Part shown: positions 1 through 64,000 of the stretch, in pieces
How the letters are laid out: the number at the start of each line of letters is the position of its first letter
How positions within the stretch are numbered: the first letter of the stretch is position 1
Translations under genes and position numbers: made by a program
Notes under the pieces: generated by a model
The model's database searches: none
What the model saw: only the letters and a program-made list of their open reading frames with translations
Told to the model about the DNA's origin: nothing
Virus record (IMG/VR): IMGVR_UViG_3300046660_000716
Coordinates: 124,001-188,000 of that record
DNA length: 64,000 bases
Direction: 5' to 3' (one strand)

Positions 1-892
1 CGGCGTGGCCGTCGAACTGCACGGTGCCGGACGCGTCGCCCGAGACGGACAGCGCCACGGCGTTGGCCAGCTTGGTAGCGGTGGACGCATTGCCAGCCAG
101 GGCCGCGGTCACGGTGCCGGCGGCGAAGTTGCCGCTCGCGTCGCGGTAGACCAGGGTGCTAGGCGTGTTCAGGTTGTCCGAGGCGATGACGATCTGCGGG
201 CTCGCCGCCTGTCCGTCGCCGTTGGCCACGCTCACGCCCAGACCGGTCGCGCCGATGGTGCGCAGTGCGGCGGCGCCGTCGGCCGTGCGGGCCAGCATGC
301 CGGTGCCGGTCAGGGCGGCGATCGCCGTCAGGTCCGAGTCCAGCGCCTGCGCGTCGGTGATGCCGTAGCCAGCGCGGGTGGTCGGCTTGCCGGTCAGGTT
401 GGTGAACGTGTGGGTGTGGCTGTCGTTCAGCACGGTGACGGTGATCGTTGCGTCGTCGGAGCCGTCGAAGAAGACGGAGCCGGTGGCGTCGCCGCCGAGC
501 TGGATGATGCGCGCGGTCAGCAGCTTCGTCGCGGTCGCGGCGTTGCCGACGCCCTGGCCCGAGGCCAGCAGGTCGCGCAGCGACTTCTGGTTGACGATCT
601 GGCCGTCGGGGGACTGGCCGTCCAGGTTCGGCGCCAGCGGCACGCCTGTCAGGTGCGGCGAGTCCAGCGACGCCAGGAGTGCGAGGGCGTTCTGCAGGCC
701 GACGATCTCCGAGATGCCGTGCGTGTGGTCGGAGTTGGCGGTCAGGATGCCGCCGGGGGTGATGCCGTCCTGGACGCGGATCTGCTTCAGATCCATGTCA
801 ATCACGACTTCACCGAACTGGCCGATGTACGCCGCTGCCAGCTCCGTGGTGCCGCGCTTCAGGCGGATATTGCGGATTTCAGTAGTGCTCAT
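1..892 (-). CDS. Tail fibre protein, N-terminal part (runs off the window start)
   Basis: Hand translation from ATG at 892 (not in the ORF track) gives MSTTEIRNIRLKRGTTELAAAYIGQFGEVVIDMDLKQIRVQDGITPGG, an Mtd_N-like fibre N-terminus. Typical fibre motifs follow: GNATATATKLLTARIIQLGGDATGSVFFDGS, HTHT, GKPTTRAGYGITDA. Confidence 0.8.
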   Translation of the reverse strand, partial: MSTTEIRNIRLKRGTTELAAAYIGQFGEVVIDMDLKQIRVQDGITPGGILTANSDHTHGISEIVGLQNALALLASLDSPHLTGVPLAPNLDGQSPDGQIVNQKSLRDLLASGQGVGNAATATKLLTARIIQLGGDATGSVFFDGSDDATITVTVLNDSHTHTFTNLTGKPTTRAGYGITDAQALDSDLTAIAALTGTGMLARTADGAAALRTIGATGLGVSVANGDGQAASPQIVIASDNLNTPSTLVYRDASGNFAAGTVTAALAGNASTATKLANAVALSVSGDASGTVQFDGHA

Positions 893-913
893 GGGGTGCT
901 TTCCTAGCAGTGG

Positions 914-1510
914 TTATTGGAGCTCGCCGCAGTCGATGTCGGTGCCGACCAGGGAGAAGAGCGAGTCGGACTCGGACTTGGTGTACGACGCGCCGGCCAC
1001 CTGCACCGCCACGCCGTTGATGAACAGGCCGGAGCTGTTGGCGGTCACGACGCCGGCTACGTCCAGCGTGAGGGCGTTGACGTTGCCCGCCTCGACCGTC
1101 GCCAGGAAGCGCTGCGCGTCGGCGAAGATCACCGCGCTGCCGGTGAACGCCTCCGGCATGGTGATCTTGAACGAGTCGTCGTCGACCAGCACCCGGTCCT
1201 GCCCCTGGATGATCGATCCGTCGTCGTGGTACGCCACGAAGATCACGTCGGTCGTGCCGAGGCCGTGGTTGACGGTCCACTCCGCGGACGCGATCGCCTG
1301 GTGGTGGGCCGCGCTGTTCTTCGGGTTGGTCAGCGGGAACCAGGCCGGGATTCCGGCGACCGTGGTGTAGGCCCAGATGGCGCCCTGCACCAAGCTGATC
1401 GAGTTGGGCTTCGGTTCCGGCGGAAAGTCTTCGTGGTTCGTCCCGATGATGAGCGCACCGCCGAAGTGCGCGTCGGCGCGAAAGCGCACCGTGGAATTTG
1501 TGTTGGACAT
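914..1510 (-). CDS. Virion/fibre-associated protein
   Basis: 198 aa, in the fibre operon; carries the WTVNHGLG...D...FKITMPEAFTGSA beta module; upstream AACA-N6-TG. Confidence 0.6.
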   Translation of the reverse strand: MSNTNSTVRFRADAHFGGALIIGTNHEDFPPEPKPNSISLVQGAIWAYTTVAGIPAWFPLTNPKNSAAHHQAIASAEWTVNHGLGTTDVIFVAYHDDGSIIQGQDRVLVDDDSFKITMPEAFTGSAVIFADAQRFLATVEAGNVNALTLDVAGVVTANSSGLFINGVAVQVAGASYTKSESDSLFSLVGTDIDCGELQ

Positions 1511-1562
1511 TGAGTGCTCCGCTTAGAAGAGGTGTAGGGCGCCATAGCGGCGATCCTGTTTT

Positions 1563-1772
1563 TCAATCATCTGTTGTCCCGGATGGTGGATCTGCCTTCG
1601 GGCGGGGCGCGCCGGAGAACACGGCCTTCCCCTCCAGGACCTTCAGGGTGACCGCCAGGATTGCGTATTGCTGCGAGAAGCTCTCGGCGTCGGCCCCGGT
1701 CCGCTGGAGGCGCGCGATGTTGTCGTCGCACTTGGACAGCCAGTCCACGATCCTTGCGTTGATTGCTTTCAT
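1563..1772 (-). CDS. Hypothetical protein
   Basis: MKAINARIVD..., start overlaps the upstream stop (ATGA). Confidence 0.5.
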   Translation of the reverse strand: MKAINARIVDWLSKCDDNIARLQRTGADAESFSQQYAILAVTLKVLEGKAVFSGAPRPKADPPSGTTDD

Positions 1773-1984
1773 GGCGCGCTCCCTGCGTGGATGAGGGACC
1801 CGACGCGGCTGTAACACTGCTTGAGGAAGTCCATGTTCGCCCGGAAGACGTCGACTGTCTCCTCGTCGGAAAAGTCAGCTTTAGTGGACGCGTTTTTCAG
1901 AGCGGCGATGCAGGACCGGATGTGGGCGAGCCCGTCCTCGACCGTGGCGATCGAGGCGATGTCGAAATTCGGGAGAGGCGTCAT
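1769..1984 (-). CDS. Hypothetical protein
   Basis: MTPLPNFDIA... with a GAGG RBS. Confidence 0.55.
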   Translation of the reverse strand: MTPLPNFDIASIATVEDGLAHIRSCIAALKNASTKADFSDEETVDVFRANMDFLKQCYSRVGSLIHAGSAP

Positions 1985-2011
1985 GGCGTTGTCCTCGGTG
2001 GAGGCATATGA

Positions 2012-2042
2012 GAGGGAGGGTGGACCGAAGCCCACCCTCCCT
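2012..2042. terminator. GC-rich hairpin, probable terminator of the long fibre gene
   Basis: gggagggtgg-loop-ccaccctccc inverted repeat just after the stop at 2063. Confidence 0.5.
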
Positions 2043-2062
2043 ATCTACGACTCAGGCGCGGC

Positions 2063-3745
2063 TTACAGGCCCGGCAGCTTGCTTGCGAAGCCCTTGACCA
2101 GTGCGGCTTCGGTCAGGGTCACGGTCAGCGTGTCGATGTCGGTCTCTTCGACCGACACGATGTCGTTGTAGTACTTGCCGTTGTCGCCCTGGACCATGAA
2201 GCTGAAGTTCAGCGGGGTCGAGTGCAGGCCGTGGGCGAACACGTGCACCAGCTGGGCCGAACCGGCCTGGAAGGTGGCCGAGCTCGCGTTGATGGCGTCC
2301 GTCACGACCGCGATGGCGGCGTTGCGGGCGGTCACCTCGGCGGCGTCGGCGGCCGCGCGGGCGGCTGCTTCGGCGGTCACGGATGCGGCGATCACACCTT
2401 CAGCTGCCAGCGCGCGGGTGTTCTCGGCGGTGACGCTTGCGGCGACCACGCCCTCGGCTGCGGTGGCGCGGGTCACTTCGGCCGCGATCGCGTTCGAGTT
2501 CACCAGCTCTGCGGCCTGGGCGCGGGTGGCCTCGGCATCCACGCTCGCCTGCACGGCGGCCTCGGCCGCAGTTGCGCGGTCGATTTCGTCCTGCAGGGCG
2601 GTGCCAACGGTGCCGCCGGCGGCGTCGATGTTGGCCTGCAGCGCGGCTTCCGCTGCCTGGGCGCGGGTGGCCTCGGCTGCGATCGCGTTGGCGTTCAGCT
2701 GCTCGGCAGCGGTCGCGCGGGTGACTTCGTTGGACACGCTGGTGCCCAGCGCGATCTCGGCGGCTTGCGCACGCGAGGTCTCGGCGGTGATGGCACCAGC
2801 GTTGACGCCTTCAGCAGCGGTCGCACGGGCGATCTCTGCCGTCAGGTTCCCGGCGACGGTCGAGACTGCACCCTGGCGGGCGGTCACTTCCGCGTCGACG
2901 GCCTGCTGCACAGCCGACTCAGCGGCGGTAGCGCGGGTGGTCTCGGCAGCGATCGCGGTCGACAGCACGCCTTCCGCGGTGGTCGCGCGGGTGGCTTCGG
3001 CAGCCACGGCGGCGCCGCGTGCGGTCACTTCCGATGCCAGGCCGGCGTTGATCTCGTTGACGGCCGAGACCAGGTCGGTCTTGACGGTGGTGGTCAGATC
3101 GTCAACGTTACCGATCTTGCCACCGGCCTGCTGCTCGACGTCGCTCAGGCGCTGGTCCAGAGCTGCTTCGGCACCGGTCGCGCGGGTGATCTCCGAGGCC
3201 AGGCCGTCCGAGACGGTGGTGATCGAGGCGTTCAGCGCGTCGGTGGCCGCGGTCAGCGCGTTGGCAGCGCCGGTCACGGCGGCGGCGACGGCTGCCTCGT
3301 TCGCGTGCAGGCCCGTTTCCAGGGCGCCCAGGGTGTTGAACGCGGTGTCAACGTCGCCGCGCAGCTCTTCCTTGGCGGCGGTGATGTTGGTGCCGATCAG
3401 TGCGGTGATCGTGTTGTACAGGTTCGGGTCGTTGTTCAGCGCGGCAGAGATCTCCTGCAGCGTGTCCAGCAGCTCGGGCGTCGTGCCCTTCAGCGCGGTG
3501 ATGGCCGCGTCGGTGTAGGCGTTGGCCGAGGCCAGGGCCGCGGTCAGCTCCGCGCTGGACGAGAAGGTCGCCTTGACGACGGCGCCGGTGTTGTCCAGGG
3601 TCGTGAAGTTGAACTGCTTGGTGGTGGTGTTCAGCCACAGGCGGCCCGCGGTCAGCGGGGCCGGGTCAGCGGTGAGGCGTTCGACGTTCAGGTTCTCGAT
3701 GACGCTGCCGGCGGCCATCTTGATGCCATGTGCTTTGATAGACAT
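2063..3745 (-). CDS. Long coiled-coil fibre/whisker-like virion protein
   Basis: 560 aa with many 18-residue AExTRAxAAE repeats, an LDTLQEISAALNND fibre motif and a C-terminal HGL..beta module. Confidence 0.7.
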   Translation of the reverse strand: MSIKAHGIKMAAGSVIENLNVERLTADPAPLTAGRLWLNTTTKQFNFTTLDNTGAVVKATFSSSAELTAALASANAYTDAAITALKGTTPELLDTLQEISAALNNDPNLYNTITALIGTNITAAKEELRGDVDTAFNTLGALETGLHANEAAVAAAVTGAANALTAATDALNASITTVSDGLASEITRATGAEAALDQRLSDVEQQAGGKIGNVDDLTTTVKTDLVSAVNEINAGLASEVTARGAAVAAEATRATTAEGVLSTAIAAETTRATAAESAVQQAVDAEVTARQGAVSTVAGNLTAEIARATAAEGVNAGAITAETSRAQAAEIALGTSVSNEVTRATAAEQLNANAIAAEATRAQAAEAALQANIDAAGGTVGTALQDEIDRATAAEAAVQASVDAEATRAQAAELVNSNAIAAEVTRATAAEGVVAASVTAENTRALAAEGVIAASVTAEAAARAAADAAEVTARNAAIAVVTDAINASSATFQAGSAQLVHVFAHGLHSTPLNFSFMVQGDNGKYYNDIVSVEETDIDTLTVTLTEAALVKGFASKLPGL

Positions 3746-3820
3746 GAGTGTTTCCTTCGAAGGGTTGTGATGCTGGGGTCAACAGCTGCATCTATGCGGC
3801 TGTTAAAGAGGAGGTCGTTC

Positions 3821-4312
3821 TCAGACCGTGTCGAACGTCAGCGAGCATACTCCAGCAACGGGCTCGGTGAAGTCTATTTGGATGCGGTTGGCGTCCAGGG
3901 GGCGCCAGCCCGCGAGGTTCTGCTGCCCATCGCTGTCGATGATCATGATGGCGATGGGCACGCGCCCGCGGTTGTGCGAGATGACGGGGTTCTGGTTCAG
4001 CTGGAACGGGAACTGCTTCGTCACCGTCGCGTCGGTCGGGGCGAAGTAGAGCGTCCAGTTCGAGAGCTGCGTGGCCGGGAGCGCGGACAGCTTGTACCCG
4101 GCCGAGATGTCCGCGCGGCGGCAGAAATCGCCCACCCGCGCGGCCAGCGCCAGCATGTGGTTGACGTCGCTCGCTTCGAAGAAGCGCGGCATCGCGTCCA
4201 CCTGGGTCTTGTCGGCCTTCAGGCCGATGAGGCTGCGGAGCTCCAGGACGCGGGCTCCGACGAAGTTCCCGATGCGGGTCAGCGTCAGGGTGTTGGTGAT
4301 AGGGTCACTCAT
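3821..4312 (-). CDS. Virion/fibre-associated protein
   Basis: 163 aa; VISHNRGRVP...DANRIQIDFTEPVAG module shared with neighbours. Confidence 0.6.
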   Translation of the reverse strand: MSDPITNTLTLTRIGNFVGARVLELRSLIGLKADKTQVDAMPRFFEASDVNHMLALAARVGDFCRRADISAGYKLSALPATQLSNWTLYFAPTDATVTKQFPFQLNQNPVISHNRGRVPIAIMIIDSDGQQNLAGWRPLDANRIQIDFTEPVAGVCSLTFDTV

Positions 4313-4893
4313 GCTTCAGTCTCCCCTGCCACGCCGGCCTGGTAGCCGCCGTAGAAGTCGTCAAAAGATTCGAGGGGGAGGAAGGGTGGCGCGGGCAGGA
4401 TCTGTTCAGCCAGCTCGTCGGGCACCCCGTCTCCGTTTGCGTCGATGCCGGCGCCAGTGCTCGAGGGGCGACCCTCTGCGGAGATCTGGATCGTCAGGTG
4501 GCCTGTGGTCGGCTCGACTCCGCTGGTGTACTTCATCAGGACCGTGGACGGCCCGTCGAGGTTCGCCTGGATTGCGGGCTTGGTCAGCGGGAACTGCTTC
4601 GTGTTGCCCGCCCGCGCCGTTACGATCCCGATCAGCTCGGCGTCGGAGGCGTCGAACAGCACGTACGCCGCATCCGCCTCGAAGGCGTGCGACGTGCGGA
4701 CGAGGATCGACGAGATGGTGAATCCGGCGTCCACCGCGAAGAGCATGGTGCCCTCGGACGGGAGCGGCAGCGGGACGTCGATCTCGTAGACGAGCTGGCG
4801 CTTGAATGGCACTCCAGCCACCTTGATCGTGTCGTCCCGCTTCAGGCGGTACGGCAGGTCCGGCGACGGGGCGACTCCTTGTGGGATGGTCAT
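4309..4893 (-). CDS. Putative structural protein
   Basis: MTIPQG... start; beta-rich; upstream AACA-N6-TA. Confidence 0.55.
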   Translation of the reverse strand: MTIPQGVAPSPDLPYRLKRDDTIKVAGVPFKRQLVYEIDVPLPLPSEGTMLFAVDAGFTISSILVRTSHAFEADAAYVLFDASDAELIGIVTARAGNTKQFPLTKPAIQANLDGPSTVLMKYTSGVEPTTGHLTIQISAEGRPSSTGAGIDANGDGVPDELAEQILPAPPFLPLESFDDFYGGYQAGVAGETEA

Positions 4894-4954
4894 AAAGTTA
4901 TCTTTCTGACGGAGGTCATGTATATGACCTTGTTGCACCCCGGCGCGCGGTGAG

Positions 4955-4982
4955 GCCCCCATCCCCCGAAAGGGATGGGGGC
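4955..4982. terminator. Hairpin terminator after the tail tube gene
   Basis: gcccccatccc-ccgaaa-gggatgggggc. Confidence 0.6.
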
Positions 4983-5001
4983 TCAGCGCCGTGGGAGGGG
5001 A

Positions 5002-5736
5002 TTAGCCCTCGTACTTGAAATCGCCCATGTTCATGAAGCCGTACTGCAGCTTCTTGAGCTGTTCGATCGCCAGATCATCGACTGCGGGAGCGATGTGCGG
5101 GACGCCGATGAACGGCATCTCGATCTCGGTGCCCTCGTTCGTGCCGGCCGTGAAGTTCAGGTGGCTCAGGGCCACCTTGGTCGGCATGACCATGGTGTAC
5201 AGGCACGCGAACTCGACGATCTTGCCGTTGTCGGTGTTGTCCGCGTCGGGACGGGTCATGATGTAAATCAGCTCGCCCGTGTGGTTCTTGGCCGAGTACT
5301 CGACGCCGTACTTCTTGGGGTACGTCGCGACGTTGGTCACAGGGTCGCGCACGCCAGTCACCCAGTGGCTGTACGAGTTACGGATCGGCGAGCCGCTGTA
5401 CTCGCGGTGCGTCATCGAGAAGCCCTGGAACATCTGGCTGCCGCCGGCGAACATGACCTCGGACTGACTGAAGCCCTCGTTGATCGCGAAGGTGTTCATC
5501 TCGATGTCGTTGATGCCGGACAGCGCGCGGAAGTTCTTCTCGGTCAGGGCCGCGAAGTCGGGGTACTCCTTCGTGACCCAGTCGGGAACGTGCAGCCACT
5601 TGATGAACGCGTAGCCGCTTACCAGCGGATCGCGAACGATCGTGTCGGACTGGAACTGGCCCTGGAAGAAGCCCGGGGTCGACGCCGACGAGTAGTTGAA
5701 CGGGTTGATGTTGCTGCTTGGTTTGACGAGAGACAT
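5002..5736 (-). CDS. Tail tube protein
   Basis: 244 aa, downstream of the sheath gene; DPLVSGYAFI, EYSGSPIR...HWVTGVRDP, Y..PD and EIEMPF motifs typical of jumbo-phage tubes. Confidence 0.75.
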   Translation of the reverse strand: MSLVKPSSNINPFNYSSASTPGFFQGQFQSDTIVRDPLVSGYAFIKWLHVPDWVTKEYPDFAALTEKNFRALSGINDIEMNTFAINEGFSQSEVMFAGGSQMFQGFSMTHREYSGSPIRNSYSHWVTGVRDPVTNVATYPKKYGVEYSAKNHTGELIYIMTRPDADNTDNGKIVEFACLYTMVMPTKVALSHLNFTAGTNEGTEIEMPFIGVPHIAPAVDDLAIEQLKKLQYGFMNMGDFKYEG

Positions 5737-5755
5737 GGATTATCCTCTTTCGGTG

Positions 5756-6007
5756 TTAGGTACGCTGCAGGGTCAGCTCGGCGGTCTCGCCGAGGACGAC
5801 GGCAGTCACCTGGATCCGGCCGGCAACGACGTCGTCGCGGCTGGCTCGCACCTTCACGAAGTAGTCGTTGCCGACTTCCTCGCGGAGGATGGTGCCCAGC
5901 TGGCGGCGGATCTGCATGCGCGATGCGCCGCGATTCGCGTCCAGGAGGGCCTCGTTGGTGTCCAGCTGGGTCTGCAGCTCGTCGACGATTTCTGGTACGG
6001 TTTTCAT
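5756..6007 (-). CDS. Small protein resembling a sheath C-terminal/gp25-like domain
   Basis: 83 aa between sheath and tube; own AACA-N6-TG promoter. Confidence 0.55.
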   Translation of the reverse strand: MKTVPEIVDELQTQLDTNEALLDANRGASRMQIRRQLGTILREEVGNDYFVKVRASRDDVVAGRIQVTAVVLGETAELTLQRT

Positions 6008-6067
6008 GTGGCTTTCTCCGTTGGGGTCGGACCGCGACTGGCGCGGCCCTTCCTCTCAGATTACTGT

Positions 6068-7924
6068 TTACTTGTCGACGACGATGTCGATCATCACACG
6101 CTCGATCAGGCCGTTGAATACGACTTCGGCTTTGATACGGACGATGCGCTGCTGACGGTCGTAGGCGCTGGCGTACACGGTGCCGCTCGCCGAGTCCAGG
6201 GCGCGGTTGCTCACCCAGGTCTGCAGGTAGCTGTTGACCGAGTACTGCAGCGAGTCCCAGGTCTGGCCGTCGTTGAACTCGAACTCGTAGGTCTCACCGA
6301 TGTTCTCGAGCTCGCGGCGGATGCGCAGCAGGGTGCGGACGTGGCTGATGTCGCTCAGCGCCGAGTTGACGAACTGGCTCGTCGACTGGCTGTTGAACTT
6401 GGTCTGGCGCACGTCGCGCTCGACGTAGTTCAGCTTGGCCTTGTACAGCTCTTCGCGGTACACGTCGTTCGGAGCCCAGGACATCGACTTGAAGCCGGCC
6501 ACGGCGCCGCGGCGCGGGCCGACGAACGGCCAGTGGATGCCGAAGGCCGCGTCGTTCGACGGGATCTTCTCGGCCAGGAAGTAGGTCGGCGTGACCTGGA
6601 TGTCGTTGCCCTGGAACTCGTCTTCCACAACGAAGTCCTGCACGAAGATCGCGCTGTAGAACGAGTTGATGGACAGCTGGTTCTGGCGGATCTTGATGGC
6701 CTGGCCCGGCGAGCCGGTGAAGCCGACGTCCAGGATCGACATGAAGTCGCCGCGCGCGGAAGCGAAGTTCGACATCGCCACCTTGACCGACATCGGGTAG
6801 TTGGCGTCCAGCATCATGTCGAACGGGTACGCCTTCTTGTCCCACGCGTCCGAGAACAGCGTGTCGTAGATGTTGGCGCCGCTCGACGGATCGATGAAGT
6901 CGCCCGAGCCCGAGTACGCCTTGTACAGCAGCGCCTCCAGGCTGTTCGGGCCTACCCAGTCACCGTCCGAGCCGCCGCCCATCGGGCGGAAGACCTCGGG
7001 GGTCGGGGTCAGGTCGGCCGAGCCGCTGGCGACGGTCACGCCCGCGTGGATGGTTTCCGGCACGGACACGCTGCGCTCTTGCAGGGTGAACATGTCGATT
7101 TTCTTCGCCACGGTCGCATCGTCGTTGATGTACTCGGTGATCGCGTCGTAGCCGTCCTCGCTGAACAGGCCGCGGCCGTAGTTCGAAAAGTTCTTCAGCA
7201 CGTCGACGAAGAACTGGCTGGCGCCCGAGTTGTTGGTGGCTTCAGGGTAGAACGACACCAGGAAGGTCTCGCGCTGGTCCGACGCCGAGGCGTAGAACGC
7301 CATGTCGTAGACGCGGTGCGCGTAGGTCTCGTCCAGGCGATCGTTCAGATCGATGGACAGGCCGAATGCGTTGTACTTCACGCCGCGGTCCTTGCCGCGG
7401 ATCACGGCCAGGGGGTGGTACATGAAGCCGTCGGCTTCGGGGTCGTCCGGCTGCGCCAGGACCAGGCCCTGCAGCGACGCGTCGGTGCGGATGGCCTTCT
7501 CGGTGGCCGCCGGCAGCGCGCCGCGGCCATCGCCCAGGGTGCGGGTGCGGACCTTGACTTGCTTGCCGTTGGCGGTGTCGACCTTGCAGCCGACTTCGAG
7601 GATGTACGCAGCGTAGGTCGACTGCTGCAGCGGTGCATCGTTCGCATCCTTCTCGATGTACGGCAGCACGCGCAGGCACAGCGCGGCACCGCCGGCGCGG
7701 AGCCAGCGCACCACGTTGTACGCGGTCTGGCCGTACTTGCGCATGTTGGGTGCACCGTAGTAGAAGAGGAACTCGCTGTCGGTGGTGACCAGTTGGATGC
7801 GATTGTCCGGACCAGATTCAGCCGGGAAAGCAGCGTAAAGCAGAGTCAGACCGACTGCCGTCACGAAGACCTGACTGTTGTCAATGATCCGCGAGGTTAC
7901 AGAAGGGTGGAGGTATTCAGCCAT
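6068..7924 (-). CDS. Tail sheath protein
   Basis: Starts MAEYLHPSVTSRIIDNS; GGAALCLRV, GGSDG, LDANYP, WPFVGPRRG, ALSDISHVR, YEFEFND sheath motifs. Start revised from the ORF track's 8152. Confidence 0.9.
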   Translation of the reverse strand: MAEYLHPSVTSRIIDNSQVFVTAVGLTLLYAAFPAESGPDNRIQLVTTDSEFLFYYGAPNMRKYGQTAYNVVRWLRAGGAALCLRVLPYIEKDANDAPLQQSTYAAYILEVGCKVDTANGKQVKVRTRTLGDGRGALPAATEKAIRTDASLQGLVLAQPDDPEADGFMYHPLAVIRGKDRGVKYNAFGLSIDLNDRLDETYAHRVYDMAFYASASDQRETFLVSFYPEATNNSGASQFFVDVLKNFSNYGRGLFSEDGYDAITEYINDDATVAKKIDMFTLQERSVSVPETIHAGVTVASGSADLTPTPEVFRPMGGGSDGDWVGPNSLEALLYKAYSGSGDFIDPSSGANIYDTLFSDAWDKKAYPFDMMLDANYPMSVKVAMSNFASARGDFMSILDVGFTGSPGQAIKIRQNQLSINSFYSAIFVQDFVVEDEFQGNDIQVTPTYFLAEKIPSNDAAFGIHWPFVGPRRGAVAGFKSMSWAPNDVYREELYKAKLNYVERDVRQTKFNSQSTSQFVNSALSDISHVRTLLRIRRELENIGETYEFEFNDGQTWDSLQYSVNSYLQTWVSNRALDSASGTVYASAYDRQQRIVRIKAEVVFNGLIERVMIDIVVDK

Positions 7925-8103
7925 TAGGCTCTCCTTGGAAAAGGGGATAGTCAGACGATCTCGGCTCTGTGCCGGATTCAATGACCTGTTGGACCGCCCC
8001 CTCTGGACGGGAGCCAGGTTTTCATGGGATCCTGACCGCGGCGGCCCCCATCCGCGGCCCCATATCATGCCTCCGAGACCACAACCACCACCGGAGGAAC
8101 ACC

Positions 8104-8346
8104 ATGAAATCCAGCACCTACCTGAAGTTTTCCGCCTGGCTCGCCCTGGCATGGGCGCTCGCGGCCGTCGCCGTGTTCATCTGCATGAAGACCACCCTGC
8201 CGGACGGCCAGGCGCTCGGGCTCACGATCATCGCCGGCCTGTGCTCGGCCATGGCCGTGGTGCACGGTTTTTACGGGATTTTCAAGGACACGCAGCCGGT
8301 GAGCAGGGCTAGCGGCGCATGGCGAGCGCGCCCGTCGGTGCAGTAA
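8104..8346 (+). CDS. Small two-TM membrane protein (early)
   Basis: GGAGG RBS, MKSSTYLKF..., two hydrophobic segments, CATATCAT upstream. Confidence 0.65.
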   Translation: MKSSTYLKFSAWLALAWALAAVAVFICMKTTLPDGQALGLTIIAGLCSAMAVVHGFYGIFKDTQPVSRASGAWRARPSVQ

Positions 8347-8347
8347 A

Positions 8348-8396
8348 GGAGGGGGATAGGCCATCGGCCTATCCCCTCTTCGGTTCCTTTTTTCTT
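8348..8396. terminator. Bidirectional terminator
   Basis: ggggatagg/cctatcccc hairpin with a T tract, between convergent genes. Confidence 0.65.
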
Positions 8397-8689
8397 CACT
8401 CGACGCCTATGTCCGGGTAGAGATCCTGCTCGCCCTCGACCACGCCGTCGGCGGCCAGCACCTGCGCCGCTTCGATGAGCGCGATACCCATGGCCCACTC
8501 GAACGGCGTGTGGCATGCCATCCAATCCTGCAGCGTCAGCTCGTGCCTGTCGTCGAAGTTCGGATCGAGCCATTTGTCGACGAGCTCCTCGGATGGATCC
8601 TCGCCCGGCTTGCACAGGGCCGTGAGCGCCTCCAGGAACCGCACGCGGAATGTCTTACGGACGGGCTCGACCCTCTTGGCGCGGCTCAC
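8396..8689 (-). CDS. Hypothetical protein
   Basis: 97 aa, coupled to the upstream gene. Confidence 0.6.
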   Translation of the reverse strand: MSRAKRVEPVRKTFRVRFLEALTALCKPGEDPSEELVDKWLDPNFDDRHELTLQDWMACHTPFEWAMGIALIEAAQVLAADGVVEGEQDLYPDIGVE

Positions 8690-9414
8690 ATCTTCACCAG
8701 CTCTTCCATCGGGCTGATGCTCTGGCGCTCGCCCGTCATGGTCTTGCGCACCGCGGTCTGCACGGCCAGCTGGATGTCCTCGAAGCCGATGCCGGTGAAG
8801 ACACTGTTCAGGCGCGGCAGATCCTTGAGTTTGACGATGATCATGTCGTCCTCCGTAGCCTTGCCCTGGTGCAGGGGGATGCGCAGCGGGATGCTCGTGT
8901 CCTTGCTCCAGCGGGCCATGTCGGAGATGACCGCCTCCATGACGGAGCGCGTGACGCCCGTCCCGGCGCCGTTCAGCTTGGCGCCGTCGATGAACAGGCT
9001 GGACATGTCGACGTAGGACACGCCCGTGATGCGCGCACCAGCCAGGATGCGGAACAGCCCGGACACATTGTCGGAGCTCTGCACCACGTTCACGTCCTCG
9101 ACCAGCACATCGCCGGCCTTGGAGGAGAACACGCGGAGCTTGTCGCCCTCGGAGTCCTCCTCTATCGACGTCTCGTTGTAGCGGACGCGTATGCGAGCCG
9201 GCAGGCGCAGGCCGAAGGTGCGCGGCTCCGAGCCCTCCTTCTCGTAGGCTCGGATGTCGACGAAGCAGAGCACGTCGACCACGCCGCCGAGGTCCTCGGC
9301 GAGCGGCGGCTCGGAGAAGTAGCTGTCCGAGATGAGGACGTCCACCCGGTCCCAGACGACGACGATGCTGTCGCCCTCCTCGGACGCGAAGGGCATGTTG
9401 GCGAGGGCGGCCAT
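8686..9414 (-). CDS. RNA polymerase beta' extreme C-terminal subunit (probably virion RNAP)
   Basis: RSVMEAVISDMAR...KLKDLPRLNSVFTGIGFED...SPMEEL parallels the C-terminus of 52568-54436 (VHAEMILRAQVR...KLTPAILSSPSVTNSLAFER...DSLF) and the RpoC C-terminal pattern. Confidence 0.6.
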   Translation of the reverse strand: MAALANMPFASEEGDSIVVVWDRVDVLISDSYFSEPPLAEDLGGVVDVLCFVDIRAYEKEGSEPRTFGLRLPARIRVRYNETSIEEDSEGDKLRVFSSKAGDVLVEDVNVVQSSDNVSGLFRILAGARITGVSYVDMSSLFIDGAKLNGAGTGVTRSVMEAVISDMARWSKDTSIPLRIPLHQGKATEDDMIIVKLKDLPRLNSVFTGIGFEDIQLAVQTAVRKTMTGERQSISPMEELVKM

Positions 9415-9416
9415 GA

Positions 9417-10451
9417 TCAGCTGGCCTCGTGCACGACGACGTCGTCGATGATCGCGGTGCCGTTGTTAGCCTGCGCCACGCGCACGACGTTGTCGTCCAG
9501 CAGGCGGAGCGTCTCCGCCTGCTTGTCGGTCAGCGCGCTGCGATCGATGGTCGGCTTCACGTAGCCGGCCAGCGCAGCCTCCTCCGCGAAGACGCGAGTG
9601 CCACCCAGCAGCGCCTTGTCGTTGAGCGCGGCCGTGCGCACGGGCATGCTGTCAAAGAGGGACACGCGGGGCGTGCGCTTGGCCAGCTCGGCCTCGTGGG
9701 CGACGCGCTCCTTGCGGTGGGCCTCGTACATGAAGCTCTGGATGGCGGCCAGGGCGGAGGCCACCAGCTCGACCTTCTCCTTGTCGTAGACCGATCCCTC
9801 GGGTAGCGACTGGAGGTAGCGGTCGGTGCCCGCGGCCGTGGTCAGGCGGCGAGTCGCCACGGACAGCGGCATGCCGTCCTCGATCAGGTTGCAGTTGGCG
9901 AAGTAATAGGCCAGGCGCAGGCGCAGCTCGTCGCGGTTGATGGTCGGGATCGCGGTGGCGAGATTCAGGGCGCCGTCGATGATGACCTGCGGGTCGACCA
10001 TCAGCCACTTGGCCTTGCGGAAGCGCTTGCGGGCCACGTTGATCAGCGGGATGGCACGGCCCGGGAACTTGAAGTCGCCGGCCTGGGGCTGGCGGTTGTT
10101 GCACACCGACAGGTCGATGACACCCGGGCGCACGGCATTCAGCTGCGCTTCCATGCGCTCGATCTGGCGCAGGCGGATCTCGGCCGCGCGGCCGGTCATC
10201 TGCGACAGCTGGACGCGCTGCTGGGCGACGGTGCGCACCATGTCGTCCACCATCGTGGCGGCCTTGGCGTTGAAGTCCTTGGCCTCGGCCTTGGACGTGT
10301 CGGCGAACACCTTCTGGTCGGCGGCTGTCAGGCCCAGGTTGTTCAGCGTGTCGGTGATCACTTCCTCGACTGTCGCGGTGGTCAGGCGGTCCTCCAGGCT
10401 CTCGTCCTGGTGGGCTTGGATCTCTTGGGCGGTGCTGGTGGCGTCGTTCAT
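9417..10451 (-). CDS. Hypothetical protein (late operon)
   Basis: MNDATSTAQE..., start overlaps the upstream stop. Confidence 0.65.
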   Translation of the reverse strand: MNDATSTAQEIQAHQDESLEDRLTTATVEEVITDTLNNLGLTAADQKVFADTSKAEAKDFNAKAATMVDDMVRTVAQQRVQLSQMTGRAAEIRLRQIERMEAQLNAVRPGVIDLSVCNNRQPQAGDFKFPGRAIPLINVARKRFRKAKWLMVDPQVIIDGALNLATAIPTINRDELRLRLAYYFANCNLIEDGMPLSVATRRLTTAAGTDRYLQSLPEGSVYDKEKVELVASALAAIQSFMYEAHRKERVAHEAELAKRTPRVSLFDSMPVRTAALNDKALLGGTRVFAEEAALAGYVKPTIDRSALTDKQAETLRLLDDNVVRVAQANNGTAIIDDVVVHEAS

Positions 10452-11260
10452 TCTGCGGTTTCCGTTTGGTTGTCGGTTTTCTTGGGTGCGTCGTTCATCC
10501 AGCGGTCCTGGAGGTTCATGCTGGTGACGGACGCGTTCTCGTCGACCAGCGCCGGCTGGCAGTAGCGCTCGGCGAAGTCGTCGTTGTTCCACACGGACGA
10601 GATGCGGGACACGAGGGAGCCGGGCGTGGCTCCGAGCATCTGGGCGCTCTCGGCGAAGTTGAAGCCCCAGTTGCCCTCGCCGCGGAGGTCCTCGATGATC
10701 TGCGGGATGCTGACCCACACGACCACGTCGTCGAAGGAGACGAACACGCGCCGGGCCTCGGCCACGGTCTGGTTCTTCTTCTCGACGACCTTGCGGTAGC
10801 TCTCGGCAAAGCGCTTGCGGGCCGACACGACGACCTGCGCCAGGAGCTCGCGCCCCAGGGCCAGGCGGTCCACGACCATGAAGCGGTAGAGCTCGAGGAC
10901 GTCGTCGTAGTATGAGCCGGAGCTCGGATCGAGGCCGACCTGCGTCAGGTCGACGTCCCACTCGTCCTGGATGCGACCGACGACGCGGGAGAGGATGCTG
11001 CGGAGGCTCGAGTCCAGCGACGCAACGACCTCGGGGCGTCCCTCGTAGCGCTGGCGGAGCACCGCCGCCGAGTCGAGGATCGGCGCGAGGTAGTCCGTGC
11101 TGGTGAAGCCCGTCTTGCCGGTCGCGAGCTGGGCTTCCAGCGCCCCGACGATCAGGGTGGTCGGCAGACCGGCAACCACCGTCTCCGGGGTGTCGTCTGG
11201 TAGCAGACCGGCGCCGGGCAGGATGTCCGATGCGTCCGTGGAGATGGCGGTGTCTTCCAT
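10448..11260 (-). CDS. Hypothetical, probably virion protein
   Basis: 270 aa; upstream AACA-N6-CG. Confidence 0.65.
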   Translation of the reverse strand: MEDTAISTDASDILPGAGLLPDDTPETVVAGLPTTLIVGALEAQLATGKTGFTSTDYLAPILDSAAVLRQRYEGRPEVVASLDSSLRSILSRVVGRIQDEWDVDLTQVGLDPSSGSYYDDVLELYRFMVVDRLALGRELLAQVVVSARKRFAESYRKVVEKKNQTVAEARRVFVSFDDVVVWVSIPQIIEDLRGEGNWGFNFAESAQMLGATPGSLVSRISSVWNNDDFAERYCQPALVDENASVTSMNLQDRWMNDAPKKTDNQTETAE

Positions 11261-11488
11261 TTGGGTTTCTCTGGTGGTGATGGGTTAGGGACTATCGTGA
11301 CTGTTCCCGCAGCGAGCAGGACTGCCACGATGACCTGTTGGGAGCCACCGTGGTGAAAAAACGTTGATCGCTCAGGGGAGGGGAACCCCTTTAGGGGGTT
11401 CCACCCCACCGCGCCGACAGCATATAATTTCTCTGACCACTCGGTCGAATCCCACCAACCACACAGAGTATCAGAAGGAGAGTACCAG

Positions 11489-11749
11489 ATGTTATCCATC
11501 GTCAAAGCACTGAAAGAACTGGCCAGCCCCAGCGCGAGCTTCTTCGAGGAGGACGTGTCCGTAGGCGGCGTGACGACCAAAATGGTCGTGCCCCGCGAGA
11601 CCGCCGAGAGCATCGAGCAGCGCCGCCAGGAGGCCATCGCGAAGATGGGCCGCAACTGGGTCGGCCACCCCGACTACATGCCGCAGTCCAAGCACTCCCA
11701 CTACCAGCACGAGTGGGCCGGCGCGCGCACCCTGCGCTACAACCACTAA
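11489..11749 (+). CDS. Hypothetical early protein
   Basis: AAGGAG RBS, CATATAAT upstream. Confidence 0.65.
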   Translation: MLSIVKALKELASPSASFFEEDVSVGGVTTKMVVPRETAESIEQRRQEAIAKMGRNWVGHPDYMPQSKHSHYQHEWAGARTLRYNH

Positions 11750-11826
11750 TTCCCCGATGGATGCGATCACCCGGCGAGGGTGCCGCATCCATATTATTTT
11801 TTCGTCGAAACTGAAAGAAAAACCCT

Positions 11827-12921
11827 ATGATCCAATCTAACACGAATCAGAATTCAGCTTTGGCGGCCCCGCTCGCCGCCCTGACGGATCACGAGAGCCG
11901 CACGTTCGGCAAGATGGCGCCCGGCGACGCCAAGGTGTTCGGCTCCTCGCTGCTGGGCGGGGACTTCGGCGACATCGACCTGGCCATCGCGTCCAACGAC
12001 ACGATGACCATGGCGTTCCTGCTGGCGACGGCGGCCTCCACGCGCATTCACCCCGTGCACATCCGCCAGACTTGCTACGAAGAACTCCAGGACTACATCT
12101 CGTGGCGCAACCTGTGCGCGACCTCGGACCTCCGGGGCGAGATGAAGATCAGCGCACTGTACATCGACAGCAAAACGCTGGTGTTCAACCCGAAGTCGAA
12201 GACTCTCTTCCCAGACTTTCACACCGTCATGCGCGCCGCGAAGAAGCTCGAGCAGCGCGGATACACCATGGGCACGGGCGAGCGCTGGCGCGCCGAGTGG
12301 CATCTGACCGGAGACCTGGAGGCGCTAGCATCCGTGTGCTACGCGGCGACCGGTCCTGCCCTAGCTAAGCGCATGTCCGACAACCGCGCCATCGTGGCCG
12401 GCGGCTTCCTCCGCGATGAGGCCCAGGGCGTCGCGCCGAAGGACATGGACATCTTCACCCACACCGAGCAGGAGTGGAACGCTATGTGCGAGGCCATGCT
12501 CGACCTCGGCTTCGAGGAAATTACGTTCGACATACCGCCTGGCAAGCGCGTGAATCTGCGGAAGTTCCGTGCAGCCAGCCCGCTGCACGGACACGAGTGT
12601 CTGGTCTACGACGTCATCAACTACGATTTCGTGAGCAGCAAGGAGCATATCGTCGAGACGTTCGATTTCCGGCACAACATGGTCTGGTGGGACCCGGCCT
12701 CCCACGAGGTCCGCGGCCCGACGGCGTCGTTCGGTGGCATCCAGGCGGCAATGGAGGACATTCGCCTGAAGCGCCTCGTCGTCGGTGACAACCTGTGGTA
12801 CCGCGCCGGGCTGGCGCGCGCCCTGATGCGCTGGCAGCGCTTCCGCCGCGAGGGCTACACCGCCGACGAGGCGAACGTCCGCAAGTACCAGGAATACGTC
12901 AAGCTCTTCCAGGGCAAGTGA
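11827..12921 (+). CDS. tRNA nucleotidyltransferase/poly(A) polymerase-like protein
   Basis: IVAGGFLRD...PKDMDIF motif and FDF motif of class II pol-beta nucleotidyltransferases; extra N-terminal domain. Confidence 0.7.
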   Translation: MIQSNTNQNSALAAPLAALTDHESRTFGKMAPGDAKVFGSSLLGGDFGDIDLAIASNDTMTMAFLLATAASTRIHPVHIRQTCYEELQDYISWRNLCATSDLRGEMKISALYIDSKTLVFNPKSKTLFPDFHTVMRAAKKLEQRGYTMGTGERWRAEWHLTGDLEALASVCYAATGPALAKRMSDNRAIVAGGFLRDEAQGVAPKDMDIFTHTEQEWNAMCEAMLDLGFEEITFDIPPGKRVNLRKFRAASPLHGHECLVYDVINYDFVSSKEHIVETFDFRHNMVWWDPASHEVRGPTASFGGIQAAMEDIRLKRLVVGDNLWYRAGLARALMRWQRFRREGYTADEANVRKYQEYVKLFQGK

Positions 12922-12978
12922 CAGATCAGCCCCCTATCCCGCGAGGGGTAGGGGCGAAGCAGCACAGAAAGGGAACCA

Positions 12979-13968
12979 ATGAAGTTTCACTCGGACAACA
13001 TCAAAGCCACGTCCGGCCAGCTGGCCGTGCACAACCTCAACTTCTTCACCCACGGCGATGGGATGACGCGGGAGGAATCTTTCCGCGAGGCCATGCGGCG
13101 TGCGGCGCTCCTAGCTGACGAGGCATACCAGCACTATGCGAAATTCCGGGAAAACCGCAGCCTGGCTCAGATGATCGACAACTATGGGCACCCGCTCCTG
13201 CTCATCGCCGTCCCGCGCATAGCATGCATGGGCGATCATGTGTACAAGCTGGAAGGCGGCATCATGCTGTGGAGCGAGCACCTGTTCCGCCAGGGTGCCA
13301 TCTTTTCGGTCGAGGGCAATGACATCAATTTCATCACGCCGGATCTGATCGAGCCGGCGACAACGGTTGAAGCCGACTTCAACCGCCTCGCATTTGACAC
13401 CTACAACCAGACACCGCTGATCGACGTGGACCGCGAGGTTCTGGAAGAGCTGGATGTGGCCGTCGACTTCGCCCAGCTGCAGAATCCACGGGACGATAGC
13501 TTGTACGACGGCGACGTCGACATGGTCCACTACCTGAGCGTCTACGCCCCGAATGCAGCGAGCGTCGCGCGGCGCAAGCGCGTCTACGCCATATCGAAGG
13601 GCGAGCCAAAAGATGACGAAGGCTTCGACACGACGTTCTTTGACTCGTTGATGGCAATCAACGATTGGAACAGTCTGACGCACTTCGACCACTTCCTCAT
13701 CGAGCTGACGGGGCCGAACGCCATCTTCTCGTACGTGGCGATTGAGTACATGTCGGGACACGTGCTCCCGGCTAAGCAGTTCACAGACCAGCAAGCGATG
13801 GGCACGCCCGGAATCACCTCCGACGGCAGCTTCATGTCCATGGCCAACGCATTCACGGCGCTATTCGACAATAGCAACGTCGAGCAACTGAACGTCACGG
13901 GTGGCCTGCAGCGCTGCCATCTCGACGAACTGCGCCGGGCCGCGGGCTTCTCCCGCAAGCTATCCTAA
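12979..13968 (+). CDS. Hypothetical protein, paralog 1
   Basis: 329 aa, clearly similar to 14014-15057. Confidence 0.8.
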   Translation: MKFHSDNIKATSGQLAVHNLNFFTHGDGMTREESFREAMRRAALLADEAYQHYAKFRENRSLAQMIDNYGHPLLLIAVPRIACMGDHVYKLEGGIMLWSEHLFRQGAIFSVEGNDINFITPDLIEPATTVEADFNRLAFDTYNQTPLIDVDREVLEELDVAVDFAQLQNPRDDSLYDGDVDMVHYLSVYAPNAASVARRKRVYAISKGEPKDDEGFDTTFFDSLMAINDWNSLTHFDHFLIELTGPNAIFSYVAIEYMSGHVLPAKQFTDQQAMGTPGITSDGSFMSMANAFTALFDNSNVEQLNVTGGLQRCHLDELRRAAGFSRKLS

Positions 13969-14013
13969 ACCGATATCATACAACCGCATCCACAACCAAC
14001 AAAGGAGATCCAC

Positions 14014-15057
14014 ATGAAACGCTTCTCGGACAACATCATCGCCACGGCCGGCCCTGTTCCGGTTCAGAACCTCAACGCCTTCGTCGCCGTCCCGGGCGAG
14101 AGCGATTACGCATCGTTCGCCCGCGCGATGTCGCGCGCTGCCACCGGCATTGGCCTCGCGCTCGCCGAGGAAACTCGCTACAGTAACGAGATCCACCAAG
14201 CATCCGTCGCCCTGCTCTCCGCACCGCGCATCTCGCCGCTGGGAAACGGCCAGTACCGCATCGACGGCGGCCTGTTCTTCTGGAACGGTATGCAGTTCGA
14301 CAAGGGCGCCGAATTCAGCGTGTCGCAAGCCAACGGCATGCAGATCTTGACCCCGGACCTGGTCCATCGCGCCGCGCTGGTACCGGCCGCATTCAACGAG
14401 ATGAAATACGATACCTATAACGCCAGCCCGCTCGATGAGATCGAAGACCAGGTGCTGTCCGAACTGGATGTCACCATCGACCGCGCGAAAGTGCAGGAGC
14501 TAACGGATCCGGAAGGCGATGGCGATTACATCGAATTCAGCATGGTCAAGTACATGAGCATCTACGCGCCGTCGCTGTCCTCGGCAACCGAAGGTCGCGC
14601 GATCGCTCTGGCGAGCAACGGCGGATCCTACGCCTCGTCCCAAAGCGAAGTTTCGAACCAGCAGCTTACGCACGATCCCGAGGACACGTCCTACCTCCAG
14701 CATCTCCTGGATGCGCGCATCCACTATGACGAGTTCATGGTGCAGTTCATCGACAAGGCAAATCCATTCGCGTACGTCACCATGGAAGTCGTCCGCGATG
14801 CCAAGGTGGATGTGATCGGCTCGGCGCCTGACGGCCTACCCGACGGCACTGGCGTGTTCACGACCGATGCGGGAAGCACGGACGGCACCGACACGAAGGT
14901 ATCGTTCTACGACGGCAACGCCGTGCTGTTTGCCGACAATGCCGTGCCGGTGACCCGTACGACCCACGGCCATACCTACACCGGCCCGGAAGTTGTCGAA
15001 GACTGGAAGGCCCGTGCCGCAACCCTGCAGCAGATCGCCGACGAGCTGAGCGCTTGA
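14014..15057 (+). CDS. Hypothetical protein, paralog 2
   Basis: 347 aa; AAGGAG RBS; GATATCAT upstream. Confidence 0.8.
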   Translation: MKRFSDNIIATAGPVPVQNLNAFVAVPGESDYASFARAMSRAATGIGLALAEETRYSNEIHQASVALLSAPRISPLGNGQYRIDGGLFFWNGMQFDKGAEFSVSQANGMQILTPDLVHRAALVPAAFNEMKYDTYNASPLDEIEDQVLSELDVTIDRAKVQELTDPEGDGDYIEFSMVKYMSIYAPSLSSATEGRAIALASNGGSYASSQSEVSNQQLTHDPEDTSYLQHLLDARIHYDEFMVQFIDKANPFAYVTMEVVRDAKVDVIGSAPDGLPDGTGVFTTDAGSTDGTDTKVSFYDGNAVLFADNAVPVTRTTHGHTYTGPEVVEDWKARAATLQQIADELSA

Positions 15058-15281
15058 CGATGGGTGCCGGTCAAATGGCACTCTACAAGGACACCTTCGT
15101 GGCCAAGGGCAGCGAGCTCGAGGCTGCCATCGCGAAGGGTCCAGACGAGGCCAAGAAGGTTTACGACGAGACCACCAGGCGCTACGAGGCGCAGTACTCG
15201 CAGGCCGACCGCGACTGGTTCTGGACTCACCAGAAGGACGCGATCGCAACTTACAAACGAACGAAAGGTAGCGCACAATGA
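15054..15281 (+). CDS. Hypothetical protein
   Basis: Coupled ORF with typical codon use. Confidence 0.6.
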   Translation: MTMGAGQMALYKDTFVAKGSELEAAIAKGPDEAKKVYDETTRRYEAQYSQADRDWFWTHQKDAIATYKRTKGSAQ

Positions 15282-15823
15282 GCAGCGACATGACCACCCA
15301 GGCAGACAACCTGAACCTGCAGGAGCTCCTGCGGAAGAAATTGTCCGACCAGATCAAGAGCGGCTTCGTCAACCTGATCCCGGACGAAGCGTTCGAGAAG
15401 ATGATCGGCGCAGCCATGGACGACTTCATGCACGGTCCGCGCAACAAGCGCTTCAAGATGACTACCGAGTGGCTGGAGGAGGACGATCCGCGCAACACGC
15501 TCGGCCGCACCGGAAACGTCCAGGTCGAGACCCCGTTCGTGGACCCGACCTACGACGTGATGCGCGATCCGAACACGCTGCCCGGCATGATCATGGCCGA
15601 GCTGCACGCCCTGGCGAAGGCCGACCTGATCAAGACGATCAGCCAGGACCCGATCTTCCAGCAGAAGTACGTCGACGGCCAGTACGTGACCGACGCGCTG
15701 AAGGGCATCGTGACCGACAACCCTGGTCCGTTCATGGAGGCGCTGGTCGGCGGCATCATCTCGCGCTCCATGATGAACTTCATGAATGAGATGCGCAACA
15801 GCAGCGGTCGCCTCTATGGATAA
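15278..15823 (+). CDS. Hypothetical protein
   Basis: 181 aa, ATGA overlap. Confidence 0.7.
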   Translation: MSSDMTTQADNLNLQELLRKKLSDQIKSGFVNLIPDEAFEKMIGAAMDDFMHGPRNKRFKMTTEWLEEDDPRNTLGRTGNVQVETPFVDPTYDVMRDPNTLPGMIMAELHALAKADLIKTISQDPIFQQKYVDGQYVTDALKGIVTDNPGPFMEALVGGIISRSMMNFMNEMRNSSGRLYG

Positions 15824-16235
15824 GCCGCTCAAGCTTGAGCGCGGTCTGCGGCCGGCCAAACCCATCGCCGGTCAGATGGCCCGCATAGACGGCGTGATGT
15901 CCTACTACTCGCTCACGGGCGAGTGGGTGCCGTTCCCGACCTACGAGTGGCATCCGTCGGATGCCATTCCGCCTGGCATGGACGAGAACGGCGGCGGAAG
16001 GTCCTCCGAGCTGCTGCTCGAGCTGAGCGACGGTGTGATTCGCCGTGGAACGGTTCACTTCCACCGCGGCAGCGTTCACAGCTGGTTCATTGTCGTCGGC
16101 GGGCACTCGTACCACATCGGATGCGATGTCGCGAACGGCGCCACGGTGAAGCGCTGGCGTCAGGTGCCGGAACCGCGCGACCTCGCCGCCATCCTCGACA
16201 TCCACGCCCAGTGGATGAACCAACAAGCAACCTAA
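15816..16235 (+). CDS. Hypothetical protein
   Basis: MDKPLKLERG..., overlaps the upstream stop. Confidence 0.55.
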   Translation: MDKPLKLERGLRPAKPIAGQMARIDGVMSYYSLTGEWVPFPTYEWHPSDAIPPGMDENGGGRSSELLLELSDGVIRRGTVHFHRGSVHSWFIVVGGHSYHIGCDVANGATVKRWRQVPEPRDLAAILDIHAQWMNQQAT

Positions 16236-16246
16236 CAGGAAACGAC

Positions 16247-16432
16247 ATGAATAACACCAACACCGACACCGCGCAAGCAGCGGAGGTCAAGACCGATGGT
16301 GCCGCCGACGATCCAAAGGCCCATCAGTACACCCCGGCGCAGCTCGAGATTATCGAGGGGCAACGCCGCTACCACGAGGCATGCCGCCACGCGCGACAGT
16401 TCAACTACGCCTCCCCACAACACTATTTCTGA
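16247..16432 (+). CDS. Hypothetical protein
   Basis: AGGA RBS, MNNTNTDT... Confidence 0.5.
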   Translation: MNNTNTDTAQAAEVKTDGAADDPKAHQYTPAQLEIIEGQRRYHEACRHARQFNYASPQHYF

Positions 16433-16443
16433 GGTGCCCAGCC

Positions 16444-17394
16444 ATGGCCAAATGGACAACGACTGAGCTCGCGCAGTACGAACGCGATCGCCTCGCGTCG
16501 ATCGGCTCGAAGAAGGATCCGATGCTCTTCCAGGCGATGCGGTCGGCCGCCCCCAGCGAGCGCACACAGAACCGCACGGTGATCGTGAACTACGCGGACG
16601 AGACGACCCGCTTCGGCTGCCGGTTCGACTGCTCGTTCTGCTCCTGGAAGGAGCGCGCAGAGGAGCAGGGCGACATTTATCCAACCCGCGACGGACTGCA
16701 GTCCTTCCTGAAAGGGTTCGAGGGCTACAAGGTCACGCTGTCGGGCGGCGGCGATCCGCTGTACGACCTGGACCGGAACGGTACGCGTCTGCGCACGCTG
16801 GTCGACTGGATCCACGAGCTCGGCTTCCTGGTAGAGGTCGTGACCAAGGAGACCCGCAACGTGGCCATGTCCTTCGGGATGGCGGCGCCTCGGTACATCC
16901 CAATCGCGAGCGATGCTGCCAGGGCGGTGCCGACCGCACCGCTCGACGGGCGCAGCGCGCTACGCGAGATCGACATGTGGAGCTTCAGCTACGAGGTGGC
17001 CAACAACGGCGCCATGCACGAGGTGTCCAGCGTCGCGATCGACCGTCCGGTGCGCGTGTCGAAGGTCGTCAGCCCCGGCATCGCCCGCAAGGACGAGCGC
17101 ACGCGGACGCCCGGTCGCTTCCTGTGCGACTACGTGGAGAACTTCTCGGATGCCGGCGCCTACCAGGTCCTGCTCCGCGAGGACTTCAATGTGGCCGTTG
17201 GGGAACCGCTGTCCAGGGAGGATGCCGCCAGCGTGGTCAGAGCGCTCGACGGCTCGCTCCGGCCCGAGTGGCACCGCACGCGGGGTGCCGGCTACGCCCG
17301 CTACCTGCTCAACAAGGTCTGCAGCAACAACCTCTTCCTCATCGGCAGCGACACCTTCATCGGCGACGCGGCGCTCGGCGGGGTGGCGAAATGA
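16444..17394 (+). CDS. Radical SAM protein
   Basis: CRFDCSFC (CxxxCxxC) and VTLSGGGDPL motifs; GAGG RBS before MAKW. Confidence 0.8.
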   Translation: MAKWTTTELAQYERDRLASIGSKKDPMLFQAMRSAAPSERTQNRTVIVNYADETTRFGCRFDCSFCSWKERAEEQGDIYPTRDGLQSFLKGFEGYKVTLSGGGDPLYDLDRNGTRLRTLVDWIHELGFLVEVVTKETRNVAMSFGMAAPRYIPIASDAARAVPTAPLDGRSALREIDMWSFSYEVANNGAMHEVSSVAIDRPVRVSKVVSPGIARKDERTRTPGRFLCDYVENFSDAGAYQVLLREDFNVAVGEPLSREDAASVVRALDGSLRPEWHRTRGAGYARYLLNKVCSNNLFLIGSDTFIGDAALGGVAK

Positions 17395-17588
17395 GCGAGC
17401 TCAGGACGCTGGAGGTGGCGGAGGAGATGCGCTTCGGTATGGTCGACCGCGCGGATCCTCCGCTGAACTACATCAAAGCCCTGGAGATCATGCTCCAGGC
17501 GATCAAGGATGCCGGCATCGAGCTGCCGTCCTTCCCGGACCAATACCAACCCAAGGAGCAAAGAAATGATTCGAATCAGCCACAGTGA
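17391..17588 (+). CDS. Hypothetical protein
   Basis: MSELRTLEV..., ATGA overlap. Confidence 0.55.
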   Translation: MSELRTLEVAEEMRFGMVDRADPPLNYIKALEIMLQAIKDAGIELPSFPDQYQPKEQRNDSNQPQ

Positions 17589-17892
17589 CCTGGACTTCCA
17601 GAAGACCGACGACAGCGGCAGCCTGGCCACCGGCACCGCGCTGCTCGCCACGATGGCCATCGGCCCCCACCGCTACCACGTCGAGGCGTACGCGGTCACC
17701 GGCATCGCGCGCGAGGACGACGCGGACGGCCACGCCGCCGAGGGCGTCGCCGCGTCCTACGGCCTGGTCACGGTGGACCCGAGCCTGCAAGAAAAGCTGG
17801 ACGCCGTGTGCACCCTGGTCGGCGCGAAGCCGCAAACGACCCAGATCGACGGGCGCGAGTACGTCCTGGCGGTCTTCCCCTTCTCGCCATGA
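17566..17892 (+). CDS. Hypothetical protein
   Basis: AAGGAG RBS, MIRISHSD... Confidence 0.6.
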   Translation: MIRISHSDLDFQKTDDSGSLATGTALLATMAIGPHRYHVEAYAVTGIAREDDADGHAAEGVAASYGLVTVDPSLQEKLDAVCTLVGAKPQTTQIDGREYVLAVFPFSP

Positions 17893-18416
17893 TCAAGAAG
17901 GCTAGGCCGCCGCGTCCGGGTGTTATGACCGAGGCGCAAAGCAAGGCGGCCGGGATCATGTCGGTGGCCGAGCGCGCGCAGACGTACGGCACCCGCACGA
18001 GCTACGAGCTGGAGGATGCGTTTCGAGTTCTCCTGCGGCCCACTTCAGCTCCAGACCCGAGCATGCCGATCAAGACAGTATCCGTGAAGCGCCGCGACTT
18101 TGCCGTCCTGGCTGACATCAGCCGCCTCGCCGCAGTGATGGAAGGCGTAGCCCAGGATGCCGGGTACAATCTGGCGTTCTACGGCAGCACGGTGCGCAAC
18201 GGCGAGGGCCGCGACATCGACGTGATGGCGGTGTCGTGGAGGGAGTACCCGAGTCGCGATCTGCTCCTGGAATACTTCGAACAGCGCGGCTACGCTAAGG
18301 CGTCCTCGTGGGCCGTCAGCGCTGTTCTCAACAAGCACACCATCCTGCTAAGGGAGGTCTCTACGGGCCTGATACTGGATCTGGTGGTCATAGACTGCGA
18401 GGTAAGAAAATGGTAA
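17889..18416 (+). CDS. Minimal nucleotidyltransferase-like protein
   Basis: LAFYGS...RDIDVMAV (hG[GS]x7-9DxD) plus a distal LILDL. Confidence 0.55.
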   Translation: MIKKARPPRPGVMTEAQSKAAGIMSVAERAQTYGTRTSYELEDAFRVLLRPTSAPDPSMPIKTVSVKRRDFAVLADISRLAAVMEGVAQDAGYNLAFYGSTVRNGEGRDIDVMAVSWREYPSRDLLLEYFEQRGYAKASSWAVSAVLNKHTILLREVSTGLILDLVVIDCEVRKW

Positions 18417-19264
18417 CAGCACTACAGCGCGAGGGAAGCCTGCGCCCGCTCTTCGTGAGGGAGGGCTTCATTATCTGCTGGCAGGCACTTCCCGACTACG
18501 AAGACTACGACCGGGCGTACGCGGGCCGCTCGATGAAACTGTCCGAGCACCGCGCCCAGATGGCGGAGGTTTTCGCGGGCGAAACCCACCTCTTCGTCTC
18601 CGAAGTGAGCGCCTGGAAGCACGGGCGCCTCTTCGGGCGCGCAACCATTTCCGGCTGCTTCTGGCAGACCCCGGAGGCGTTCATCACGGAGTCGCCGTAC
18701 TTCGAGCAGATGGTCGAAGAAGCGCTCGTGGAGGCCCGCATGGACGAGCCCGAGCAGGCGCCTACGTGCGGCAGCGTGTGCGACGAGATGGGCGACAAGC
18801 CGTTCGAGATGAACGACATGCAGAAGCGCGCGGTCGAAGTGGCCCAGGAGTTCTTGCACAACGACGACAGGCGCGATCTGTCCGGCCTCCACAGCATCCG
18901 CATCAAGGGCGAGATGATGACGCGCGGCGGAGTGGCCGACCTGCTGAAGGTGGCATTCACCGGCCGCTTCAAGGACAACACCAACACCAGGGAACCACGA
19001 AACATGACTGAATCGAACGACGAGCGCAGCCCCGAGGGCACGGCCGAGCACGACCTGCAGCAGGCCATGCGAGGGCACGACTGGCACTACGCCCGCGCCG
19101 AGGACCGGACGGTCGTCCGCGAGGGCACCGACCGCCACAAGCGCATCAACTATCTGTACAAGCAGCTCGTGGCGCTGGTGGGGACGGCCAAGGCCGTCGA
19201 GGTCTGGAACGAGCTTGCGCCCGAGGACTTCAAGCGCCCCGTGCCGACGGGCGAGGCTTCCTGA
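18410..19264 (+). CDS. Hypothetical multi-module protein
   Basis: GAGG RBS, MVTALQREG...; internal Met codons have RBS-like sequences. Confidence 0.6.
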   Translation: MVTALQREGSLRPLFVREGFIICWQALPDYEDYDRAYAGRSMKLSEHRAQMAEVFAGETHLFVSEVSAWKHGRLFGRATISGCFWQTPEAFITESPYFEQMVEEALVEARMDEPEQAPTCGSVCDEMGDKPFEMNDMQKRAVEVAQEFLHNDDRRDLSGLHSIRIKGEMMTRGGVADLLKVAFTGRFKDNTNTREPRNMTESNDERSPEGTAEHDLQQAMRGHDWHYARAEDRTVVREGTDRHKRINYLYKQLVALVGTAKAVEVWNELAPEDFKRPVPTGEAS

Positions 19265-19459
19265 CACGCATCGGAAAGTTAATTTCCGTAACGCCCTCCA
19301 ATGTTGACTCCTTAATATTCTCATGAGAAGAACCGCACGACGGTGCGGGCGCCTCTTCTTCTCCGCCCCGGCGTTTGCACACCGGAACCAGGCGGAGAAC
19401 CAACAACAGCCTGCCGATCCTGATCCGATCGGAATGCAACTGGCAGTGAGAAGGAGATC

Positions 19460-19696
19460 ATGATGACTGTAGCACGACAAATCGCAAGCGTCGCCGTAGG
19501 GCTTTCCGTAGCGGCCGGAGCCGCACTAGCGGATGAGCCGACGTTCCATGAGGACCAGCCCACGCTGTCCCGCGCCGCCATGCAGGCGGTCGTGGAGGAG
19601 GCGGACGGCATGTCCGACGAGGTGCAGTCGGCGACGCACGGTATTGTCAGCGGCTTCATGGCGGCGGGCGAGTTCGCCACAGACATGTACGCCTAG
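19460..19696 (+). CDS. Small protein with a signal-peptide-like N-terminus
   Basis: AAGGAG RBS; ...AVGLSVAAGAALA-DEP. Confidence 0.6.
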   Translation: MMTVARQIASVAVGLSVAAGAALADEPTFHEDQPTLSRAAMQAVVEEADGMSDEVQSATHGIVSGFMAAGEFATDMYA

Positions 19697-19797
19697 CTTG
19701 CAGAAGAGAGGCCACCCCTACCCTCCCGGGGTAGGGGCAATCGAAAACCAACCGAAGGAGAATCACATGAACACCCAAGCACGCGTGGAGGCGCAGG

Positions 19798-20259
19798 ATG
19801 AACGATAACCCGTTCACGAGCTCCACGTTCGGCCGACCGACGCCGAGCCAGCTGGCCTCCTGGAAGGAGCGCCTGCCGCAGGCGCCGGGCTACACGTTCC
19901 TCTACTGCGAGGAGCTGGCCTCCAACGCGCCGAAGGGGGCGAAGCCCGACCAGACGACCTACCTGGTCGTCGACGGCAAGGCGATCTACGCCTCCTCGAT
20001 GAATAGCGCCCTGCCCGCGGAAATCGCGGCGCACGGCGGAGGCGTCTCGGCCATCGCCCTGCCGGGCCAGTCGTTCAACGTTGCGTCCATAGTAGACATG
20101 GGCGTGGCGCGCTCGGGCAAGGTCTACGAGATCCGGGCCGGCACCTACGACGGCTTCCTTGCCGGGTGCGACAAGATCGAGGTCCAGCGCAAGGTGCCCA
20201 AGGGCTCCATCCGGCGCTTCTTCGAGAAGTACCGCGCCACGCTCGAGCGTGGCAAGTAG
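19798..20259 (+). CDS. Hypothetical protein
   Basis: 153 aa, GGAGG RBS. Confidence 0.65.
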   Translation: MNDNPFTSSTFGRPTPSQLASWKERLPQAPGYTFLYCEELASNAPKGAKPDQTTYLVVDGKAIYASSMNSALPAEIAAHGGGVSAIALPGQSFNVASIVDMGVARSGKVYEIRAGTYDGFLAGCDKIEVQRKVPKGSIRRFFEKYRATLERGK

Positions 20260-20268
20260 GACGACAGA

Positions 20269-20312
20269 GCCCATGCCCCGCGGGGCATGGGCCTTGCGCT
20301 CCTTCTTTTTTC
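20269..20312. terminator. Terminator between convergent genes
   Basis: gcccatgcccc/ggggcatgggc hairpin plus T tract. Confidence 0.65.
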
Positions 20313-22415
20313 CTACATCGGGAAGTCGCCGCCGCTCCCAGACGAGTTGAGGTCGTTCAGGATGCTCGCCATGCGCGCCCTCTTGGCCGCCTTCTCGTCG
20401 GTCATGGCGTGGTCCGCCCGCGCGACGTAGTCGTCCACGCTGACCTCCTTCTTTCCGGTCAGGGCGACGGGCACCGCCGGCCGGTCGCCGACGATGTTGA
20501 GGGCCGACACCGCGTTCATCTGGGACGCGTTGCGCTCTCCGCCCTGGCGGCCGCGCGAGATCATGCCGCGGAGCACAGGCTGGTCGTGGCGGTCGGCATA
20601 GATGCCGATCAGGAAGGACATCAGCACGTCGTCGTGGAACCCGGCGCGCGCCTCGATCTTGCCGGTCTTCTTGCGGTGCAGCGTCCGGATCTCGTCCTGC
20701 AGGTCCTCCGCTCGGATCAGGTGCGGCAGCTCGTCCACGATCTGGAAGAGGTGCCGGAACATGGCCTCGCGGCTCTCGGCGGTCGTGTCGACGCCGTAGA
20801 CGCGCACGCGCTTCTTCTGCTTAACGACCATCTTGCCGATCGTGCGCTCCGCCTCGCGCTCCTTCTCCAGGTAGAAGATCCGGGGCTCCAGGCCGGGGAC
20901 TTTCAGCAGGTGGTTGATGACCACGATGCCCAGGTAGTTGCGCTCGATGACCGCGATGCAGCGCGGGAAGAGGGACGTCATGAAGTGCTCGGTGAGCGCC
21001 CTCACCGCTCCGTCGTCGGCGGTGTTCGTCTTCAGCGTGCCGATGATGCGCATGTCGTCCGGGTGCAGCAGGTTGAACGCGGTGTAGTCGCGCCCGACGC
21101 CGCCGGACGTGTCGACGGTGAGCAGGTACGGCAGCACAGTGTCCGGCATCTCGGTGAACTCGACCTCCAGTCCCGGCTGGATGTGGGCGTGGCGCAGCTT
21201 GACCGGCAGGGTCGCCACGACGGGCTTCTGGTGCTTGCGCAGGTTCTCGAGCTGGTTCTCGTCGAAGACGGCGCCCTCGGTCGAGATCGGCCAGACCAGC
21301 AGGATCTCCCGCTTGATCTTCATCTGGTCGTTCAGCAGCTCGCGGCACTGCTCCTTGAACCACGCCTCGCTCCGGCCGAGCTCCTTGTAGGTGTACTCGG
21401 CGTAGAGGTAGTTGTACTCGGCGAGCTCCTCCATCATCTGGCGGACCTTGGTCGGGCCGTAGTCGTAGAACTCCAGGCGGAAGCGCAGGGAGCCGTTGCG
21501 GATCATGTAGGCGAACATGCCGGACGGGTCGTCCTGCGAGTTCGGCGTCGTGGTGATCACGGTGCCGAACGGGACGCCCATCTTGATCGCGGATGCGCGG
21601 GCCTGGGACTGCGCGGGGACCGCGGCCATGTACGTCTCGCGGATGAACTTCATGAACGCGATCTCGTCGTACCACACGGACGGCACGGTGTTGCCTCGTC
21701 CAAGCTTGTCGGCGTGCTCGGTGCTGGTGCCGGCCGCCTTCGGATCGATGCGGTTCTTGCGATTCTCGGAGTAGATGTACTCGATCGCGTTGCGGTCGCT
21801 GTCGTGGTCCAGGACGTTCTCCCGCAGCCAGTTCGGCAGGTTGTCCTGGATGTCCTTGACGCGCTTCAGATTGTTCTGGCTGTCCTTGAGCTCCTTGTTG
21901 AAGAACAGCATGTGGCTGTTGGTCGTCGAGAAGCCGTACTGCCAGAGGTAGATCGCGCAGGCCGACACCGTCTTGTAGTTCTGGCGCGGCAGGAGGAGGT
22001 AGCAGTTCAGGTTGCTGACCATCGCCCACGTCAGGAAGAGGTTCCCCAGGTGGAGCTCGTAGGGCACCCAGCCGCCCGGCACCGGAATGCGGACGACCTC
22101 GCGGATGAAGTAGAACGGGTTGCGGGTGATCTCCACCAGGATGCGGGCTTGGATCTCCTCCGGGAGGTCCTCGCGGTGGGGGTCGACTCCCACCAGGTCC
22201 AGGTCGTACAGCGCCAGCATGAAGGCGTTGTTCTTGATCCCCTTCTCCGCCAGGTGCGCGGAGACCTTGGTGAAGCTCTTGTTGTTCGTCCCGAAGTCGG
22301 CGTAGTAAGGGCGGCCCGGGATCTGCACGACTCCCACAGGCTGCTTCACGGGCACGGGCACCTTCAGGCGGGGCGGCAGCATGACCGGCGCCCTCTCTTT
22401 GACTGCAGCAGCCAT
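20313..22415 (-). CDS. terL: Terminase large subunit
   Basis: NPFYFIRE, LPRQNYKT (Walker A), WYDEIAF (Walker B), ITTTP, VDTSGGVGRDYTA and HDDVLMS nuclease motifs. Confidence 0.92.
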   Translation of the reverse strand: MAAAVKERAPVMLPPRLKVPVPVKQPVGVVQIPGRPYYADFGTNNKSFTKVSAHLAEKGIKNNAFMLALYDLDLVGVDPHREDLPEEIQARILVEITRNPFYFIREVVRIPVPGGWVPYELHLGNLFLTWAMVSNLNCYLLLPRQNYKTVSACAIYLWQYGFSTTNSHMLFFNKELKDSQNNLKRVKDIQDNLPNWLRENVLDHDSDRNAIEYIYSENRKNRIDPKAAGTSTEHADKLGRGNTVPSVWYDEIAFMKFIRETYMAAVPAQSQARASAIKMGVPFGTVITTTPNSQDDPSGMFAYMIRNGSLRFRLEFYDYGPTKVRQMMEELAEYNYLYAEYTYKELGRSEAWFKEQCRELLNDQMKIKREILLVWPISTEGAVFDENQLENLRKHQKPVVATLPVKLRHAHIQPGLEVEFTEMPDTVLPYLLTVDTSGGVGRDYTAFNLLHPDDMRIIGTLKTNTADDGAVRALTEHFMTSLFPRCIAVIERNYLGIVVINHLLKVPGLEPRIFYLEKEREAERTIGKMVVKQKKRVRVYGVDTTAESREAMFRHLFQIVDELPHLIRAEDLQDEIRTLHRKKTGKIEARAGFHDDVLMSFLIGIYADRHDQPVLRGMISRGRQGGERNASQMNAVSALNIVGDRPAVPVALTGKKEVSVDDYVARADHAMTDEKAAKRARMASILNDLNSSGSGGDFPM

Positions 22416-22493
22416 GGCTGGCCCTTTCTGTTGGATGTCTATCACAAGTGGATGTTTCGCCCCATCCGGCGGCGGCCGGATGGGGTTGTAGGA

Positions 22494-23144
22494 TCATCGG
22501 CCCGGCGGACGGGGCGCGGTGATCGGGGCGTCGGCGGTCTTCGCCTTCTCGGCCACGAGGCCCTTCAGGGTCTGGTCGGCGGTCAGCTGCCAGTCGTGCA
22601 TGCTGCGCAGCTCGGTGGCGACGTAGCCGATGGAGGTCACGATTACCATCTGGATGATGCCCATGAGCACGGACGCGGCGAACCAGGCGCCCTTGCCCTT
22701 GTTGATCCAGGATTCCGACTCGGCCTTGACCGTGGTCACCTTGGTGTCCAGGCTGGAGACGCTCTGGGTCAGCACCTCGAGGGCGGTGGTCATCTGGTTG
22801 GCGATCTCGTTGCGGTGGCTCGTTGTGAACTCGTGGAACTCGATGCGCACCTTCTGCGTGTCGTCTTGGACCTGCGCGCGAACGTCGTCCATGCGCTCGT
22901 GGACCCGGATGATGGACTTCTCCATCTTCTCCAGGATCTCGGCGAGACGCTGGTCCGTGTCCATCTGGCGACGCTCGGTGGTGGCCTGTCGCTCCAGCAG
23001 CGCCGGGTAGGAGTTGACGGTCTGCTTGATCTCGCCGACCGCGGTGGTGAGGTGGCGGATCTCCGTCACCAGCACCTGAATGGTGCCGGCCGTGCCGCCG
23101 TCGTCCCGGCCGTGCTGCATGGTTGAAATTTCGCCGTGGCTCAT
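22494..23144 (-). CDS. Coiled-coil protein with a C-terminal TM helix (holin/lysis-like?)
   Basis: Long coiled coil followed by GKGAWFAASVLMGIIQMVIVTSIGYV. Confidence 0.55.
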   Translation of the reverse strand: MSHGEISTMQHGRDDGGTAGTIQVLVTEIRHLTTAVGEIKQTVNSYPALLERQATTERRQMDTDQRLAEILEKMEKSIIRVHERMDDVRAQVQDDTQKVRIEFHEFTTSHRNEIANQMTTALEVLTQSVSSLDTKVTTVKAESESWINKGKGAWFAASVLMGIIQMVIVTSIGYVATELRSMHDWQLTADQTLKGLVAEKAKTADAPITAPRPPGR

Positions 23145-23215
23145 GTGGAAGTCCGTTGGTAAATTGGGTGGGTGTCGCGGCTAACGCGTCTATCAGTTAG
23201 TTCCGCGAGACCGGC

Positions 23216-23317
23216 AAAAAGAGTCGCTTCCCCCGAGAGGGAAGCGACCAAAGTCTTGGCAGGGATGGGCCAGGATCAGCAGAAAGGAAAACACAGCGGG
23301 AAACCGTACACGCCTTC
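23216..23317 (-). ncRNA. Candidate late small RNA
   Basis: AACA-N6-TG at 23328-23317 and an intrinsic terminator at 23248-23216, with no convincing ORF between. Confidence 0.4.
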
Positions 23318-23368
23318 ATGGGTATGTTGACCGGCGGACTCATCCAGAGAGTGACTTCGGACGCGGTG

Positions 23369-23405
23369 AAAAAGCCCCTACCCCGCGAAGGGTAGAGGCT
23401 TTTCT
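23369..23405. terminator. Terminator of the major capsid gene
   Basis: aaaaagcccctaccc...gggtagaggctttt. Confidence 0.75.
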
Positions 23406-23419
23406 GGTCGGACCAGGAA

Positions 23420-25036
23420 TTACGCAGGCAGGGTGCCGTTGTTGTTCTTGATCACGATCTTGCCAACCAGCGGAACGAATTCCTGGAAGGCTTGGCGCTT
23501 GGTCAGCAGGACGCTCGGCACGTTCGGCGAGTTAGGCGACACGAAGCCCGAGGCACTACGCTCCACGTTGAACGTGTATGGGTAGTACATCAGGGTCTTG
23601 ATGTCGTCCTGACCTGGCACGAAGAACACCCACAGCTCGCCAGCCGGCAGGTTCTGGCTGGAGAACATCATGTAGCGCTGGGTGCCGCTCATGGCGCCGA
23701 TGCTGTAGTTCACGTCCACGCCGTCGCGCTGAGCGTCGGCCTGTGCGGTGAAGATCCAGTTGACGCCGGTGAACAGGTTCACGTCGATCGGGTTGCCGAC
23801 GATCATGAACGTGCCGCCCGAGAAGTTCGAGTAGTTGCGCATCGACTGGGCCAGATTGTCGGTGATGCGCTTCAGCTCGTTCAGCCAGTCGGTAGGCGAA
23901 CCCATGTAGTTGCCGGTCGGCCACACGTCGAAGGTGCGCACGAACTGTGCGCCCTGGGCGGCGATGTGGTCGGCAGCGTCGGAGATGAAGCCGGCGCCTT
24001 GCAGGTCCACCTTCTGGGCCAGCACTTCGGTCATGATGTCCACGACCTTCAGGGTGCCGTCGATGTTGTACAGCGCCAGGTTGTCCTGGAGCCATTCCAG
24101 CGGCAGCGCTGCATCGAAGTGCTCACCGGTGCCGATGTGGATCTCGGTGGTCTTGATGTCGAAGCCGATGGTGGTCGACTGCTTGTTGGAGGTGGTCTCC
24201 AGCTTGCCCGACAGGTAGATCTTGGTGATCTGCGCCTTGGCGGCGGTCGCGCCCGACGACAGCGAGGTCGCGGTCAGGGTGCCGTCGGCGGTCGACACGA
24301 AGCCGAACACGGTGTCGCTCGACTCGTGGCCGTCCACGCTGTGCTGGGCGGTCGCGGTGAAGCGGATGTTGCCCTGGCGGGTCTCGGCCTTGCCGTCGTA
24401 CACTGGCACCTTGACCTGGGTCTCGGCGTTGGCACCGGCGGCGTCGGTCACGACGATGTCGACAGCGACAACCGCGAACACTGGGTCCAGGTTGTAGCCA
24501 GCCGAAACCGGGCAGCCGACAGGCATGATGTCCACGACGTCCATCGGCAGCGCGTGCGCGGCGCCGTCGATCTTCTTCTGCGAATTGCCCAGGGCAGGAT
24601 CGCGCAGAGCTTGCGGCAGCTCTTTCTTCAGGCCGGTGACCGGATCCTTGATGTAAGGAATCAGGTGCGACACGGTGAATTTCGGGGTCTTGACCGGCTC
24701 GGTCGGCAGCGCTTCCTTGATGCCGATCTTCGGCCAGGCCTTGCGCAGCATCGGCATGGTCAGGACGGACACCGGTTGGATGCCGCTCAGCGAGCTCTCG
24801 CGGAACACGGTAGCCTGGAAGTTATCTGCCAGGATCGACAGCGCGTCGGCGCTGTCTGCGCTCATGCCTTCGGACAGCATGGACTTGTACTGGCGGTACA
24901 GGGCTGGCTCGGTCAGAGCTTCCTGCATGCCGGCGATCGTCAGGACGTTGACGTGGTCTTTGGCGCGCAGGGTGTCGACGGTCTCGCGCAGCACGGCGGA
25001 ATAGCCATCGTTGCGCGCATTATTGAATTGCGTCAT
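23420..25036 (-). CDS. Major capsid protein
   Basis: 538 aa with strong codon bias. N-terminal propeptide ending near FRES, then PMLRK, IVGNPIDV, YYPYTF and NVPSVLLTKR: a gp23-like HK97-fold MCP of jumbo phages. Confidence 0.85.
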   Translation of the reverse strand: MTQFNNARNDGYSAVLRETVDTLRAKDHVNVLTIAGMQEALTEPALYRQYKSMLSEGMSADSADALSILADNFQATVFRESSLSGIQPVSVLTMPMLRKAWPKIGIKEALPTEPVKTPKFTVSHLIPYIKDPVTGLKKELPQALRDPALGNSQKKIDGAAHALPMDVVDIMPVGCPVSAGYNLDPVFAVVAVDIVVTDAAGANAETQVKVPVYDGKAETRQGNIRFTATAQHSVDGHESSDTVFGFVSTADGTLTATSLSSGATAAKAQITKIYLSGKLETTSNKQSTTIGFDIKTTEIHIGTGEHFDAALPLEWLQDNLALYNIDGTLKVVDIMTEVLAQKVDLQGAGFISDAADHIAAQGAQFVRTFDVWPTGNYMGSPTDWLNELKRITDNLAQSMRNYSNFSGGTFMIVGNPIDVNLFTGVNWIFTAQADAQRDGVDVNYSIGAMSGTQRYMMFSSQNLPAGELWVFFVPGQDDIKTLMYYPYTFNVERSASGFVSPNSPNVPSVLLTKRQAFQEFVPLVGKIVIKNNNGTLPA

Positions 25037-25126
25037 GGGGGATTTCTCCTAAAACGGGTAATGTGGCGGAACAGAAACCGAGGCTATTCGCTTTTCCCTT
25101 GGGCTGTCGAGGCCGGCGGGGTGTTC

Positions 25127-25762
25127 CTAGTTTGTTGGTCCGGAGTCGGGTTTCCGGAAGTCATCGTCACCATCAATTACGTGTTTGATGATTTCGGCCA
25201 CAGCGGACACTCTTTCTCGCACGGTGACGTACACGTCGCGGACGCGTTCGTAGCCGAGGTCGGCGAACCGGGCGCGCAGCGTGGTGCACTGCTCGTTCGC
25301 CTCGTCGATCAGAGCCTTGGAGCGCGTGATGTACTTCTGGCCGACTGGGTCCTTGATGCGGTCCAGCAGCTGCTCCGACGCCGTGCTGAGCGCCTGGCAC
25401 TGGGCCTGGATCTCAACGAGGCTGTCGTACATGCGCTCGCGCTTGATCTTCTCGGACGCGGGGTCCGGGGCGGAGGCCGGAGCCCCGTCGGCGGAGCCGT
25501 CTCCGGGATCGTCACTGCCCAGCTCGGATGTGTCGCTGTTGTCGTCGTCATCGATGTTGAAGTCCGACGATCCGTCGTCGGCAGGAGGGTCCGCCGGGTC
25601 CGCGTCCGGCTTGGCTGCGGGTTTGGCCTTCGGATCTTTGGGCGCGTCGGGCTTGGCCGCTGGATCCACGGCAGCCTTGCCGCCCGGCTCCTTCAGCTCC
25701 TTCTCGTCCTTCGGGGGGTCGCCCGGCGCCTCGTTCAGGGGCACGTAGCCGGTCAGGATCAT
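25127..25762 (-). CDS. Head assembly/scaffold-like protein
   Basis: Acidic, Pro-rich N-half and helical C-half, directly upstream of the MCP. Confidence 0.55.
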   Translation of the reverse strand: MILTGYVPLNEAPGDPPKDEKELKEPGGKAAVDPAAKPDAPKDPKAKPAAKPDADPADPPADDGSSDFNIDDDDNSDTSELGSDDPGDGSADGAPASAPDPASEKIKRERMYDSLVEIQAQCQALSTASEQLLDRIKDPVGQKYITRSKALIDEANEQCTTLRARFADLGYERVRDVYVTVRERVSAVAEIIKHVIDGDDDFRKPDSGPTN

Positions 25763-26106
25763 ACGCCCGCCGTTTTGCGCTTGACCGCGTCCTTGAGGAC
25801 CTTGGCGGCGCGGAAGGACACGCGGCGGCCGGCCTCGATGGCGACGACCTCGCTGGTGCGGGGGTTGCGGCCCTCGCGCGGCTTGGTCTCGATGATGCGG
25901 AAGTTGCCCAGGTTCGGCACCCGGACCGTGGCGAAGCGCCCGGCCAGGGAGGCGATGCCGCGGGTCACGCTGTCCACGATCTTGTTGGAATCGGCCTTGG
26001 TGGTGTCCAGGTCCTTGGAGACGAAGGCGACCAGCTCCTCGCGGCCCGCCGGGTCCGGCTCACCGGCCAGGCGCCGGGTTCGCGGCGCTGCGGTTTCAGT
26101 AGTCAT
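25759..26106 (-). CDS. HU/IHF-family DNA-binding protein
   Basis: VPNLGNF...REGRNPRTSEVVAIEA.RRVSFRAAKVLKDAV signature. Confidence 0.88.
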   Translation of the reverse strand: MTTETAAPRTRRLAGEPDPAGREELVAFVSKDLDTTKADSNKIVDSVTRGIASLAGRFATVRVPNLGNFRIIETKPREGRNPRTSEVVAIEAGRRVSFRAAKVLKDAVKRKTAGV

Positions 26107-26207
26107 TTGGTAAATCCTCGTGGTCGCGGCGATGGCGCCGCAGGGTGGAGTCTATCCCCTTGTTGATCCGGAACGAGGGGCGGACATCGAGAAACCGAAA
26201 TTTTGCA

Positions 26208-26235
26208 TTGAAAAAACATGCAACTGCTATATAAT
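26208..26235 (+). promoter_or_regulatory. Composite promoter for the RNAP beta-N gene
   Basis: TTGAAA-16-TATAAT, containing AACA-tgcaac-TG and TATATAAT. Confidence 0.6.
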
Positions 26236-26297
26236 TCTCTTGAAACACCCCCGGACACTGCCCCGCACGCGGGCGGTCCCAACAAGAAAGGACCCGC

Positions 26298-27779
26298 ATG
26301 TCATCTGTATCCGAAAAACTCTATGCACGCTTTCAGAGCGCGAACCCGGAGAACACCTTCAATGACGACTTGATTTTCTGGCGCGAGAAGGACGATCCCG
26401 AGGGCTACCTCGAGGACGTGTTCCAGGCGCTCGAAGTCGTCCCAGGGATCAAGTTCAACGGCGTGACGGTCATGCGCGACGAGAGCCGCTACCCGAAGGA
26501 CCTGATGTTCAACGACATCGAGCCGTCGCGCCTGGACCTGGCACAGGTGCGCTTCCACCTGGAGATGCAGGAGAACGTCAAAGACATCACCCTGTCCATC
26601 TTCCTGCCGAAGCTGAAGGACCGCATGTTCTACGAGCTGAACGGCAGCCCGTACTACCCGATCCTCCAGCTGGTCGACCGCGGTACCTACGTGACCCGCA
26701 AGACCTTCACGCTGAAGACGCTGCTGATGCCGCTGGTGTTCCGCCGCGACTCGGTAGTCAAGGTGCAGGACACGGTCAGCGAGAAGGAGTACGAGGAGCT
26801 GATCTACACGCTCGACCTCTTCCGCAACCGCATCAACATCTTCCGCTACCTCTTTGCCAGCAAGGGCATGGCCGGCACGATGGAGTTCCTCGGCATCAAC
26901 ACCGAGACCGAGGTCATGCTGTGCGTCAAGGACGAGGTGAAGAACACTGAGCCCGGCACGTACCGCATCTACGACGTCAAGGGCGCCGCCGGCCTGTGCG
27001 TCGTCGCGGAGGAGTCGTGGGTCGCGCAGAACCCGCACTACCGCGGAGCCATCATGGTGACGCTGGCCGACGCCCTGGACGGCATCCAGCGCCGCCTGAT
27101 CGAGGAGGACGACATCGCGCAGTGGAAGCGCCGCCTCGGCCGCCACTTCACGCAGAACTCCAACGGCTACGAGGAAAAGGCGGACAAGATCCTCATCAGC
27201 CTGCAGCGCATCCTGGACCAGCGCACCAAGAAGAACCTGGCGCACGTCGCGCCAGAGGACAAGGTGGACGTGTACTGTATCCTCCGCTGGATGATGCGCG
27301 AGTATAAGACGCTGGTGCAGGTCGACGGCATGGACGTGCGCAACAAGCGCATCCGCGTGTCCGAGTACCTGATCCACCCGCTGCTGCTGAAGTTCTCCGA
27401 GTCCACGTACCGCCTGCTGAACTCGAAGAACCTAACCTTCCGCTCCCTGGTCGGCGTGTTCCGTCCGTTCATCCACGACGTCGACGACCCGAAGTCGAAG
27501 CCACAGACGAACTTCCTCATCAAGAAGCTGGTGATGAACGAGCTTTTGAGATATAACAATATGGTCAACTCGTTCGACCTGATCCCTGCGCTCCGGTGGA
27601 CGACGCGCGGGCCGCAGTCCCTGAGCGACCGGAGCCGATCGGACATCTCGTTGCGGTTCAGGGGCCACCACCCATCGTACGTTGGGCGTATCGGGTTGAG
27701 CGCAGCAAGCGCATCCGATCCTGGCACGAGTGGCACGTTGGTGCCGTTTTGCAAGACCGATTCGCAGTTCTTTCTGTAA
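26298..27779 (+). CDS. RNA polymerase beta subunit, N-terminal part (probably non-virion RNAP)
   Basis: LNGSPYYPILQLVD, NKRIRVSEY, GPQSL, RGHHPSYVGRI...SDPGTSG (RpoB fork/Rif region); early-type promoter. Confidence 0.85.
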   Translation: MSSVSEKLYARFQSANPENTFNDDLIFWREKDDPEGYLEDVFQALEVVPGIKFNGVTVMRDESRYPKDLMFNDIEPSRLDLAQVRFHLEMQENVKDITLSIFLPKLKDRMFYELNGSPYYPILQLVDRGTYVTRKTFTLKTLLMPLVFRRDSVVKVQDTVSEKEYEELIYTLDLFRNRINIFRYLFASKGMAGTMEFLGINTETEVMLCVKDEVKNTEPGTYRIYDVKGAAGLCVVAEESWVAQNPHYRGAIMVTLADALDGIQRRLIEEDDIAQWKRRLGRHFTQNSNGYEEKADKILISLQRILDQRTKKNLAHVAPEDKVDVYCILRWMMREYKTLVQVDGMDVRNKRIRVSEYLIHPLLLKFSESTYRLLNSKNLTFRSLVGVFRPFIHDVDDPKSKPQTNFLIKKLVMNELLRYNNMVNSFDLIPALRWTTRGPQSLSDRSRSDISLRFRGHHPSYVGRIGLSAASASDPGTSGTLVPFCKTDSQFFL

Positions 27780-27788
27780 AGGAACCCC

Positions 27789-27953
27789 ATGATCCAATTC
27801 TCCCTGTACCAGACCACCAACGGCAGCTATCGCGTGCTGGTCAACGGTAAGGTCCACCCGCTGATGTGCGGCGTCGAGGACGAGGCCGACGCCATCAAGC
27901 GCATCAAGAAGGTCTTCGACATTGACGTTCCCTGCGTCGAAGCGGCGGTGTGA
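27789..27953 (+). CDS. Small hypothetical protein
   Basis: AAGGA RBS; MIQFSLYQ... (54 aa, read by hand). Confidence 0.55.
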   Translation: MIQFSLYQTTNGSYRVLVNGKVHPLMCGVEDEADAIKRIKKVFDIDVPCVEAAV

Positions 27954-28507
27954 CCGTGGACTTCGCGGACATCAGGCCGAGGGGCGAGCCGATCGTGGTC
28001 GCGGGAGCCGGCCCGCTCGCGACCGTGGGCCTGTCCCACATCATGAAGATGATGCAGGAGTCCATCGGCCCGGTCCTGCCGGGCCGCCACCGCGCGCCCC
28101 TGATGCTGGAGGAGAGCATAAACCGCGACATCGCGGACATCCGCGCCAGCATCACCAGCATGAGCGAGCCGACGGTGTCGAGCGCGGAATTCGTCGCGTC
28201 GATGGAGAAGCAGCTGCGCGGCCTCGTGAGCGGCCTCTTCCAGACGGCCGGCGTCGCGAATCACAAGCTCGACAGCTGGCGCCCGGTGGGCGTCATGATT
28301 CGCAGCCACGCTTCCGGAGCAGACGTCATCTACTTCGGCGAGGACGGGCGCTTCCAGAGGGTGAGGGGCCGGAGCTACGGCGGTCGCCGCGCTGCGCGGG
28401 TTGCCCTGAAGAAGCGACCGATCGACTTCAGGACGGTAATCTGCACGAGCATCGTGTACGACCACCCCGTTCCTGTGACGACCTACACCCTCGACATCAC
28501 GTTCTGA
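27950..28507 (+). CDS. Hypothetical protein
   Basis: 185 aa, GTGA overlap. Confidence 0.6.
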   Translation: MTVDFADIRPRGEPIVVAGAGPLATVGLSHIMKMMQESIGPVLPGRHRAPLMLEESINRDIADIRASITSMSEPTVSSAEFVASMEKQLRGLVSGLFQTAGVANHKLDSWRPVGVMIRSHASGADVIYFGEDGRFQRVRGRSYGGRRAARVALKKRPIDFRTVICTSIVYDHPVPVTTYTLDITF

Positions 28508-28569
28508 AACCAAAGCGGTCCTACCCTTCGCGGGTAGGGCTCTTTCCAACCTAACCGAAGGAGCAATTC

Positions 28570-28845
28570 ATGACATTCGAAATATCCCAGGGCTTTGATA
28601 CGCCCCGATCCCTCCTCAAGATCCTGGAGCAGGTCCCGGACTACATGCTGGACGTACCCTTCGCCTTCGTGTACGAGTCCGACGACGGCATCACGATCCT
28701 CAAGGAGCGCAGCGACGGCGGAGATTGCGAGGCACCGGACGTCGGGGCGCGCGAAGCAACTCTCGACGGCATCGACACCATCAACGGCGGCAACCACGAG
28801 ATCGGCATGCGGATCACGTTCGTCGGCAAGAGCGCGTCCAACTAG
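28570..28845 (+). CDS. Hypothetical protein
   Basis: AAGGAG RBS. Confidence 0.65.
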   Translation: MTFEISQGFDTPRSLLKILEQVPDYMLDVPFAFVYESDDGITILKERSDGGDCEAPDVGAREATLDGIDTINGGNHEIGMRITFVGKSASN

Positions 28846-28854
28846 GAGAAGCGC

Positions 28855-29097
28855 ATGGACATCGACGAATTCCAAACGCAGTATGGCCCAGCCAGGCGCT
28901 ACGCCATGCCGAATGCCGCGACCACCCAGGAGAACCTGGACGCAGTGGACGAGCGCCTCATCTGGACCGAGGTGCGGCGCGACCAGGGACGCCGCCTGCT
29001 GAATGGTCGCTGGCCTGAGCATGCGACCGCCTACCGCATTGCCGCAACGCCCTGGGACGTCCGCCATCCGCGCGGCGCCATCGAAATCGCGCTGTAG
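28855..29097 (+). CDS. Hypothetical protein
   Basis: AGGAG RBS. Confidence 0.65.
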   Translation: MDIDEFQTQYGPARRYAMPNAATTQENLDAVDERLIWTEVRRDQGRRLLNGRWPEHATAYRIAATPWDVRHPRGAIEIAL

Positions 29098-29098
29098 G

Positions 29099-29326
29099 AT
29101 GGACGAAGACGACGACAGGCCGTCCCTGTGGGAACGGATAAAGTGCTTCTTCGGCCGGCACCGCTACCAGCCGGCCTTCCACCGCCGCACGTGGTACGCC
29201 AAGCGCAAGCAGCGATACCTGATCACCGAATTCCGACTCAGGTGCAAGCACTGCGACAGACCGACGCGCTGGTGGCCTCAGCGCCGCATGGCCGAGATAA
29301 CCAAGAAACTGAACGTGAGGTGGTGA
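29099..29326 (+). CDS. Hypothetical basic protein with Cys/His (Zn-ribbon-like)
   Basis: KCFFGRHRY...CKHC. Confidence 0.55.
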   Translation: MDEDDDRPSLWERIKCFFGRHRYQPAFHRRTWYAKRKQRYLITEFRLRCKHCDRPTRWWPQRRMAEITKKLNVRW

Positions 29327-29327
29327 C

Positions 29328-29543
29328 ATGAGCCCAGGAGAAATCAACGCAAAGTACCCCGAGCCGGTGTACCGCTGCCGGGCGTGCCGGTCGGCCGAGA
29401 ACCTGCGGTGGTTCGGCGGCACTTCCTGCCCGGTGTGCGACAAGCCCGAGTGCTCCGCCGCCCTGGTGAAGGAAATCGAGGATTCCAACGCGTACGAGGA
29501 ATCCCTGGACCAACTCTACGCCGACCGCTACGGCAACCCATAA
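29328..29543 (+). CDS. Small Cys-rich protein
   Basis: CRAC...CPVCDKPEC; GAGG RBS. Confidence 0.6.
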   Translation: MSPGEINAKYPEPVYRCRACRSAENLRWFGGTSCPVCDKPECSAALVKEIEDSNAYEESLDQLYADRYGNP

Positions 29544-29560
29544 CTGAAGGAGAAGAACGC

Positions 29561-30208
29561 ATGAACGAAGATCAAAAGTGGTACCGACTCAAGCAGGACC
29601 TGTACGCGTTAGGCAAGCTCGATTCGCGCGGCTATGTCACGGCCGTCGAGCTGAAGGACGCCACGACCCTGGTCCACAAGGCCGGCGACGTCTATCTGCT
29701 GGACCCGAGCGGCGAATACCTGTCCGGCCCGATGGGCGACTACTCGGTGGGCATCGGTGGCGCCAAGGGCGAGCCCGACCTGTGGGAACGGGTCGAGACC
29801 GCGCCGAACATGGCCGAACGGGAGCACCGCCGCGCGGGCGCGATCTACTCCGCCAAGGCGCCGAACGGTCTGGCGATCGTCGGCACATCCGACACGGCCC
29901 CGATGGTGTGTCTCGCATCGCAGTTCCAGCTGAATGGCAACTTCCTGCTGGAGGCGCTGTATGAAGACCAGACTGATGTGGACTGGAACAACCAGACCGT
30001 GCAGACCCTCCACGACGAGAAGCTGTACGTCGACGAGCAGGGCAACCGCTGGCGCGAGAACCAGCTGGTGCTGGCGGAGGTCATCGAAGAAAGCGATGCA
30101 CCGCATCACACGCTGGTGGGCGCGGACTACCGTCCGATCACCCCAGTGGTCACTGAACCGACCACCTACGCCGGCGCCGCCGAGACCGAGGGAGGCTCAG
30201 TTGACTAA
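29561..30208 (+). CDS. Hypothetical protein
   Basis: AAGGAG RBS, MNEDQKW... Confidence 0.65.
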   Translation: MNEDQKWYRLKQDLYALGKLDSRGYVTAVELKDATTLVHKAGDVYLLDPSGEYLSGPMGDYSVGIGGAKGEPDLWERVETAPNMAEREHRRAGAIYSAKAPNGLAIVGTSDTAPMVCLASQFQLNGNFLLEALYEDQTDVDWNNQTVQTLHDEKLYVDEQGNRWRENQLVLAEVIEESDAPHHTLVGADYRPITPVVTEPTTYAGAAETEGGSVD

Positions 30209-30542
30209 GTCCTTCATGGTCATGTCCAATCTCGCCAACTGGGACATGGACTCGCTCGGCTACGTCGGAGCCTTCATAGGCGAAGATCCGAACCTCGGCC
30301 TGCAGGCGTTCATCCAGTCGGACGAGGTCCAAAAGCGCCTGGCTGACACCTACTACGCCTCGACAAAGCCGACGCTTGCATCATTCCCTCTGACCGACGA
30401 CGAGTGGACTGAGCTGATCAACAAGCAAGAGATCAACTGCTACTTCCACGGTGCCGAGGTGGCGTGGGGCGTGGTGCCCGACGGGACCGAAAGGCCATAT
30501 CTCTTCGCCGCGGTCGAAGTCAAAGAGGGGCTCAACGCATGA
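30201..30542 (+). CDS. Hypothetical protein
   Basis: GGAGG RBS, TTG start. Confidence 0.55.
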   Translation: MTKSFMVMSNLANWDMDSLGYVGAFIGEDPNLGLQAFIQSDEVQKRLADTYYASTKPTLASFPLTDDEWTELINKQEINCYFHGAEVAWGVVPDGTERPYLFAAVEVKEGLNA

Positions 30543-31195
30543 AGATCTATGCCGTGTTCTCCAACAACGGAGCCTGGAACTACAAGTCCCTGGGCTTGGT
30601 GCGCGTGCTGCCTGCCAAGGACGCCACCGACGCGGCCGCCTTGGTGGCCGAGTCCGACAGCCGACCGGGCTGGGCTCCGACCACCACGGGCATCTACACC
30701 GGCCAGGCGAATATCATGCGCTTGACCTCTAAGATGGAGCTCCTGTACAAGAGCCCCATCGAAATCGAGCTGCTCATGGTCTACGGCGCCCATAGCAACG
30801 CGCACCCACTACTGCCAGGTAGCACGGTGATGTACGCCGTCGTGCCGGTCGAGCTACCCGACGTCGTCGTGCCGCCGATGAAGAACCCCAACCCGATCAC
30901 GGCGGCGAGCTTCCACAGCGGCGAGCTGACAGTCAAGCCGAAGACGACCGGCGTGGTCGAGTTCGGCATCGACGGCGACGAGCAGGCGAGCGAGCACCAG
31001 AACGCCACTCTGGACGTCCAGGGCGAACTCGCGATCACGGTGCAGACCATCGTGAAGGTGCCGGAGGAAACTCTGGCGCGCGGCGAAGAGGAGGTCGCCC
31101 ACTGGCTGCGCATGACCTTCGGGTCCGTGCGCACCCTCCACCCCCACTTCACGTTCAACGCGTGGGTGGGAAAAAACGAACCGAGTGACAAGTAA
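30539..31195 (+). CDS. Hypothetical protein
   Basis: MKIYAVFS..., ATGA overlap. Confidence 0.65.
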   Translation: MKIYAVFSNNGAWNYKSLGLVRVLPAKDATDAAALVAESDSRPGWAPTTTGIYTGQANIMRLTSKMELLYKSPIEIELLMVYGAHSNAHPLLPGSTVMYAVVPVELPDVVVPPMKNPNPITAASFHSGELTVKPKTTGVVEFGIDGDEQASEHQNATLDVQGELAITVQTIVKVPEETLARGEEEVAHWLRMTFGSVRTLHPHFTFNAWVGKNEPSDK

Positions 31196-31445
31196 GGAGA
31201 AAGACATGGGCATGAATGACGGACAGATCCAGCAGGCTATCGCGGCGACCACCAAGGGCAAGCCCCAGGTGACCTGGGGAGAGATCTCCGACGGCGTGAA
31301 GGCCGCAGGAACGATCCCGAAGAACGGCTGGGGTAAGGTGCGCAACAACCTTCAGGGCCTCATCAACGCGGGCTACCTGCTGCGCAACACCGAGAACATC
31401 CGCGGTCCCGAGCTCTACGACGTACTGAAGGAGCTGCCGCAGTGA
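31185..31445 (+). CDS. Small winged-helix-like protein
   Basis: VTWGEI...VRNNLQGLINAGYL; true start may be 31206. Confidence 0.55.
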   Translation: MTSKEKDMGMNDGQIQQAIAATTKGKPQVTWGEISDGVKAAGTIPKNGWGKVRNNLQGLINAGYLLRNTENIRGPELYDVLKELPQ

Positions 31446-31630
31446 CCGCCGAGAAGAAGGGCACGGTCGCGAGGATCGCCGACATTCTCGAGGACGTGGC
31501 CGACCTGTTCGGCATCGGCTCGCGCGTGGTGCGCAACGCCTCGGACCTCGTGTCCAAGGACGGCCGCCAGCAGGTGAAGGACGAGATCGCGGAGCGCTCG
31601 CGGCGCCCCGCCGATCCACCGACCAAGTAA
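31442..31630 (+). CDS. Hypothetical protein
   Basis: GTGA overlap, followed by a terminator. Confidence 0.55.
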   Translation: MTAEKKGTVARIADILEDVADLFGIGSRVVRNASDLVSKDGRQQVKDEIAERSRRPADPPTK

Positions 31631-31633
31631 GAC

Positions 31634-31660
31634 GAGGGGCCTCCGGGCCTCTCTTTTTTT
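31634..31660 (+). terminator. Intrinsic terminator
   Basis: gaggggcc...ggcctctc hairpin plus tttttt. Confidence 0.7.
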
Positions 31661-31725
31661 ACCGGAGCGCTCAACGCGATATCCTTATAGTGTAGGCCAC
31701 CCGAAACCAACAGAAGGAGAATGGA

Positions 31726-32826
31726 ATGACGCAAAAGAAAGCCACCCGCAAGCTGCCGTCGCTGCCGAGCATCACCGCGCCGAAGGTCGTCGATGCGCGC
31801 TCCCAGGAGCAGCGCGATGCAGACTTCAATGCCCGTGGCAAGCGCGAGTCGCGCAAAGTGGATTTCAAAGTAACGGTCACCGTCGCCAAGTACCGCAACC
31901 GGGGCCGCGTCACGATCGCCGTGGCTCCGCGCGACGTCGCCAAGATGCGCGGCGTGTTCGGCCTGCGGCCCGGCGCCAAGCTGCGCCTGCAGGCGCTGGC
32001 CTCCTCCAAGGGCATCCTCCACCTGAGCGCCCACGAGGGCGGCTACGCGCTGAGCGACAGCTGCCTGGCGCTCACCAGCCTGGACCGGATCAACATCGCC
32101 GAGCCGCTGGTCGACATCGCCAAGCACGAGACCACCATGGAGTGGGGCGCCGACGGCTACGTCATCCAGATGGCGGGCTTTGCTGTGTACCAGGATCGCG
32201 GCGGCGACGGAATGCGCAAGCGCGACTCGAACGGTCGCCCCGCCGGTGCCAGCAACAAGGCCAAGTCCGAGCGCCGCCCGATCGCGGACGCGCCGGCCAA
32301 CCCGAAGAGCGACGAGCCCGCGTCCCCGCAGGGCCAGCTCAAGCTCGAGCCGGCGAAGCCGGACGTGGGCCGCGGCCTCGTTAACCCGTGCGTCGAGATC
32401 CCCGACCTGGGCGAGAAGCCGTTCAGCGTGCTGGGGCTCTTCCCCTTCACCAAGGACCCGAGCTGCGTCCACCGCCACAACGTCAACTCGCCGCCGCTGG
32501 CCAACGCCCTGTGGATGCGCCTGGTCCGCACCAAGTCGCCCCGCATCGAGAGCGTGGACGGCATCTACGTCTTGGGCTTCACCGCGCTCGACCCGCAGAC
32601 CGTCGTGCTGCGCGGCTTCGACATGGCCGACAGCTACTACGGCGGCATCGGCGACCTGGTGCTGGAGCTGCGCATGGACGACCTGACGTCGCGCGAGCTC
32701 GAGATGCTCGCCATGGAGATGGGCACCATCATGGACGCCCGCGCCGAGAACGAGTACCAGCGCCGCAACGCCGAGCGCCGGGCCAACGAGGTCCGCGCCA
32801 TCCGCGAGGAGATGTACGGCATCTGA
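31726..32826 (+). CDS. Hypothetical protein
   Basis: 366 aa, AAGGAG RBS. Confidence 0.7.
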   Translation: MTQKKATRKLPSLPSITAPKVVDARSQEQRDADFNARGKRESRKVDFKVTVTVAKYRNRGRVTIAVAPRDVAKMRGVFGLRPGAKLRLQALASSKGILHLSAHEGGYALSDSCLALTSLDRINIAEPLVDIAKHETTMEWGADGYVIQMAGFAVYQDRGGDGMRKRDSNGRPAGASNKAKSERRPIADAPANPKSDEPASPQGQLKLEPAKPDVGRGLVNPCVEIPDLGEKPFSVLGLFPFTKDPSCVHRHNVNSPPLANALWMRLVRTKSPRIESVDGIYVLGFTALDPQTVVLRGFDMADSYYGGIGDLVLELRMDDLTSRELEMLAMEMGTIMDARAENEYQRRNAERRANEVRAIREEMYGI

Positions 32827-32867
32827 TTGAAAGCCCCCATGCCCGCGGAGGGCATGGGGCGATTGAA

Positions 32868-33605
32868 TTACAGCGACAGCAGCGCGCCGCGGAACTCGCT
32901 GCGGATGTCTGCCTCCAGAAAGACCTTGACGATGGCCTGGCTCGACTTGACGATCATGTTCATCTGGCTCTCGTCCAGCGAGTACTCGACGCCCTCCAGC
33001 TCGAACTGCTCCACCAGCGAGCGCACGTTGGCGCTCTGGTCGCGGGCGTACTCGGCGGCCTGGGACATCGTCACCACGCACGCGCCCTCGTTCTTCATCG
33101 ACGCGGTGTCCATGTAGGCGCCGGAGTGTGACGGGAAGGTCACCCAGTCGTACGTCACCAGGGCCAGCGGCTTGGTGACCTCGACCAGATCCTGGCCCTG
33201 CACCTTGCGAACGCCGCCCATGCCGCGCATCGAGAAGGCCACGGTGGACTTGTTCTCGACGATCAGGCCGCGCATGTCGCGGCCGCAGGCGGTGGCCGCG
33301 GTCTCCAGCTGGCCGCGCACCACGCCGCCCCGCGCGCCGTCCAGGCCGGTCACGATGTGGCTGATGCGGGTCTGGTCGATGATCATCTGGCGGGCCAGGT
33401 CCGTGGTGAACGGGTGGTTGGCCTCGCCATACATGGTGCGGGTGCGCAGGCGCTCCTGCACTGCCGGCGCCGAGATGGCGTGCGTCAGCACGTCCTCGTT
33501 GTACAGGCGCTTGTTGCGGTTGGGCTTCGTGTCCTGCAGGTGCGACTCGAAGCGCACGATGCCGCCGGAGCCCGTGTCGGAGACGATCTTCGGCTCGGCG
33601 GCCAT
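32868..33605 (-). CDS. Prohead core protease (T4 gp21-like)
   Basis: PNRNKRLY, YGEANHP, ISHIV, FSMRGMG, TYDWVTFPSH; AGGAG RBS before MAAEPK. Confidence 0.9.
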   Translation of the reverse strand: MAAEPKIVSDTGSGGIVRFESHLQDTKPNRNKRLYNEDVLTHAISAPAVQERLRTRTMYGEANHPFTTDLARQMIIDQTRISHIVTGLDGARGGVVRGQLETAATACGRDMRGLIVENKSTVAFSMRGMGGVRKVQGQDLVEVTKPLALVTYDWVTFPSHSGAYMDTASMKNEGACVVTMSQAAEYARDQSANVRSLVEQFELEGVEYSLDESQMNMIVKSSQAIVKVFLEADIRSEFRGALLSL

Positions 33606-33717
33606 GATCGTGAGCTCCTGCAGGATCACGCCGATCAGCGGCTCGCCCGCGAACTCGCGCAGCACTGCGATGTTGTGGTTGTGCATGTCATTTCCCTATC
33701 ATAAGAAGGAGTACCAA

Positions 33718-34335
33718 TTGATTTTTCTGAAGATCTACCTCTGGGCCGGCCCCATTATCGCCGCGGCCTTCATGCTGTACGAGTACGCCAGGCGCGGACT
33801 GCGCTGGGCGCTGGGGCGAATCCTGCCCCGCGCCAGCCAGCCCTTCTGGGTGTGCTACCGCGGTCCCGAGGACGGCAAGGTCTGGGTGCTGTGGGCGTTC
33901 GCCATCGTGACCTGCATCCCTGTGGCAAACTTCTACGTCCTGTACATCCTGACCATCGGCTCCTGGCTGAACGAGGCGCGGTGGAAGCGGGAGCGCCTCG
34001 CCAGGGAGCAGGCAGCTTCGGCCGCTGAGATCCTGGCCGACCGTGTAGACGGGATAGCCAGGCCGTCCCAGGGGCGGTCCGGTGAAGGCTACGCCGTCTT
34101 CTCATTCAGCAAGGCGCAGATTCGCAAGCTCTTCCCTGACATGAAGGGCGAGATTGAGATGCGCAAAGCCGCGGATGCCTTCGCCGAGGCCATCAATCCG
34201 GCGGCGAATTACGACGGGCCGGGCCATGTCATACCGATCACGCTGGATTCGGACTCGTCCGACGCCGCGCGCTGGAAGTCCGGCCAGCCGCTGAAGACGA
34301 TCGACAGCATCATGACCTACTACGAGGAGCGCTGA
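33718..34335 (+). CDS. Membrane protein
   Basis: AAGGAG RBS, TTG start, two hydrophobic segments. Confidence 0.6.
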   Translation: MIFLKIYLWAGPIIAAAFMLYEYARRGLRWALGRILPRASQPFWVCYRGPEDGKVWVLWAFAIVTCIPVANFYVLYILTIGSWLNEARWKRERLAREQAASAAEILADRVDGIARPSQGRSGEGYAVFSFSKAQIRKLFPDMKGEIEMRKAADAFAEAINPAANYDGPGHVIPITLDSDSSDAARWKSGQPLKTIDSIMTYYEER

Positions 34336-34484
34336 TGGACGAGCGAGACCTGGTGGCCCTCGTAATTCTTGCCATGGGCCTCACACTGTACGGCATCCCC
34401 GTCCTGTTCTACTTCGGCGTGCACCTGGTCTGCTGGCTCCGAGACCAGCGGCGGAAGCACATACTCACCAGCAAAAGGAAATGA
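34335..34484 (+). CDS. Small membrane protein
   Basis: MDERDLVALVILAMGLTLYGIPVLFYFG..., GAGGAG RBS. Confidence 0.55.
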   Translation: MDERDLVALVILAMGLTLYGIPVLFYFGVHLVCWLRDQRRKHILTSKRK

Positions 34485-34486
34485 CC

Positions 34487-35239
34487 ATGTCCAAAGACAA
34501 ATCCCCGATCGACCTGAACAGCTACAACTGCTCGCTCGCGTGCGCGCTGTGCAGCAACTCCAACGAGCACGACGCGGGCACCGAGCTTTACACCGCCGAA
34601 AAGATCCTCAAGGACCTCAACGAGATGCTGGGCGACAGCATGTTCGAAGCCGAGTACGACGACTTCATCTCCGAGCTCAACGCAATCGGCAAGAAGGGCC
34701 AGATCGTCGTCGCCAACCGCCTCTTCAATTACGAGTTGGGTGACGACCACAACTTCGCCACTTTGAGCGAGGTCCTCGGACTGAACGACGCGACCACGCT
34801 GAAGCGCATCGAGGAAGGCCGCGCTCGCGGCCTAGGCCTGATGACGGCTATCGAGTCCGTCGACTTCAGCACGGCGACGCCGGACCTCCAGAGCGCCCTG
34901 CGCCGCTTCCTGTGGCTGGGCCACTGGGTGCTGGACCGGTTGGACCCGGGCAGCATCCGCGACGCTGAGCGCGCGGGCAACCTGTACACGCGCGCCGATG
35001 GCACTGTGGTCGGCACCGTCGAGAAGAAGTACACCTTCGATGTCGCCAGCATGACCAGCACCATCTTCAAGGGCGTGCCGCAGACGCAGTACACCCTCGT
35101 CCGTACCGCTGATCTCCTGGCCGCCAACCTGGAAGGCGTTGATGCGGACGATACGGAGAACACGCCGCTGCTGATCGAGCGCGGCAACTTCAACGACAGC
35201 TTCCCCGACATGATGGCGGACCTACGCAGCGAGGAGTGA
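34487..35239 (+). CDS. Hypothetical protein
   Basis: AAGGA RBS, about 250 aa. Confidence 0.7.
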   Translation: MSKDKSPIDLNSYNCSLACALCSNSNEHDAGTELYTAEKILKDLNEMLGDSMFEAEYDDFISELNAIGKKGQIVVANRLFNYELGDDHNFATLSEVLGLNDATTLKRIEEGRARGLGLMTAIESVDFSTATPDLQSALRRFLWLGHWVLDRLDPGSIRDAERAGNLYTRADGTVVGTVEKKYTFDVASMTSTIFKGVPQTQYTLVRTADLLAANLEGVDADDTENTPLLIERGNFNDSFPDMMADLRSEE

Positions 35240-35303
35240 CCGAGGCAGTGTAAGGGCGGGAACGGTCGCCCGTTCCCGCCACGTTGTGCTGCTCGTGCGC
35301 TGG

Positions 35304-35744
35304 TTAGTTGCGCGTGTCCGGATTGCTCAGCGACGATGGGCGCTGCGAGATGTCGACCATGTTGCGCTTGCCGGCGTTGGCCAGCAGCTTGCGTGCGGTC
35401 GTGGTGGCCTGCGAGCCGTACTTCTTCGCGATGATGGCGCGGATCGAGCGCTTCAGCATCGCGGCGCGCGCGTACTTGGCGAACAGCGGGTCCTTCTTCT
35501 GCTGAGCCAGCACCAGCGCGCTGCGCATGGTCAGGCTCGACAGCTTGGCCTGGCGGTTCAGGCGCACGATGTTGGCGGCTTCGGCCAGCGGGCCGCCTGC
35601 GGCGACTGCCTCGTCAAAGGCGATCAGCGCCTTCGATTCTTCTTCCGTGACCATCAGGCCCAGGTTTTCGGCGATCTGGTAGATGGCGTTCTCGCCAGCT
35701 TCGGTCAGGGTAGCTGGCAGGTTGTCGTTATTGTCAAGAATCAT
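35304..35744 (-). CDS. Putative virion protein (basic C-terminal half)
   Basis: MILDNND...; LAEAANIVRLN...KKDPLFAKY...KKYG; GGAG RBS. Confidence 0.65.
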   Translation of the reverse strand: MILDNNDNLPATLTEAGENAIYQIAENLGLMVTEEESKALIAFDEAVAAGGPLAEAANIVRLNRQAKLSSLTMRSALVLAQQKKDPLFAKYARAAMLKRSIRAIIAKKYGSQATTTARKLLANAGKRNMVDISQRPSSLSNPDTRN

Positions 35745-35975
35745 GGGTTTGCTCCGGTTTTCTTCGAAGAGGAAGGGAAAGCGGGGCGCCGTCGCGGCCC
35801 GCAAGGTGATCAATGATCTATGTTTCAGTTCGGCACCAAACAGACGCGAGGTTTCGGCTTTCGCTCCCCATCTGGGTATCGGGCCGAACGGCGCTCTGGC
35901 ACCGCGAGCGCAAATGCGGTGCAACAGCAATTCATCGGGATCGCTCCGATCTCAGCATCAAAGAAGGGAAAGCAG

Positions 35976-37967
35976 ATGTCAGAAGTACTTCCGTTCCTCA
36001 AGACCTACATGGACACGGCGTCCGAGCGCCTGCAGGCCCTGTGGGGCCGGCCGCTCACCGCGTCGGAGCAGGCGCGCCTACTGCACGTCACCGAGACCGG
36101 CTACCGCGACAAGCAGGCCGTCATCGTCAACGCGCACCGCCAGGTCCGCGTCCCGACCAGCCTCGCCAAGGTGGCGGACTGGATGCACAACCGCAAGCCT
36201 CACGCCCCCATCATCACGGGCCACGGCACGATGTTCCGCCCCCACGAGGAGTACCGCTCCACGGTGGGCGACATGGTCTCGTTCCTCCTGGCGCAGCGCA
36301 AGGTGCTCAAGAACCGCATGTTCGACCTGATGCGCGAGGGCCGCCCGCCCGAGGACGCCGAGGTCAAGGCGCTCGACCAGGGCCAGAAGATCTACAAGCT
36401 GCTCGCCGTGTCGTTCTACGGCGCGTACGGCGAGAAGGGCTTCCACTTCTACAACGACGCGCTCGGCCCCGCCGTGACGTTCACGGGCCAGCTCATCATC
36501 GCTTCGACGCTGTACGGCTTCGAGAGCTTCATGATGAACAACCTGTGGCTGCGCAACCCGAACGAGATGGCCCGCCACGTCGCCATCTGCGTCGGCCAGT
36601 GCGAGGGCGGCGACCCCCGCGAGGAGTGGGGCGACCATCCGCAGGTGCCAGAGGTCACGCCGGAAATGGTCGTCGACCGCCTGATCGACGCGTCCGCTCC
36701 GGGCTGGGACTCGCGCACCTGCGCCGAGGGCCTGGTCGTCGGGCTGCCCGAGTCGGCGCTGTGGGCCATCCTCTTCCGGGGCAACCCGTTCCAGTTCCTC
36801 GGCTTCCCGCGCGCCCAGGAGCTGCTGATCACGGCCCTCAACGGCAAGATCAGCGAGGCGGACCCGGGCAAGATGGAGAAGCACCACCCCGAGGGCAAGC
36901 TCGCCATCGAGGCGCTGTGGGAGGGCATGAGCCGCTGGGTCGCCATCCACTGGATGCCCGCCGACATGCCACGCCTCATCGGCGAGATGACTCGCCGCGT
37001 GGTCATCCTGACCGACACCGACTCGACGTTCCTGAACCTGCTGCCCTGGATGGAGTGGCTCCGCGCATCCTTCGAACTGCCGGAGAACGACGAAGACCAG
37101 ATGCTCACCTGCCTGAACGTTATGGTGTACCTGCTGCGCCTCGTCAGCGACTTCCAGATGGGCGAGCTGACCAAGAACCTCGGCGTGCCCGAGGACAAGC
37201 GCCGGATGATCAACTTCAAATCCGAGTTCGTGATCTCTCGCATGGTCTTGACCAACGGCAAGAAGAACTATGTCGCGCTCGAGATGTACCAGGAGGGCGC
37301 GCGCATCGTCGGCGACAAGGTGACGCTGAAGGGCCTGTCCATGAAGAAGACGACCGTGGCGAAGAGCACCGGCGAGTTCCTCAAGGAATCCATCGAGACC
37401 AAGATCCTGCGCAGCAAGGACATCGATCGGGTCGGCGTGCTGCGCGACCTGGTGACCCTAGAGGACACGATCCGCGAGCAGACCCTCGCCGGCGTCCCGG
37501 AGTACTCGTCGCCGGCCACGCTCGGCCGGATGTCCGAGTACGCCGACAAGTACGCCATGCCCGTCGTGCGCGGCGCGCTGGCGTACAATGTGGCCGAGCC
37601 TGAAATGCCCATCCGGGAGGGCGATCGCGTCGCCATGTACAGGACGGTCGTCAACACGGACGTTGGGCGACTCGCGGAGGAGATCGCCAAGCACGAGCCG
37701 GGCACGCGAGGCCACGAGGCCCTGTCAGCGCTGCTCACGGAGTTCTTCGGCGACAACGCCCCGGAGGAGATGTCCAAGAACGGGTTCAACTGGTTCTGCA
37801 TCCCGAAGGACGCGGCAGCCATCCCGGACTACATGCTGCCACTGATCGACGTCGAGAGCGTCCTGCAGGCGAACTCCACGCCGATGCACCCGATCCTGGA
37901 GGCGATCGGCATACGGGTCTCGCGGGCGTCGAGCGTGGACTCCTACTCAAACATCATCCGCTTCTGA
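35976..37967 (+). CDS. Family B DNA polymerase, polymerase subunit (split enzyme)
   Basis: R.VLK..M, QKIYKLLAVSFYG (motif B), TDTDSTF (motif C), KKNY and LKGL; no exonuclease or motif A visible. Confidence 0.85.
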   Translation: MSEVLPFLKTYMDTASERLQALWGRPLTASEQARLLHVTETGYRDKQAVIVNAHRQVRVPTSLAKVADWMHNRKPHAPIITGHGTMFRPHEEYRSTVGDMVSFLLAQRKVLKNRMFDLMREGRPPEDAEVKALDQGQKIYKLLAVSFYGAYGEKGFHFYNDALGPAVTFTGQLIIASTLYGFESFMMNNLWLRNPNEMARHVAICVGQCEGGDPREEWGDHPQVPEVTPEMVVDRLIDASAPGWDSRTCAEGLVVGLPESALWAILFRGNPFQFLGFPRAQELLITALNGKISEADPGKMEKHHPEGKLAIEALWEGMSRWVAIHWMPADMPRLIGEMTRRVVILTDTDSTFLNLLPWMEWLRASFELPENDEDQMLTCLNVMVYLLRLVSDFQMGELTKNLGVPEDKRRMINFKSEFVISRMVLTNGKKNYVALEMYQEGARIVGDKVTLKGLSMKKTTVAKSTGEFLKESIETKILRSKDIDRVGVLRDLVTLEDTIREQTLAGVPEYSSPATLGRMSEYADKYAMPVVRGALAYNVAEPEMPIREGDRVAMYRTVVNTDVGRLAEEIAKHEPGTRGHEALSALLTEFFGDNAPEEMSKNGFNWFCIPKDAAAIPDYMLPLIDVESVLQANSTPMHPILEAIGIRVSRASSVDSYSNIIRF

Positions 37968-38059
37968 GCCGTGCCGGTCGCGGGGCCCAATTGAGTCCCG
38001 CGATCAGTCACATATCATGCTCCCGCACCACCAACCATAACACTTGAAGGAAACACAGT

Positions 38060-39001
38060 ATGACGCTCAACAGCAATCCAACAGCACGTCGTTCCGGCTT
38101 CGGCGGAGCCCAGGCACGCGGTGTAGGCGGCCCTGGTCGCACGGCCACGCCGGCCGATTCGGGATCCGGCGGCGGCGGTCGCGGCGGCTACGGCGACAAG
38201 CCGAAGCCATCGTGGACCACCGCGGTTGCATTGTACGACGAGTACCACTCGAGCATGGAAGTGCAGATCGTCGCCGAGACGTTCCGCACCGCGGTGGCAA
38301 TCAAGCTGGCGCCCGTCTTCGCCGAGGCGAAGGGTCCGAGCGAGGCCGCGAAGGGCCAGCGCAAGTACAACCACGACGAGTCCGCGATGGTCGTCCTGGA
38401 CCTGAACGAGGTCATCGTGCTGCGCGAGCAGCTGAACGCGTTCATCAACGGCGACCTGAGCGAGGTCATGCTGGCCCGCCTGGAAACCAAGCGCCTGCTG
38501 CTGCTGCGCGCCGAGGCCTACTACGACAACACCCACCCCGAGTACCAGATCCACGCCAACGGCCTGGCCCTGTCGATCGAGGAAGATCCGAGCGACAAGA
38601 GCACCGGCAAGGTGGTCGTGTTCATCAGCCGCCAGAGCGCGGTCGTGCTGGCGGACGGCGCGGAGCCCGTCGCCTTCTATCCCGAAATGCAGGCCCTGCT
38701 GGCCGTGCTGGACAGCTACCTGGCAAACTGCGCGCGCGTGGACTACGCCAGCGTCCGCCTGCTGAACAACGCCGCCAAGGAAGCGGCACCGGTCGGCCCT
38801 ACCGCATCGATGCCTATGCGTCGCGGCGGCATCGGCGCCCCGGTCGCGCGCGGCGCGGCCTCCGCTGCCCCTGCGGGCTCCGGCGGCGACGCTGAGCAGA
38901 ACGACGTGTCCGCTCCTGCGGGCCAGGTCCAGCAGCAGGCCGGTGCGGTCGCCGACGTCGACCTGGACGCGGCCCTGGGCGGCGAAGTGCCTAAGTTCTA
39001 A
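38060..39001 (+). CDS. Putative single-stranded DNA-binding protein
   Basis: Follows the DNA polymerase; RGG-rich N-terminus and a flexible acidic tail ending in EVPKF. Confidence 0.5.
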   Translation: MTLNSNPTARRSGFGGAQARGVGGPGRTATPADSGSGGGGRGGYGDKPKPSWTTAVALYDEYHSSMEVQIVAETFRTAVAIKLAPVFAEAKGPSEAAKGQRKYNHDESAMVVLDLNEVIVLREQLNAFINGDLSEVMLARLETKRLLLLRAEAYYDNTHPEYQIHANGLALSIEEDPSDKSTGKVVVFISRQSAVVLADGAEPVAFYPEMQALLAVLDSYLANCARVDYASVRLLNNAAKEAAPVGPTASMPMRRGGIGAPVARGAASAAPAGSGGDAEQNDVSAPAGQVQQQAGAVADVDLDAALGGEVPKF

Positions 39002-39066
39002 GCGTCACCAAGTGGACCTAGCCCGCGGGCTAGGTCCTTCTCTGCACCTCGGAAATAAAGAGACCG

Positions 39067-39747
39067 ATGAATAACGCCAAGCTCATAGCAGTAGACACCG
39101 ACGACGTGTTGGTCCACATCACCACCCCGTGGATCCTGCGCGCCGCCGCGCATCCGGACCTCCGCCAGTTGCTGGAGGCCGTGATCGGCAAGCACTACCC
39201 GAACGACGGCGACCTGACGCGCGCCCTGCTGGCGCGCCCGCACCCCTACATCCAGGACTGGCTGACCGCGGCGCACGCGCTCTCGCCTAGCCTGTACCCG
39301 GCGCTGGACATGGTGTACCGCGGCGACCCCGCCTTCTACGACGACCTGCCGCCGACCCAGTACTGCCAGGCCATCCGGGCCGCGATGTCGATGCCGGGCC
39401 GCGTGGCCCACGTGCACGTCATCACGCACAACTTCGACAACGCCGACCCGTGCGCCGAGAGCAAGGAGCGCTGGCTGCGCAGGTGGCTGGGGGAGCGCGA
39501 CCGCGTGACCATCCACCACGTCCAGGCCGGCCAGAAGAAGTCCGACGTGATCGCCGAGCACTGCCCCGAGGCGGACTCGTTCGCGGACGACTCAATGAAG
39601 AACGTCGTCGACATCCTGCTGCACGACGGCTGCAAGCCCCGCGAGATCCTGATCCCGCGCATGGGACACAACGTCATGAGCGAGCAGATCGCGACCCTGG
39701 CGGTGCTGCGCAAGATCAGCATCGTCTACTACGAAAACGCACTCTAG
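39067..39747 (+). CDS. HAD-family 5'(3')-deoxyribonucleotidase-like protein
   Basis: IAVDTDDVL, FYDDLPP, K.RWL, KSDVI, FADDS. Confidence 0.75.
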   Translation: MNNAKLIAVDTDDVLVHITTPWILRAAAHPDLRQLLEAVIGKHYPNDGDLTRALLARPHPYIQDWLTAAHALSPSLYPALDMVYRGDPAFYDDLPPTQYCQAIRAAMSMPGRVAHVHVITHNFDNADPCAESKERWLRRWLGERDRVTIHHVQAGQKKSDVIAEHCPEADSFADDSMKNVVDILLHDGCKPREILIPRMGHNVMSEQIATLAVLRKISIVYYENAL

Positions 39748-39755
39748 GAGACGTC

Positions 39756-40118
39756 ATGAAGGCCACCGTCCACCTGGCGCCAGGAAGCGCCGACTACGTG
39801 CCGCTCTTCGACGGTGAAGAGCGGTCCCTGACCGAGCAGCAGCGCCGGGAGGCGATGTACCGCGAAGGCCAGTACATCGCGTGCAGGCCGATCGAGGTCG
39901 CAATCGGCACCACCCCGCACCATGCGGCGGAGGAAATGTTCGATCTCACCAATAATCCCGGCCGCCAGGAAGAGCGGGAGCGGATGTACGGCACCGGCCG
40001 CTCGGTCTCCACGGGTGACATCGTGGAGGTCGAGGAGGTGCTGACCGGCAGGACGCACTGGCTGTGCATGAGCATCGGCTGGAAGCAGATCAACCAAAGA
40101 GAAGGCCCGAAAACGTGA
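39756..40118 (+). CDS. YodL-like domain protein
   Basis: AEEMFDLTN...GRSVSTGDIVEV...CMSIGWK. Confidence 0.6.
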   Translation: MKATVHLAPGSADYVPLFDGEERSLTEQQRREAMYREGQYIACRPIEVAIGTTPHHAAEEMFDLTNNPGRQEERERMYGTGRSVSTGDIVEVEEVLTGRTHWLCMSIGWKQINQREGPKT

Positions 40119-40423
40119 GACACATCGAGCGCATAGCGCAGATCGAACGCCAGCTCGCCGGCGTCGACAAAATCATGAAGTGCGGCGACCTCATCGCGGC
40201 GGGCCTCTCGGTCTCGCTCACGATCGGTCCGACCGCCGAGGACCGCGCCCCGGACGTCGATCTCGAGATCACGACCGAGATGCTCCCCATCCTCGAGCTG
40301 ATGAAGAAGGCGCTCAACGAGTCCCGCCGCGTCACCGTGATGTTCGCGCGCGAGGACATGAAGAAGCTCCAGGAGTTCTTTGCACGCGAAGACGCTGCTG
40401 TAAAACCAAGGACCAAAGAATGA
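40115..40423 (+). CDS. Hypothetical protein
   Basis: GTGA overlap. Confidence 0.6.
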   Translation: MRHIERIAQIERQLAGVDKIMKCGDLIAAGLSVSLTIGPTAEDRAPDVDLEITTEMLPILELMKKALNESRRVTVMFAREDMKKLQEFFAREDAAVKPRTKE

Positions 40424-40451
40424 GCAAACTGAACCAAATGGAGATGTCCAA

Positions 40452-41267
40452 ATGAAGCAGCTGTACTGCATCTTCTCCACCAGCGGCCCCTGGAGCAGCG
40501 ACGAGCTGTGCTACGTCGGCACGCTGCGCTCCACGCCTGAGACGGTCGTCTCTGACCTCAGCATCACGTACGGCGCTGGCTTCGCAAGCGGTGTCGAAGT
40601 GGTCGGGTACGACGAGATCGCCAGGTACCTGGATGCACAGAACATCACCGCGAAGTACGAGGGCGCCGAGCTGGCGCTGATCGCCGGTCCGGTCAACGAC
40701 GAGCTGGTGGTCTACGTGGCCGTCGAGGCGCGCGGCGAGGGGCCTAGCGTTCCCGTGTTCCCGCTCCGCTTCACCGTCAGCGGCAGCGGCTCCCAGGACG
40801 GCATCTACGCCTTCCCGAGCGGCCTGGCCGAGCGCCCGTACATCAACAACGATTTCCTGGCCAGCAGCGTCGACATCGCAGAGCACCTGGACTTCTGGGC
40901 TCTGCAGCACGAGGGCGATGGCATCATCGCGTCCGACATCGACGTCCTCGACCTGGGCGGCATCGACGGCACCGGTCGCGCATTCGAGCCCGAGTGGGAC
41001 CACCGCCTGCACGCGCTGCTGTACCGCGCCGGCATCGCGGATCTGACGGTCGAGAACGACCAGGACCAGACCGTCGACCGCAGCAACGTAGTGGTCGTGC
41101 TCGTGTCCCGCGGTCTCGGACCGAGCCACAACGTGCTGATCGGCGGCCTGCCGGACCGCGCGCCGGTGTGCGTGGGTCGCTTCGTGCGCGCCGACCACGC
41201 GATGATGGTGGCCAACACCCTCGCAACCAAGATGGGCGCCGCCGGCGTCCGCCTCCAACAAGGATAA
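40452..41267 (+). CDS. Hypothetical protein
   Basis: 271 aa; C-terminal domain paralogous to the next gene. Confidence 0.7.
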   Translation: MKQLYCIFSTSGPWSSDELCYVGTLRSTPETVVSDLSITYGAGFASGVEVVGYDEIARYLDAQNITAKYEGAELALIAGPVNDELVVYVAVEARGEGPSVPVFPLRFTVSGSGSQDGIYAFPSGLAERPYINNDFLASSVDIAEHLDFWALQHEGDGIIASDIDVLDLGGIDGTGRAFEPEWDHRLHALLYRAGIADLTVENDQDQTVDRSNVVVVLVSRGLGPSHNVLIGGLPDRAPVCVGRFVRADHAMMVANTLATKMGAAGVRLQQG

Positions 41268-41271
41268 CCGC

Positions 41272-41832
41272 ATGAGCAAGCAACGCCAGGGGGTCTTCCC
41301 CGAAGTATTCACCGTCACCGGCGGCCTGGGCTCGTTCGACTACAAGATCGACGGCACCCCGGTCGGCAAGCCCTACAGCGACGGCGACTTCTGCGCGACG
41401 TCGATCGACATCGAGGAATACCTCGACTTCTGGATGCTGAACAGCCCGGGCGGCGTTCCGACCGAGGAGAACATCGTCGGCCTAGGGCACCACAACCCGG
41501 ACGGCACCTACGTGCCGGCCGAGGTCAGCTTCCGCGTCGCGGCGCTGCTCGACCGCGCCAGCGAGAGCTTCATGGAAGCGTGGGAGAAGAACCCCCACGC
41601 CCGCGACCTCGATCTGGTGCACGGCTTCGTGGACGGCTACACCGTCCGCCTCGTCGTCCTGCGCGGCACCAAGCTGGAACGGACGTTCGTCGTCGGCCGC
41701 TTCCACATCGACGGCCACGCCACCGATGTGACCGCCGAGATCATCGAGGCGATGCACCTCCCGGGTGCGCGCTTCCTGGTCGAGGCGCCGCAGGACCTGG
41801 ATCCAGCGCCGACGGGCGTCGCGGTCCACTAA
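41272..41832 (+). CDS. Hypothetical protein
   Basis: 186 aa, paralog of the upstream domain. Confidence 0.7.
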   Translation: MSKQRQGVFPEVFTVTGGLGSFDYKIDGTPVGKPYSDGDFCATSIDIEEYLDFWMLNSPGGVPTEENIVGLGHHNPDGTYVPAEVSFRVAALLDRASESFMEAWEKNPHARDLDLVHGFVDGYTVRLVVLRGTKLERTFVVGRFHIDGHATDVTAEIIEAMHLPGARFLVEAPQDLDPAPTGVAVH

Positions 41833-42060
41833 TTAGGGGCGACCGCCGCCGCTGCGGGCCACATCGTTGGCGGCGGTCTCCTCTATGTGCCCCCGCAAGG
41901 GCGCATCTCCTTCATCACAGCCGCACGACGGGACGGCAATGTGGCAAACCCGCGGGTGTTCTGACCTTTCTTTCGCCCGAGATGGCCGCCATGGATCGCA
42001 AGGTCCATGGCGGTCCCCTAACCGCAACATTTTTTTGATCAACATCTTGGGATTTTTACC

Positions 42061-43587
42061 ATGGAACTCTCCGCACTCAACGTCGACAAGTTCATCGAGG
42101 TGAACCAGCTGCAGCCCGTGACGGCCCTCACCTTCTTCGAGGCGACCGGCGCTCCCACGGAGGGCGGCCTGTTCTCCACGTCCATCTTCGGGCGGGCCGG
42201 GTCCGAGGACCGCCGCCGCCGCTGGGCCTATATCGACCTCAACGGTCGCTTTCTGCATCCGCTCGTCTATAAAACGATCACCCAGTTGAACCGTAAGTTC
42301 CCCGACATCGTGGCCGGCCTGCAGCGCGTGCGGCTCACCCGCTCCGGCGAGATGCAGAACGTCCCCGACGAGGAGAACGAGGGCTGGAGCGGCCTGGACG
42401 CGCTGTACGAGCACTGGACCGAGATCAACTGGGGTGTGGCCGAGCCGGGCTCCCAGCGCGCCGAGCGCGTGGGCATGCTCAACGCCCTGCGCAAGCACCG
42501 CGACATCGCGTTCGTAACGAGGTGGCACGTCATCCCTGCCATGTTCCGCGACGTGGACACCTCCTCGGGCGACCGCATCAAGGAGGTCCCGCCCATCAAC
42601 TCGCTGTACATCCAGATGATGACCAGCGCGCCAACCCGCGTGTCCGGCCTCACCTTCGTCGACGGGACCAGGAAGCGCCGGGCGCAGGAGACGCTGTACG
42701 AGCTGCACCGCTCCGCCCTGGACCTCATCAGCGGCAAGCACGGCCTGATCCAGGACCGCGTGCTCGGCAAGTACACCGACTGGGCAGTGCGCGGCGTGCT
42801 GTCCGGCCCGGCGCTGGCCAAGGCGGCCAAGCCCGGGGAGCAGGAGGTTCCGTTCGGCACCATCGGCATGCCGCTGTACCTGGTGATCAACGCCTTCCAG
42901 CCGTTCGTCATCAAGCGGCTGACCGAGATCTTCCGACTGTACGCCACCGGGCAGGAGCGCATCCTGGTGCGCACCGAGGAGGGCAAGGAGCCGGTGTACT
43001 TCGAGATCCCGGCCGAAGCGAAGGCCCAGCTGGAGCCGGAGCTGTACAAGAAGTGGATCTCCCGCTTCATGCGCAGCCAGGCCAACAGGCTGGACGTGGT
43101 GTCGCTGAAGACAGGCAAGGGCAAGACGATCGCCCTGCCGCTGTACGACGCGGTGCTGGGGCGCCCGACGACCCTGCTGGACCTCTTCTTCATTGTAGCG
43201 CAGGACGTGATCGCGGACAAGTACGTGATGTTCACGCGGTACCCCGTCGAGGACTTCCGGGCGTGCCACTTCGCCAAGCCCGTGGTGCTGACCACGGAGC
43301 GAACGGAGTTGGTCACGATCGGTGCTCACGAGTATAAGCGCTACCCGATCATCACAGGGCGGCCAAGGTGGATTGACAGCTTCCGGATCAACAACAGCTA
43401 CACGAAGGCGATGGGCGCCGACTACGACGGAGACACGCACCGGGTGGTCGGAATCTTCACGCAGGAGGCCAACGCCGAGGCGGAGCATCTCATCCAGCAG
43501 CCGACGAACTACTGCGACGGCCAGGGCAACGCCAGCCGCCCCGTGGCCAACGAGGCCATACTCACGCTGTACGCTCTGACCAAGTAG
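42061..43587 (+). CDS. RNA polymerase beta' N-terminal/catalytic subunit (probably virion RNAP)
   Basis: GGLFSTSIFG, AYIDL..FLHP, VIPAMFRD, GKHGLIQDRVLGK, TRYP and catalytic GADYDGD; late-type promoter. Confidence 0.9.
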   Translation: MELSALNVDKFIEVNQLQPVTALTFFEATGAPTEGGLFSTSIFGRAGSEDRRRRWAYIDLNGRFLHPLVYKTITQLNRKFPDIVAGLQRVRLTRSGEMQNVPDEENEGWSGLDALYEHWTEINWGVAEPGSQRAERVGMLNALRKHRDIAFVTRWHVIPAMFRDVDTSSGDRIKEVPPINSLYIQMMTSAPTRVSGLTFVDGTRKRRAQETLYELHRSALDLISGKHGLIQDRVLGKYTDWAVRGVLSGPALAKAAKPGEQEVPFGTIGMPLYLVINAFQPFVIKRLTEIFRLYATGQERILVRTEEGKEPVYFEIPAEAKAQLEPELYKKWISRFMRSQANRLDVVSLKTGKGKTIALPLYDAVLGRPTTLLDLFFIVAQDVIADKYVMFTRYPVEDFRACHFAKPVVLTTERTELVTIGAHEYKRYPIITGRPRWIDSFRINNSYTKAMGADYDGDTHRVVGIFTQEANAEAEHLIQQPTNYCDGQGNASRPVANEAILTLYALTK

Positions 43588-43716
43588 AGGGGCGCGGCTT
43601 TTTTTTGCCGGATTCCCGTCCCGCCGATGGCAAACGACAACCGTGCATCCACGCGATGCACGGTTTTCTATCTGCTCGAAGCTTGGAATAAAAAATATCC
43701 CTACTGAACTAGAAAC

Positions 43717-43983
43717 ATGACAAAAACGAAGCCAACGACGTTTGTGAACGACCTCGGACCCGTAACGTGTAGCTGCTGTACAGAGCCCCGGCCGAGGGCG
43801 AAAAGCATCAAGATCAACATCGACCGCCTGCACTACAAATGGCTGTGCTCGCGCTGCTTCGCAACACAACTAAGAACACAGAAGGAATCCAATGACGCAA
43901 CAAGAGACGCCACGCCGTCCGGGCCGTCGTCCGATCCTAACGCCCGAGATCGTCGAGTCGTGCAAGGCGCGGCTTGCCGCTGA
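43717..43983 (+). CDS. Small Zn-finger-like protein
   Basis: CSCC...WLCSRC; AT-richer codons; overlaps the next ORF. Confidence 0.4.
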   Translation: MTKTKPTTFVNDLGPVTCSCCTEPRPRAKSIKINIDRLHYKWLCSRCFATQLRTQKESNDATRDATPSGPSSDPNARDRRVVQGAACR

Positions 43984-44812
43984 GAGCGCGAACGACACGA
44001 TAGCCTCGCTGGCGCGGGAGTACAACGTTCACTCCACCACGATGCGCATGGCCGTGCGCGGGACAACGTGGGCCAACCGTGACCCCGCCTCCGTGCCCGA
44101 GCCCGAGGGCATGCGACGCATCCCTGGCTACTCTGCCTACTTCGCTGACCGGCGCGGCGACATCTACTCCGCCCGCCAGAGCGACTCGCTGAAGCCGCTG
44201 GCGTTCGGTGCCTCCGGCAAGGGTAGGAAGGTCTTCCTGATCGCGGACGGGGCCGAGAAGGGTCACACCGCGCAGGTCCACGATCTCATCTGCGCCGCGT
44301 GGCACGGCCCGCGTCCGACGGACCGCCACCGCGTCCGCCACATCGACGAGGACCGCACCCACAACTCGCCGGACAATCTGGCCTGGGGCGAGCCCGGCGA
44401 GGTTCCCCGCTCCGGCGGCGGGGCCACAGGGGAGGCGCACGGCCGCTCCAAGCTGACCGACGCTGACGTGCTGCAGGTGCTGGCCTACGCGGCGGCCGGC
44501 GAGCGCCCCGCCGACATCGCGCGGCACAAGCACGTCCACCCGACGACGATCTCGGGCATCGTGGCCCGCCGTCTATGGAGCCACGTCCAGATCCCGGACG
44601 GCGGCCTGCCGGCCGTCGCCCCGCTCCCGCACGCCGACCGGCGCGTGTCCTCCGGTCAGAACCACGGCCGCGCCAAGCTCAATGACGCCGCCGTCGGCCG
44701 TATCCGCCTCAGCCTGCCCCACAAGAGCAACGCGGAGCTCGCCAAGGAGGAGAAGGTCCACCCGACCACCATCGCAAGGATCCGCTCGGGCCGCGGCTGG
44801 AGGGCGCCGTGA
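43892..44812 (+). CDS. HNH homing endonuclease with HTH repeats
   Basis: IPGYSAY..DRRGDIYS, VHDLICAAWHGPRP, VRHIDEDRTHNSPDNLAW and repeated G..H.R.KL...V / VHPTTI..I HTH units. Confidence 0.8.
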   Translation: MTQQETPRRPGRRPILTPEIVESCKARLAAESANDTIASLAREYNVHSTTMRMAVRGTTWANRDPASVPEPEGMRRIPGYSAYFADRRGDIYSARQSDSLKPLAFGASGKGRKVFLIADGAEKGHTAQVHDLICAAWHGPRPTDRHRVRHIDEDRTHNSPDNLAWGEPGEVPRSGGGATGEAHGRSKLTDADVLQVLAYAAAGERPADIARHKHVHPTTISGIVARRLWSHVQIPDGGLPAVAPLPHADRRVSSGQNHGRAKLNDAAVGRIRLSLPHKSNAELAKEEKVHPTTIARIRSGRGWRAP

Positions 44813-46290
44813 GCGCCGTTGCGGCGGCGGACTTCGTCGGAACCGAGTTCGCCGGGGAGGTGGACGACAAGGGATATTTCCGGCGGGACTTCTCGCCCGA
44901 GCTGGAGGGTAGCCGGGAGCAGTGGACGGAGTACTGCGACGTGCAAGAAAGCTTCAGGACCCTGGGATACGAGCTCCGGGAACACTACTCAGAACACGAC
45001 TGCCTCACCGGCACCGTCGTCAAACTTAAGGCAGATATGACCATCGACCCATCCTCCATCAACCTGGAAGCCCTGCGCCAGGACGCTTGCAACTCGGCCC
45101 TGCGCAAGATCAACGCCAGCGAGACCCTGACCACCGCACTGATCGCCCGCGCCTGCTACGACGCGAACGGCGAGTACTGCAAGCTGGCCGGCGACGCCGA
45201 CCCGCTGCCGTGGGACCAGTGCTCCGCCTCGACCGAGGAGGGCGTGCTGTTCCGCATCAAGAATCCGGACGCTCCGAACAGCGCCCTGCACGAGAACTGG
45301 CTGAAGTCTAAGGCTGCGGACGGCTGGAAGTGGGGCGAGGTCAAGAACGTCGAGACCAAGGAGCACCCGGCGTTCCTGCCGTACGATAAGCTGCCCGAGA
45401 CCCAGCGCCTCAAGGACGAGCTGTTCACCCGCGTGGTGATGTTCCTGGTGCGCTATTTGGACCCGGCCCAGCTGGCCAACATCCGCTCGACTGGCACCGC
45501 GCCGGTCAGCGAGATCGCCTACGAGGGCGACGGCTTTGACGGGGACCCCGCCCTCGCTTTTAGCCAGGCCGACGCGATCGTAGCATCGGTCGTCGCCGGC
45601 CTGCCCAGCCACCGCGTGCTGACCGTCGGCGATCTCCCGAAGGCGTTCTACGATGCATGCAGCCTCTTCTACACCTCGCTGGGCGACACCGCGCAACTGG
45701 CCTACGTCGGCGGCGTGGTCGACAACTGCACCGCGCGCGTCATGTACGCGCTGGGCGGCGACTACGAGTCGGCCCAGGCCCAGCACGAGGACGTCGTCTC
45801 CATGATGCTGGAGGAGGGCTGGCGCTTCAGCACCGAGCGCGGCATCGACGCGGTCGCCATGGTCAGCCCGTACCTGTGCCCATGGGGCGACCTGCCGCTG
45901 CGCCGCAAGGTCGAGGAGACGATCCTGTTCGACGTCATCAAGGCCCTGAAGCCGGTGCTGGTGGGCCAGAAGGCGCCGGAGCCCGCCTCGATCGCGGGCC
46001 TGACCAACCTGTACAAGGGCGGGCAGGGCGACGCCCGCCAGTCGGACTCGCCCGTGCTCGATCCCGAGTGCAGCCTGTTCCGCAAGCGCTACCGCAAGCT
46101 GAGCGAGCCCGAGGTCGCGCTGCACGACGCGATCAAGGACAAGGCCGACGAGCTGTACCGCCTGTTCATGCAGGTCTCGCCGATCGACAAGGGCCAGGAC
46201 GCCAACCGCGAGCGCGGCGCCAACGTCCAGCTGGGCGTGCGCCACCTGGAGGACGCCGTGTACCGCGTGGTCAAGGGCCTGACGTCGTGA
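44809..46290 (+). CDS. RyR-domain protein fused to an Acb2-like C-terminal domain
   Basis: HENWLKSKAADGWKWGEVKNVETKEHPAFLPYDKLPETQRLKD (RyR), a second degenerate RyR repeat, and C-terminal YRKLSEPEVAL...LEDAVYRVVKGLT. Confidence 0.7.
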   Translation: MSAVAAADFVGTEFAGEVDDKGYFRRDFSPELEGSREQWTEYCDVQESFRTLGYELREHYSEHDCLTGTVVKLKADMTIDPSSINLEALRQDACNSALRKINASETLTTALIARACYDANGEYCKLAGDADPLPWDQCSASTEEGVLFRIKNPDAPNSALHENWLKSKAADGWKWGEVKNVETKEHPAFLPYDKLPETQRLKDELFTRVVMFLVRYLDPAQLANIRSTGTAPVSEIAYEGDGFDGDPALAFSQADAIVASVVAGLPSHRVLTVGDLPKAFYDACSLFYTSLGDTAQLAYVGGVVDNCTARVMYALGGDYESAQAQHEDVVSMMLEEGWRFSTERGIDAVAMVSPYLCPWGDLPLRRKVEETILFDVIKALKPVLVGQKAPEPASIAGLTNLYKGGQGDARQSDSPVLDPECSLFRKRYRKLSEPEVALHDAIKDKADELYRLFMQVSPIDKGQDANRERGANVQLGVRHLEDAVYRVVKGLTS

Positions 46291-46529
46291 TCTCCGACTA
46301 CGTCCAGGCGCAGGCGCTGCTCTACCTCCAGTGGCTGGTCGAGCAGGCGAAGTACGACTGGGGCGTCCTGTCCCAGCCGTGGCTGTGGTACTGGGCGCTG
46401 GTTCCGGCCTTCTTCTACGCCGTCTTCGCCGTGTGCAAGTGGGTGATCATGCTGCTGCCAGTGTGGTTGCCCCTGCGGTTTGCACTGATGGCCGTCGCCG
46501 TCCTCATCCGCGCCTTCCGGGGCCGGTGA
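46287..46529 (+). CDS. Small membrane protein
   Basis: GTGA overlap; highly hydrophobic and Trp-rich. Confidence 0.6.
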   Translation: MISDYVQAQALLYLQWLVEQAKYDWGVLSQPWLWYWALVPAFFYAVFAVCKWVIMLLPVWLPLRFALMAVAVLIRAFRGR

Positions 46530-46644
46530 TCCGTTCGGAAAATGCCCGACTGCCCACCGGCAGTCGGGACCCCTCCGTCAACAGAACTTTGGTGCTTTCG
46601 CTGATGCGCGAACTCACCAATGAACCCTTTAGATTGGAGATGCC

Positions 46645-47883
46645 ATGGGCCAGGTAGTTTCTAGCGCCGAGATGAGGCGCGTCGTCGATGCGAACCTGCA
46701 CAGCTACATCGAGCAGGCGACGCAGACGTACTCCCGCCTCTTCGGCAAGACCCCGACTTTCGTGACGTACTACTCCCAGGACACGTCGCAGAGCTACGCG
46801 GACGTCAACCTGGGGGGCGCCATCCAGCTGGTCGGGCAGGAGAGCCCGCTCCGCTTCCAGAAGATCAACGACTTCCCCCTGTACGGGATGAGCGACGCGG
46901 ACGTCAGCTCCTCCTACGACGAGCTGCAGGGCATCGTCAGCGCCGGCGTCCACGGCGAGACCTACGCGCTCCCCGGCACGATCGAGCCGATGGAGAACGA
47001 CCGCTTCGTCATCGACTACCTCGAGACCAAACTGGTCTTCCGCGCGATCAGCTGCAACCCCGATCGCCTCGAGGGCAAGTCCTACTTCAAGATCGAGTGG
47101 GCGTTGGACCCGGTCGAGATCGGCACCATCGAGCGGCAGGTCGTCGAGTCCTTCGACTTCGAGCTGTCCACCATCGGCACGGGCGACAACCCGCTGATCG
47201 AGTCCGACCTGGCGATCCTGCTGCGCGAGATGGAGGTGCTGGTGGAGTTCCACCGCGCCTCCTACTGGAAGGCGTTCTACGACCGCAGCTCCGGCGCCCT
47301 GCTGTGCCGGACCGGCTTCGACAGACCGCTGCACGATCGCGGCGTGGACCTCATCGTGGCCAACAAGTCCCTGCTGGGGTCCAACGGCTACATGAAGGGC
47401 CGCACGGTCGTCCCTGTGGACTACTCCGACCGCGGCTCCTACGACGACATGGTGTACCCGCTGACCCTCTACTGGCAGGCCGAGCGCGGCAAGTGGGACC
47501 CGGCGGTGCAGACCCTGAACAGCGTCATGCTGGCGCCTTCCTCGCCGATCCGCCAGTCCAACCCGTTCTTCGCCGAGTTCGCGGTGGACGGCTACATCGA
47601 GGCCCTCACGGCCCCGAGCGCATCCTACCAGATCGGCGGTCCGGACTTCGTCGCCAAGACGACGGCGAAGGACTACGCCGATGATGTACCAATTCGTGCC
47701 CTGGCACGTCGATGCCTGCAGGAAGATGGAATGGGCACCGACACCCGCGTTGCATTGCGCGCGTTCAACCTAGCGCTGAACGATTCTTCCCTGGTCCTCA
47801 ACCGAGCAGACCAGTACTGGCTCATGCCGATCGTGCTGATGCGTGCAAAACGCTTCCGCGATCAGGCACGGGCGAACAACTGA
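46645..47883 (+). CDS. Putative virion structural protein (neck/tail)
   Basis: TPTFVTYY, SPLRFQKINDFPLYG, LPGTIEPMENDRF; GGAG RBS; AACA-N6-TG promoter. Confidence 0.65.
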   Translation: MGQVVSSAEMRRVVDANLHSYIEQATQTYSRLFGKTPTFVTYYSQDTSQSYADVNLGGAIQLVGQESPLRFQKINDFPLYGMSDADVSSSYDELQGIVSAGVHGETYALPGTIEPMENDRFVIDYLETKLVFRAISCNPDRLEGKSYFKIEWALDPVEIGTIERQVVESFDFELSTIGTGDNPLIESDLAILLREMEVLVEFHRASYWKAFYDRSSGALLCRTGFDRPLHDRGVDLIVANKSLLGSNGYMKGRTVVPVDYSDRGSYDDMVYPLTLYWQAERGKWDPAVQTLNSVMLAPSSPIRQSNPFFAEFAVDGYIEALTAPSASYQIGGPDFVAKTTAKDYADDVPIRALARRCLQEDGMGTDTRVALRAFNLALNDSSLVLNRADQYWLMPIVLMRAKRFRDQARANN

Positions 47884-47951
47884 TTGACGCGCTGCGCCCC
47901 TGGGCATCCAGGGCGCACACCCACCCATCACACAACTTAGGAGATCACGCC

Positions 47952-48374
47952 ATGAGCGATACCTTCGCTGGGCTGAGCCGCCGCCTGAACGACCACATCC
48001 ACGACCGAGACACGGCCGAGGAGCTGTCCCACATCGTCGAAGAGACCGCAGAGCCTGGTCTGGACGGCGCCGACGCAATCATCGAGCTGGCGCTGGACGT
48101 CGGCTACGACCCGGACTCGTTCGACGCGGGCGACGCCGAGGACTCCGAGCTGGACGTCGTCATGAACATCGAAGAGGATGGCGACGACGCTCAGCTGGAA
48201 GTCGACGAGGACGGCAATCCGATCGATCCGAACGTCGACGACATGGAAGAGGGCGACATCGACGGCGCCCTGGACCTGCTGGCCGGCGAAATCGAATCCG
48301 AGGACGCGGAAGACGCGTCCCTGGGCCTGGGCGAGGCTGCAAAGCTGCGCACCGGCGAACTCCTGATCCTGTAA
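47952..48374 (+). CDS. Highly acidic protein (late)
   Basis: AGGAG RBS; D/E very abundant. Confidence 0.65.
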   Translation: MSDTFAGLSRRLNDHIHDRDTAEELSHIVEETAEPGLDGADAIIELALDVGYDPDSFDAGDAEDSELDVVMNIEEDGDDAQLEVDEDGNPIDPNVDDMEEGDIDGALDLLAGEIESEDAEDASLGLGEAAKLRTGELLIL

Positions 48375-48383
48375 GGAGCCGCC

Positions 48384-48965
48384 ATGACACTCAGCCTCGT
48401 GACCATCAGTCACCCAACCGACCACTACAAGGAAGTGCCGTTCCTGAACGCGCCCGGTCCTTTCAAGAAGCTGGCCATCGAAACCTGGCGCGCCAACTCC
48501 ATCCGCTCCCAGGGCTTTGACGTGGAAGTCCACGAAGAGCCCTATGATCCGGTGGCGGCGCGCAACGCGGCAGCTGCGGACCTGGCCTCGCGCCTGTCCG
48601 CCGCGCCCGTGAACGTCCCCTCCGCGCCGGCTGTGCAGACAGCTCCGGCGGCACCGGAACCCGCTCCGACCCCCGCGGTCGCCCCTCCCGCACCGGCGGC
48701 GCCGGCTCCCGCACCGGAGCCTGGCCCTGCTGATGCCCCTCCAGCGGAAGGCGCCGGTGGCGCCGAGCTGGGCGAGGGCGGCGAGGACGAGCCGGCCGCG
48801 ATGACCGCCGAAGAGCTGGCAGCACTGCGCGCCCGCGTGGAGGACCTCAAGTCCGTGGTCGAAGCAACCGCCCTGGCGGCCGAGTTCGGCATCGAAGTTC
48901 CGGCCGACAAGACCAAGCTGAAGGACATCAAAGCCTTCATCATCGGTCTGATCGACGGCGAGTAA
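48384..48965 (+). CDS. Protein with a Pro/Ala linker and a C-terminal HeH/LEM-like domain
   Basis: AAGGAG RBS; ALAAEFGIEVPADKTK..IKAFI. Confidence 0.6.
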   Translation: MTLSLVTISHPTDHYKEVPFLNAPGPFKKLAIETWRANSIRSQGFDVEVHEEPYDPVAARNAAAADLASRLSAAPVNVPSAPAVQTAPAAPEPAPTPAVAPPAPAAPAPAPEPGPADAPPAEGAGGAELGEGGEDEPAAMTAEELAALRARVEDLKSVVEATALAAEFGIEVPADKTKLKDIKAFIIGLIDGE

Positions 48966-49007
48966 AAAAAAAAAGGAAGAGCCCCTACCCCTCGACGGGG
49001 TAGGGGC
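48964..49007. terminator. Terminator between convergent genes
   Basis: A tract plus gcccctacccc/ggggtaggggc. Confidence 0.75.
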
Positions 49008-49012
49008 GTCCT

Positions 49013-49471
49013 TCACGCTTCCGCGTCGTCGGCCGGCTCGAACGAGACGACCATCTTCTTGCCGATGATGGCCAGCCAGCGGCGGGCGCACTCCATCGTG
49101 ATCGTCGGGCGCTTGCGCAGGCCGTACTCCAGGTTGTACGCCTGGTTCTCGCTGTCGAACAGCATGCCCGGCCCGTCGCCGATGAAGGCGTACAGGTCGC
49201 GGCGCGTCATGCCCGACTGATTGATCTCCTTCTTCAGCAGGACGACCAGCTCCTCGTCCGGCTTGCGCTCCGCCGAGCGCACGTCGGCGTGCAGCCCGTC
49301 GAAGATCTCAAACACCAGCACCTGGTCGGCGGTGTGCTTGTCGTCGTCGGGGGACGTGCGGCGCCCCTGGCGCGGCCCCGACGTGGAGCGGTGGATCTGC
49401 ACCTTCGGGGCGCGGCGCGTGCCGCTGGATTCCGCCATCCGGCCGAGCTTGTCTTCTCGGGATATCGTCAT
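49013..49471 (-). CDS. Putative HTH DNA-binding protein
   Basis: INQSGMTRRDL...AYNLEYGLRKRPTITME..RRWLAIIG, Cro/C1-like. Confidence 0.55.
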   Translation of the reverse strand: MTISREDKLGRMAESSGTRRAPKVQIHRSTSGPRQGRRTSPDDDKHTADQVLVFEIFDGLHADVRSAERKPDEELVVLLKKEINQSGMTRRDLYAFIGDGPGMLFDSENQAYNLEYGLRKRPTITMECARRWLAIIGKKMVVSFEPADDAEA

Positions 49472-49498
49472 TGCAATTCCTTTCTTGCTGTCACTTGT

Positions 49499-50254
49499 TT
49501 ATCGTTTCGCGAGGGTCGTCTTGGCGCCTGCGAGGCCTCCGAGGGTCCCGGCCTTGCGCTGCGGCATCTCGGCGGGGGCGCGCGACCGCATGACGCCGGG
49601 CACGCCGCCCATCTGCGCCACCGCGACCTGGACGGCGGCCCGGGACGTTGCGAAGAGGTCGAACCTCATGAAGAACTCGACGAACGCCGTGTAGTCCGAC
49701 AGGCGCACGTCCGAGTAGTAGTCCCAGCTCTTGATGTACATCCGCATGCCGGGCTCGCCGGCCGCGGCCATCGGGGCCTCGCCGTCGCCCTCCAGGTCCC
49801 GCTCGGAGCGGACGAACACCGTCGGTGCGAACGCCAGGAACCCGACCCCGATGAGGTCGTCCACGATCAGCGCGTCCTGCTTGCCCTTCTCGGTGAGCAC
49901 GTAGCCGTCTGCGCTCTCCTCGAAGCAGCCGTCGCGCACCATCTCGAGGGCGTCCTGCAGGCCCTCCACGAACCTGAACACGTGGGAGTACCCCATCATG
50001 ACCTGAATCCGCTCGGCGCCCTGTTCGAAGTTGACCACCCGGAAGGTCAGGAAGTCGTCGGTGCCGAGGTCCAGGCTCATGGCGTCTATTGGCGCCTCGT
50101 ACCTGTTGGACTGATACGTGCTACCCTTCAGCTTCGGGTAGCGCTGGCCGTTGGACCGACCTTTCTCGGCGAACGAGAACTCGGCCGCCGCCGCCACCTT
50201 GGGGAACGGGCAGTACAGGGACCAGGTGATCCTCTCCAGCGCGGCGGCGCTCAC
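49499..50254 (-). CDS. Hypothetical protein
   Basis: GTG start overlapping the upstream stop. Confidence 0.65.
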   Translation of the reverse strand: MSAAALERITWSLYCPFPKVAAAAEFSFAEKGRSNGQRYPKLKGSTYQSNRYEAPIDAMSLDLGTDDFLTFRVVNFEQGAERIQVMMGYSHVFRFVEGLQDALEMVRDGCFEESADGYVLTEKGKQDALIVDDLIGVGFLAFAPTVFVRSERDLEGDGEAPMAAAGEPGMRMYIKSWDYYSDVRLSDYTAFVEFFMRFDLFATSRAAVQVAVAQMGGVPGVMRSRAPAEMPQRKAGTLGGLAGAKTTLAKR

Positions 50255-50466
50255 TTGAGCGCCCACTGAATCGCCTGGATGAGGCTCAGGAGCACGAACT
50301 GCGCCCCCAGAACGACCAGGCACAGAGTTAGGAGGCGACCGTTGCTCTCGCGCCTCCACCGGCGGTCGATGTCGCGCGACCACAGGGTCTGCTCGCGGTG
50401 GCGACGCCACTGCTCCAGGCGCCCGTTGATCGTCGGCGCGTCGTAGGTGATTCTTGACAGGCTCAT
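50251..50466 (-). CDS. Small single-TM protein
   Basis: MSLSRITYD...LLTLCLVVLGAQFVLLSLI. Confidence 0.55.
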   Translation of the reverse strand: MSLSRITYDAPTINGRLEQWRRHREQTLWSRDIDRRWRRESNGRLLTLCLVVLGAQFVLLSLIQAIQWALK

Positions 50467-52043
50467 TTCACGTAGTCCGTTTCTTCCAGCTCGAGGCTGA
50501 TTTTCTTGAAGAGCTTGCGTCGCTCCTTGCGGGACGACTCGATCTTCGGGAAGCCCGCATCCCAGATGTCCCACAGGTAGCAGGGCGCTCCGTCGACGCC
50601 GCGCAGGCGGCCCGACACCTGCTCCACCCACACCGCGCTGGAGATCGGCGCGAAGAGGAGGAGGTGGGTCATGCGGATGGGGTTGACGCTACCGTTGAAG
50701 CTTTTCTCCGTCGTGACGACGATGTCCTTGTGGAGCTCGACGTCACGCAGCTCGCCCGCCTTGACGCGGGACGAGAAGTTGCCGACCGAACGCTCCGGGA
50801 ACGTCGCCCTCATCAGCTTGACCGTGGCGTCCAGGAACTCCAGGCGCCCCGACACGACGATGCCGACGCTGTTGCAGTCCGGCGCGGCCAGAGCGCGGCC
50901 CACGAGGGCCGTCGCCATCTCGGCCCAGGCCTCCCACTGGTCGACCAGCGCGATGCGGTCGAAGAAGTAGACCGGGTCGAAGAACTTGCGGCGGTTGACG
51001 CTCTTCGCCACCTCCTTCTCGGTGGGATTGCTGTTGTACTTGATCTGGCGCACGATGAGCCGGGCCGGAGACGCGATGACCAGCGCCCAGTCGCGCGGCA
51101 TCTGCGCGCCGTACACGCGGTCCTCCATCCACTCCGATCGCTTGGCCGTGGCGGTGAGGTAGAACGTGCGCTCCACGTTGATCATCATGGCGAGAGTGAT
51201 CAGGCTGGCGAGCTCCAGGTGGCACTCGTCGGAGACGTGCGTGCCGACGCCCAGGTCCTGCACTAGCTTGACGAACTCGCTGACGCCGGACATGATCTCG
51301 CCGGTGACGACGCTGGAGGCGCAGGACGCCACCGTGCGGTGCAGGACCAGGCAGACCTTGGCCGTGGCCACGGTGCCCTTCTTGTACGCTTTGCGGATGC
51401 TCTCGCGGCCGTCGTCGATCACCAGGATCTCGTCCTCGGTCAGGTCCGTGAACTTGAGCAGCTCGACCCTGAAGTTCTCGAGGTGGGCGCTGGCGGCGAA
51501 GGTCCCGAGCAGCACGTCGCTGGAGTCCACCCAGGACCGGATGGCCGCGTAGCTCTTGCCGGCGGCGGTGCCCGCGACGACGAGGCGCGCGCCGGGGTTC
51601 TGGCCTGCGTAGTCGCCGACGCACGACAGGTAGTCGTGGACGCGGCGCTGGTCGTCGTTCTTGTACGGGAAGTCCTTGGTTTTGAACTTCACCCGGACCT
51701 TGCGCGCGACCCACACGCGGTCGTCGTCCACCAGCTTGTGAGCCGGGAACGCCGAGGAGATCTCGTCTGGGCTCAGGGCGCCCGGCAGGCGCAGGACGCG
51801 GCGGCGCTGGGGGTCCATGTCGTAGAGCATGGCCTTGTACGTCACCCAGCTGGCGCCGGTCGGCTCGCTCTCGCGCACGGACAGCCGGTTCTCCAGGGCG
51901 GAGAAGCCGGCGGCGTCCTTGCTCTGCGGGCTGTACACCAGCCAGTGGTTGCGGCGCCGGATGGCGAGCAGCGGCGCCGGAGCGCTGTCGGCCACGGCCT
52001 GCTGCGCGGGGGAGTCGGGGGGAGGGTTGCGGTGCGCCGTCAC
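50463..52043 (-). CDS. SF2 (DExH, UvsW-like) helicase
   Basis: GTAAGKS, SDECH, LTAT, EQVSGRLR. Confidence 0.85.
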   Translation of the reverse strand: MTAHRNPPPDSPAQQAVADSAPAPLLAIRRRNHWLVYSPQSKDAAGFSALENRLSVRESEPTGASWVTYKAMLYDMDPQRRRVLRLPGALSPDEISSAFPAHKLVDDDRVWVARKVRVKFKTKDFPYKNDDQRRVHDYLSCVGDYAGQNPGARLVVAGTAAGKSYAAIRSWVDSSDVLLGTFAASAHLENFRVELLKFTDLTEDEILVIDDGRESIRKAYKKGTVATAKVCLVLHRTVASCASSVVTGEIMSGVSEFVKLVQDLGVGTHVSDECHLELASLITLAMMINVERTFYLTATAKRSEWMEDRVYGAQMPRDWALVIASPARLIVRQIKYNSNPTEKEVAKSVNRRKFFDPVYFFDRIALVDQWEAWAEMATALVGRALAAPDCNSVGIVVSGRLEFLDATVKLMRATFPERSVGNFSSRVKAGELRDVELHKDIVVTTEKSFNGSVNPIRMTHLLLFAPISSAVWVEQVSGRLRGVDGAPCYLWDIWDAGFPKIESSRKERRKLFKKISLELEETDYVK

Positions 52044-52243
52044 GCCGTCACCTTCGGGCTCTCCGTGGTGAGCAGCTGCAGACCGTTCATGTTGAGCGAC
52101 ACGTCGCGCTCCGGCATGCGGGACTCGCCGCAGAACGCAGAAATGGCGCGGGCGAAGCTCTTCGCCCGGATCACGACGGCTGGCAGGGAGCCGTTGGTGC
52201 TGCTGCGGGACACCACGGTGTACTTGTGCTTTCGGCGATTCAT
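52040..52243 (-). CDS. Small hypothetical protein
   Basis: AAGGAG RBS. Confidence 0.55.
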   Translation of the reverse strand: MNRRKHKYTVVSRSSTNGSLPAVVIRAKSFARAISAFCGESRMPERDVSLNMNGLQLLTTESPKVTA

Positions 52244-52259
52244 GACAACTCCTTTCGGT

Positions 52260-52562
52260 CTATGTTGGGTCGGGTTCTACCTTGCCTACTATGCGGTAGC
52301 TCTTCGGGACGACTGCGTCCTGACTCCAGAGCGTGCCTTGGTCGTCGATCAGCATGCCGTCGGCGCTGCGCTTGGCAAACCGGCCGTGCCAGACGCCGTA
52401 CCCGCTGGGCTTGCCGTCGCTGAACACGGACGGCGCGCACTCCGAGCAGAGCGCCCGGCACACGTGTCCGGCGGGCCAGATCGAGGCGTCGTTCCTGGAC
52501 CACCATAGCCCCAGTGCGGTGTTCTCGACGCAGCCGCATTCCTCGCATCGGAAGAGACCCAT
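52260..52562 (-). CDS. Zn-finger protein
   Basis: FRCEECGCVENTAL...LCSEC...WHGRF. Confidence 0.65.
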   Translation of the reverse strand: MGLFRCEECGCVENTALGLWWSRNDASIWPAGHVCRALCSECAPSVFSDGKPSGYGVWHGRFAKRSADGMLIDDQGTLWSQDAVVPKSYRIVGKVEPDPT

Positions 52563-52567
52563 CGCAA

Positions 52568-54436
52568 CTACCCACCAAAGAGGCTATCGATCACCCCGGG
52601 CTGCGTCTTGCGAAGGATGTCCGTGGAGGTCAGCTGCGCCTTGACGCGCTCGAACGCCAGCGAGTTGGTGACGCTCGGGCTGGACAGGATGGCCGGGGTC
52701 AGCTTCAGGACGGCGTACGGCGGCTCGTCCGGGCCGGTCGAGAAGTCCGGGCGGTTCATGTGGTCGGTGGCGCTGCGCACCTGGGCGCGCAGGATCATCT
52801 CGGCGTGGACCGACGGGGTGCGCAGCTCGGATTTGGTGAGCAGCGCCATCAGGCGGGCGTACGCGTCGTGGTACGTGGCGATCTCCTCGCGCTCGATCAG
52901 GTTGAAGATCGAGTGCAGGGCCTCGGACAGGTCCGTGTTGCTGATCGGGACCTGGAAGACCGAGCTGTCCTGCAGCGGGGACAGGGTGAGCTCGCCGTCG
53001 TCGACCTCGGTGTTCTCCCACGCCTCGTCGTCGAGGTAGATGGGCACCGGGGTCGTAATCTTGATCCGGCTCTGCTTGCCGGCGATCTTGTAGTAGAAGA
53101 TCGTGGTGGAGCGGCGGTCCTCGTCCTCGTCGAGCTCGATGTCGTCCTGCTTGACGTACACGCGGAAGACGGTGCTCTCGGCGATGACCGAGGTGCGCTC
53201 GACGGAGAAGTGCTTGAGGAAGTCCTCCGGCCAGTTGATCTTGGTCGGGCGAGCCTTCAGCAGGTGCTTGGAGGACAGCAGGCGCTGCAGGATCTGCTCG
53301 GAGATGATCAGCACACCGTAGATGCCGGCGTGGATGCTCGCGTTGCTGCGGGCCAGGGCGCCGTAGCAGTGGTGGCAGACGCCGTTCTTGCCCGCGCAGG
53401 TGATCGGCGAGCGCAGGGCGATGTCCTGTTCGACCAGGCCCTCCAGCTCGCCTTCCTCGGCGAGGTGCCACTGCTGGTTGGCGTGGGTGGCGATGTAGCG
53501 ACCCTCCAGGCGAGCCGCGTGGTCCAGGCTCAGGACCTTGGTCTGCACGCCGTGCAGCGTCTCGCAGTCCTCCAGGTCCGGGTCGATGAAGTGGTTGGCG
53601 ACCAGCAGGACCAGCTTGCGCGACAGGTAGCCCGAAGTCTTCACCTGCTTGTAGTTGGTGGTCAGCGCCTTGCGGGCGCCGATCGCGCAGATGTAGAAGT
53701 CTTCGACGCCGCGCATGCCGCGCAGGAAGCTGGTGTCGATCGGCTCCGGCATCAGCTGGCCGTCCATCAGGCCCGGCTTCACGCCGATGCTCACGAACGC
53801 CTGGCGCATCTGGCCGATGTTGACGGCCGAGCCCGAGCGCAGGAGGCGACCCAGCTCGCCGGGCAGCGCCTTCAGGCGCGTGTTCAGCTCTTCGGTGGCC
53901 GCGTCGGCGGCCTTCTCGATGTCGCCCAGCTCGCCCACGGGGGCCTGCCAGCGCAGCAGCTTGCGGATCTCGGGGTCGCGCTCGCCGGCCTCGAAGAGGC
54001 CCTTGATGCTGATGCTCGTGCCTACGCGCCCGACCACGGCGATCGCCAGGTCCTGCACGTAGTTCACGGCGGCGGCGACGGCCATGTTCAGGGTGTCCGG
54101 GTCCAGCACGCGGTACAGCGCCTTGATGGTGACGTCCAGGTGGACTTCCAGGTACTTCGCGTTGATGATCTCACGCACAAAGCGGTCGGCCGGCGGCTGG
54201 ACCTGGGCGACGTGGTACGGGTAGAGCAGCGACAGGCTCGCTAGCGCGCGCCCGACCGACATTTCCTCCGGCCCGTTGCCGCACTCGACGAGGATGGTGC
54301 CGTGGCGGCCGCCGTCCTCTCCCAGCGAGAGCTCGTGCAGCTGCTGCATGACGTCCTCGTAGCTCCCGCCTTCCTGGTCTGCCAGCGCGGCGACGAGGTC
54401 CACGACCTGAATGTCGGCTTCCATCATTTGATCCAT
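52568..54436 (-). CDS. RNA polymerase beta' C-terminal subunit (probably non-virion RNAP)
   Basis: SGSAVNIGQMRQ, PIDTSFLRG, GARKAL...KTSGYLSRKL, DC, RSPITC...GVCHHCYG, QRLLSSKH. Confidence 0.9.
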   Translation of the reverse strand: MDQMMEADIQVVDLVAALADQEGGSYEDVMQQLHELSLGEDGGRHGTILVECGNGPEEMSVGRALASLSLLYPYHVAQVQPPADRFVREIINAKYLEVHLDVTIKALYRVLDPDTLNMAVAAAVNYVQDLAIAVVGRVGTSISIKGLFEAGERDPEIRKLLRWQAPVGELGDIEKAADAATEELNTRLKALPGELGRLLRSGSAVNIGQMRQAFVSIGVKPGLMDGQLMPEPIDTSFLRGMRGVEDFYICAIGARKALTTNYKQVKTSGYLSRKLVLLVANHFIDPDLEDCETLHGVQTKVLSLDHAARLEGRYIATHANQQWHLAEEGELEGLVEQDIALRSPITCAGKNGVCHHCYGALARSNASIHAGIYGVLIISEQILQRLLSSKHLLKARPTKINWPEDFLKHFSVERTSVIAESTVFRVYVKQDDIELDEDEDRRSTTIFYYKIAGKQSRIKITTPVPIYLDDEAWENTEVDDGELTLSPLQDSSVFQVPISNTDLSEALHSIFNLIEREEIATYHDAYARLMALLTKSELRTPSVHAEMILRAQVRSATDHMNRPDFSTGPDEPPYAVLKLTPAILSSPSVTNSLAFERVKAQLTSTDILRKTQPGVIDSLFGG

Positions 54437-54471
54437 TTGGTACCCCTTGGTTTGTGTTGCGAGTGAATCAG

Positions 54472-54489
54472 ATTATACACTTTTTTGTT
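54472..54489 (-). promoter_or_regulatory. Composite promoter for the beta'-C gene
   Basis: AACA-aaaaag-TG followed immediately by TATAAT on the minus strand. Confidence 0.55.
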
Positions 54490-54572
54490 GCAAACGTGTT
54501 CAATTTTTCACCCAAAGCTAGTGCGATGCGAAAACAATACCCCTACCCGTTCCCGGGTAGGGGGCGTTGCTG

Positions 54573-57353
54573 TTACGAAAAGTCAGCCAGGACGACCTTG
54601 TTCTCGAGGAACGTCGGGTCGCCGACCGGCATGGAGTGGCCGGGGAAGAGCACGATGCCCGCCGGCGACGCCGCGAAGGAGTCGTTGTGCGAGATCATGA
54701 ACAGCTGCTCCAGCCCCAGGTCGCGGGACAGGTGCTCCACGATGTCGGCGAAGCGCTCGCGGTTCTTCTCGCGGTCGAGCATGCCGTCGATCTCGTCCAG
54801 GCCAATGATATTGTACCCGCCGGCCTGCTGGATGGTCTGCTTGACCAGCGCCAGCGACAGAATGGTCTTGCCCAGCGCGAGCTGCCCCATGCTGGCCTCG
54901 GTGATGTCCTTGATGACGCGGCCGGAGCCCTTCGAGACCGGCACGTTGAACTCCTTGTCGGTCAGCGAGAAGCCGATGCGGAACTCGCCCTGCATGGCCA
55001 GATCGAGCAGATCGTTGACGTTCTCGCGCGTCGTGTCCAGGAACACCTTCAGGAACTCGATCGGTGCGCCCTTGGCGGGGTGCGACGCGGCGGCCACCGG
55101 CAGCGCGCGCTCGATCTTACCCTGCATCTCCGCGAGGCGGGCCTCGTACTCGTCGCGGCGCTGCAGGCGCAGGGCCGCCTCGTTGCGCTGCTGGTCGGCG
55201 AGGTTCGCCGCGCGCTCGGCGTCGGCGCGGTCGGACGTGCCCATGGTGAGCTCGTCGTTGGCTGCGGTCCAGCGCGCGCGCAGCGCCTCCAGCGACTCGG
55301 CCAGCGTGGCCAGCTGAGAGGAGCGGTCGCGGGACTCGGACGCGGTCTTGTGGAGCGCCATCATCTGGTCGATCAGCTGCAGAGCCTGGGACCAGGTGCT
55401 TACGCGCTGCTCGGCGGAGGTGACCGCTTCGTCGTTGGTCGTGACCTCCGCGCGGGCCGTCGCGACGGCCTCCGTGGCGCGCGCTGCGGTGTCCTTCAGC
55501 TGGTCGGCGGCGCCTTGTAGCTGCTCCATGCTAGCGATGCGCTCCTTCACGCCCTCCAGCTGGCGGATGTTCTCGGACAGGTCGCGCTTGACGCCCAGCG
55601 AGTCCAGGAGGCGCGCAACGCTCAGCGTGTCGGCGGTCTGGATGGCGCCGGACGCCACGAGGTCGTAGAAGGCGCCGGACGGACCGATCGACGCCCAGAT
55701 CCCGGCAGCCTCCAGCACGGGCTTGGCGCGGCGCAGACGCGCGTGGGCGGCCTGCACCAGCTTGGCGGTGGACGCGGCGTGGCCAAAGTCGGCTACGTCC
55801 GCGTCGGCCTGGGCGATGCGGGCCTCCAGCGCGACCACCTCGTTCTGCTTGTCGACCAACTCGTCGGCCGCCGTCGCGTACTGGCTGATGTGGCGCTCGA
55901 AAGGGCAGCGGCTGTCGTTGCAGTGCATGCCTGCGAAGCGAGCGTGGAACGATGCCTGGGTCTCGATGGTCGTGATGCGGCTGCGCGTCACGTCGAGGCT
56001 GGTGCGCAGCTCGCGGGCGGCCTGCCGGCGGGCTGCCTGGACTCCGCGGATCTCGGCCTCGTCCATGTCGAAGCGGCGGGCCTCGCTCAGGGTGTCGGCG
56101 GTAGGGAACCCGTTGCGCAGATCGTTGATCTCGCCTTGCAGGTTGCCCATCATGTCGGAGACGACCTTGACTTCCGCGAAGTCCAGCCCGTCCGGTGCGC
56201 CCGGCAGGGTGGCCGCCTTGGCGGTCAGCTCGGCGATCGCGGCTTCCAGCGGAGCCACGCGGGCGCGCAACGTCGTCAGCTCGGTGGCCGAGGAGGTGGC
56301 CTTGCGCACGGCCAGGTTTGCCTGCACCTCGGCGTTGATCGCGGTGTCCAGGCGCATGCGGGCGCTGGAGCGGGTGCTGCGGTGGATCTCCAGCTCGCCG
56401 TTGGCGCGGGCGATGTTCTCGCGCAGCTCGTTCGACTTGGTGAGCGCCGCGGCCGGGTCGGTGAACGCCGACAGGCGCGGGCGCTCGTCCACCAGCTTGG
56501 AGATGGATGCCTCGGCGCGCGACTGAGCCTGGACGGCCTTGGCGTGCTCGTCGGCGATCGGGTTGAAGGACGCCGGATCGTCGGCGATGCCGGCGCGCTC
56601 CAGCAGGGCGGCTCGGGCCGGGGTCAGCTCGGCCAGCGTGCCTCGGGCCTCGCCCAGGCGGCCGTCGATGCGGCTGATGATCTCGCGGTGGCGCGCGTTC
56701 TCCGAGACGGCCAGGCGCACCGTGGCCTCCAGCGTGTCGCGCGGCTCGATGCGGTCCAGCTCCACCTGCATGCCGGAGAGCTGGTTGCGCATGATCGTGA
56801 TCCGCTTGGTTACGTTGCGGTTCATGGCGATCCACTCCTCGACCTCGGGCATGAACTGGCCGATGTACTCCTTGCGCTTGCCCGGCGACATGTCCAGGAA
56901 GCCGGACACGCTGGAGCCGATGCGTCCGATCTTCAGGAAGTCCGGCGTGAAGCCCATCGTGTCCTTCAGCTCGTCCATGTAGGTGCCGATGTTGCCCTTC
57001 TCGGTCAGTTTGGTCGGCTTGTCGCTCTCGTCCGTGTACATGAAGCAGGCGACCTTGCCCTTCGACGAGTGCTGGATGTCGCACTTGAAGGTGCGGCCGG
57101 TCGGCGAGATGAAGTCGATGGTCTTGCGGCCGGCGCGGCCGGGGATGATCAGCGCGCTGCGGTCGTCCATCTGGCCCGGGGCGGGGGTCAGCGCGTTCAC
57201 CAGCGTGGTCTTGCCGCTTCCGTTGCGGCCGAAGAACAGGATGCGGGCCAGGCCGGCGTCGTACGCCGGCTTGAAATCGATGTGCAGCTCGCTGCGGCCG
57301 GTTCCTTCCTGGATGTTCAGGTAGTTCTCGAGGTATACTTCTCCGATGCGCAT
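54573..57353 (-). CDS. SbcC/Rad50-like SMC ATPase
   Basis: GRNGSGKTT, long coiled coil with a CNDSRCPF hook, ASMGQ signature, IGLDEIDG, MISH. Confidence 0.9.
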   Translation of the reverse strand: MRIGEVYLENYLNIQEGTGRSELHIDFKPAYDAGLARILFFGRNGSGKTTLVNALTPAPGQMDDRSALIIPGRAGRKTIDFISPTGRTFKCDIQHSSKGKVACFMYTDESDKPTKLTEKGNIGTYMDELKDTMGFTPDFLKIGRIGSSVSGFLDMSPGKRKEYIGQFMPEVEEWIAMNRNVTKRITIMRNQLSGMQVELDRIEPRDTLEATVRLAVSENARHREIISRIDGRLGEARGTLAELTPARAALLERAGIADDPASFNPIADEHAKAVQAQSRAEASISKLVDERPRLSAFTDPAAALTKSNELRENIARANGELEIHRSTRSSARMRLDTAINAEVQANLAVRKATSSATELTTLRARVAPLEAAIAELTAKAATLPGAPDGLDFAEVKVVSDMMGNLQGEINDLRNGFPTADTLSEARRFDMDEAEIRGVQAARRQAARELRTSLDVTRSRITTIETQASFHARFAGMHCNDSRCPFERHISQYATAADELVDKQNEVVALEARIAQADADVADFGHAASTAKLVQAAHARLRRAKPVLEAAGIWASIGPSGAFYDLVASGAIQTADTLSVARLLDSLGVKRDLSENIRQLEGVKERIASMEQLQGAADQLKDTAARATEAVATARAEVTTNDEAVTSAEQRVSTWSQALQLIDQMMALHKTASESRDRSSQLATLAESLEALRARWTAANDELTMGTSDRADAERAANLADQQRNEAALRLQRRDEYEARLAEMQGKIERALPVAAASHPAKGAPIEFLKVFLDTTRENVNDLLDLAMQGEFRIGFSLTDKEFNVPVSKGSGRVIKDITEASMGQLALGKTILSLALVKQTIQQAGGYNIIGLDEIDGMLDREKNRERFADIVEHLSRDLGLEQLFMISHNDSFAASPAGIVLFPGHSMPVGDPTFLENKVVLADFS

Positions 57354-57573
57354 TCGCGTCTCTCCTTGGGTTGGTCGGTGCGGGGCCGGAAGTCGCCCTT
57401 GCACTTCCATGATATCGTTGCAACGGACCTGTCAGAAGTGAGAGGCCCTCGAATCATTTGTGGGCTCTCCCGCGAGCGCAAAAGCCCTGTGATCCGCCGC
57501 AGGACCCCACGCGTCTATGTCCATATTATTGCTTTGAGGAAATTCGAAGCCTCGTAACCAAGGATAGATATCT

Positions 57574-59190
57574 ATGAACAAGAAGCGGAAACCAGCAGTA
57601 GAGTGGACCGAGCTGCTCAAGGTCCTTGCCGAGAACCCCGGCGTGACCGGGGTGCAGTTCGGCAAGCTGACCAAGTGTAGCCGGAACCTGGGAACCACCA
57701 GGCTCACCCGCCTCGTCGACCGCGGGGTCGCAACCCGCAAGGAATCGACAGAGGCGGCGGGCCTCGTCCACCACTACTACGCAATCCAAGTGAATAACCC
57801 AGCCGAAGGAGAAGACCGCATGCCAATCACCACCCTAGACATACTCGAGCTGATCAAGAAGAACCCCGGCAAGAGCAGCACCGAGCTCGCGGTGCTGATC
57901 GGCATGCGCCCCGGTAGCATGTCCGCCCGCCTGACAGACATGATGGACAAGAAGACCATCCGCCGCGAGGACATCGCAACATCCGGCAAGCGCACCAACT
58001 ACATATACTTCGCTCCCGACGCTCCAAGCGCAGCCAGGCACACCGCGCCCTCGATGATCGAGCAGCTGGTGTCGACGGCGGTGGCGGAGATGTCTGCGAA
58101 GATCCAGGACGGCGTCATCGACACGGTCGTTGAAAATGTCAGCACCGAAGTCATCCTTCGCGTAACCAAGAACGTCGAGGCCGCCGCGCAGGGCATCGCC
58201 GACCGGGCCGCCGCCATCATCGCCGACGGCGTGACCAGGGCCATGGGCGGAGTGGCCGACAGCGCCGTCGCTGATCTCATGGAGCGCCTGCGCGTCGCCA
58301 TGGGCGGCTCGGCCGCCTCTACACCGGAGGAACCCGGCCGCCCAAAAGAGGATAGGGTCGTGCAGCGGCGCCCCCGCATCGTCTTGCATCTAAGCAAGGA
58401 CGAGGCGGGTGGCCGTGCTTCGGTGGCAACCGAGCGGCGCGATCCACCTGTCGGCATCAAGGTCATCCGCCCCGGCAGCCGCCCCCGGACCCCTGCTGGC
58501 TACGAGGGCATGGTCGCGGAGCTGGCGCAGGTCCAGGATGCCCCGGCAGAAGCTGCACCGGCGCCTGCCCCCGTCCCCGCGCCGGCCCCGACCGCAATGG
58601 CATCAGCAATGGCTGCGGCGGCCTCCAAGGCCAAGCCCGTTCCGCTGATGCTGAACTACGAAGCGCTGAGAGCCGCCGAGGCCGCGAGCAAGGTCCCGGC
58701 CGCCCCAGCGCCGTACACGCCGCCGCCGCCGGTGCCTGAAGCCGTAGCCAAGGTCGAAGCCGAGCTGCGCGACCACATGCTGGAGGACGCTGCACCGGGG
58801 TCCATCTCGGATGAGGTCATCGTTCCGGCCTACGTCCCGTACGTGAAGCCGGAGCTGCCGGCGGTCCCTGAGCAGTGCAAAAAGGCCCCGGGCGAGCGCC
58901 CCCGCGTCCTGGTGCTCGGTCTGCGCACCAACCACGTCGCGGCCGTCAACAAGGACTTCAGCGACTGCCTCGAAATGACGTTCTACGAGCACGCACCTAG
59001 CGCCGGAACCCTCGTCAAGCGGGCGCGTCGGTACGCCGACTACGTCTTCGTGATGGAGGAGACCTGCTCGCCCAAGGTCCGCAACGCCATCAAGTCCCAT
59101 CCGGGATACCGCCTCTGCAACGGATCGGCGGGCGCACTCAAGCGCATCCTGACGGACCTCTGCGAGAACGGGGTGCGTGGGGCCGACTAA
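57574..59190 (+). CDS. Multidomain protein with two winged HTH domains
   Basis: LAENPGVTG.../IKKNPGKSSTELA...RLTDM repeats, Ala/Pro linker and an alpha/beta C-terminal domain. Confidence 0.65.
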   Translation: MNKKRKPAVEWTELLKVLAENPGVTGVQFGKLTKCSRNLGTTRLTRLVDRGVATRKESTEAAGLVHHYYAIQVNNPAEGEDRMPITTLDILELIKKNPGKSSTELAVLIGMRPGSMSARLTDMMDKKTIRREDIATSGKRTNYIYFAPDAPSAARHTAPSMIEQLVSTAVAEMSAKIQDGVIDTVVENVSTEVILRVTKNVEAAAQGIADRAAAIIADGVTRAMGGVADSAVADLMERLRVAMGGSAASTPEEPGRPKEDRVVQRRPRIVLHLSKDEAGGRASVATERRDPPVGIKVIRPGSRPRTPAGYEGMVAELAQVQDAPAEAAPAPAPVPAPAPTAMASAMAAAASKAKPVPLMLNYEALRAAEAASKVPAAPAPYTPPPPVPEAVAKVEAELRDHMLEDAAPGSISDEVIVPAYVPYVKPELPAVPEQCKKAPGERPRVLVLGLRTNHVAAVNKDFSDCLEMTFYEHAPSAGTLVKRARRYADYVFVMEETCSPKVRNAIKSHPGYRLCNGSAGALKRILTDLCENGVRGAD

Positions 59191-59208
59191 ACCAACAAGG
59201 AGCCAAGA

Positions 59209-59661
59209 ATGAGAGAACTACCCTTCGACGCCAACCAGAAGCGCAAGGCCGCCAATCTCAAGCTGATAGCGGAGTGGAAGCACTCGCCTAAGCACGAGAT
59301 CGTCGTGGCGCTGAGCGACACCGAGATCCTCCGTCTGATCGGCTACTGGGGGCCGGCGCGGACCGTCCACCGGACCAGAAAGGCCAGGATGGACATGGTC
59401 GGCGGGGGCCAGCTGCAGTGCGTGTCCGGCCGGAACGTGCGCCTCACCGGCATGATCGGGCCGGCGCTGAAGACCATCGAAGGATGGTGGTCTCGCGCGC
59501 CCTCCCAGTTCCAGCTCGATGTGGCCGGTAAGAACGGCTCGGAGGCGCGTACCAAAGCAATCGGGAAGGCATACATCGCCGCCATGAAAAAAATACTCGA
59601 CAACGGGTCCTACGGCAGTCATGCCAACATACACAACCGCAACACAACCGGAGAGCCGTGA
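59209..59661 (+). CDS. Hypothetical protein
   Basis: AAGGAG RBS. Confidence 0.6.
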   Translation: MRELPFDANQKRKAANLKLIAEWKHSPKHEIVVALSDTEILRLIGYWGPARTVHRTRKARMDMVGGGQLQCVSGRNVRLTGMIGPALKTIEGWWSRAPSQFQLDVAGKNGSEARTKAIGKAYIAAMKKILDNGSYGSHANIHNRNTTGEP

Positions 59662-59882
59662 TGTACATCTCACAAACAGCCGTTAGCGAAAAGGAGCTCG
59701 CCGACCTGCAGTCTACCCTGCGCATCGTGGGGGCCGCGATGAGCGACGACGAGCTGGCGACCTGCGCCAAGGCGGAGGTGTGGTCCAGTAGCTTCAGCGA
59801 TCCTGGTCCCGACTTCAACGAACTGCGCCTGTTCGATGCAAGCGGGGCGCAATATGCCACGAAGCAGATCGCCGGCTATTAG
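59658..59882 (+). CDS. Hypothetical protein
   Basis: Coupled ORF. Confidence 0.6.
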   Translation: MMYISQTAVSEKELADLQSTLRIVGAAMSDDELATCAKAEVWSSSFSDPGPDFNELRLFDASGAQYATKQIAGY

Positions 59883-60000
59883 CCACTGACCGATGCGGGG
59901 GCGCAACGCCCCCGTCCCGGTTGCCCTCTTTTTTTCCCTCCCCTCAAAAATTTCGGGCATAATTGCGCCGAAGTTACTACACACCAGAAAGGAGGGCACC

Positions 60001-60213
60001 ATGTGCATCAAAATCACCCCGCTGTACCACCGCTGCATCAGCTCCGGCCCGGACGCCGGCAGCTTCTACGTGATCCCGTTCCGCACCTCGGCGTACGCCG
60101 TCGAGCGCGCGCAGGAAGAGCAGGACCGCCTGCGCGCCGCGGGACACCGCGTGGTGCCCGCCCCGACCACCGCCCTCCCCGAGGCCCGCCCGGTCCTGCG
60201 GCGCGTGGCGTAA
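60001..60213 (+). CDS. Hypothetical protein
   Basis: AGGAGG RBS, MCIKITP... Confidence 0.6.
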   Translation: MCIKITPLYHRCISSGPDAGSFYVIPFRTSAYAVERAQEEQDRLRAAGHRVVPAPTTALPEARPVLRRVA

Positions 60214-60268
60214 GAAAGACCCAACGGCTCAGGCCGTTGGGTCTTCCGTAGTCAATTCCCCATCACAC

Positions 60269-60970
60269 CTAAGCGATCCACAGCCTGCGGGCCGTGGACG
60301 ACTTCAGCTGCTTGCTCTCCATCCGCTCGATGATCTCCGGCCGCTTGTCCGCCTGGGCGTTCAGCCGCTCCAGGTTCAGGTTCAGCTCGCCGAAGATCGT
60401 CTGCACGGTCTGGAAGTACTGCCGGACGCTCAAGATGTCGATGGCGATGTCCGCCAGCATCAGCTCCCTGAAGATCTCCCTGGCCCCCGGGTGGATGGTG
60501 CGGAAGTGCGTCGCGTGCACGCACTTGCACTCCACGTAGAGGTCGGAATATTGGAGGCCCTTTGGGAAAATTTCGATGATGTTGGGAGGGCGGTAGTCGA
60601 ACGTCAGGGAGAGCTCGGAAGCCGACTGGCGGTCGGCCACCAGCTGGCGGTCCAGGACGTCGCCGAACATGAGAGGATCATATGGGAAGGCGCCGAAAGC
60701 CCCAACCCCTTCACGCACACGATTCACGCCGAGAATTCGTTCGCCTTGCGGGCGGATCTGGTAGACGCCCTCGCGCTGGTCGATGCGGTCGGCCACTGTG
60801 TCAATTTTGAGATCGACCATGTACGGCAAGTAGATCGAGAACGTCGGTAGGGTCTCGGCGTCAATGCAGGCGAGTATGTCGGCGTCGTTGAAGTCGATCG
60901 GACCTGTAACCGTCTGCCCTAAGAAGGACCTACAGCGGTTCGTAACCCACGTCGCGTCGATTATGGACAT
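60269..60970 (-). CDS. Putative neck/head-completion protein
   Basis: ETLPTFSIYLPY, LTFDYRPPN, FRELMLADI, GELNLNLE pattern typical of T4 gp13-like neck proteins. Confidence 0.55.
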   Translation of the reverse strand: MSIIDATWVTNRCRSFLGQTVTGPIDFNDADILACIDAETLPTFSIYLPYMVDLKIDTVADRIDQREGVYQIRPQGERILGVNRVREGVGAFGAFPYDPLMFGDVLDRQLVADRQSASELSLTFDYRPPNIIEIFPKGLQYSDLYVECKCVHATHFRTIHPGAREIFRELMLADIAIDILSVRQYFQTVQTIFGELNLNLERLNAQADKRPEIIERMESKQLKSSTARRLWIA

Positions 60971-61722
60971 TGGAATTCCTTAAAAAGGTGGTGATAGGCC
61001 GGAATATCGTTGAGACAGATCCTTCGCACTGTCACCTTATGTGGTTTGCCATTCAACAGCACAGCAATTTCGGTATACGTCTTCTTGTCAACGAAATGCA
61101 GCGTGTAGACTCTCTTTACTAGCTCGTCATCAAGAAGACGAGAGGTAGGTATCCTGGATTGCGTTTCCTGGAAGTCGCGCGGCTCATATCCTAGCGGTAC
61201 ATGCGACCAGAATTTACCCTTGTACACATCTACGACATACGATGGACTCAGGTTGAGCCTCACGGCAGCGCTGGCGGGCGTTTCGCCGTTGTGTAACGCC
61301 GTTCGGAGAGCAATTACTTCCTCGCGCGTAAGCTTTGCCCGTGGGTGGTCCTCGTCCCGTGCCAAGCGGTGTGCAAGCCGATCCGCCATGTTCTGAACCT
61401 TGGTGCCCCAGTACAAATTACTGCACACGGGGTTTGACCTAACGCCATCCTTATGGCACGCCTCCAAGATTGCGTCCGACTCTGGAAGAGGGATGAACGT
61501 GCGCGCAACCATGTTGTGCACTATAAACATGGCATCACCGCCTAATTTCAGTCGTAGACTGATATGCACATATCCAGTTGTACTAGACACATGCGTTTTC
61601 ATTTGCCTTGGCGTCGAACTACGCAGCGTGGAAAACACTTCTCCACGCCGATTGATGAAATAGCCGTCTACCAGACGATCATCGACAATTGGAAATAGTT
61701 CTGCGGTATCTTCTTCGGTCAT
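60961..61722 (-). mobile_element. Free-standing HNH homing endonuclease (low GC)
   Basis: YFINRRGEVFS, VHNMVARTFIP, ACHKDGVRSNPVCSNLYWGT; GC clearly lower than the flanks. Confidence 0.85.
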
Positions 61723-61724
61723 AC

Positions 61725-61777
61725 AATATCCTCCCCTGTGTGAATGATACCCTGTTTGTCAAACAGGAGAGGATATT
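61725..61777 (-). promoter_or_regulatory. RBS-sequestering hairpin with an internal late promoter
   Basis: 15-bp stem AAUAUCCUCUCCUGU/ACAGGGGAGGAUAUU covers GGAGG; AACA-gggtat-CA lies in the loop. Confidence 0.7.
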
Positions 61778-61779
61778 TT

Positions 61780-64000
61780 TTACTCGTTGTAGATCTCCAA
61801 GACTCGCTTCTTCAGGTCGACCAGGACTGCGTTTGACCACATCGCCAGGAAGACGTCCGACGTCATGCGGCTGACGATCGACAGCGGGCTCGTGATGTAG
61901 TCCACCTGGTTGCCTTCCTCGTCCTCCGGCTCTTCGCCGTCCTCGAACACGCGGCTGACGATGCCCTTGAGCGGGGAGCTGCACACGAACTTGTCGCCCG
62001 GCGCCGCCTCGTCCTCGACCTGGATCAGGAACTGGATCAGCACGCCGTCCACGATCTCCCCGGCCACCTTGTCCCGCGTGATGCGGATCGGGGCGTTGGC
62101 GCGCACGGGCTCGTCGGTCGGGGCTCCGGCGCCGGCCTTCTTGCGCTCGTCCGCCAGCCGCTCCTGCAGCCTGATGAACTTCTGCAGCGACGGCGACAGC
62201 TGGTCGAGGTCCTTGTTGTAGTACGTGCGGATCTCGACCACCTTGCCGGCGTACTTCGCCACGGCCACGTTGCGTGTGAGCTCGGCGATCGCGTCGTCGA
62301 ACTCCTTGCCGACCCGCGCCAGCAGCGCCGACACGTCGGCGTCGTCCGTCACGTTCTCGAACACGGCCAGCGAGTCGTTCGGCTGTACAACGGTCCCGAC
62401 CTTGGCCACGCCCTGCAGGTTGGTCTTGGCGCCCAGGCTCACGGAGCGGGCCATCGTGACCAGGGCCACGGTGTCGCGCGTCAGCTTGGAGGTCACCATC
62501 AGGCTGTCCTCGTACGTCTGGTCCAGCGCCACGATGGCGATGCGAGCCAGGATCCCGCTCTTGTAGCCGGTGGAGCCGTCGTCGCTCGCCGCGAAGTAGG
62601 ACGGGTCGTGCGCCAGGATGTCGTCCTGGGCGAACCGCTTGCCCGGCTCCACGCCGGGGTTGAGCTTGAGCTGGGCTGTGATGTAGAAGCCGCCGCCCGA
62701 GTTCTTGACCGAGCGGGGCGACATGTCCACGTAGGCCAGCTCTCCGTCGTCGTACTTGATCTTAGCCAGCTGCGCCTTCTCGTCCAGCGAGACGAACACC
62801 CCTGCTTTGCGGGCCTTGTACGCGTACGTGTTGCCGATGGCGTAGGCCAGGGCCTTCTCGGCACCGGAGCCGACCAGCTGCGGCGTGTGCTTGGCGATCG
62901 GCATGGTGTGTGTCGCCTGCTTGGACTGCATGCCGATCCGCGGAGGGTCGGCGTGCTGCGCCACGAACGGCGTGATCAGCTCCCCCAGGGCCAGGACCGA
63001 TGCGGCGTCCGTGGCGGCCAGGTCCAGGTCGAACCTGCCGCGCACGTCCTTCACCGCGGCCGAGTAGGCCAGGGTGCGCTTGACGCCGATCTCGGCCGAG
63101 TCGGGCGAGTAGTAGCCGAAGATGCCGCGCATCGACTTGTGGTACGCGCGCATGGCGCGATTCACGGTGCGTCCGTCGCTCAGGCCGCCGGCGGCGCCGG
63201 TCCACGTGGCCTTGCCGCGCAGCTCAGCCTCGAGCAGGGGGTTCAGCAGGGAGACCTCCTCGACGTTGGAGGCGGCCTGGACCTGGCGGATCACCTCGAC
63301 CGGGTTGACCATGAGCTTCTGCGGCGAGGCCGACTCGCGGGTGGCGCGCACGCGCTCCATCTCCTTGTGCAGCACCTTGTACAGCATCGAGTTGACCAGC
63401 TCCGGGCCGCGCAGGCGGTACGACGCCATGTCGTTCGACTCGGGGTGCTCGTTGCTCTCCAGCATGGCGCTGGCATACAGCAGGACGTGGGCCATGTCGG
63501 TTGGCAGGCCGTCCTCGGCCAGCAGGTCGCGGGTCATCGGGTCGATGAACGATGCCTGGTAGTTGACCAGCGCCTTGGCGTGGCCCGGGCCGCCGAGGCG
63601 GTCGGCGATGTGGTCCACCCAGCCCATGCCGGCCGGGCCGAAGTCCGACATCGGCCGGTCCTCGGTGTCCAGCTCCTTCAGGCCGTTGATCAGCAGCGAG
63701 TCGCGCAGGCGCGTCGGGGCGAACACCACCACGCCGTCCTCGAACCGGATGGCGTCGCTCTCTGCGTAGCGGCTCTTGCGGTAGGCGCCGGCGTCGACGA
63801 TGGAGAACTGCACCTGCGCCGCGCGCAGCATGTTCGTCAGGCCGATGTCGTAGCCCACGATGACGGCGGTCGGCAGGTACTGGCTCAGCATCTTGACGCG
63901 GCTGTACATGTACTTGCGCTGGAGGACGCTCGGCTCCGGGAGGTCGGCCGCCGGGGCGGCCTCGCGCACCATGTCGTAAATCAGGGCGCCGATGTCCTTG
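61780..64000 (-). CDS. RNA polymerase beta subunit, large (probably virion RNAP); 5' end lies beyond the window
   Basis: RAYHKSMRG, HADPPRIGMQSKQATH, TYEDSLMV, GDKF...LKGIVS, SPLSIVSRMT. Confidence 0.88.
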   Translation of the reverse strand, partial: KDIGALIYDMVREAAPAADLPEPSVLQRKYMYSRVKMLSQYLPTAVIVGYDIGLTNMLRAAQVQFSIVDAGAYRKSRYAESDAIRFEDGVVVFAPTRLRDSLLINGLKELDTEDRPMSDFGPAGMGWVDHIADRLGGPGHAKALVNYQASFIDPMTRDLLAEDGLPTDMAHVLLYASAMLESNEHPESNDMASYRLRGPELVNSMLYKVLHKEMERVRATRESASPQKLMVNPVEVIRQVQAASNVEEVSLLNPLLEAELRGKATWTGAAGGLSDGRTVNRAMRAYHKSMRGIFGYYSPDSAEIGVKRTLAYSAAVKDVRGRFDLDLAATDAASVLALGELITPFVAQHADPPRIGMQSKQATHTMPIAKHTPQLVGSGAEKALAYAIGNTYAYKARKAGVFVSLDEKAQLAKIKYDDGELAYVDMSPRSVKNSGGGFYITAQLKLNPGVEPGKRFAQDDILAHDPSYFAASDDGSTGYKSGILARIAIVALDQTYEDSLMVTSKLTRDTVALVTMARSVSLGAKTNLQGVAKVGTVVQPNDSLAVFENVTDDADVSALLARVGKEFDDAIAELTRNVAVAKYAGKVVEIRTYYNKDLDQLSPSLQKFIRLQERLADERKKAGAGAPTDEPVRANAPIRITRDKVAGEIVDGVLIQFLIQVEDEAAPGDKFVCSSPLKGIVSRVFEDGEEPEDEEGNQVDYITSPLSIVSRMTSDVFLAMWSNAVLVDLKKRVLEIYNE

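What the first reader, a model, noticed from the sequence alone, without database searches (positions are those of the whole stretch)
1564..61756. AR9-type late promoter code (AACA-N6-YR) in a high-GC jumbo phage
Seen: AACA, exactly 6 nt, then TG/TA (sometimes CA/CG) occurs on the coding strand about 25-80 nt upstream of nearly every structural or late unit (fibres, sheath, mini-sheath gene, terminase, HU/capsid operon, protease, vRNAP beta', 46645, 47952, HNH), about 17 sites. Known: this is the late consensus of the Bacillus phage AR9 non-virion RNAP, which needs template-strand deoxyuracil opposite the AA, whereas phiKZ late promoters use TATG. Inference: a GC-rich phage, probably of a Proteobacterial host, uses the same code. 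It either reads it with thymine through a divergent sigma-like subunit or has U-containing/modified DNA. Either would be a new variant of this transcription system.
Basis: partly seen in the sequence, partly recalled or inferred. Interest (0 to 1): 0.8.

Follow-up and report, generated by a model that had tools for sequence, protein, structure and literature searches.

The report
AR9-type late promoters in GC-rich phage
An uncultured 65%-GC giant phage carries, in front of its structural genes, the same short promoter signal (AACA, six bases, then TA or TG) that Bacillus phage AR9's own RNA polymerase reads; it turns out to be a distant AR9 relative and, like AR9, probably has uracil instead of thymine in its DNA.

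Summary
AACA-N6-T[AG] is enriched in sense orientation upstream of genes (11 sites vs 2.4 expected, 0/1000 shuffles). Only spacing 6 stands out. 15 of the window's 31 sites lie 15-180 nt upstream of a same-strand start codon (p~1e-7). About 46 kb of the same genome outside the window shows the same signal (10 vs 1.3).

The motif equals the published AR9 late consensus, A(-11)ACA-N6-U(A/G)(+1). The phage is not a phiKZ-type outlier. Its major head protein and sigma-like subunit match only the AR9/PBS1, S6, LPJP1 and phiR1-37 group, and gene order is syntenic with AR9. Its own gp226 homologue, elsewhere on the 259-kb contig, keeps the uracil-discriminating 2.1bis helix (V206, I207, W208, Y210). 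The genome also encodes a homologue of the validated PBS1 dTMP phosphatase and a dCTP deaminase.

The same spacing-6 signal appears in phiR1-37, S6 and metagenomic relatives of 25-62% GC, so the code is clade-wide.

Verdict: a new GC-rich member of a known system. TSSs and DNA chemistry remain untested.

The parts
1564..1575 (-). Candidate late promoter AACAGATGATTG, 53 nt upstream of gene 914-1510; it lies in the 3' end of the upstream ORF
3793..3804 (-). Candidate late promoter AACAGCCGCATA, 47 nt upstream of the tail-fibre-like gene 2063-3745
4923..4934 (-). Candidate late promoter AACAAGGTCATA, 29 nt upstream of 4309-4893, directly after a strong hairpin (dG -46)
6057..6068 (-). Candidate late promoter AACAGTAATCTG overlapping the sheath stop codon; 49 nt upstream of 5756-6007 and the AR9 g127-like virion gene 5002-5736
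7979..7990 (-). Candidate late promoter AACAGGTCATTG, 54 nt upstream of the tail sheath gene 6068-7924 (AR9 g126 homologue; AR9 g126 has the motif too)
11328..11339 (-). Near-consensus site AACAGGTCATCG (C at -1), 68 nt upstream of the operon 11260->8396, which includes the AR9 g125-like virion protein; almost identical to the sheath site
19402..19413 (+). Candidate late promoter AACAACAGCCTG, 46 nt upstream of the small ORF 19460-19696
22445..22456 (-). Candidate late promoter AACATCCACTTG, 62 nt upstream of the large terminase gene 20313-22382, after a hairpin (dG -40); AR9 g121 has the motif too
23317..23328 (-). Candidate late promoter AACATACCCATG, 172 nt upstream of 22494-23144, after the MCP terminator
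25174..25185 (-). Internal candidate AACACGTAATTG, 137 nt upstream of the major head protein gene 23420-25036
   Evidence: AR9 also has internal late promoters
26153..26164 (-). Candidate late promoter AACAAGGGGATA, 46 nt upstream of the HU gene 25759-26106 and the HU / 25127-25762 / MCP operon; AR9 HU g103 has the motif too
26215..26235 (+). Tandem late motif AACATGCAACTG plus early-type box ATATAAT upstream of nvRNAP beta-N 26298-27779
   Evidence: tandem early+late promoters are described for AR9 nvRNAP genes
42026..42037 (+). Candidate late promoter AACATTTTTTTG, 23 nt upstream of virion-RNAP beta'-N gene 42061-43587 (AR9 g145 homologue, which has the motif too)
46580..46591 (+). Candidate late promoter AACAGAACTTTG, 53 nt upstream of 46645-47883 (AR9 g165-like virion protein, which has the motif too)
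47875..47886 (+). Candidate late promoter AACAACTGATTG overlapping the stop codon of 46645-47883; 65 nt upstream of 47952-48374
54472..54489 (-). Tandem late motif AACAAAAAAGTG plus early-type box GTATAAT upstream of nvRNAP beta'-C 52568-54427
35923..35934 (+). Near-consensus site AACAGCAATTCA (C at -1), 41 nt upstream of the DNA polymerase gene 35976-37967; weak candidate
61745..61756 (-). Near-consensus site AACAGGGTATCA (C at -1), 22 nt upstream of the low-GC HNH-like ORF 60961-61722; weak candidate
26298..27779 (+). nvRNAP beta-N subunit (AR9 gp105 homologue, 36% identical); keeps R363 (here R372), the residue that stacks on the -10 uracil
52568..54427 (-). nvRNAP beta'-C subunit (AR9 gp154 homologue)
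39067..39747 (+). Homologue of AR9 g151, which is Dtm_PBS1, the validated dTMP phosphatase of the dU-DNA pathway. HAD motifs DxDxV, KKSD and DD are kept; it is syntenic with the DNA polymerase gene
8062..8068 (+). Early-type box ATATCAT, 35 nt upstream of 8104-8346. It is one of 8 non-coding, sense-oriented ATAT[ACT]AT boxes; the others are 11422+, 11791+, 13973+, 26229+, 38012+, 57409- and 57523+

Best explanation
The AACA-N6-T(A/G) elements are late promoters read by the phage's own five-subunit non-virion RNA polymerase, as in Bacillus phage AR9. By analogy with AR9, the sigma-like subunit and the beta-N subunit bind the template-strand complement 3'-UUGU-5' at -11 to -8, and transcription starts at the final purine. 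That subunit is a gp226 homologue encoded at about 234.9-236.4 kb of the same contig. The window holds 15 exact and about 3 near-consensus sites in front of tail-fibre, sheath, tube-like, terminase, HU/capsid, virion-protein and virion-RNAP genes. A second class, ATAT(A/T/C)AT, resembles the AR9 early (virion-RNAP) promoter core and precedes the nvRNAP, SbcC and other non-structural genes. The phage is a GC-rich, uncultured member of the AR9/phiR1-37 lineage, and its DNA most likely contains deoxyuridine in place of thymidine.

Shown here: motif enrichment, spacing, orientation and position; homology and synteny; conserved pocket residues; presence of Dtm and Dcd genes.

Inferred: that these sites are transcription start sites, that nvRNAP reads them, and that the DNA contains dU.
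For: 1. Statistics in the window: 11 sense vs 3 antisense vs 2.37+-1.5 shuffled; only spacing 6 is enriched; 15/31 sites in promoter position, p=1.4e-7.
2. Out-of-sample test on ~46 kb of the same genome: 10 sense vs 2 antisense vs 1.33 for other spacings, p=1.5e-6. The hits include the tail-tube and Dcd genes.
3. The motif is identical to the experimentally defined AR9 consensus. AR9 itself shows the same signature under my test: 82 vs 33 antisense, other spacings 17-43.
4. Orthologous late genes carry the motif in both phages: sheath, g127-like, TerL, HU, g165-like, vRNAP beta'.
5. The signal is clade-wide. GC-rich/intermediate relatives: 16 vs 1.8, p=1e-10. AT-rich relatives: 46 vs 17.6. 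phiR1-37: 13 vs 1 antisense vs 3.7. S6: 7 vs 2.25.
6. The phage's own gp226 homologue, P0186, is on the same contig. It matches PDB 7S01_A at E=1.4e-38 and keeps YSDKVIWNY, i.e. V206, I207, W208 and Y210. Position 206 varies in 37% of 194 family members.
7. gp105 R363 is conserved.
8. dU pathway: a Dtm homologue, and a dCTP deaminase scoring 103.8 on TIGR02274 against a cutoff of 92.8, located near primase/gp226 where AR9 has its own Dcd.
9. No thymidylate synthase or stand-alone dUTPase Pfam hit appears in the ~54% of the contig screened.
10. The MCP tree groups the phage with phiR1-37, inside the span of verified dU phages.
11. The early box precedes gp226 here and in relative L012, as in AR9.
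Against:
- De novo, the motif ranks only 20th of 19,601 dyads.
- Some late units lack an exact site. The protease site is inside the ORF, the g153-like gene has AACA-N8-TG, the 1984->1563 unit has none, and the vRNAP beta gene has C at -1.
- Two exact sites precede nvRNAP genes, which are early or continuously expressed in AR9.
- gp105 K375 aligns to S383 beside a gap. gp226 F261 and Y263 are A and F here, although in AR9 those contacts are through the main chain.
- The Dcd is of the E. coli-type trimeric family, some of whose members are bifunctional and feed dTTP synthesis.
- No Ugi homologue was seen.
- About 46% of the genome was not screened.
- The contig assembled from ordinary metagenome libraries, whereas dU-DNA can be hard to sequence with uracil-intolerant polymerases.
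Confidence: 0.78

Rival explanations
1. The promoter code is the same, but the genome contains ordinary thymine (or a different modified pyrimidine), and this lineage's nvRNAP tolerates the C5 substituent. On this reading, uracil dependence is not universal among gp226-type polymerases.
For: DNA chemistry is untested. The contig assembled from standard metagenome and SRA libraries, while dU phages are reported to resist standard library preparation. gp105 K375 is not clearly conserved. The Dcd belongs to a family that in cells feeds dTTP synthesis. Position 206 is variable in the wider family, so specificity can evolve.
Against: V206, the residue whose side chain excludes the thymine methyl, is retained, and so are I207, W208, Y210 and gp105 R363. 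A homologue of the validated dTMP phosphatase is present with intact catalytic motifs. All cultured relatives are known or presumed dU phages. No thymidylate synthase was found in the 54% of the genome screened.
Confidence: 0.12
2. The motif is the binding site of another phage factor, such as a late activator or repressor, or an RNA-level signal. It would then not be the element contacted directly by nvRNAP.
For: No biochemical data exist for this phage. The motif is short, and its distances to start codons vary (23-172 nt).
Against: The sequence, spacing and orientation are identical to a consensus for which direct nvRNAP-DNA contacts are solved structurally. The contacting residues are conserved in this phage's subunits. 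The same genes carry the motif in AR9, where TSSs were mapped.
Confidence: 0.05
3. The signal is a compositional artefact: AT-richer intergenic DNA simply contains more AACA...TR by chance.
For: Intergenic DNA is 57% GC against 65% overall. AACA alone is somewhat enriched in sense upstream regions: 49 vs 34.8. The de novo rank is modest.
Against: Dinucleotide shuffles of the same regions never reach the observed count. Only spacing 6 is enriched and antisense is not. The signal replicates out of sample and in 13 other genomes spanning 25-62% GC.
Confidence: 0.02

Closest known systems
Late promoters of Bacillus phage AR9/PBS1 read by the gp226-containing non-virion RNAP (Lavysh 2017, PMC5312081; Sokolova 2017, PMC5449584; Fraser 2022, PMC9209446)
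   Same: The consensus AACA-N6-T(A/G) is identical, as are its orientation and its position upstream of orthologous virion, packaging and vRNAP genes. Tandem early+late arrangement occurs at nvRNAP genes. The gp226, gp105 and gp154 subunits are homologous, and V206, I207, W208, Y210 and R363 are conserved. A Dtm homologue is present and gene order is syntenic.
   Different: The genome is 65% GC against about 28%. The N6 spacer is unconstrained in composition instead of A/T-rich. +1 is mostly G (12/15) instead of A. -12 is often C. The 5' UTRs are longer (median about 50 nt vs about 28 nt). gp226 is only ~26% identical. The dCTP deaminase is of the metal-independent E. coli type, not the zinc dCMP-deaminase type. 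The RNAP genes are not interrupted by introns. The host is unknown.
Yersinia phage phiR1-37 (dU-DNA jumbo phage)
   Same: It belongs to the same clade. Its MCP is sister to this phage's in my tree. It encodes a gp226 homologue. My scan finds the same spacing-6 motif upstream of its structural genes.
   Different: It is AT-rich (33% GC). It removes thymidine nucleotides with a dTTP pyrophosphatase instead of a Dtm. The published transcriptome reported no late consensus.
phiKZ non-virion RNAP late promoters (TATG at the TSS; gp68 subunit)
   Same: It is a split beta/beta' multisubunit phage RNAP with a fifth, sigma-like specificity subunit, and transcription is independent of the host RNAP.
   Different: The promoter element is different (TATG, with no -10-like AACA). 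The DNA contains thymine and the phage builds a phage nucleus. PhiKZ-type phages did not appear among the MCP or gp226 matches.
Bacterial sigma70 -10 element recognition
   Same: It is a short element centred about 10 nt upstream of the TSS, recognised by a sigma2-like domain with bases inserted into pockets.
   Different: In AR9-type enzymes the template strand is read, not the non-template strand, and the pockets select uracil over thymine.

Membership tests
AR9-type nvRNAP late promoter | Non-template consensus AACA-N6-T(A/G), with exact 6-nt spacing | tested here: met
   Only spacing 6 is enriched; 11 sense vs 2.4 expected; T is the only enriched base at -1
AR9-type nvRNAP late promoter | Located upstream of late (virion, packaging, vRNAP) genes in sense orientation | tested here: met
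   15/31 sites are in promoter position. The downstream genes are homologues of AR9 virion or late genes. Exceptions are listed in the Against line
AR9-type nvRNAP late promoter | Transcription starts at the terminal purine | not testable with these tools
AR9-type nvRNAP late promoter | Genome encodes a gp226-type sigma-like specificity subunit | tested here: met
   P0186 lies on the same contig at about 234,921-236,438. E=4.7e-41 to AR9 g226 and 1.4e-38 to PDB 7S01_A; flanked by GroEL and primase as in AR9
AR9-type nvRNAP late promoter | Split nvRNAP core (beta-N, beta-C, beta'-N, beta'-C) | tested here: inconclusive
   beta-N (26298-27779) and beta'-C (52568-54427) were found. The beta-C and beta'-N homologues lie outside the sequence examined
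AR9-type nvRNAP late promoter | Uracil-discriminating pocket: gp226 V206, I207 and Y210; gp105 R363 and K375 | tested here: met
   V, I, W and Y are retained. R363 is retained; K375 is ambiguous beside a gap. V206 is not invariant family-wide: 122/194
AR9-type nvRNAP late promoter | Activity requires template-strand dU at -11 and -10 | not testable with these tools
   This needs in vitro transcription on dU and dT templates
dU-DNA jumbo phages (AR9/PBS1, S6, phiR1-37 group) | Thymidine replaced by deoxyuridine in virion DNA | not testable with these tools
   Sequence records read U as T; this needs LC-MS or enzymatic assays
dU-DNA jumbo phages (AR9/PBS1, S6, phiR1-37 group) | Enzyme that removes thymidine nucleotides (Dtm or Dtt) | tested here: met
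   Window 39067-39747 is homologous to AR9 g151 (E=2e-19) and keeps the HAD motifs. g151 is Dtm_PBS1: its termini match the published primers. Activity itself is untested
dU-DNA jumbo phages (AR9/PBS1, S6, phiR1-37 group) | dCTP deaminase supplying dUTP | tested here: met
   L009:14262-14897 scores 103.8 bits on TIGR02274 against a cutoff of 92.8. It belongs to a different enzyme family from the Zn-type Dcds of PBS1 and phiR1-37. Mono- versus bifunctionality is unknown
dU-DNA jumbo phages (AR9/PBS1, S6, phiR1-37 group) | Uracil-DNA glycosylase inhibitor (Ugi) | tested here: not met
   tblastn of window and L009 proteins against AR9 gave no hit to g104. Ugi is small and fast-evolving, and 46% of the genome is unscreened, so this is weak evidence
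dU-DNA jumbo phages (AR9/PBS1, S6, phiR1-37 group) | Phylogenetic placement within the group | tested here: met
   MCP and gp226 match only this group among 50,697 phage records. In the MCP tree the phage is sister to phiR1-37 with 90/90 support, on long branches
phiKZ-type late promoters (TATG) | TATG at the TSS, no upstream element, gp68-type subunit | tested here: not met
   The enriched element is AACA-N6-TR, and the specificity subunit is gp226-type

The most novel reading that the evidence does not exclude
This GC-rich lineage uses the AACA-N6-TR code on thymine-containing or otherwise modified DNA. That would mean uracil dependence of gp226-type polymerases is not universal, despite the retained V206. 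A more likely but less radical novelty is that this is the first GC-rich dU-DNA jumbo-phage lineage, one that replaced the clade's zinc-type Dcd with an E. coli-type dCTP deaminase at the same genomic position.
Probability: 0.12. Interest if true: 0.7.

Novelty: new member of a known kind. Interest (0 to 1): 0.4.

Why it matters
Until now the AR9 late promoter code had been defined experimentally in one AT-rich Bacillus phage. [quoted passage not shown]

In a 65%-GC genome the A/T-rich signal stands out from the background. A simple test of spacing and orientation recovers it here, in phiR1-37, in S6 and in metagenomic relatives spanning 25-66% GC.

This has three consequences:
- The code, and probably uracil-dependent promoter recognition, is ancestral to a much larger group than was known. 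The gp226 family has 513 representatives in metagenomes.
- It gives a natural mutational scan of which promoter positions matter. The spacer is free; -12 C, -2 W and +1 G are preferred.
- It flags a GC-rich, probably dU-DNA phage lineage with a non-orthologous dCTP deaminase.

It does not reveal a new mechanism.

Tried and rejected
1. Protein 31726-32826 as the window's sigma-like subunit. A weak BLAST hit to the gp226 finger (E=0.018) was not supported: there was no PDB hit and hhalign probability was 0.2%. The protein has no homologue among 5.8 billion proteins.
No RNA or DNA reads could be laid on the window, so TSSs and library-type effects are untested.
I reran it with only the proteins returned by the homology search.
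4. Single-protein search for related loci found only the phage itself. Profile queries found only distant relatives, with MCP 32-42% identical. Close-range phylogenetic footprinting was therefore impossible, and I used per-genome spacing scans instead.
6. Walking the contig covered about 54% of the 259 kb. No thymidylate synthase or dUTPase was seen, but their absence from the whole genome is not shown.
7. De novo dyad enumeration does not single out the motif; it ranks 20th.
8. The CA/CG variants are not enriched as a class.
9. The protease site 33663 is rejected as a clear promoter because it lies inside the ORF.
10. Megablast against phages found nothing. There are no tRNAs and no Rfam families in the window.

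Full report
WHAT THE WINDOW IS. The window is 65% GC and corresponds to positions about 124,001-188,000 of a 259,338-bp metagenomic contig, JGI 3300046660 Ga0495625_0000026, also assembled in SRR26076590. I called genes from codon and GC3 bias, and the calls agree with JGI's. PHROG and Pfam searches and tblastn against AR9 identify these genes:
- tail-fibre-like gene (2063-3745)
- sheath (6068-7924)
- AR9 g127-like and g125-like virion proteins
- large terminase (20313-22382)
- major head protein (23420-25036)
- HU (25759-26106)
- prohead protease (32868-33686)
- DNA polymerase (35976-37967)
- virion-RNAP beta'-N (42061-43587) and beta (61780 to beyond the window end; 1327 aa)
- non-virion-RNAP beta-N (26298-27779) and beta'-C (52568-54427)
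- SbcC (54573-57353)
- helicase (50463-52043)

There is no nucleotide-level match to any of 50,697 phage records. At protein level, the head protein and the sigma-like subunit both match exactly the same 21 records: AR9/PBS1-like Bacillus phages, BpSp, Staphylococcus S6/MarsHill-like phages, Listeria LPJP1 and Yersinia phiR1-37. The literature describes these phages as having, or being presumed to have, deoxyuridine in place of thymidine. Gene order is largely collinear with AR9.

CHECK OF THE OBSERVATION. The pattern as written (AACA-N6-YR) is only modestly enriched window-wide: 81 vs 58+-7. Part of that excess is codon periodicity. The refined pattern AACA-N6-T[AG] behaves like a real signal.
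- In 63 gene-oriented upstream regions it occurs 11 times in sense and 3 times in antisense. Dinucleotide shuffles give 2.37+-1.52, and none of 1000 reaches 11.
- Among spacings 0-12, only 6 stands out.
- Ignoring coding status, 15 of the 31 sites in the window lie 15-180 nt upstream of a same-strand start codon. Random placement predicts 10.6% (p=1.4e-7), and other spacings give 20% (Fisher p=9e-4).
- T is the only base enriched at -1, although it is the rarest base in these regions.
A sub-form with WT before the C is only suggestive. It comprises 11328, 35923 and 61745, plus a site 20 nt upstream of the vRNAP beta gene just outside the window.
- The protease site lies inside the ORF.
- An unbiased enumeration of 19,601 dyads ranks the motif 20th (p~1e-4). 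It falls behind ribosome-binding-site, terminator-stem and ATATnAT patterns. So it is convincing as a test of a pre-specified consensus, but not as a purely de novo discovery.
- Several sites lie directly downstream of strong hairpins, giving a terminator-promoter-RBS layout.

REPLICATION. These include sites 20 nt upstream of the tail-tube gene and 26 nt upstream of the dCTP deaminase gene. AR9 serves as the positive control and shows the same signature: 82 sense vs 33 antisense, other spacings 17-43. Three GC-rich or intermediate metagenomic relatives pooled give 16 vs 1.8 (p=1e-10), and eight AT-rich relatives give 46 vs 17.6 (p=1e-8). phiR1-37 gives 13 sense vs 1 antisense vs 3.7, in front of its annotated structural genes including the MCP, sheath and HU-like gene. 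S6 gives 7 vs 2.25.

WHAT IT IS. The published AR9 late consensus is 5'-A(-11)ACA-N6-U(A/G)(+1) on the non-template strand. It was found at 94 of 118 mapped late TSSs; 17 more deviate in spacing or in one or two bases, and 13 are internal to ORFs. The AR9 nvRNAP holoenzyme reads the template-strand 3'-UUGU-5', and thymine at -11 or -10 abolishes recognition. In the structure, the -10 uracil sits between gp226 I207 and gp105 R363. The V206 side chain leaves no room for a C5 methyl, and V206G makes the enzyme accept thymine. Y210 stacks on the -9 G.

Orthologous late genes carry the motif in both phages: sheath, g127-like operon, terminase, HU, g165-like virion protein and vRNAP beta'.

A second upstream class, ATAT[ACT]AT, occurs 10 times in the window. 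Eight copies are non-coding, and all eight are in sense orientation 29-62 nt upstream of start codons of non-structural genes, including nvRNAP beta-N, SbcC and a MarR-like gene. A GTATAAT variant precedes nvRNAP beta'-C. This class resembles the core of AR9's annotated early promoters, AAATATATATTAT, and the MarsHill TATATTAT. It also precedes the gp226 gene here and in the closest relative, L012, as in AR9. The two nvRNAP genes in the window have tandem late and early elements, the arrangement described for AR9's continuously expressed nvRNAP genes. The AR9 two-polymerase scheme therefore appears to be conserved as a whole.

THE SIGMA-LIKE SUBUNIT AND THE U-VERSUS-T QUESTION. No gp226 homologue lies in the window, and a weak lead at 31726-32826 was rejected. 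A profile of gp226 relatives found 513 representatives in metagenomes. Searching with a GC-rich member identified P0186 (505 aa) on this very contig at about 234,921-236,438, flanked by GroEL and primase as in AR9. It matches the solved AR9 gp226 (7S01_A) at E=1.4e-38. In the 2.1bis helix it reads SRVLQTRYSDKVIWNYLRNV, against AR9's SRVFETKYSDVVIWTYLKNM. V206, I207, W208 and Y210 are all retained. This carries information, because position 206 is Val in only 122 of 194 family members and is Ile, Thr, Lys, Pro, Gly, Ala or Ser in others. gp105 R363 is retained in the window's beta-N; K375 is ambiguous next to a gap.

Two enzyme activities are reported to underlie dU-DNA synthesis: a dCTP deaminase, and a dTMP phosphatase or dTTP pyrophosphatase.
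- The termini of Dtm_PBS1 deduced from the paper's primers (MFSIKEP...TEEKAV) match AR9 g151 exactly. The window's 39067-39747 is its homologue (E=2e-19) with intact HAD motifs, and it lies next to the DNA polymerase gene as in AR9.
- A dCTP deaminase that passes NCBIfam's equivalog cutoff lies about 3 kb downstream of gp226. It belongs to the metal-independent E. coli-type family, not the zinc family used by PBS1, phiR1-37 and DSS3_VP1. It sits where AR9 has its own Dcd, near the primase.

Precomputed Pfam hits for about 54% of the contig show no thymidylate synthase and no stand-alone dUTPase. An MCP tree places the phage as sister to phiR1-37 (90/90 support, long branches), with AR9 and S6 on the other side, that is, within the span of verified dU phages. 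Together these results favour uracil-containing DNA. They do not prove it. Points on the other side: no Ugi homologue was seen, nearly half the genome is unscreened, the Dcd could be bifunctional, and the contig assembled from ordinary libraries.

COMPARISON AND VERDICT. Functionally and by descent this is the AR9 system: the same consensus, homologous polymerase subunits with conserved DNA-contacting residues, and the same early/late logic. The differences are those expected of a distant, GC-rich relative:
- the spacer composition is free
- +1 is G in 12 of 15 sites
- -12 is C in 9 of 15 sites
- -2 is A or T in 11 of 15 sites
- 5' UTRs are longer

The RNAP genes are uninterrupted where AR9's are split by introns, and the Dcd is non-orthologous. 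Novelty: a new member of a known kind. Two by-products are useful. The late code is clade-wide, including phiR1-37, for which none had been reported. And a GC-rich, probably dU-DNA lineage exists that is known only from metagenomes.

Noticed in passing
window 8062-8068+, 11422-11428+, 11791-11797+, 13973-13979+, 26229-26235+, 38012-38018+, 57409-57415-, 57523-57529+; variants 54472-54478-, 59957-59963+, 31685-31691+: A second upstream element, ATAT[ACT]AT. It occurs 10 times in the window, and 8 copies are non-coding, all in sense orientation 29-62 nt before start codons of non-structural genes. It ranked 2nd of 19,601 dyads. It resembles the AR9 early (virion-RNAP) promoter core and also precedes the gp226 gene in L009 and L012.
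   Followed up: partly
L025 (Yersinia phage phiR1-37, record 64946-106439): phiR1-37 shows the AR9-type late motif: 13 sense vs 1 antisense at spacing 6, with other spacings averaging 3.7. The sites lie upstream of its structural genes. The AR9 transcriptome paper states that no late consensus could be obtained for this phage.
   Followed up: partly
L009:14262-14897 (contig about 239,182-239,817): An E. coli-type, metal-independent dCTP deaminase (TIGR02274, above the cutoff) sits near primase and gp226, where AR9 has its zinc-type Dcd. This looks like a non-orthologous replacement. A late-type motif lies 26 nt upstream of it.
   Followed up: partly
gp226 family (P0002-P0199; alignment made): The sigma-like subunit family is far larger in metagenomes (513 representatives) than the dozen GenBank members. 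The thymine-excluding V206 is replaced in 37% of members by Ile, Thr, Lys, Pro, Gly, Ala or Ser, so some lineages may have different base specificity.
   Followed up: no
window 44809-46290 (+): A 493-aa protein with a RyR domain and a C-terminal Acb2/Tad1 hairpin domain, the fold of phage sponges for cyclic-nucleotide immune signals. It may be an anti-defence protein.
   Followed up: no
window 60961-61722 (-) and 43717-44812 (+): Free-standing endonuclease-type genes lie next to virion-RNAP genes. The other is a Zn-finger ORF plus an HNH_3/HTH gene just downstream of vRNAP beta'-N. The RNAP genes themselves are uninterrupted, whereas the AR9 orthologues are split by introns that carry such endonucleases.
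   Followed up: partly
window 19717-19735, 28520-28538, 48984-49004, 54542-54561: Terminator-like hairpins reuse the same stem, CCTACCC...GGGTAGG: 4 copies against 0 expected. Related stems occur at other gene ends.
   Followed up: partly
window 31726-32826 (+): A 366-aa ORFan preceded by an early-type box. It has no homologue among 5.8 billion proteins other than itself, and no PDB, PHROG or Pfam match.
   Followed up: partly
window 57574-59190 (+): A 538-aa protein with a MarR-type winged-helix domain (residues ~84-138), behind an early-type box and divergent from the SbcC gene. It is a candidate phage transcription regulator.
   Followed up: no
contig beyond L009 (Logan copy) and the gap 195-207 kb: The phage genome also carries TerC- and TerD-family genes and a 2535-aa protein with a glycoside hydrolase 19 domain, probably a tape-measure or tail lysin.
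   Followed up: no

What the first reader, a model, noticed from the sequence alone, without database searches (positions are those of the whole stretch)
23216..23328. Insulated ~100-nt late small RNA downstream of the capsid gene
Seen: after the MCP terminator comes an AACA-taccca-TG promoter, a pyrimidine-rich body (UGUGUUUUCCUUUCUGCUG, anti-SD-like CCUUUC) and its own terminator (GUCGCUUCCC/GGGAAGCGAC plus U tract). The only ORF (about 40 codons) has no RBS, atypical codons and runs through the terminator. The CCUUUCUG stretch is complementary to the CAGAAAGG leaders before 12979, terL and 60001. Inference: a trans-acting sRNA or a packaging-associated RNA.
Basis: partly seen in the sequence, partly recalled or inferred. 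Interest (0 to 1): 0.6.

Follow-up and report, generated by a model that had tools for sequence, protein, structure and literature searches.

The report
Candidate late small RNA unit in jumbo phage
Between the capsid gene and the next late gene of a 259-kb AR9-like jumbo phage lies a promoter-to-terminator unit of about 100 bases that codes for no protein; it probably makes a small late RNA, but its expression and its targets are untested.

Summary
The order is capsid terminator T1 (23403..23369), AACATACCCATG (23328..23317), a pyrimidine tract (23295..23277), then a 12-bp hairpin with a U5 run, T2 (23249..23216).

The 12-mer fits the published AR9 late-promoter consensus. In this genome that motif is about 3-fold enriched in non-coding DNA, and 31 of 36 copies point at a co-oriented gene. 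One in this gap by chance is expected about 0.03 times. No reading frame looks coding.

The unit has no detectable sequence homologue. The closest relative (L001) has the same layout directly upstream of the orthologous 216-aa gene. L012 and L005 also carry late promoter, CU-rich body, terminator units with no ORF. The L001 and L012 units are homologous and show CUUUCCUCCUUUC in a hairpin loop. The window's copy lacks the CCUCC core and that hairpin.

Pairing to the CAGAAAGG leaders is no better than chance, because those leaders are ordinary ribosome-binding sites. A packaging RNA has no support.

Best reading: an insulated late non-coding unit, most likely a trans-acting anti-SD-type small RNA. 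A cis leader/attenuator of the 216-aa gene is nearly as likely. No read data could be obtained.

The parts
23420..25036 (-). Major capsid protein gene, upstream neighbour
   Evidence: 538 aa, 37% identical to the AR9/PBS1 major head protein. GC3 is 0.89.
23369..23403 (-). T1, intrinsic terminator of the capsid gene. It belongs to a recurring CCCCTACCC/GGGTAGGGG hairpin family.
   Evidence: 11-bp stem at 23399..23374 followed by TTTTT. Paralogous hairpins occur elsewhere in the genome and after the capsid gene in L001, L004 and L008.
23317..23328 (-). P1, late-promoter motif AACATACCCATG, with predicted start at G23317
   Evidence: Consensus from PMC5449584. Enrichment and orientation statistics.
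23216..23317 (-). Predicted non-coding transcript of about 102 nt
   Evidence: Runs from the predicted start to the end of the U-run. No coding signature. The fold is a weak 5' structure plus the terminator.
23277..23295 (-). Pyrimidine-rich, anti-SD-like tract. CCUUUCUG lies at 23287..23280.
   Evidence: In the minimum-energy fold CCUUU pairs with the 5'-terminal GAAGG.
23216..23249 (-). T2, the unit's own intrinsic terminator
   Evidence: 12-bp perfect stem with 7 G-C pairs, a 4-nt loop, then CUUUUUG.
23197..23343 (-). Spurious 48-codon ORF
   Evidence: GC by codon position is 0.53/0.57/0.59. It runs through T2, and its inner ATG lies inside P1. No Pfam hit.
23191..23202 (-). Near-match AACTAACTGATA downstream of T2, probably not a promoter
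   Evidence: Read. The AACT variant shows no intergenic enrichment. L001 has a canonical AACATACCATTG at the equivalent place.
22494..23144 (-). 216-aa coiled-coil-like gene, downstream neighbour. Its orthologue in L001 has the same kind of upstream unit.
   Evidence: GC3 0.93. Only sub-threshold matches to coiled-coil and apolipoprotein-type families. 52% identical to L001 7302-7934.
20313..22456 (-). terL with its own late promoter (22456..22445) and a CAGAAAGG leader (22430..22423). The start codon is ATG 22415.
   Evidence: Terminase large subunit by PHROGs, E 5e-62. Promoter and leader.

Best explanation
This is a real, insulated, late, non-coding transcription unit. The phage's own multisubunit RNA polymerase would start at G23317 from an AR9-type late promoter and stop at the strong intrinsic terminator T2, giving an RNA of about 100 nt that is not translated.

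It is one of a loose set of 'late promoter, CU-rich body, terminator' units found in the variable capsid-terL interval of related jumbo phages. I commit to a trans-acting mechanism. The exposed pyrimidine tract would pair with purine-rich Shine-Dalgarno leaders of phage or host mRNAs late in infection and lower their translation. This is how bacterial anti-SD-motif small RNAs work.

Shown: the promoter motif and its genome-wide statistics, the terminator, the absence of coding potential, and positional and architectural conservation.

Inferred: that the RNA accumulates, that it acts in trans, and what it targets. The window's copy is a divergent or weakened member. It lacks the CCUCC core and the loop-presenting hairpin seen in L001 and L012.
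For: Promoter:
- It matches the published AR9 late consensus.
- The motif occurs 36 times against 10.6 expected in non-coding DNA, and 31 of 36 copies are co-oriented with a downstream gene.
- Of AACA and its 12 single-base variants, only AACA shows this enrichment.
- The phage encodes split RNA-polymerase beta-like genes.

Terminator: 12-bp G+C-rich stem plus U5.

Non-coding: GC3 is 0.52-0.63 in all six frames, against 0.8-0.95 in genes.

Comparative:
- L001 (capsid protein 85% identical) has AACAGATCGTTG, a CU-rich body, a terminator, then a canonical second promoter and the orthologue of the 216-aa gene. There the unit is insulated from the gene.
- L012 has a unit homologous to L001's (local alignment z 4.9). 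The hairpin around the CU loop keeps 2 compensatory pairs. The unit is followed by a second hairpin flanked by an A-run and a T-rich tail (my reading) and has no coding signature.
- L005 has capsid gene, T1, promoter, a structured 5' hairpin (z -5.3), single-stranded UUUCCUCC and a terminator.
- Four-fold degenerate sites of the capsid gene are only 61% identical between the window and L001. I infer that a perfect 12-bp hairpin and a 6-base promoter core would not persist in both lineages without selection.

Precedents: short promoter-to-terminator units have been mapped as small RNAs in jumbo phages 201phi2-1 and phiKZ (PMC11512511). CU-rich anti-SD small RNAs are established in alpha-proteobacteria (PMC7143759).
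Against: - No expression data.
- The window unit has no significant sequence similarity to the L001, L012 or L005 units (z about 0). A covariance model built from L001 and L012 does not find it at E up to 10.
- The body without the terminator is no more structured than shuffles (z 0.09).
- The CU tract is partly paired to the 5' GAAGG in the minimum-energy fold.
- Pairing to translation-initiation regions is not better than for shuffled bodies: 92% of shuffles reach the observed minimum.
- L001-L012 identity over the aligned columns (74%) equals their identity at four-fold sites (74%). Their resemblance alone therefore does not prove constraint.
- The window has no canonical promoter between T2 and the 216-aa gene, which favours a cis role.
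- Only 3 of about 13 distinct relatives carry such a unit.
Confidence: 0.38

Rival explanations
1. The unit is a cis-acting leader/attenuator. P1 would be the promoter of the 216-aa gene (and possibly of terL read-through), and T2 a premature terminator in its 173-nt 5' UTR that sets or times expression. The ~100-nt RNA would be a by-product, as in the '5'UTR-derived sRNAs' of 201phi2-1 and phiKZ.
For: - The unit lies directly upstream of, and is co-oriented with, the same orthologous gene in the window and in L001.
- In the window no canonical late promoter lies between T2 and ATG 23144. The AACT near-match belongs to a variant with no intergenic enrichment.
- 8 of the 11 short units in 201phi2-1 were of this type, and antitermination was proposed there.
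- Other promoters in this genome are followed by hairpin plus U-run structures before a gene, for example at G000:C1 about 113817.
Against: - L001 has a canonical second promoter after the unit's terminator, so the gene there does not need P1.
- In L012 and L005 the units are not followed by an adjacent co-oriented gene within the DNA held.
- T2 is very strong, and I saw no alternative anti-terminator pairing in the leader (my reading).
- The CU tract is not complementary to the 216-aa gene's initiation region (my reading).
Confidence: 0.3
2. The unit is a non-functional relic. The capsid-terL interval is a hot spot for cargo turnover, and a promoter and terminator were left behind when a cargo gene was lost. 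Alternatively T2 is merely a back-up terminator for the highly transcribed capsid gene, and the promoter match is chance.
For: - The interval holds different cargo in every relative: Zn-ribbon endonuclease-like genes, a holin-like gene, small ORFs and reversed genes. This includes AR9.
- In L013 and L016 the same promoter motif just after the capsid terminator drives a cargo gene.
- L053 has two tandem terminators after the capsid gene.
- The window unit has no detectable homologue, no structured body and a degenerate CU motif.
Against: - A chance promoter match in the gap is expected only about 0.03 times.
- The same promoter-to-terminator layout is kept upstream of the orthologous gene in L001 although neutral sites have diverged (61% identity at four-fold sites). 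Both terminators are near-perfect hairpins of different sequence.
- No protein-remnant similarity to relatives' cargo genes: tblastx gives only E values of 0.015 or worse.
Confidence: 0.2
3. The unit encodes a small protein: the 40-48-codon ORF, or an 11-codon mini-ORF starting at a GUG near the 5' end.
For: Open frame at 23343..23197. A GAAGG lies at the very 5' end of the predicted RNA, just before a GUG.
Against: - GC3 is 0.59.
- The frame runs through the T2 hairpin.
- Both ATGs lie upstream of or inside the promoter, so they would be absent from the predicted transcript.
- GAAGG is 1 nt from the GUG, too close for a Shine-Dalgarno.
- No Pfam hit.
- The units in L001 and L012 have no conserved frame.
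Confidence: 0.03
4. The unit is a packaging-associated RNA in the manner of the phi29 pRNA.
For: Only its position between the capsid and terminase genes, and its late promoter.
Against: - No Rfam match in gathering mode, and no pRNA match in E-value mode.
- No significant structure outside the terminator.
- Not conserved across relatives that share the capsid and terL genes.
Confidence: 0.02

Closest known systems
Short promoter-to-terminator units ('sRNAs') mapped by ONT-cappable-seq in jumbo phages 201phi2-1 and phiKZ (PMC11512511; 11 in 201phi2-1, of which 3 are intergenic and 8 arise by premature termination in a 5' UTR)
   Same: A jumbo phage with its own multisubunit RNA polymerases. 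A start site is followed within 250 nt by a terminator. The unit lies in an intergenic or 5'-UTR context next to late structural genes. Position relative to an orthologous gene is conserved between related phages.
   Different: Those units rest on transcript data; this one rests on sequence only. That clade (phiKZ-like) and its promoter type differ from this one (AR9-like AACA motif). No sequence relationship was seen or expected.
Alpha-proteobacterial anti-SD-motif small RNAs: alpha-r8/MmgR (Rfam RF00519 suhB), alpha-r14/NfeR1, alpha-r15/AbcR (PMC7143759)
   Same: RNAs of about 80-120 nt with CU-rich anti-Shine-Dalgarno motifs in unpaired regions or hairpin loops, variable stems, and an intrinsic terminator. 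The L001 and L012 units show this design. The window's 3' half gives a weak full-length match to RF00519 that shares UGCUG, UCCCU and AGACUUU plus the terminator.
   Different: The score is 23.6 bits against a gathering score of 41. The E-value of 0.004-0.008 holds only for the 200-350 nt searched, and the whole-window gathering search found nothing. The first hairpin of the model is missing. The unit is phage-encoded and driven by a phage late promoter, not sigma-70. Hfq dependence and targets are unknown. The L001 and L012 units give no Rfam hit.
AR9 late transcription units (non-virion RNA polymerase promoter 5'-AACA-N6-T-A/G; PMC5449584, PMC5312081)
   Same: Identical promoter consensus. 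The capsid protein is related. The backbone is the same: capsid gene, variable cargo, terL.
   Different: AR9 has only a 66-nt gap after its capsid gene and no such unit. Whether this 66% G+C phage has the uracil-containing DNA that the AR9 enzyme requires is unknown.

Membership tests
AR9-type late promoter | AACA at -11..-8, T at -1, A or G at +1 | tested here: met
   AACATACCCATG at 23328..23317. Consensus from PMC5449584.
AR9-type late promoter | The motif behaves as an oriented signal upstream of genes in this genome | tested here: met
   36 copies against 10.6 expected in non-coding DNA. 31 of 36 are co-oriented with a downstream gene, mostly 20-75 nt upstream of the start. Single-base variants are not enriched.
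AR9-type late promoter | The phage encodes a non-canonical multisubunit RNA polymerase | tested here: met
   RNA-polymerase beta-like genes at 52568-54436 (-) and 42061-43587 (+), PHROGs E 1.7e-57 and 2e-81. I did not look for the promoter-specificity subunit.
AR9-type late promoter | Uracil in the template strand; a mapped start site; late timing | not testable with these tools
   This needs base-composition chemistry and transcript mapping.
Intrinsic terminator | G+C-rich hairpin followed directly by a U-run | tested here: met
   12-bp stem, 7 G-C pairs, 4-nt loop, then CUUUUUG.
Rfam RF00519 suhB/MmgR (alpha-r8) | Score at or above the curated gathering threshold of 41 bits | tested here: not met
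   23.6 bits. The first hairpin is absent from the alignment. Nothing found in gathering mode.
Trans-acting anti-SD small RNA (functional class) | An accessible CU-rich seed | tested here: inconclusive
   The tract exists (23295..23277), but CCUUU pairs weakly with the 5' GAAGG in the minimum-energy fold, and the body's z-score is 0.09.
Trans-acting anti-SD small RNA (functional class) | Complementarity to initiation regions beyond chance | tested here: not met
   The minimum and mean duplex energies, and the number of strong duplexes, against 254 initiation regions all lie within the shuffle distribution. The three CAGAAAGG leaders are ordinary ribosome-binding sites and only one of them is among the 15 best-pairing regions.
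L001/L012 CU-loop unit family | Detectable by sequence or by a covariance model | tested here: not met
   Local alignment z is -0.09 and -0.29. Model R1 gives no hit at the element at E up to 10.
L001/L012 CU-loop unit family | Same position and architecture: late promoter, CU-rich body of about 100-145 nt, strong terminator, in the capsid-terL interval | tested here: met
   L001 7095-7222 lies upstream of the orthologue of the 216-aa gene. L012 3898-4052. L005 5659-5800.
5'UTR-derived small RNA by premature termination (201phi2-1/phiKZ type) | A start site followed by a termination site under 250 nt upstream of a co-oriented gene | tested here: met
   In silico only: predicted start at 23317, T2 end at 23216, ATG at 23144.
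5'UTR-derived small RNA by premature termination (201phi2-1/phiKZ type) | Read enrichment of the short species | not testable with these tools
   No runs could be obtained.
phi29-type pRNA | Match to the pRNA family or a comparable conserved multi-helix fold | tested here: not met
   No Rfam match. No structure beyond the terminator.
Small protein gene | Coding codon-position signature, a ribosome-binding site, and a conserved frame | tested here: not met
   GC3 0.59, and the frame crosses T2. No conserved frame in the L001 or L012 units.

The most novel reading that the evidence does not exclude
AR9-like jumbo phages of this clade may carry a family of late-expressed RNAs that mimic the 16S anti-Shine-Dalgarno sequence. 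In L001 and L012 the motif CCUCCUUUC sits in a hairpin loop. Such RNAs would bind SD leaders in bulk and retune which mRNAs are translated late in infection. The window's unit would be a diverged member aimed at AGAAAGG-type leaders such as that of terL.
Probability: 0.15. Interest if true: 0.7.

Novelty: new member of a known kind. Interest (0 to 1): 0.42.

Why it matters
Small RNAs of virulent phages are barely characterised. In jumbo phages, which bring their own RNA polymerases, only a few short transcription units have been mapped and none has a known target.

This locus gives a precisely bounded candidate: a predicted start at 23317 and an end near 23216. It has three comparators in related phages, and two of them display an anti-SD motif in a loop. 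If the RNA is made and acts in trans, it would show a phage using an anti-SD RNA to steer translation late in infection. If it acts in cis, it would be a handle on termination and antitermination by the non-canonical phage polymerase.

The analysis also supplies a usable late-promoter definition for an uncultivated, high-G+C branch of the AR9 group.

Tried and rejected
**Searches for DNA homologues of the element**
- Megablast and blastn against the phage collection gave none.
- blastn-short against 13 relatives' loci matched only the T1 hairpin.
- A self-search of the genome found paralogues of the T1 hairpin only.
- tblastx for a gene remnant found nothing.

**Searches for more relatives**
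- Capsid-protein relatives in viral contigs and genome contigs: none.
- Relatives of the 216-aa protein in viral contigs: none.
- Searching the relatives' records by handle, or by 'relatives': not available for these records.

**RNA families and models**
- Rfam in gathering mode: no match.
- Rfam in E-value mode: only a sub-threshold suhB/MmgR match and chance hairpin hits.
- tRNA and tmRNA: none.
- Covariance model R1, built from the L001 and L012 units, did not find the window unit. Its other hits were terminator hairpins or the antisense of a ribosome-binding site.

**Motif scan**
- The L001/L012 motif with its G-run gave 0 matches in viral contigs.
- It gave 47 in genome contigs, about my chance expectation of 35, plus an Archaeoglobi cluster. 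No bacterial source is indicated.

**Target tests**
- Duplex energies against all initiation regions were no better than for shuffled bodies (a first attempt timed out).
- The terL leader is not among the 15 best-pairing regions.
- The terL leader in L001 is not complementary to that phage's CU loop (my reading).

**Reads**
I did not try again or use another tool, so read laying was never used.

**Other**
- The 216-aa product called in L005 turned out to be the N-terminal piece of a split terL, not an orthologue of the window's 216-aa gene.

Full report
**Context**

The window is bases 124001-188000 of a single 259,338-bp contig with 65.6% G+C. It is a jumbo phage.
- The 538-aa product of 25036..23420 (minus strand) is 37% identical over its full length to the major head protein of Bacillus phages AR9 and PBS1.
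- The window also holds a tail sheath gene, DNA polymerase genes, a terminase large subunit gene and two split RNA-polymerase beta-like genes.
- A rough gene map based on third-position G+C (0.8-0.95 in real genes) shows a minus-strand block. Its order is an HU-like gene, a 211-aa gene, the capsid gene, the finding, a 216-aa gene with only sub-threshold matches to coiled-coil-type families, and terL.

**Observation**

- T1 is an 11-bp hairpin at 23399..23374 followed by UUUUU.
- T2 is a perfect 12-bp hairpin at 23249..23222 followed by CUUUUUG.
- Between them lies AACATACCCATG at 23328..23317.
- The pyrimidine tract is at 23295..23277.
- The 275-nt gap has 57% G+C. None of its six frames has a coding signature: GC3 is 0.52-0.63.
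- The 48-codon ORF has GC3 of 0.59 and runs through T2.

**Is the promoter call more than chance?**

The AR9 non-virion RNA polymerase recognises 5'-A(-11)ACA-(6N)-U-A/G(+1) (PMC5449584). The 12-mer fits exactly, with +1 at G23317.
- In this genome AACA-N6-TA is intergenic in 13 of 22 cases and AACA-N6-TG in 23 of 111, although only 8.6% of the DNA is non-coding.
- Most intergenic copies lie 20-75 nt upstream of a co-oriented start codon.
- Non-coding DNA holds 36 copies against 10.6 expected from composition.
- 31 of the 36 point at a co-oriented downstream gene.
- The expectation for one on the right strand in the 120-nt T1-T2 gap is about 0.03.
- Of AACA and its 12 single-base variants, only AACA shows this excess.

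The usual module in this genome is terminator, late promoter, gene. This gap is the only one of the 48 non-coding gaps of at least 150 nt with terminator, promoter, terminator.

**The predicted RNA**

The RNA from 23317 to about 23216 is 102 nt. Its fold is dominated by T2 (z -2.2). The 66-nt body alone is no more stable than shuffles (z 0.09), and CCUUU pairs weakly with the 5' GAAGG. Rfam in gathering mode finds nothing in the window, and there are no tRNAs.

**Target claim**

CAGAAAGG occurs seven times in the genome. Three copies sit at the ribosome-binding position: before 12979, before terL (ATG 22415) and before 60001.

The phage's ribosome-binding consensus is AAGGA/AGGAG/AAAGG, so any CCUUUC string matches many leaders. 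Duplex energies of the body against 254 initiation regions fall inside the distribution for dinucleotide-shuffled bodies: 92% of shuffles reach the observed minimum. In a scan with the 25-nt tract, only one of the three leaders ranks among the 15 best-pairing regions, and terL does not. The complementarity exists but carries no weight as evidence.

**Relatives**

The capsid protein has metagenomic relatives at 60-85% identity. I fetched about 13 distinct loci.

The capsid-terL interval is a variable cargo region in all of them, and in AR9. It holds Zn-ribbon endonuclease-like genes, a holin-like gene, small ORFs and reversed genes. In L013 and L016 the same promoter motif just after the capsid terminator drives a cargo gene. 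No locus has DNA similar to the element.

Three loci have the same kind of unit.

1. L001 (capsid protein 85% identical) carries the only orthologue of the 216-aa gene (52% identity). Directly upstream of it, in order:
   - AACAGATCGTTG at 7095-7106;
   - a 117-nt body whose 5' hairpin shows UCUUUCCUCCUUUCU in its loop;
   - a strong terminator;
   - a canonical second promoter, AACATACCATTG, at 7237-7248;
   - a 48-nt leader and the ATG.
2. L012 (83%) has AACATCCCCATG at 3898-3909, the same CU loop, and a terminator at 4017-4042. The unit is followed by a second hairpin flanked by an A-run and a T-rich tail (my reading). No frame there looks coding.
3. L005 (79%, A+T-rich) has the capsid gene, T1 and AACATAATGTTG. 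These are followed by a 25-bp 5' hairpin (z -5.3), single-stranded UUUCCUCC and a terminator.

The L001 and L012 units are homologous. Their local alignment has z 4.9, with the conserved block at the same offset from the start site. The loop-closing stem shows two compensatory pairs, but this rests on only two sequences.

**Limits of the comparison**

- The window unit is not significantly similar to any of the three (z about 0).
- A covariance model built from L001 and L012 does not detect it.
- It lacks the CCUCC core and the loop-presenting hairpin.
- L001-L012 identity over the aligned columns (74%) equals their identity at four-fold degenerate capsid-gene sites (74%), so that resemblance may be mere ancestry.

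Against this, the window and L001 are only 61% identical at four-fold sites. Both still keep a full promoter core and a near-perfect, differently sequenced terminator hairpin at the same place relative to the orthologous gene. I take that as evidence of selection on the promoter-to-terminator architecture. This step is inference.

**Trans or cis?**

For an independent RNA:
- L001 has its own promoter after the unit.
- In L012 and L005 the units are not followed by an adjacent co-oriented gene within the DNA held.
- T2 is strong.

For a leader/attenuator:
- The window has only a non-enriched AACT near-match (23202..23191) between T2 and ATG 23144.
- Most short units mapped in jumbo phage 201phi2-1 arise by premature termination in 5' UTRs (PMC11512511).

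I rank the trans-acting anti-SD small RNA first (0.38), the attenuator second (0.30), a relic or back-up terminator third (0.20), and a peptide or a packaging RNA as unlikely.

**Comparison with known families**

In E-value mode the 3' 73 nt give a full-length but sub-threshold match to Rfam suhB/MmgR: 23.6 bits against a gathering score of 41. They share UGCUG, UCCCU, AGACUUU and the terminator, but lack the first hairpin.

MmgR, NfeR1 and AbcR are alpha-proteobacterial small RNAs with CU-rich anti-SD motifs in unpaired regions (PMC7143759). The design is the same, most clearly in L001 and L012, but membership is not met. The L001/L012 motif with its G-run has no counterpart in viral contigs, and it occurs in bacterial genomes only at about the chance rate.

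**What could not be done**

There is therefore no evidence on expression, transcript ends or timing, and read laying was not used.

**Verdict**

The specific target claim and the packaging idea are not supported. The locus is a reasonable, well-bounded candidate for transcript mapping. It is a new member of a known kind of element, not a new kind.

Noticed in passing
window 23374-23399, 19710-19742, 28518-28540, 48981-49007, 54540-54563; G000:C1 about 51325-51350; L001 5655-5690, L004 5623-5655, L008 5642-5669: Terminator hairpins with nearly the same stem (CCCCTACCC / GGGTAGGGG) recur through this genome. They also follow the capsid gene in relatives of very different G+C content. A second family (GCCCATGCCC / GGGCATGGGC) recurs as well. 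The stem sequence may therefore matter beyond simply forming a hairpin.
   Followed up: partly
window 26228, 11421, 57522, 54470-54480; further copies across G000:C1: A second upstream motif of the form (C/G/T)ATAT(A/C/T)AT(T) sits before many genes, including RNA-polymerase and replication genes. It is probably the early (virion RNA polymerase) promoter class of this phage.
   Followed up: partly
G000:C1 about 89168 (window coordinate -34832) and about 113817 (-10183): Two other late-promoter motifs are followed almost at once by a hairpin and a long T-run. One would give a transcript of only about 30 nt. The other lies in the 5' UTR of a 173-aa gene. Both are further candidates for attenuated or very short units.
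   Followed up: no
capsid-terL interval: window 22457-23419; L001 5615-9001; L004, L008, L010, L012, L013, L052, L053; AR9 locus L055 4079-6292: The interval between the capsid and terL genes is a cargo hot spot in the whole clade. Free-standing Zn-ribbon (faint DUF4379 hits) endonuclease-like genes often sit right after the capsid terminator with their own late promoter.
   Followed up: partly
L005 8127-8744 and 8992-9594: terL of this relative is split by about 250 nt, as by an intron or intein-like insertion. In AR9 terL is annotated as joined from five pieces.
   Followed up: no
window 25759-26106 (-): An HU-like DNA-binding protein gene (Pfam Bac_DNA_binding, E 7e-19) heads the capsid gene block. 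It is conserved at that place in nearly all relatives fetched.
   Followed up: no
contig behind P0016 (no DNA held), gene at 9635 (-): A 68-aa product has a weak ribosome modulation factor (RMF) hit near the capsid-terL region of a relative. This could be another way these phages affect translation initiation.
   Followed up: no
L012 4053-4327: After the CU-loop unit, L012 has at least 270 nt more of non-coding DNA. It holds a hairpin flanked by an A10 run and a T-rich tail, and a second CU-rich stretch (CUUCCUCCC ... CCUUUC).
   Followed up: no
window 22494-23144 (-): The 216-aa protein just upstream of terL matches only PHROGs families of unknown function. A small terminase subunit is a possibility that I did not test.
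   Followed up: no

What the first reader, a model, noticed from the sequence alone, without database searches (positions are those of the whole stretch)
44809..46290. RyR-RyR-Acb2-like fusion: candidate multi-ligand immune-signal sponge
Seen: the 493-aa protein has a clear RyR repeat (HENW...DGWKWG...KEHP.FLPYDKLP...LKD), a second degenerate one (HEDVVSMMLEEGWRF...SPYLCPWGDLP) and a ~75-aa C-terminal helical hairpin, YRKLSEPEVALHDAIKDKADEL...VQLGVRHLEDAVYRVVKGLT. Known: phage Acb2 sponges, which bind CBASS cyclic oligonucleotides, show the pattern YRDLSxEEI...xIKE...RWLAIGKTxxQxGxMxxxRAI. Inference: an anti-CBASS/Thoeris-type sponge fused to RyR domains, which may bind further nucleotide signals. 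RyR domains would then be an uncharacterised anti-defence module.
Basis: partly seen in the sequence, partly recalled or inferred. Interest (0 to 1): 0.75.

Follow-up and report, generated by a model that had tools for sequence, protein, structure and literature searches.

The report
Phage RyR–Acb2 fused immune-signal sponge
A 259-kb soil jumbo phage encodes one 493-residue protein that joins two already-known kinds of anti-defence "sponge" (a RyR-domain binder of Thoeris signals and an Acb2-type binder of CBASS signals) around a decayed second RyR repeat, so it is a new combination of known parts rather than a new kind of thing.

Summary
ORF 44809-46290 (+, 493 aa) has an intact RyR repeat (Pfam PF02026, 42 bits), a degenerate second RyR repeat, and a C-terminal Acb2/Tad1 hairpin (PF24729, 32 bits, above cut-off).

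RyR1 (aa ~77-230) is 38% identical (E=5e-29) to RyR Tad gp68 of Pectobacterium phage CB1. That protein is an experimentally proven gcADPR sponge, and RyR1 keeps all six of its ligand-binding residues. It also keeps the four RyDEP active-site residues.

RyR2 (aa 231-398) has lost five of the six binding residues.

The last 95 residues are a complete Acb2-type unit. Its relatives are mostly stand-alone 90-110 aa proteins. The profile's best PDB hit and the nine best Foldseek hits are all Acb2 or T4 Vs.4. The cyclic-dinucleotide residues Y11, L14 and K26 are kept (Y428, L431, K443). The cA3 residues R67 and T74 are not.

The closest tested relative, Acb2_13, blocks CBASS and type I Thoeris.

Fused sponges are also known. 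I found no report of the RyR–Acb2 combination or of a tandem RyR. No binding was tested here.

The parts
44809..46290 (+). Whole CDS, 493 aa, GTG start: N-extension, RyR1, degenerate RyR2, Acb2-type unit
44809..45036 (+). N-terminal extension, aa 1-76. Function unknown. From aa 51 it is weakly similar to the N-domain of RyR Tad gp68. Absent from the orthologue P0004. The model is low-confidence here.
45037..45498 (+). RyR1, aa 77-230: intact RyR Tad / RyDEP-type module, model pLDDT 83-97
45289..45417 (+). RyR1 ligand-site core: H161, W164, K179, H186, K202, D203. These equal gp68 H129, W132, K147, H154, K170, D171. H161, W164, H186 and D203 equal RyDEP H75, W78, H100, D117.
45499..46002 (+). 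RyR2, aa 231-398: degenerate RyR repeat. H326 is kept. The other site positions read W to V329, K to R, H to S353, K to E and D to E. It has no DNA counterpart in the related phage locus L005.
46003..46287 (+). Acb2-type unit, aa 399-493: conserved N-motif (D408, R410) plus a helical hairpin (helices 433-456 and 467-492). Y428, L431 and K443 equal Acb2 Y11, L14 and K26.
43892..44812 (+). Upstream HNH endonuclease with HTH domains. Its stop overlaps the start of the fusion gene. The same pairing occurs in the related 253-kb phage.
46287..46529 (+). Downstream 80-aa two-TM protein. Its GTG start overlaps the fusion gene's stop. It is homologous to the 68-aa protein of L005.

Best explanation
The gene encodes a composite anti-defence protein that removes the small-molecule alarm signals of two bacterial immune systems.

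RyR1 is a RyR Tad / RyDEP-type module. It most likely sequesters the Thoeris signals 3'cADPR and 2'cADPR in a pocket lined by H161, W164, K179, H186, K202 and D203.

The C-terminal 95 residues are an Acb2-type unit. It most likely oligomerises as Acb2 does (a hexamer) and holds CBASS cyclic dinucleotides between pairs of protomers through Y428, L431 and K443. It may also hold 3'cADPR, because its closest tested relative blocks both systems.

RyR2 has lost the ligand residues. It most likely serves as a structural partner for RyR1, standing in for the second subunit of the RyR Tad dimer in the way the two repeats of the animal Repeat12 domain pair up.

What is shown: domain identities, residue conservation, recurrence of the fusion and synteny.

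What is inferred: ligand binding, oligomeric state, the role of RyR2 and in vivo activity.
For: RyR1:
- Pfam RyR above cut-off.
- BLASTP to RyR Tad gp68: E=5e-29, 38% identity over 169 aa, with all six binding residues aligned identically.
- gp68 binds 1''-3' gcADPR with a KD of 43 nM and rescues phage from type I Thoeris. The same protein family is homologue H7, a nanomolar sponge, in PMC13232231.
- RyDEP H75, W78, H100 and D117 have identical spacing here.

Acb2 unit:
- PF24729 above cut-off.
- 113 relatives in an exhaustive search, mostly stand-alone proteins of 90-110 aa.
- The family profile's best PDB hit is Acb2 of PaMx33, E=0.0067, with Y11 and K26 aligned to the invariant Y and K. Those residues are essential for cGAMP binding.
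- The nine best Foldseek PDB hits are all Acb2 or T4 Vs.4.
- The subfamily member Acb2_13 was validated against two CBASS systems and type I Thoeris.

Fusion:
- It recurs in P0004, P0006, P0007, P0017 and P0034.
- It arose independently on another Acb2 subfamily in L012.
- Fused sponges that block two systems have been demonstrated: Acb4-Sequestin and Tad2-Acb4.

Genome:
- No Tad2 or other Acb2/Tad1-hairpin or RyR gene was found elsewhere in the 259-kb genome.
Against: - No binding, cleavage or phage-rescue data exist for this protein.
- The complex prediction was not folded, so hexamer formation and ligand placement are untested.
- The profile-to-PDB E-value is only 0.0067.
- The Acb2 cA3 residues R67 and T74 are A471 and R478 here.
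- Acb2 homologues differ widely in ligand specificity, so CBASS specificity is not assured.
- The RyR2 model is weak (pLDDT 31-73). Its packing against RyR1 is unresolved (rmsd about 20 A to Repeat12).
- The gene lies among RNA polymerase and virion genes, not in a recognised anti-defence island.
Confidence: 0.7

Rival explanations
1. RyR1 is an enzyme, not a sponge. [quoted passage not shown]
For: The catalytic dyad and its neighbours (RyDEP H75, W78, H100, D117) are all present with identical spacing: H161, W164, H186, D203. The protein hits the RyDEP structure 35TM directly at E=1.6e-7.
Against: Only DyoEdafos RyDEP cleaved the signals among the nine proteins tested. The other homologues keep the same residues, and six of those eight bind without cleaving. 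RyR1 is far closer to the sponge-type gp68/H7 (E=5e-29). The genome has no NARP1-type enzymes (no NAPRTase or Pribosyltran_N), which is the context in which RyDEP acts.
Confidence: 0.15
2. The protein is devoted to Thoeris only. The Acb2-type unit either binds 3'cADPR like Acb2_43, or acts mainly as an oligomerisation scaffold that multimerises RyR1. There would be no anti-CBASS role.
For: [quoted passage not shown] This subfamily has an extra, nearly invariant N-terminal motif with D408 and R410. Acb2_13 inhibits type I Thoeris.
Against: Y428, L431 and K443, the cyclic-dinucleotide pocket residues, are nearly invariant across the subfamily. Acb2_13 also inhibits both CBASS systems tested. A pure scaffold would not need these residues.
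Confidence: 0.2
3. It is not an anti-defence protein. It would be a nucleotide-sensing regulator or a virion or assembly component that happens to use RyR and hairpin folds.
For: The gene sits between an RNA polymerase beta-prime fragment with an HNH gene and a head-tail joining gene. Timing of expression is unknown. Helical hairpins are a common fold.
Against: Both modules belong by sequence to families whose tested phage members are signal sponges or signal-degrading enzymes. The ligand residues are conserved in both. The same two families have fused independently at least twice.
Confidence: 0.07

Closest known systems
RyR Tad (gp68 of Pectobacterium phage vB_PatP_CB1; same Pectobacterium phage protein family as homologue H7 of the RyDEP study) and RyDEP (Mycobacterium phage DyoEdafos gp78, PDB 35TM)
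   Same: RyR/Repeat12-type all-helical domain. 38% identity to gp68 over 169 aa. All six gcADPR-binding residues and all four RyDEP active-site residues are kept with identical spacing. A weakly similar N-terminal segment precedes the RyR domain, as in gp68.
   Different: Those proteins have a single RyR domain and form homodimers. This one continues into a second, degenerate RyR repeat and an Acb2-type unit. Activity (sponge or glycosidase) is untested. There is no NARP1 neighbourhood.
Acb2 (PaMx33 gp26, PDB 8H2J/8H2X; T4 Vs.4, PDB 7UQ2; Acb2_13 of Hadary et al. 2025)
   Same: Pfam PF24729. Two-helix hairpin. Y11, L14 and K26 equivalents are conserved. Stand-alone relatives are 90-110 aa. The subfamily member Acb2_13 blocks CBASS and type I Thoeris.
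   Different: Here the unit is the C-terminal module of a 493-aa protein. The subfamily has an extra conserved N-terminal motif (NVYxGxxDxRQ). The cA3-site residues R67 and T74 are not conserved. Only about 20% identical to PaMx33 Acb2.
Natural fused sponges: Acb4-Sequestin (Pseudomonas phage Ab09 gp59), Tad2-Acb4 (Pasteurella phage Pm86), Sequestin-Tad2
   Same: One polypeptide joins modules from two independent sponge families, and such proteins are shown to counter both Thoeris and CBASS.
   Different: The module pair is different (RyR with Acb2). This pairing is not reported in the papers I could search. A third, degenerate module lies between the two.
Animal ryanodine receptor Repeat12 domain (for example human RyR3, PDB 9L90, 6UHE)
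   Same: Two RyR repeats in tandem in one chain. Foldseek aligns 260-280 columns colinearly with RyR3 Repeat12.
   Different: The second repeat lacks the ligand residues. Relative packing in the model differs (rmsd about 20 A) and is low-confidence. There is no channel context.

Membership tests
RyR-domain anti-Thoeris proteins (RyDEP / RyR Tad, Pfam PF02026) | Pfam RyR domain above the gathering score | tested here: met
   42.2 bits against a cut-off of 27.4, aa 160-203. It is the only RyR hit in the genome.
RyR-domain anti-Thoeris proteins (RyDEP / RyR Tad, Pfam PF02026) | Significant full-domain similarity to an experimentally characterised member | tested here: met
   BLASTP to gp68: E=5e-29, 38% identity over 169 aa. 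phmmer to 35TM: E=1.6e-7.
RyR-domain anti-Thoeris proteins (RyDEP / RyR Tad, Pfam PF02026) | Ligand-binding residues (gp68 H129, W132, K147, H154, K170, D171; RyDEP H75, W78, H100, D117) | tested here: met
   RyR1 has H161, W164, K179, H186, K202 and D203. RyR2 keeps only H326.
RyR-domain anti-Thoeris proteins (RyDEP / RyR Tad, Pfam PF02026) | Binds or cleaves 2'cADPR/3'cADPR and rescues phage from Thoeris | not testable with these tools
   Needs biochemistry and plaque assays.
Acb2 sponge family | Pfam Acb2_Tad1_hairpin above the gathering score | tested here: met
   32 bits in the whole protein and 35.9 bits on the module alone, against a cut-off of 27. All 31 aligned relatives hit it.
Acb2 sponge family | Two long antiparallel helices matching solved Acb2 | tested here: inconclusive
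Acb2 sponge family | Cyclic-dinucleotide pocket residues Y11 and K26 (plus L14) | tested here: met
   Y428, K443 and L431 by the profile alignment to 8H2J. They are invariant or nearly invariant in the subfamily. Their essential role is from PMC10312549.
Acb2 sponge family | Cyclic-trinucleotide pocket residues R67 and T74 | tested here: not met
   They align to A471 and R478. These residues also vary among true Acb2 homologues, so this limits the predicted ligand range rather than membership.
Acb2 sponge family | Homohexamer with three dinucleotide pockets | not tested
Tad1 | Hairpin followed by the Tad1 C-terminal gcADPR-binding domain | tested here: not met
   The protein ends one residue after the hairpin (aa 493). 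Nothing follows it. The stand-alone relatives are Acb2-sized.
Fused multi-sponge anti-defence proteins | Modules of two independently acting sponge families in one ORF, recurring in phages | tested here: met
   RyR plus Acb2 hairpin in this protein, P0004, P0006, P0007, P0017, P0034 and L012. One contig covers the whole gene without differences.
Ryanodine-receptor Repeat12-type tandem | Two RyR repeats packed as a pseudo-twofold unit | tested here: inconclusive
   The tandem repeats are confirmed. The colinear Foldseek alignment to RyR3 Repeat12 has an rmsd of about 20 A, and RyR2 has pLDDT 31-73.

The most novel reading that the evidence does not exclude
The tandem RyR1-RyR2 folds into an intramolecular Repeat12-like pseudo-dimer, a viral counterpart of the animal ryanodine-receptor R12 arrangement. 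The Acb2 unit assembles six such units into one large particle with about six gcADPR sites and three cyclic-dinucleotide sites. The remodelled RyR2 pocket has acquired a different ligand, for example His-ADPR, N7-cADPR or a cyclic mononucleotide. One protein would then neutralise three or more signalling systems.
Probability: 0.12. Interest if true: 0.65.

Novelty: new variant of a known kind. Interest (0 to 1): 0.42.

Why it matters
It would add RyR–Acb2 to the short list of natural fused sponges. Because the fusion has arisen independently at least twice, it suggests that phages benefit from countering Thoeris and CBASS signals with one gene.

The tandem intact and decayed RyR pair is a possible phage analogue of the animal Repeat12 tandem. 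It could help explain how a homodimeric nucleotide-binding module becomes a single-chain pseudo-dimer.

The many unannotated domains fused to this Acb2 subfamily are candidates for new sponge families by the same guilt-by-fusion logic that found Sequestin.

Tried and rejected
1. Complex prediction with four copies of the Acb2 unit plus 3'3'-cGAMP was counted but not folded, because the tool gives no verdict for ligand complexes. It is not evidence either way.
2. phmmer of the last 81 aa alone against the PDB found nothing. Only the family profile reached Acb2.
3. The word-based homologue search with the N-terminal 240 aa found nothing, so aa 1-76 have no alignment depth and the model there is unreliable.
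5. L032 and L034 looked like RyR–Acb2 fusions from the tblastn range. They are a 116-aa RyR gene followed by an unrelated 99-aa gene with no Pfam hit.
6. P0062 (1442 aa) is a Tube-repeat protein, so that hit is spurious.
7. P0002 looked like an RpoB–RyR–Acb2 fusion. It is best read as an assembly chimera.
8. Tad1 membership was rejected because there is no Tad1 C-terminal domain.
9. NARP1 and Tad2 were sought in the genome and not found.

Full report
**What is there**

The window is bases 124001-188000 of a complete 259,338-bp virus record with direct terminal repeats. GC is about 65%. It comes from a rhizosphere metagenome. It is a jumbo phage with a split multisubunit RNA polymerase, only about 31-35% identical to those of AR9/PBS1-like and other jumbo phages.

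Its start overlaps the stop of an upstream HNH endonuclease gene (GTGA). Its stop overlaps the GTG start of an 80-aa two-TM protein. A GGAGG motif and codon-position GC (GC3 0.80 for aa 1-76, and 0.93-0.99 for the rest) support the long reading frame.

One 55.7-kb contig in run X1 covers the locus with no differences, but it may be the source sample. A second study (X2) holds two identical 151-nt contigs over 44786-45091.

**Module 1: RyR1 (aa ~77-230)**

Pfam RyR scores 42 bits against a cut-off of 27.4. The protein hits ryanodine-receptor structures and PDB 35TM directly. 35TM is the RyDEP-3'cADPR structure.

Two 2026 preprints define the function of phage RyR domains:
[quoted passage not shown] Six of eight other homologues bind these signals without cleaving them.
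- 10.64898/2026.06.04.730250 shows that gp68 of Pectobacterium phage CB1 (RyR Tad) is a dimeric gcADPR sponge with a KD of 43 nM. It uses H129/W132, K147/H154 and K170/D171.

gp68 was the best phage hit of this protein. BLASTP gives E=5e-29 and 38% identity over 169 aa. All six residues align to H161, W164, K179, H186, K202 and D203. The AlphaFold model is confident here, with pLDDT 83-97.

Because RyR1 is much closer to the sponge-type gp68/H7 than to RyDEP, and the genome lacks NARP1-type enzymes, a sponge is more likely than an enzyme.

**Module 2: RyR2 (aa 231-398)**

Pfam misses it, but three results show it is a real repeat:
- It matches RyR1 at E=7e-7 over 143 aa.
- It hits RyR-containing PHROGs on its own.
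- It aligns to the RyR domains of P0004 and P0006.

Only the first histidine of the site survives (H326). The other five positions read V, R, S, E and E. The model is weak here, with pLDDT 31-73.

Foldseek aligns the two repeats colinearly with human RyR3 Repeat12, but with an rmsd of about 20 A. So pseudo-dimer packing is an inference, not a result.

**Module 3: the Acb2-type unit (aa 399-493)**

An exhaustive phmmer search with aa 230-493 found 113 representatives. Most are stand-alone proteins of 90-110 aa that match aa 399-493. The family alignment shows an N-terminal motif (NVYxGxxDxRQ) followed by LFRxRYRxL...HDxIK and RHLEDAVYRAVKxLT. All 31 aligned members hit PF24729.

The profile's best PDB hit is Acb2 of PaMx33 (8H2J, 8H2X, 8IXZ; E=0.0067). 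The alignment runs along the whole hairpin and places Y11, L14 and K26 on Y428, L431 and K443. Y11 and K26 are essential for cyclic-dinucleotide binding, and R67 and T74 for cA3. The latter two align to A471 and R478.

Acb2_13 of Hadary et al. belongs to this subfamily. By my reading of Table S2 it was validated against type I Thoeris and two CBASS systems, but not against type II or IV Thoeris or Pycsar. Acb2 homologues can switch to 3'cADPR using extra N-terminal elements. Ligand specificity therefore remains open.

**Recurrence and evolution**

RyR plus Acb2 hairpin recurs in P0004, P0006, P0007, P0017 and P0034.

P0004 lies at the syntenic locus of a related 253-kb phage. The order there is RNAP beta-prime piece, HNH, fusion, CHAP, small TM protein, and further on the head-tail joining gene. 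At the DNA level the RyR1 core is 72% and the hairpin 82% identical to that locus, and RyR2 has no counterpart. So RyR2 and the N-extension are extras of this lineage.

In IMG/VR nearly all of 126 relatives carry RyR alone. L012 joins RyR to a different Acb2 subfamily, with both Pfam hits above cut-off. The fusion therefore arose at least twice.

**Comparison with what is known**

Fused sponges are established: Tad2-Acb4, Sequestin-Tad2/Acb4 and Acb4-Sequestin, which binds gcADPR and cGAMP. None of the papers I could search mentions a RyR-Acb2 fusion.

The finding is therefore a new combination and arrangement of known modules.

**Limits**

No ligand binding, oligomeric state or in vivo activity could be tested. 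The complex job was not folded.

Noticed in passing
L003:1-1113 (protein P0002): A 363-aa called gene joins an RpoB-like N-terminus (Pfam RNA_pol_Rpb2_1 and RNA_pol_Rpb2_2) in frame to the RyR-Acb2 gene. The first 615 nt of the contig do not match the related phage. From nt 616 it is 99.8% identical to L005. This is most likely an assembly chimera at a contig end, not a real fusion.
   Followed up: partly
window 43892-44812 and L005:7075-8004: An HNH endonuclease with HTH domains sits between the RNA polymerase beta-prime fragment and the fusion gene, with overlapping stop and start. The pairing is conserved (71% DNA identity) in a related 253-kb phage. The nuclease and the anti-defence gene may travel together as a cassette.
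   Followed up: partly
window 46287-46529; L005:9190-9396: An 80-aa protein with two predicted TM helices is translationally coupled to the end of the fusion gene. It has a 68-aa homologue in the related phage, where a CHAP-domain gene lies between them. No family hit; function unknown.
   Followed up: partly
L012:153-746: A 198-aa viral protein with RyR (37.9 bits) fused to a different Acb2 subfamily (39.9 bits; FNPG...IK...HLETAQMYAVKA type). This is evidence for an independent RyR-Acb2 fusion event.
   Followed up: partly
P0034 (231 aa): A RyR-Acb2 fusion in which both presumed ligand sites are altered: the second RyR histidine is D, and the Acb2 Y and K positions are F and N. It is either decaying or has a changed specificity.
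   Followed up: no
proteins P0008-P0012, P0026, P0030-P0036, P0040-P0059: Many relatives of this Acb2 subfamily carry extra N- or C-terminal regions of 70-250 aa with no Pfam hit, and one has a glutaredoxin domain (P0010). By the guilt-by-fusion logic these are candidate new sponge or anti-defence modules.
   Followed up: partly
window 46003-46041 (aa 399-411) and alignment A2: The subfamily has a conserved N-terminal motif, N-[VL]-[YF]-x-G-x-x-D-x-R-Q, with D408 and R410 nearly invariant. PaMx33 Acb2 lacks it. It is kept in every fusion and predicted as coil in the monomer model. Its role is unexplained; it may be an extra pocket element like the beta1 strand of Acb2_43.
   Followed up: no
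whole genome G000: No NAPRTase, Pribosyltran_N (NARP1-type) or Tad2-like gene is found in the 259-kb genome, and there are no tRNA genes in the window. This gene is the only RyR hit and the only Acb2/Tad1-hairpin hit in the phage.
   Followed up: yes
window 44786-45091: A second rhizosphere study (run X2) holds two 151-nt contigs identical to this stretch at low depth, so the same or a near-identical phage occurs in another sample.
   Followed up: partly
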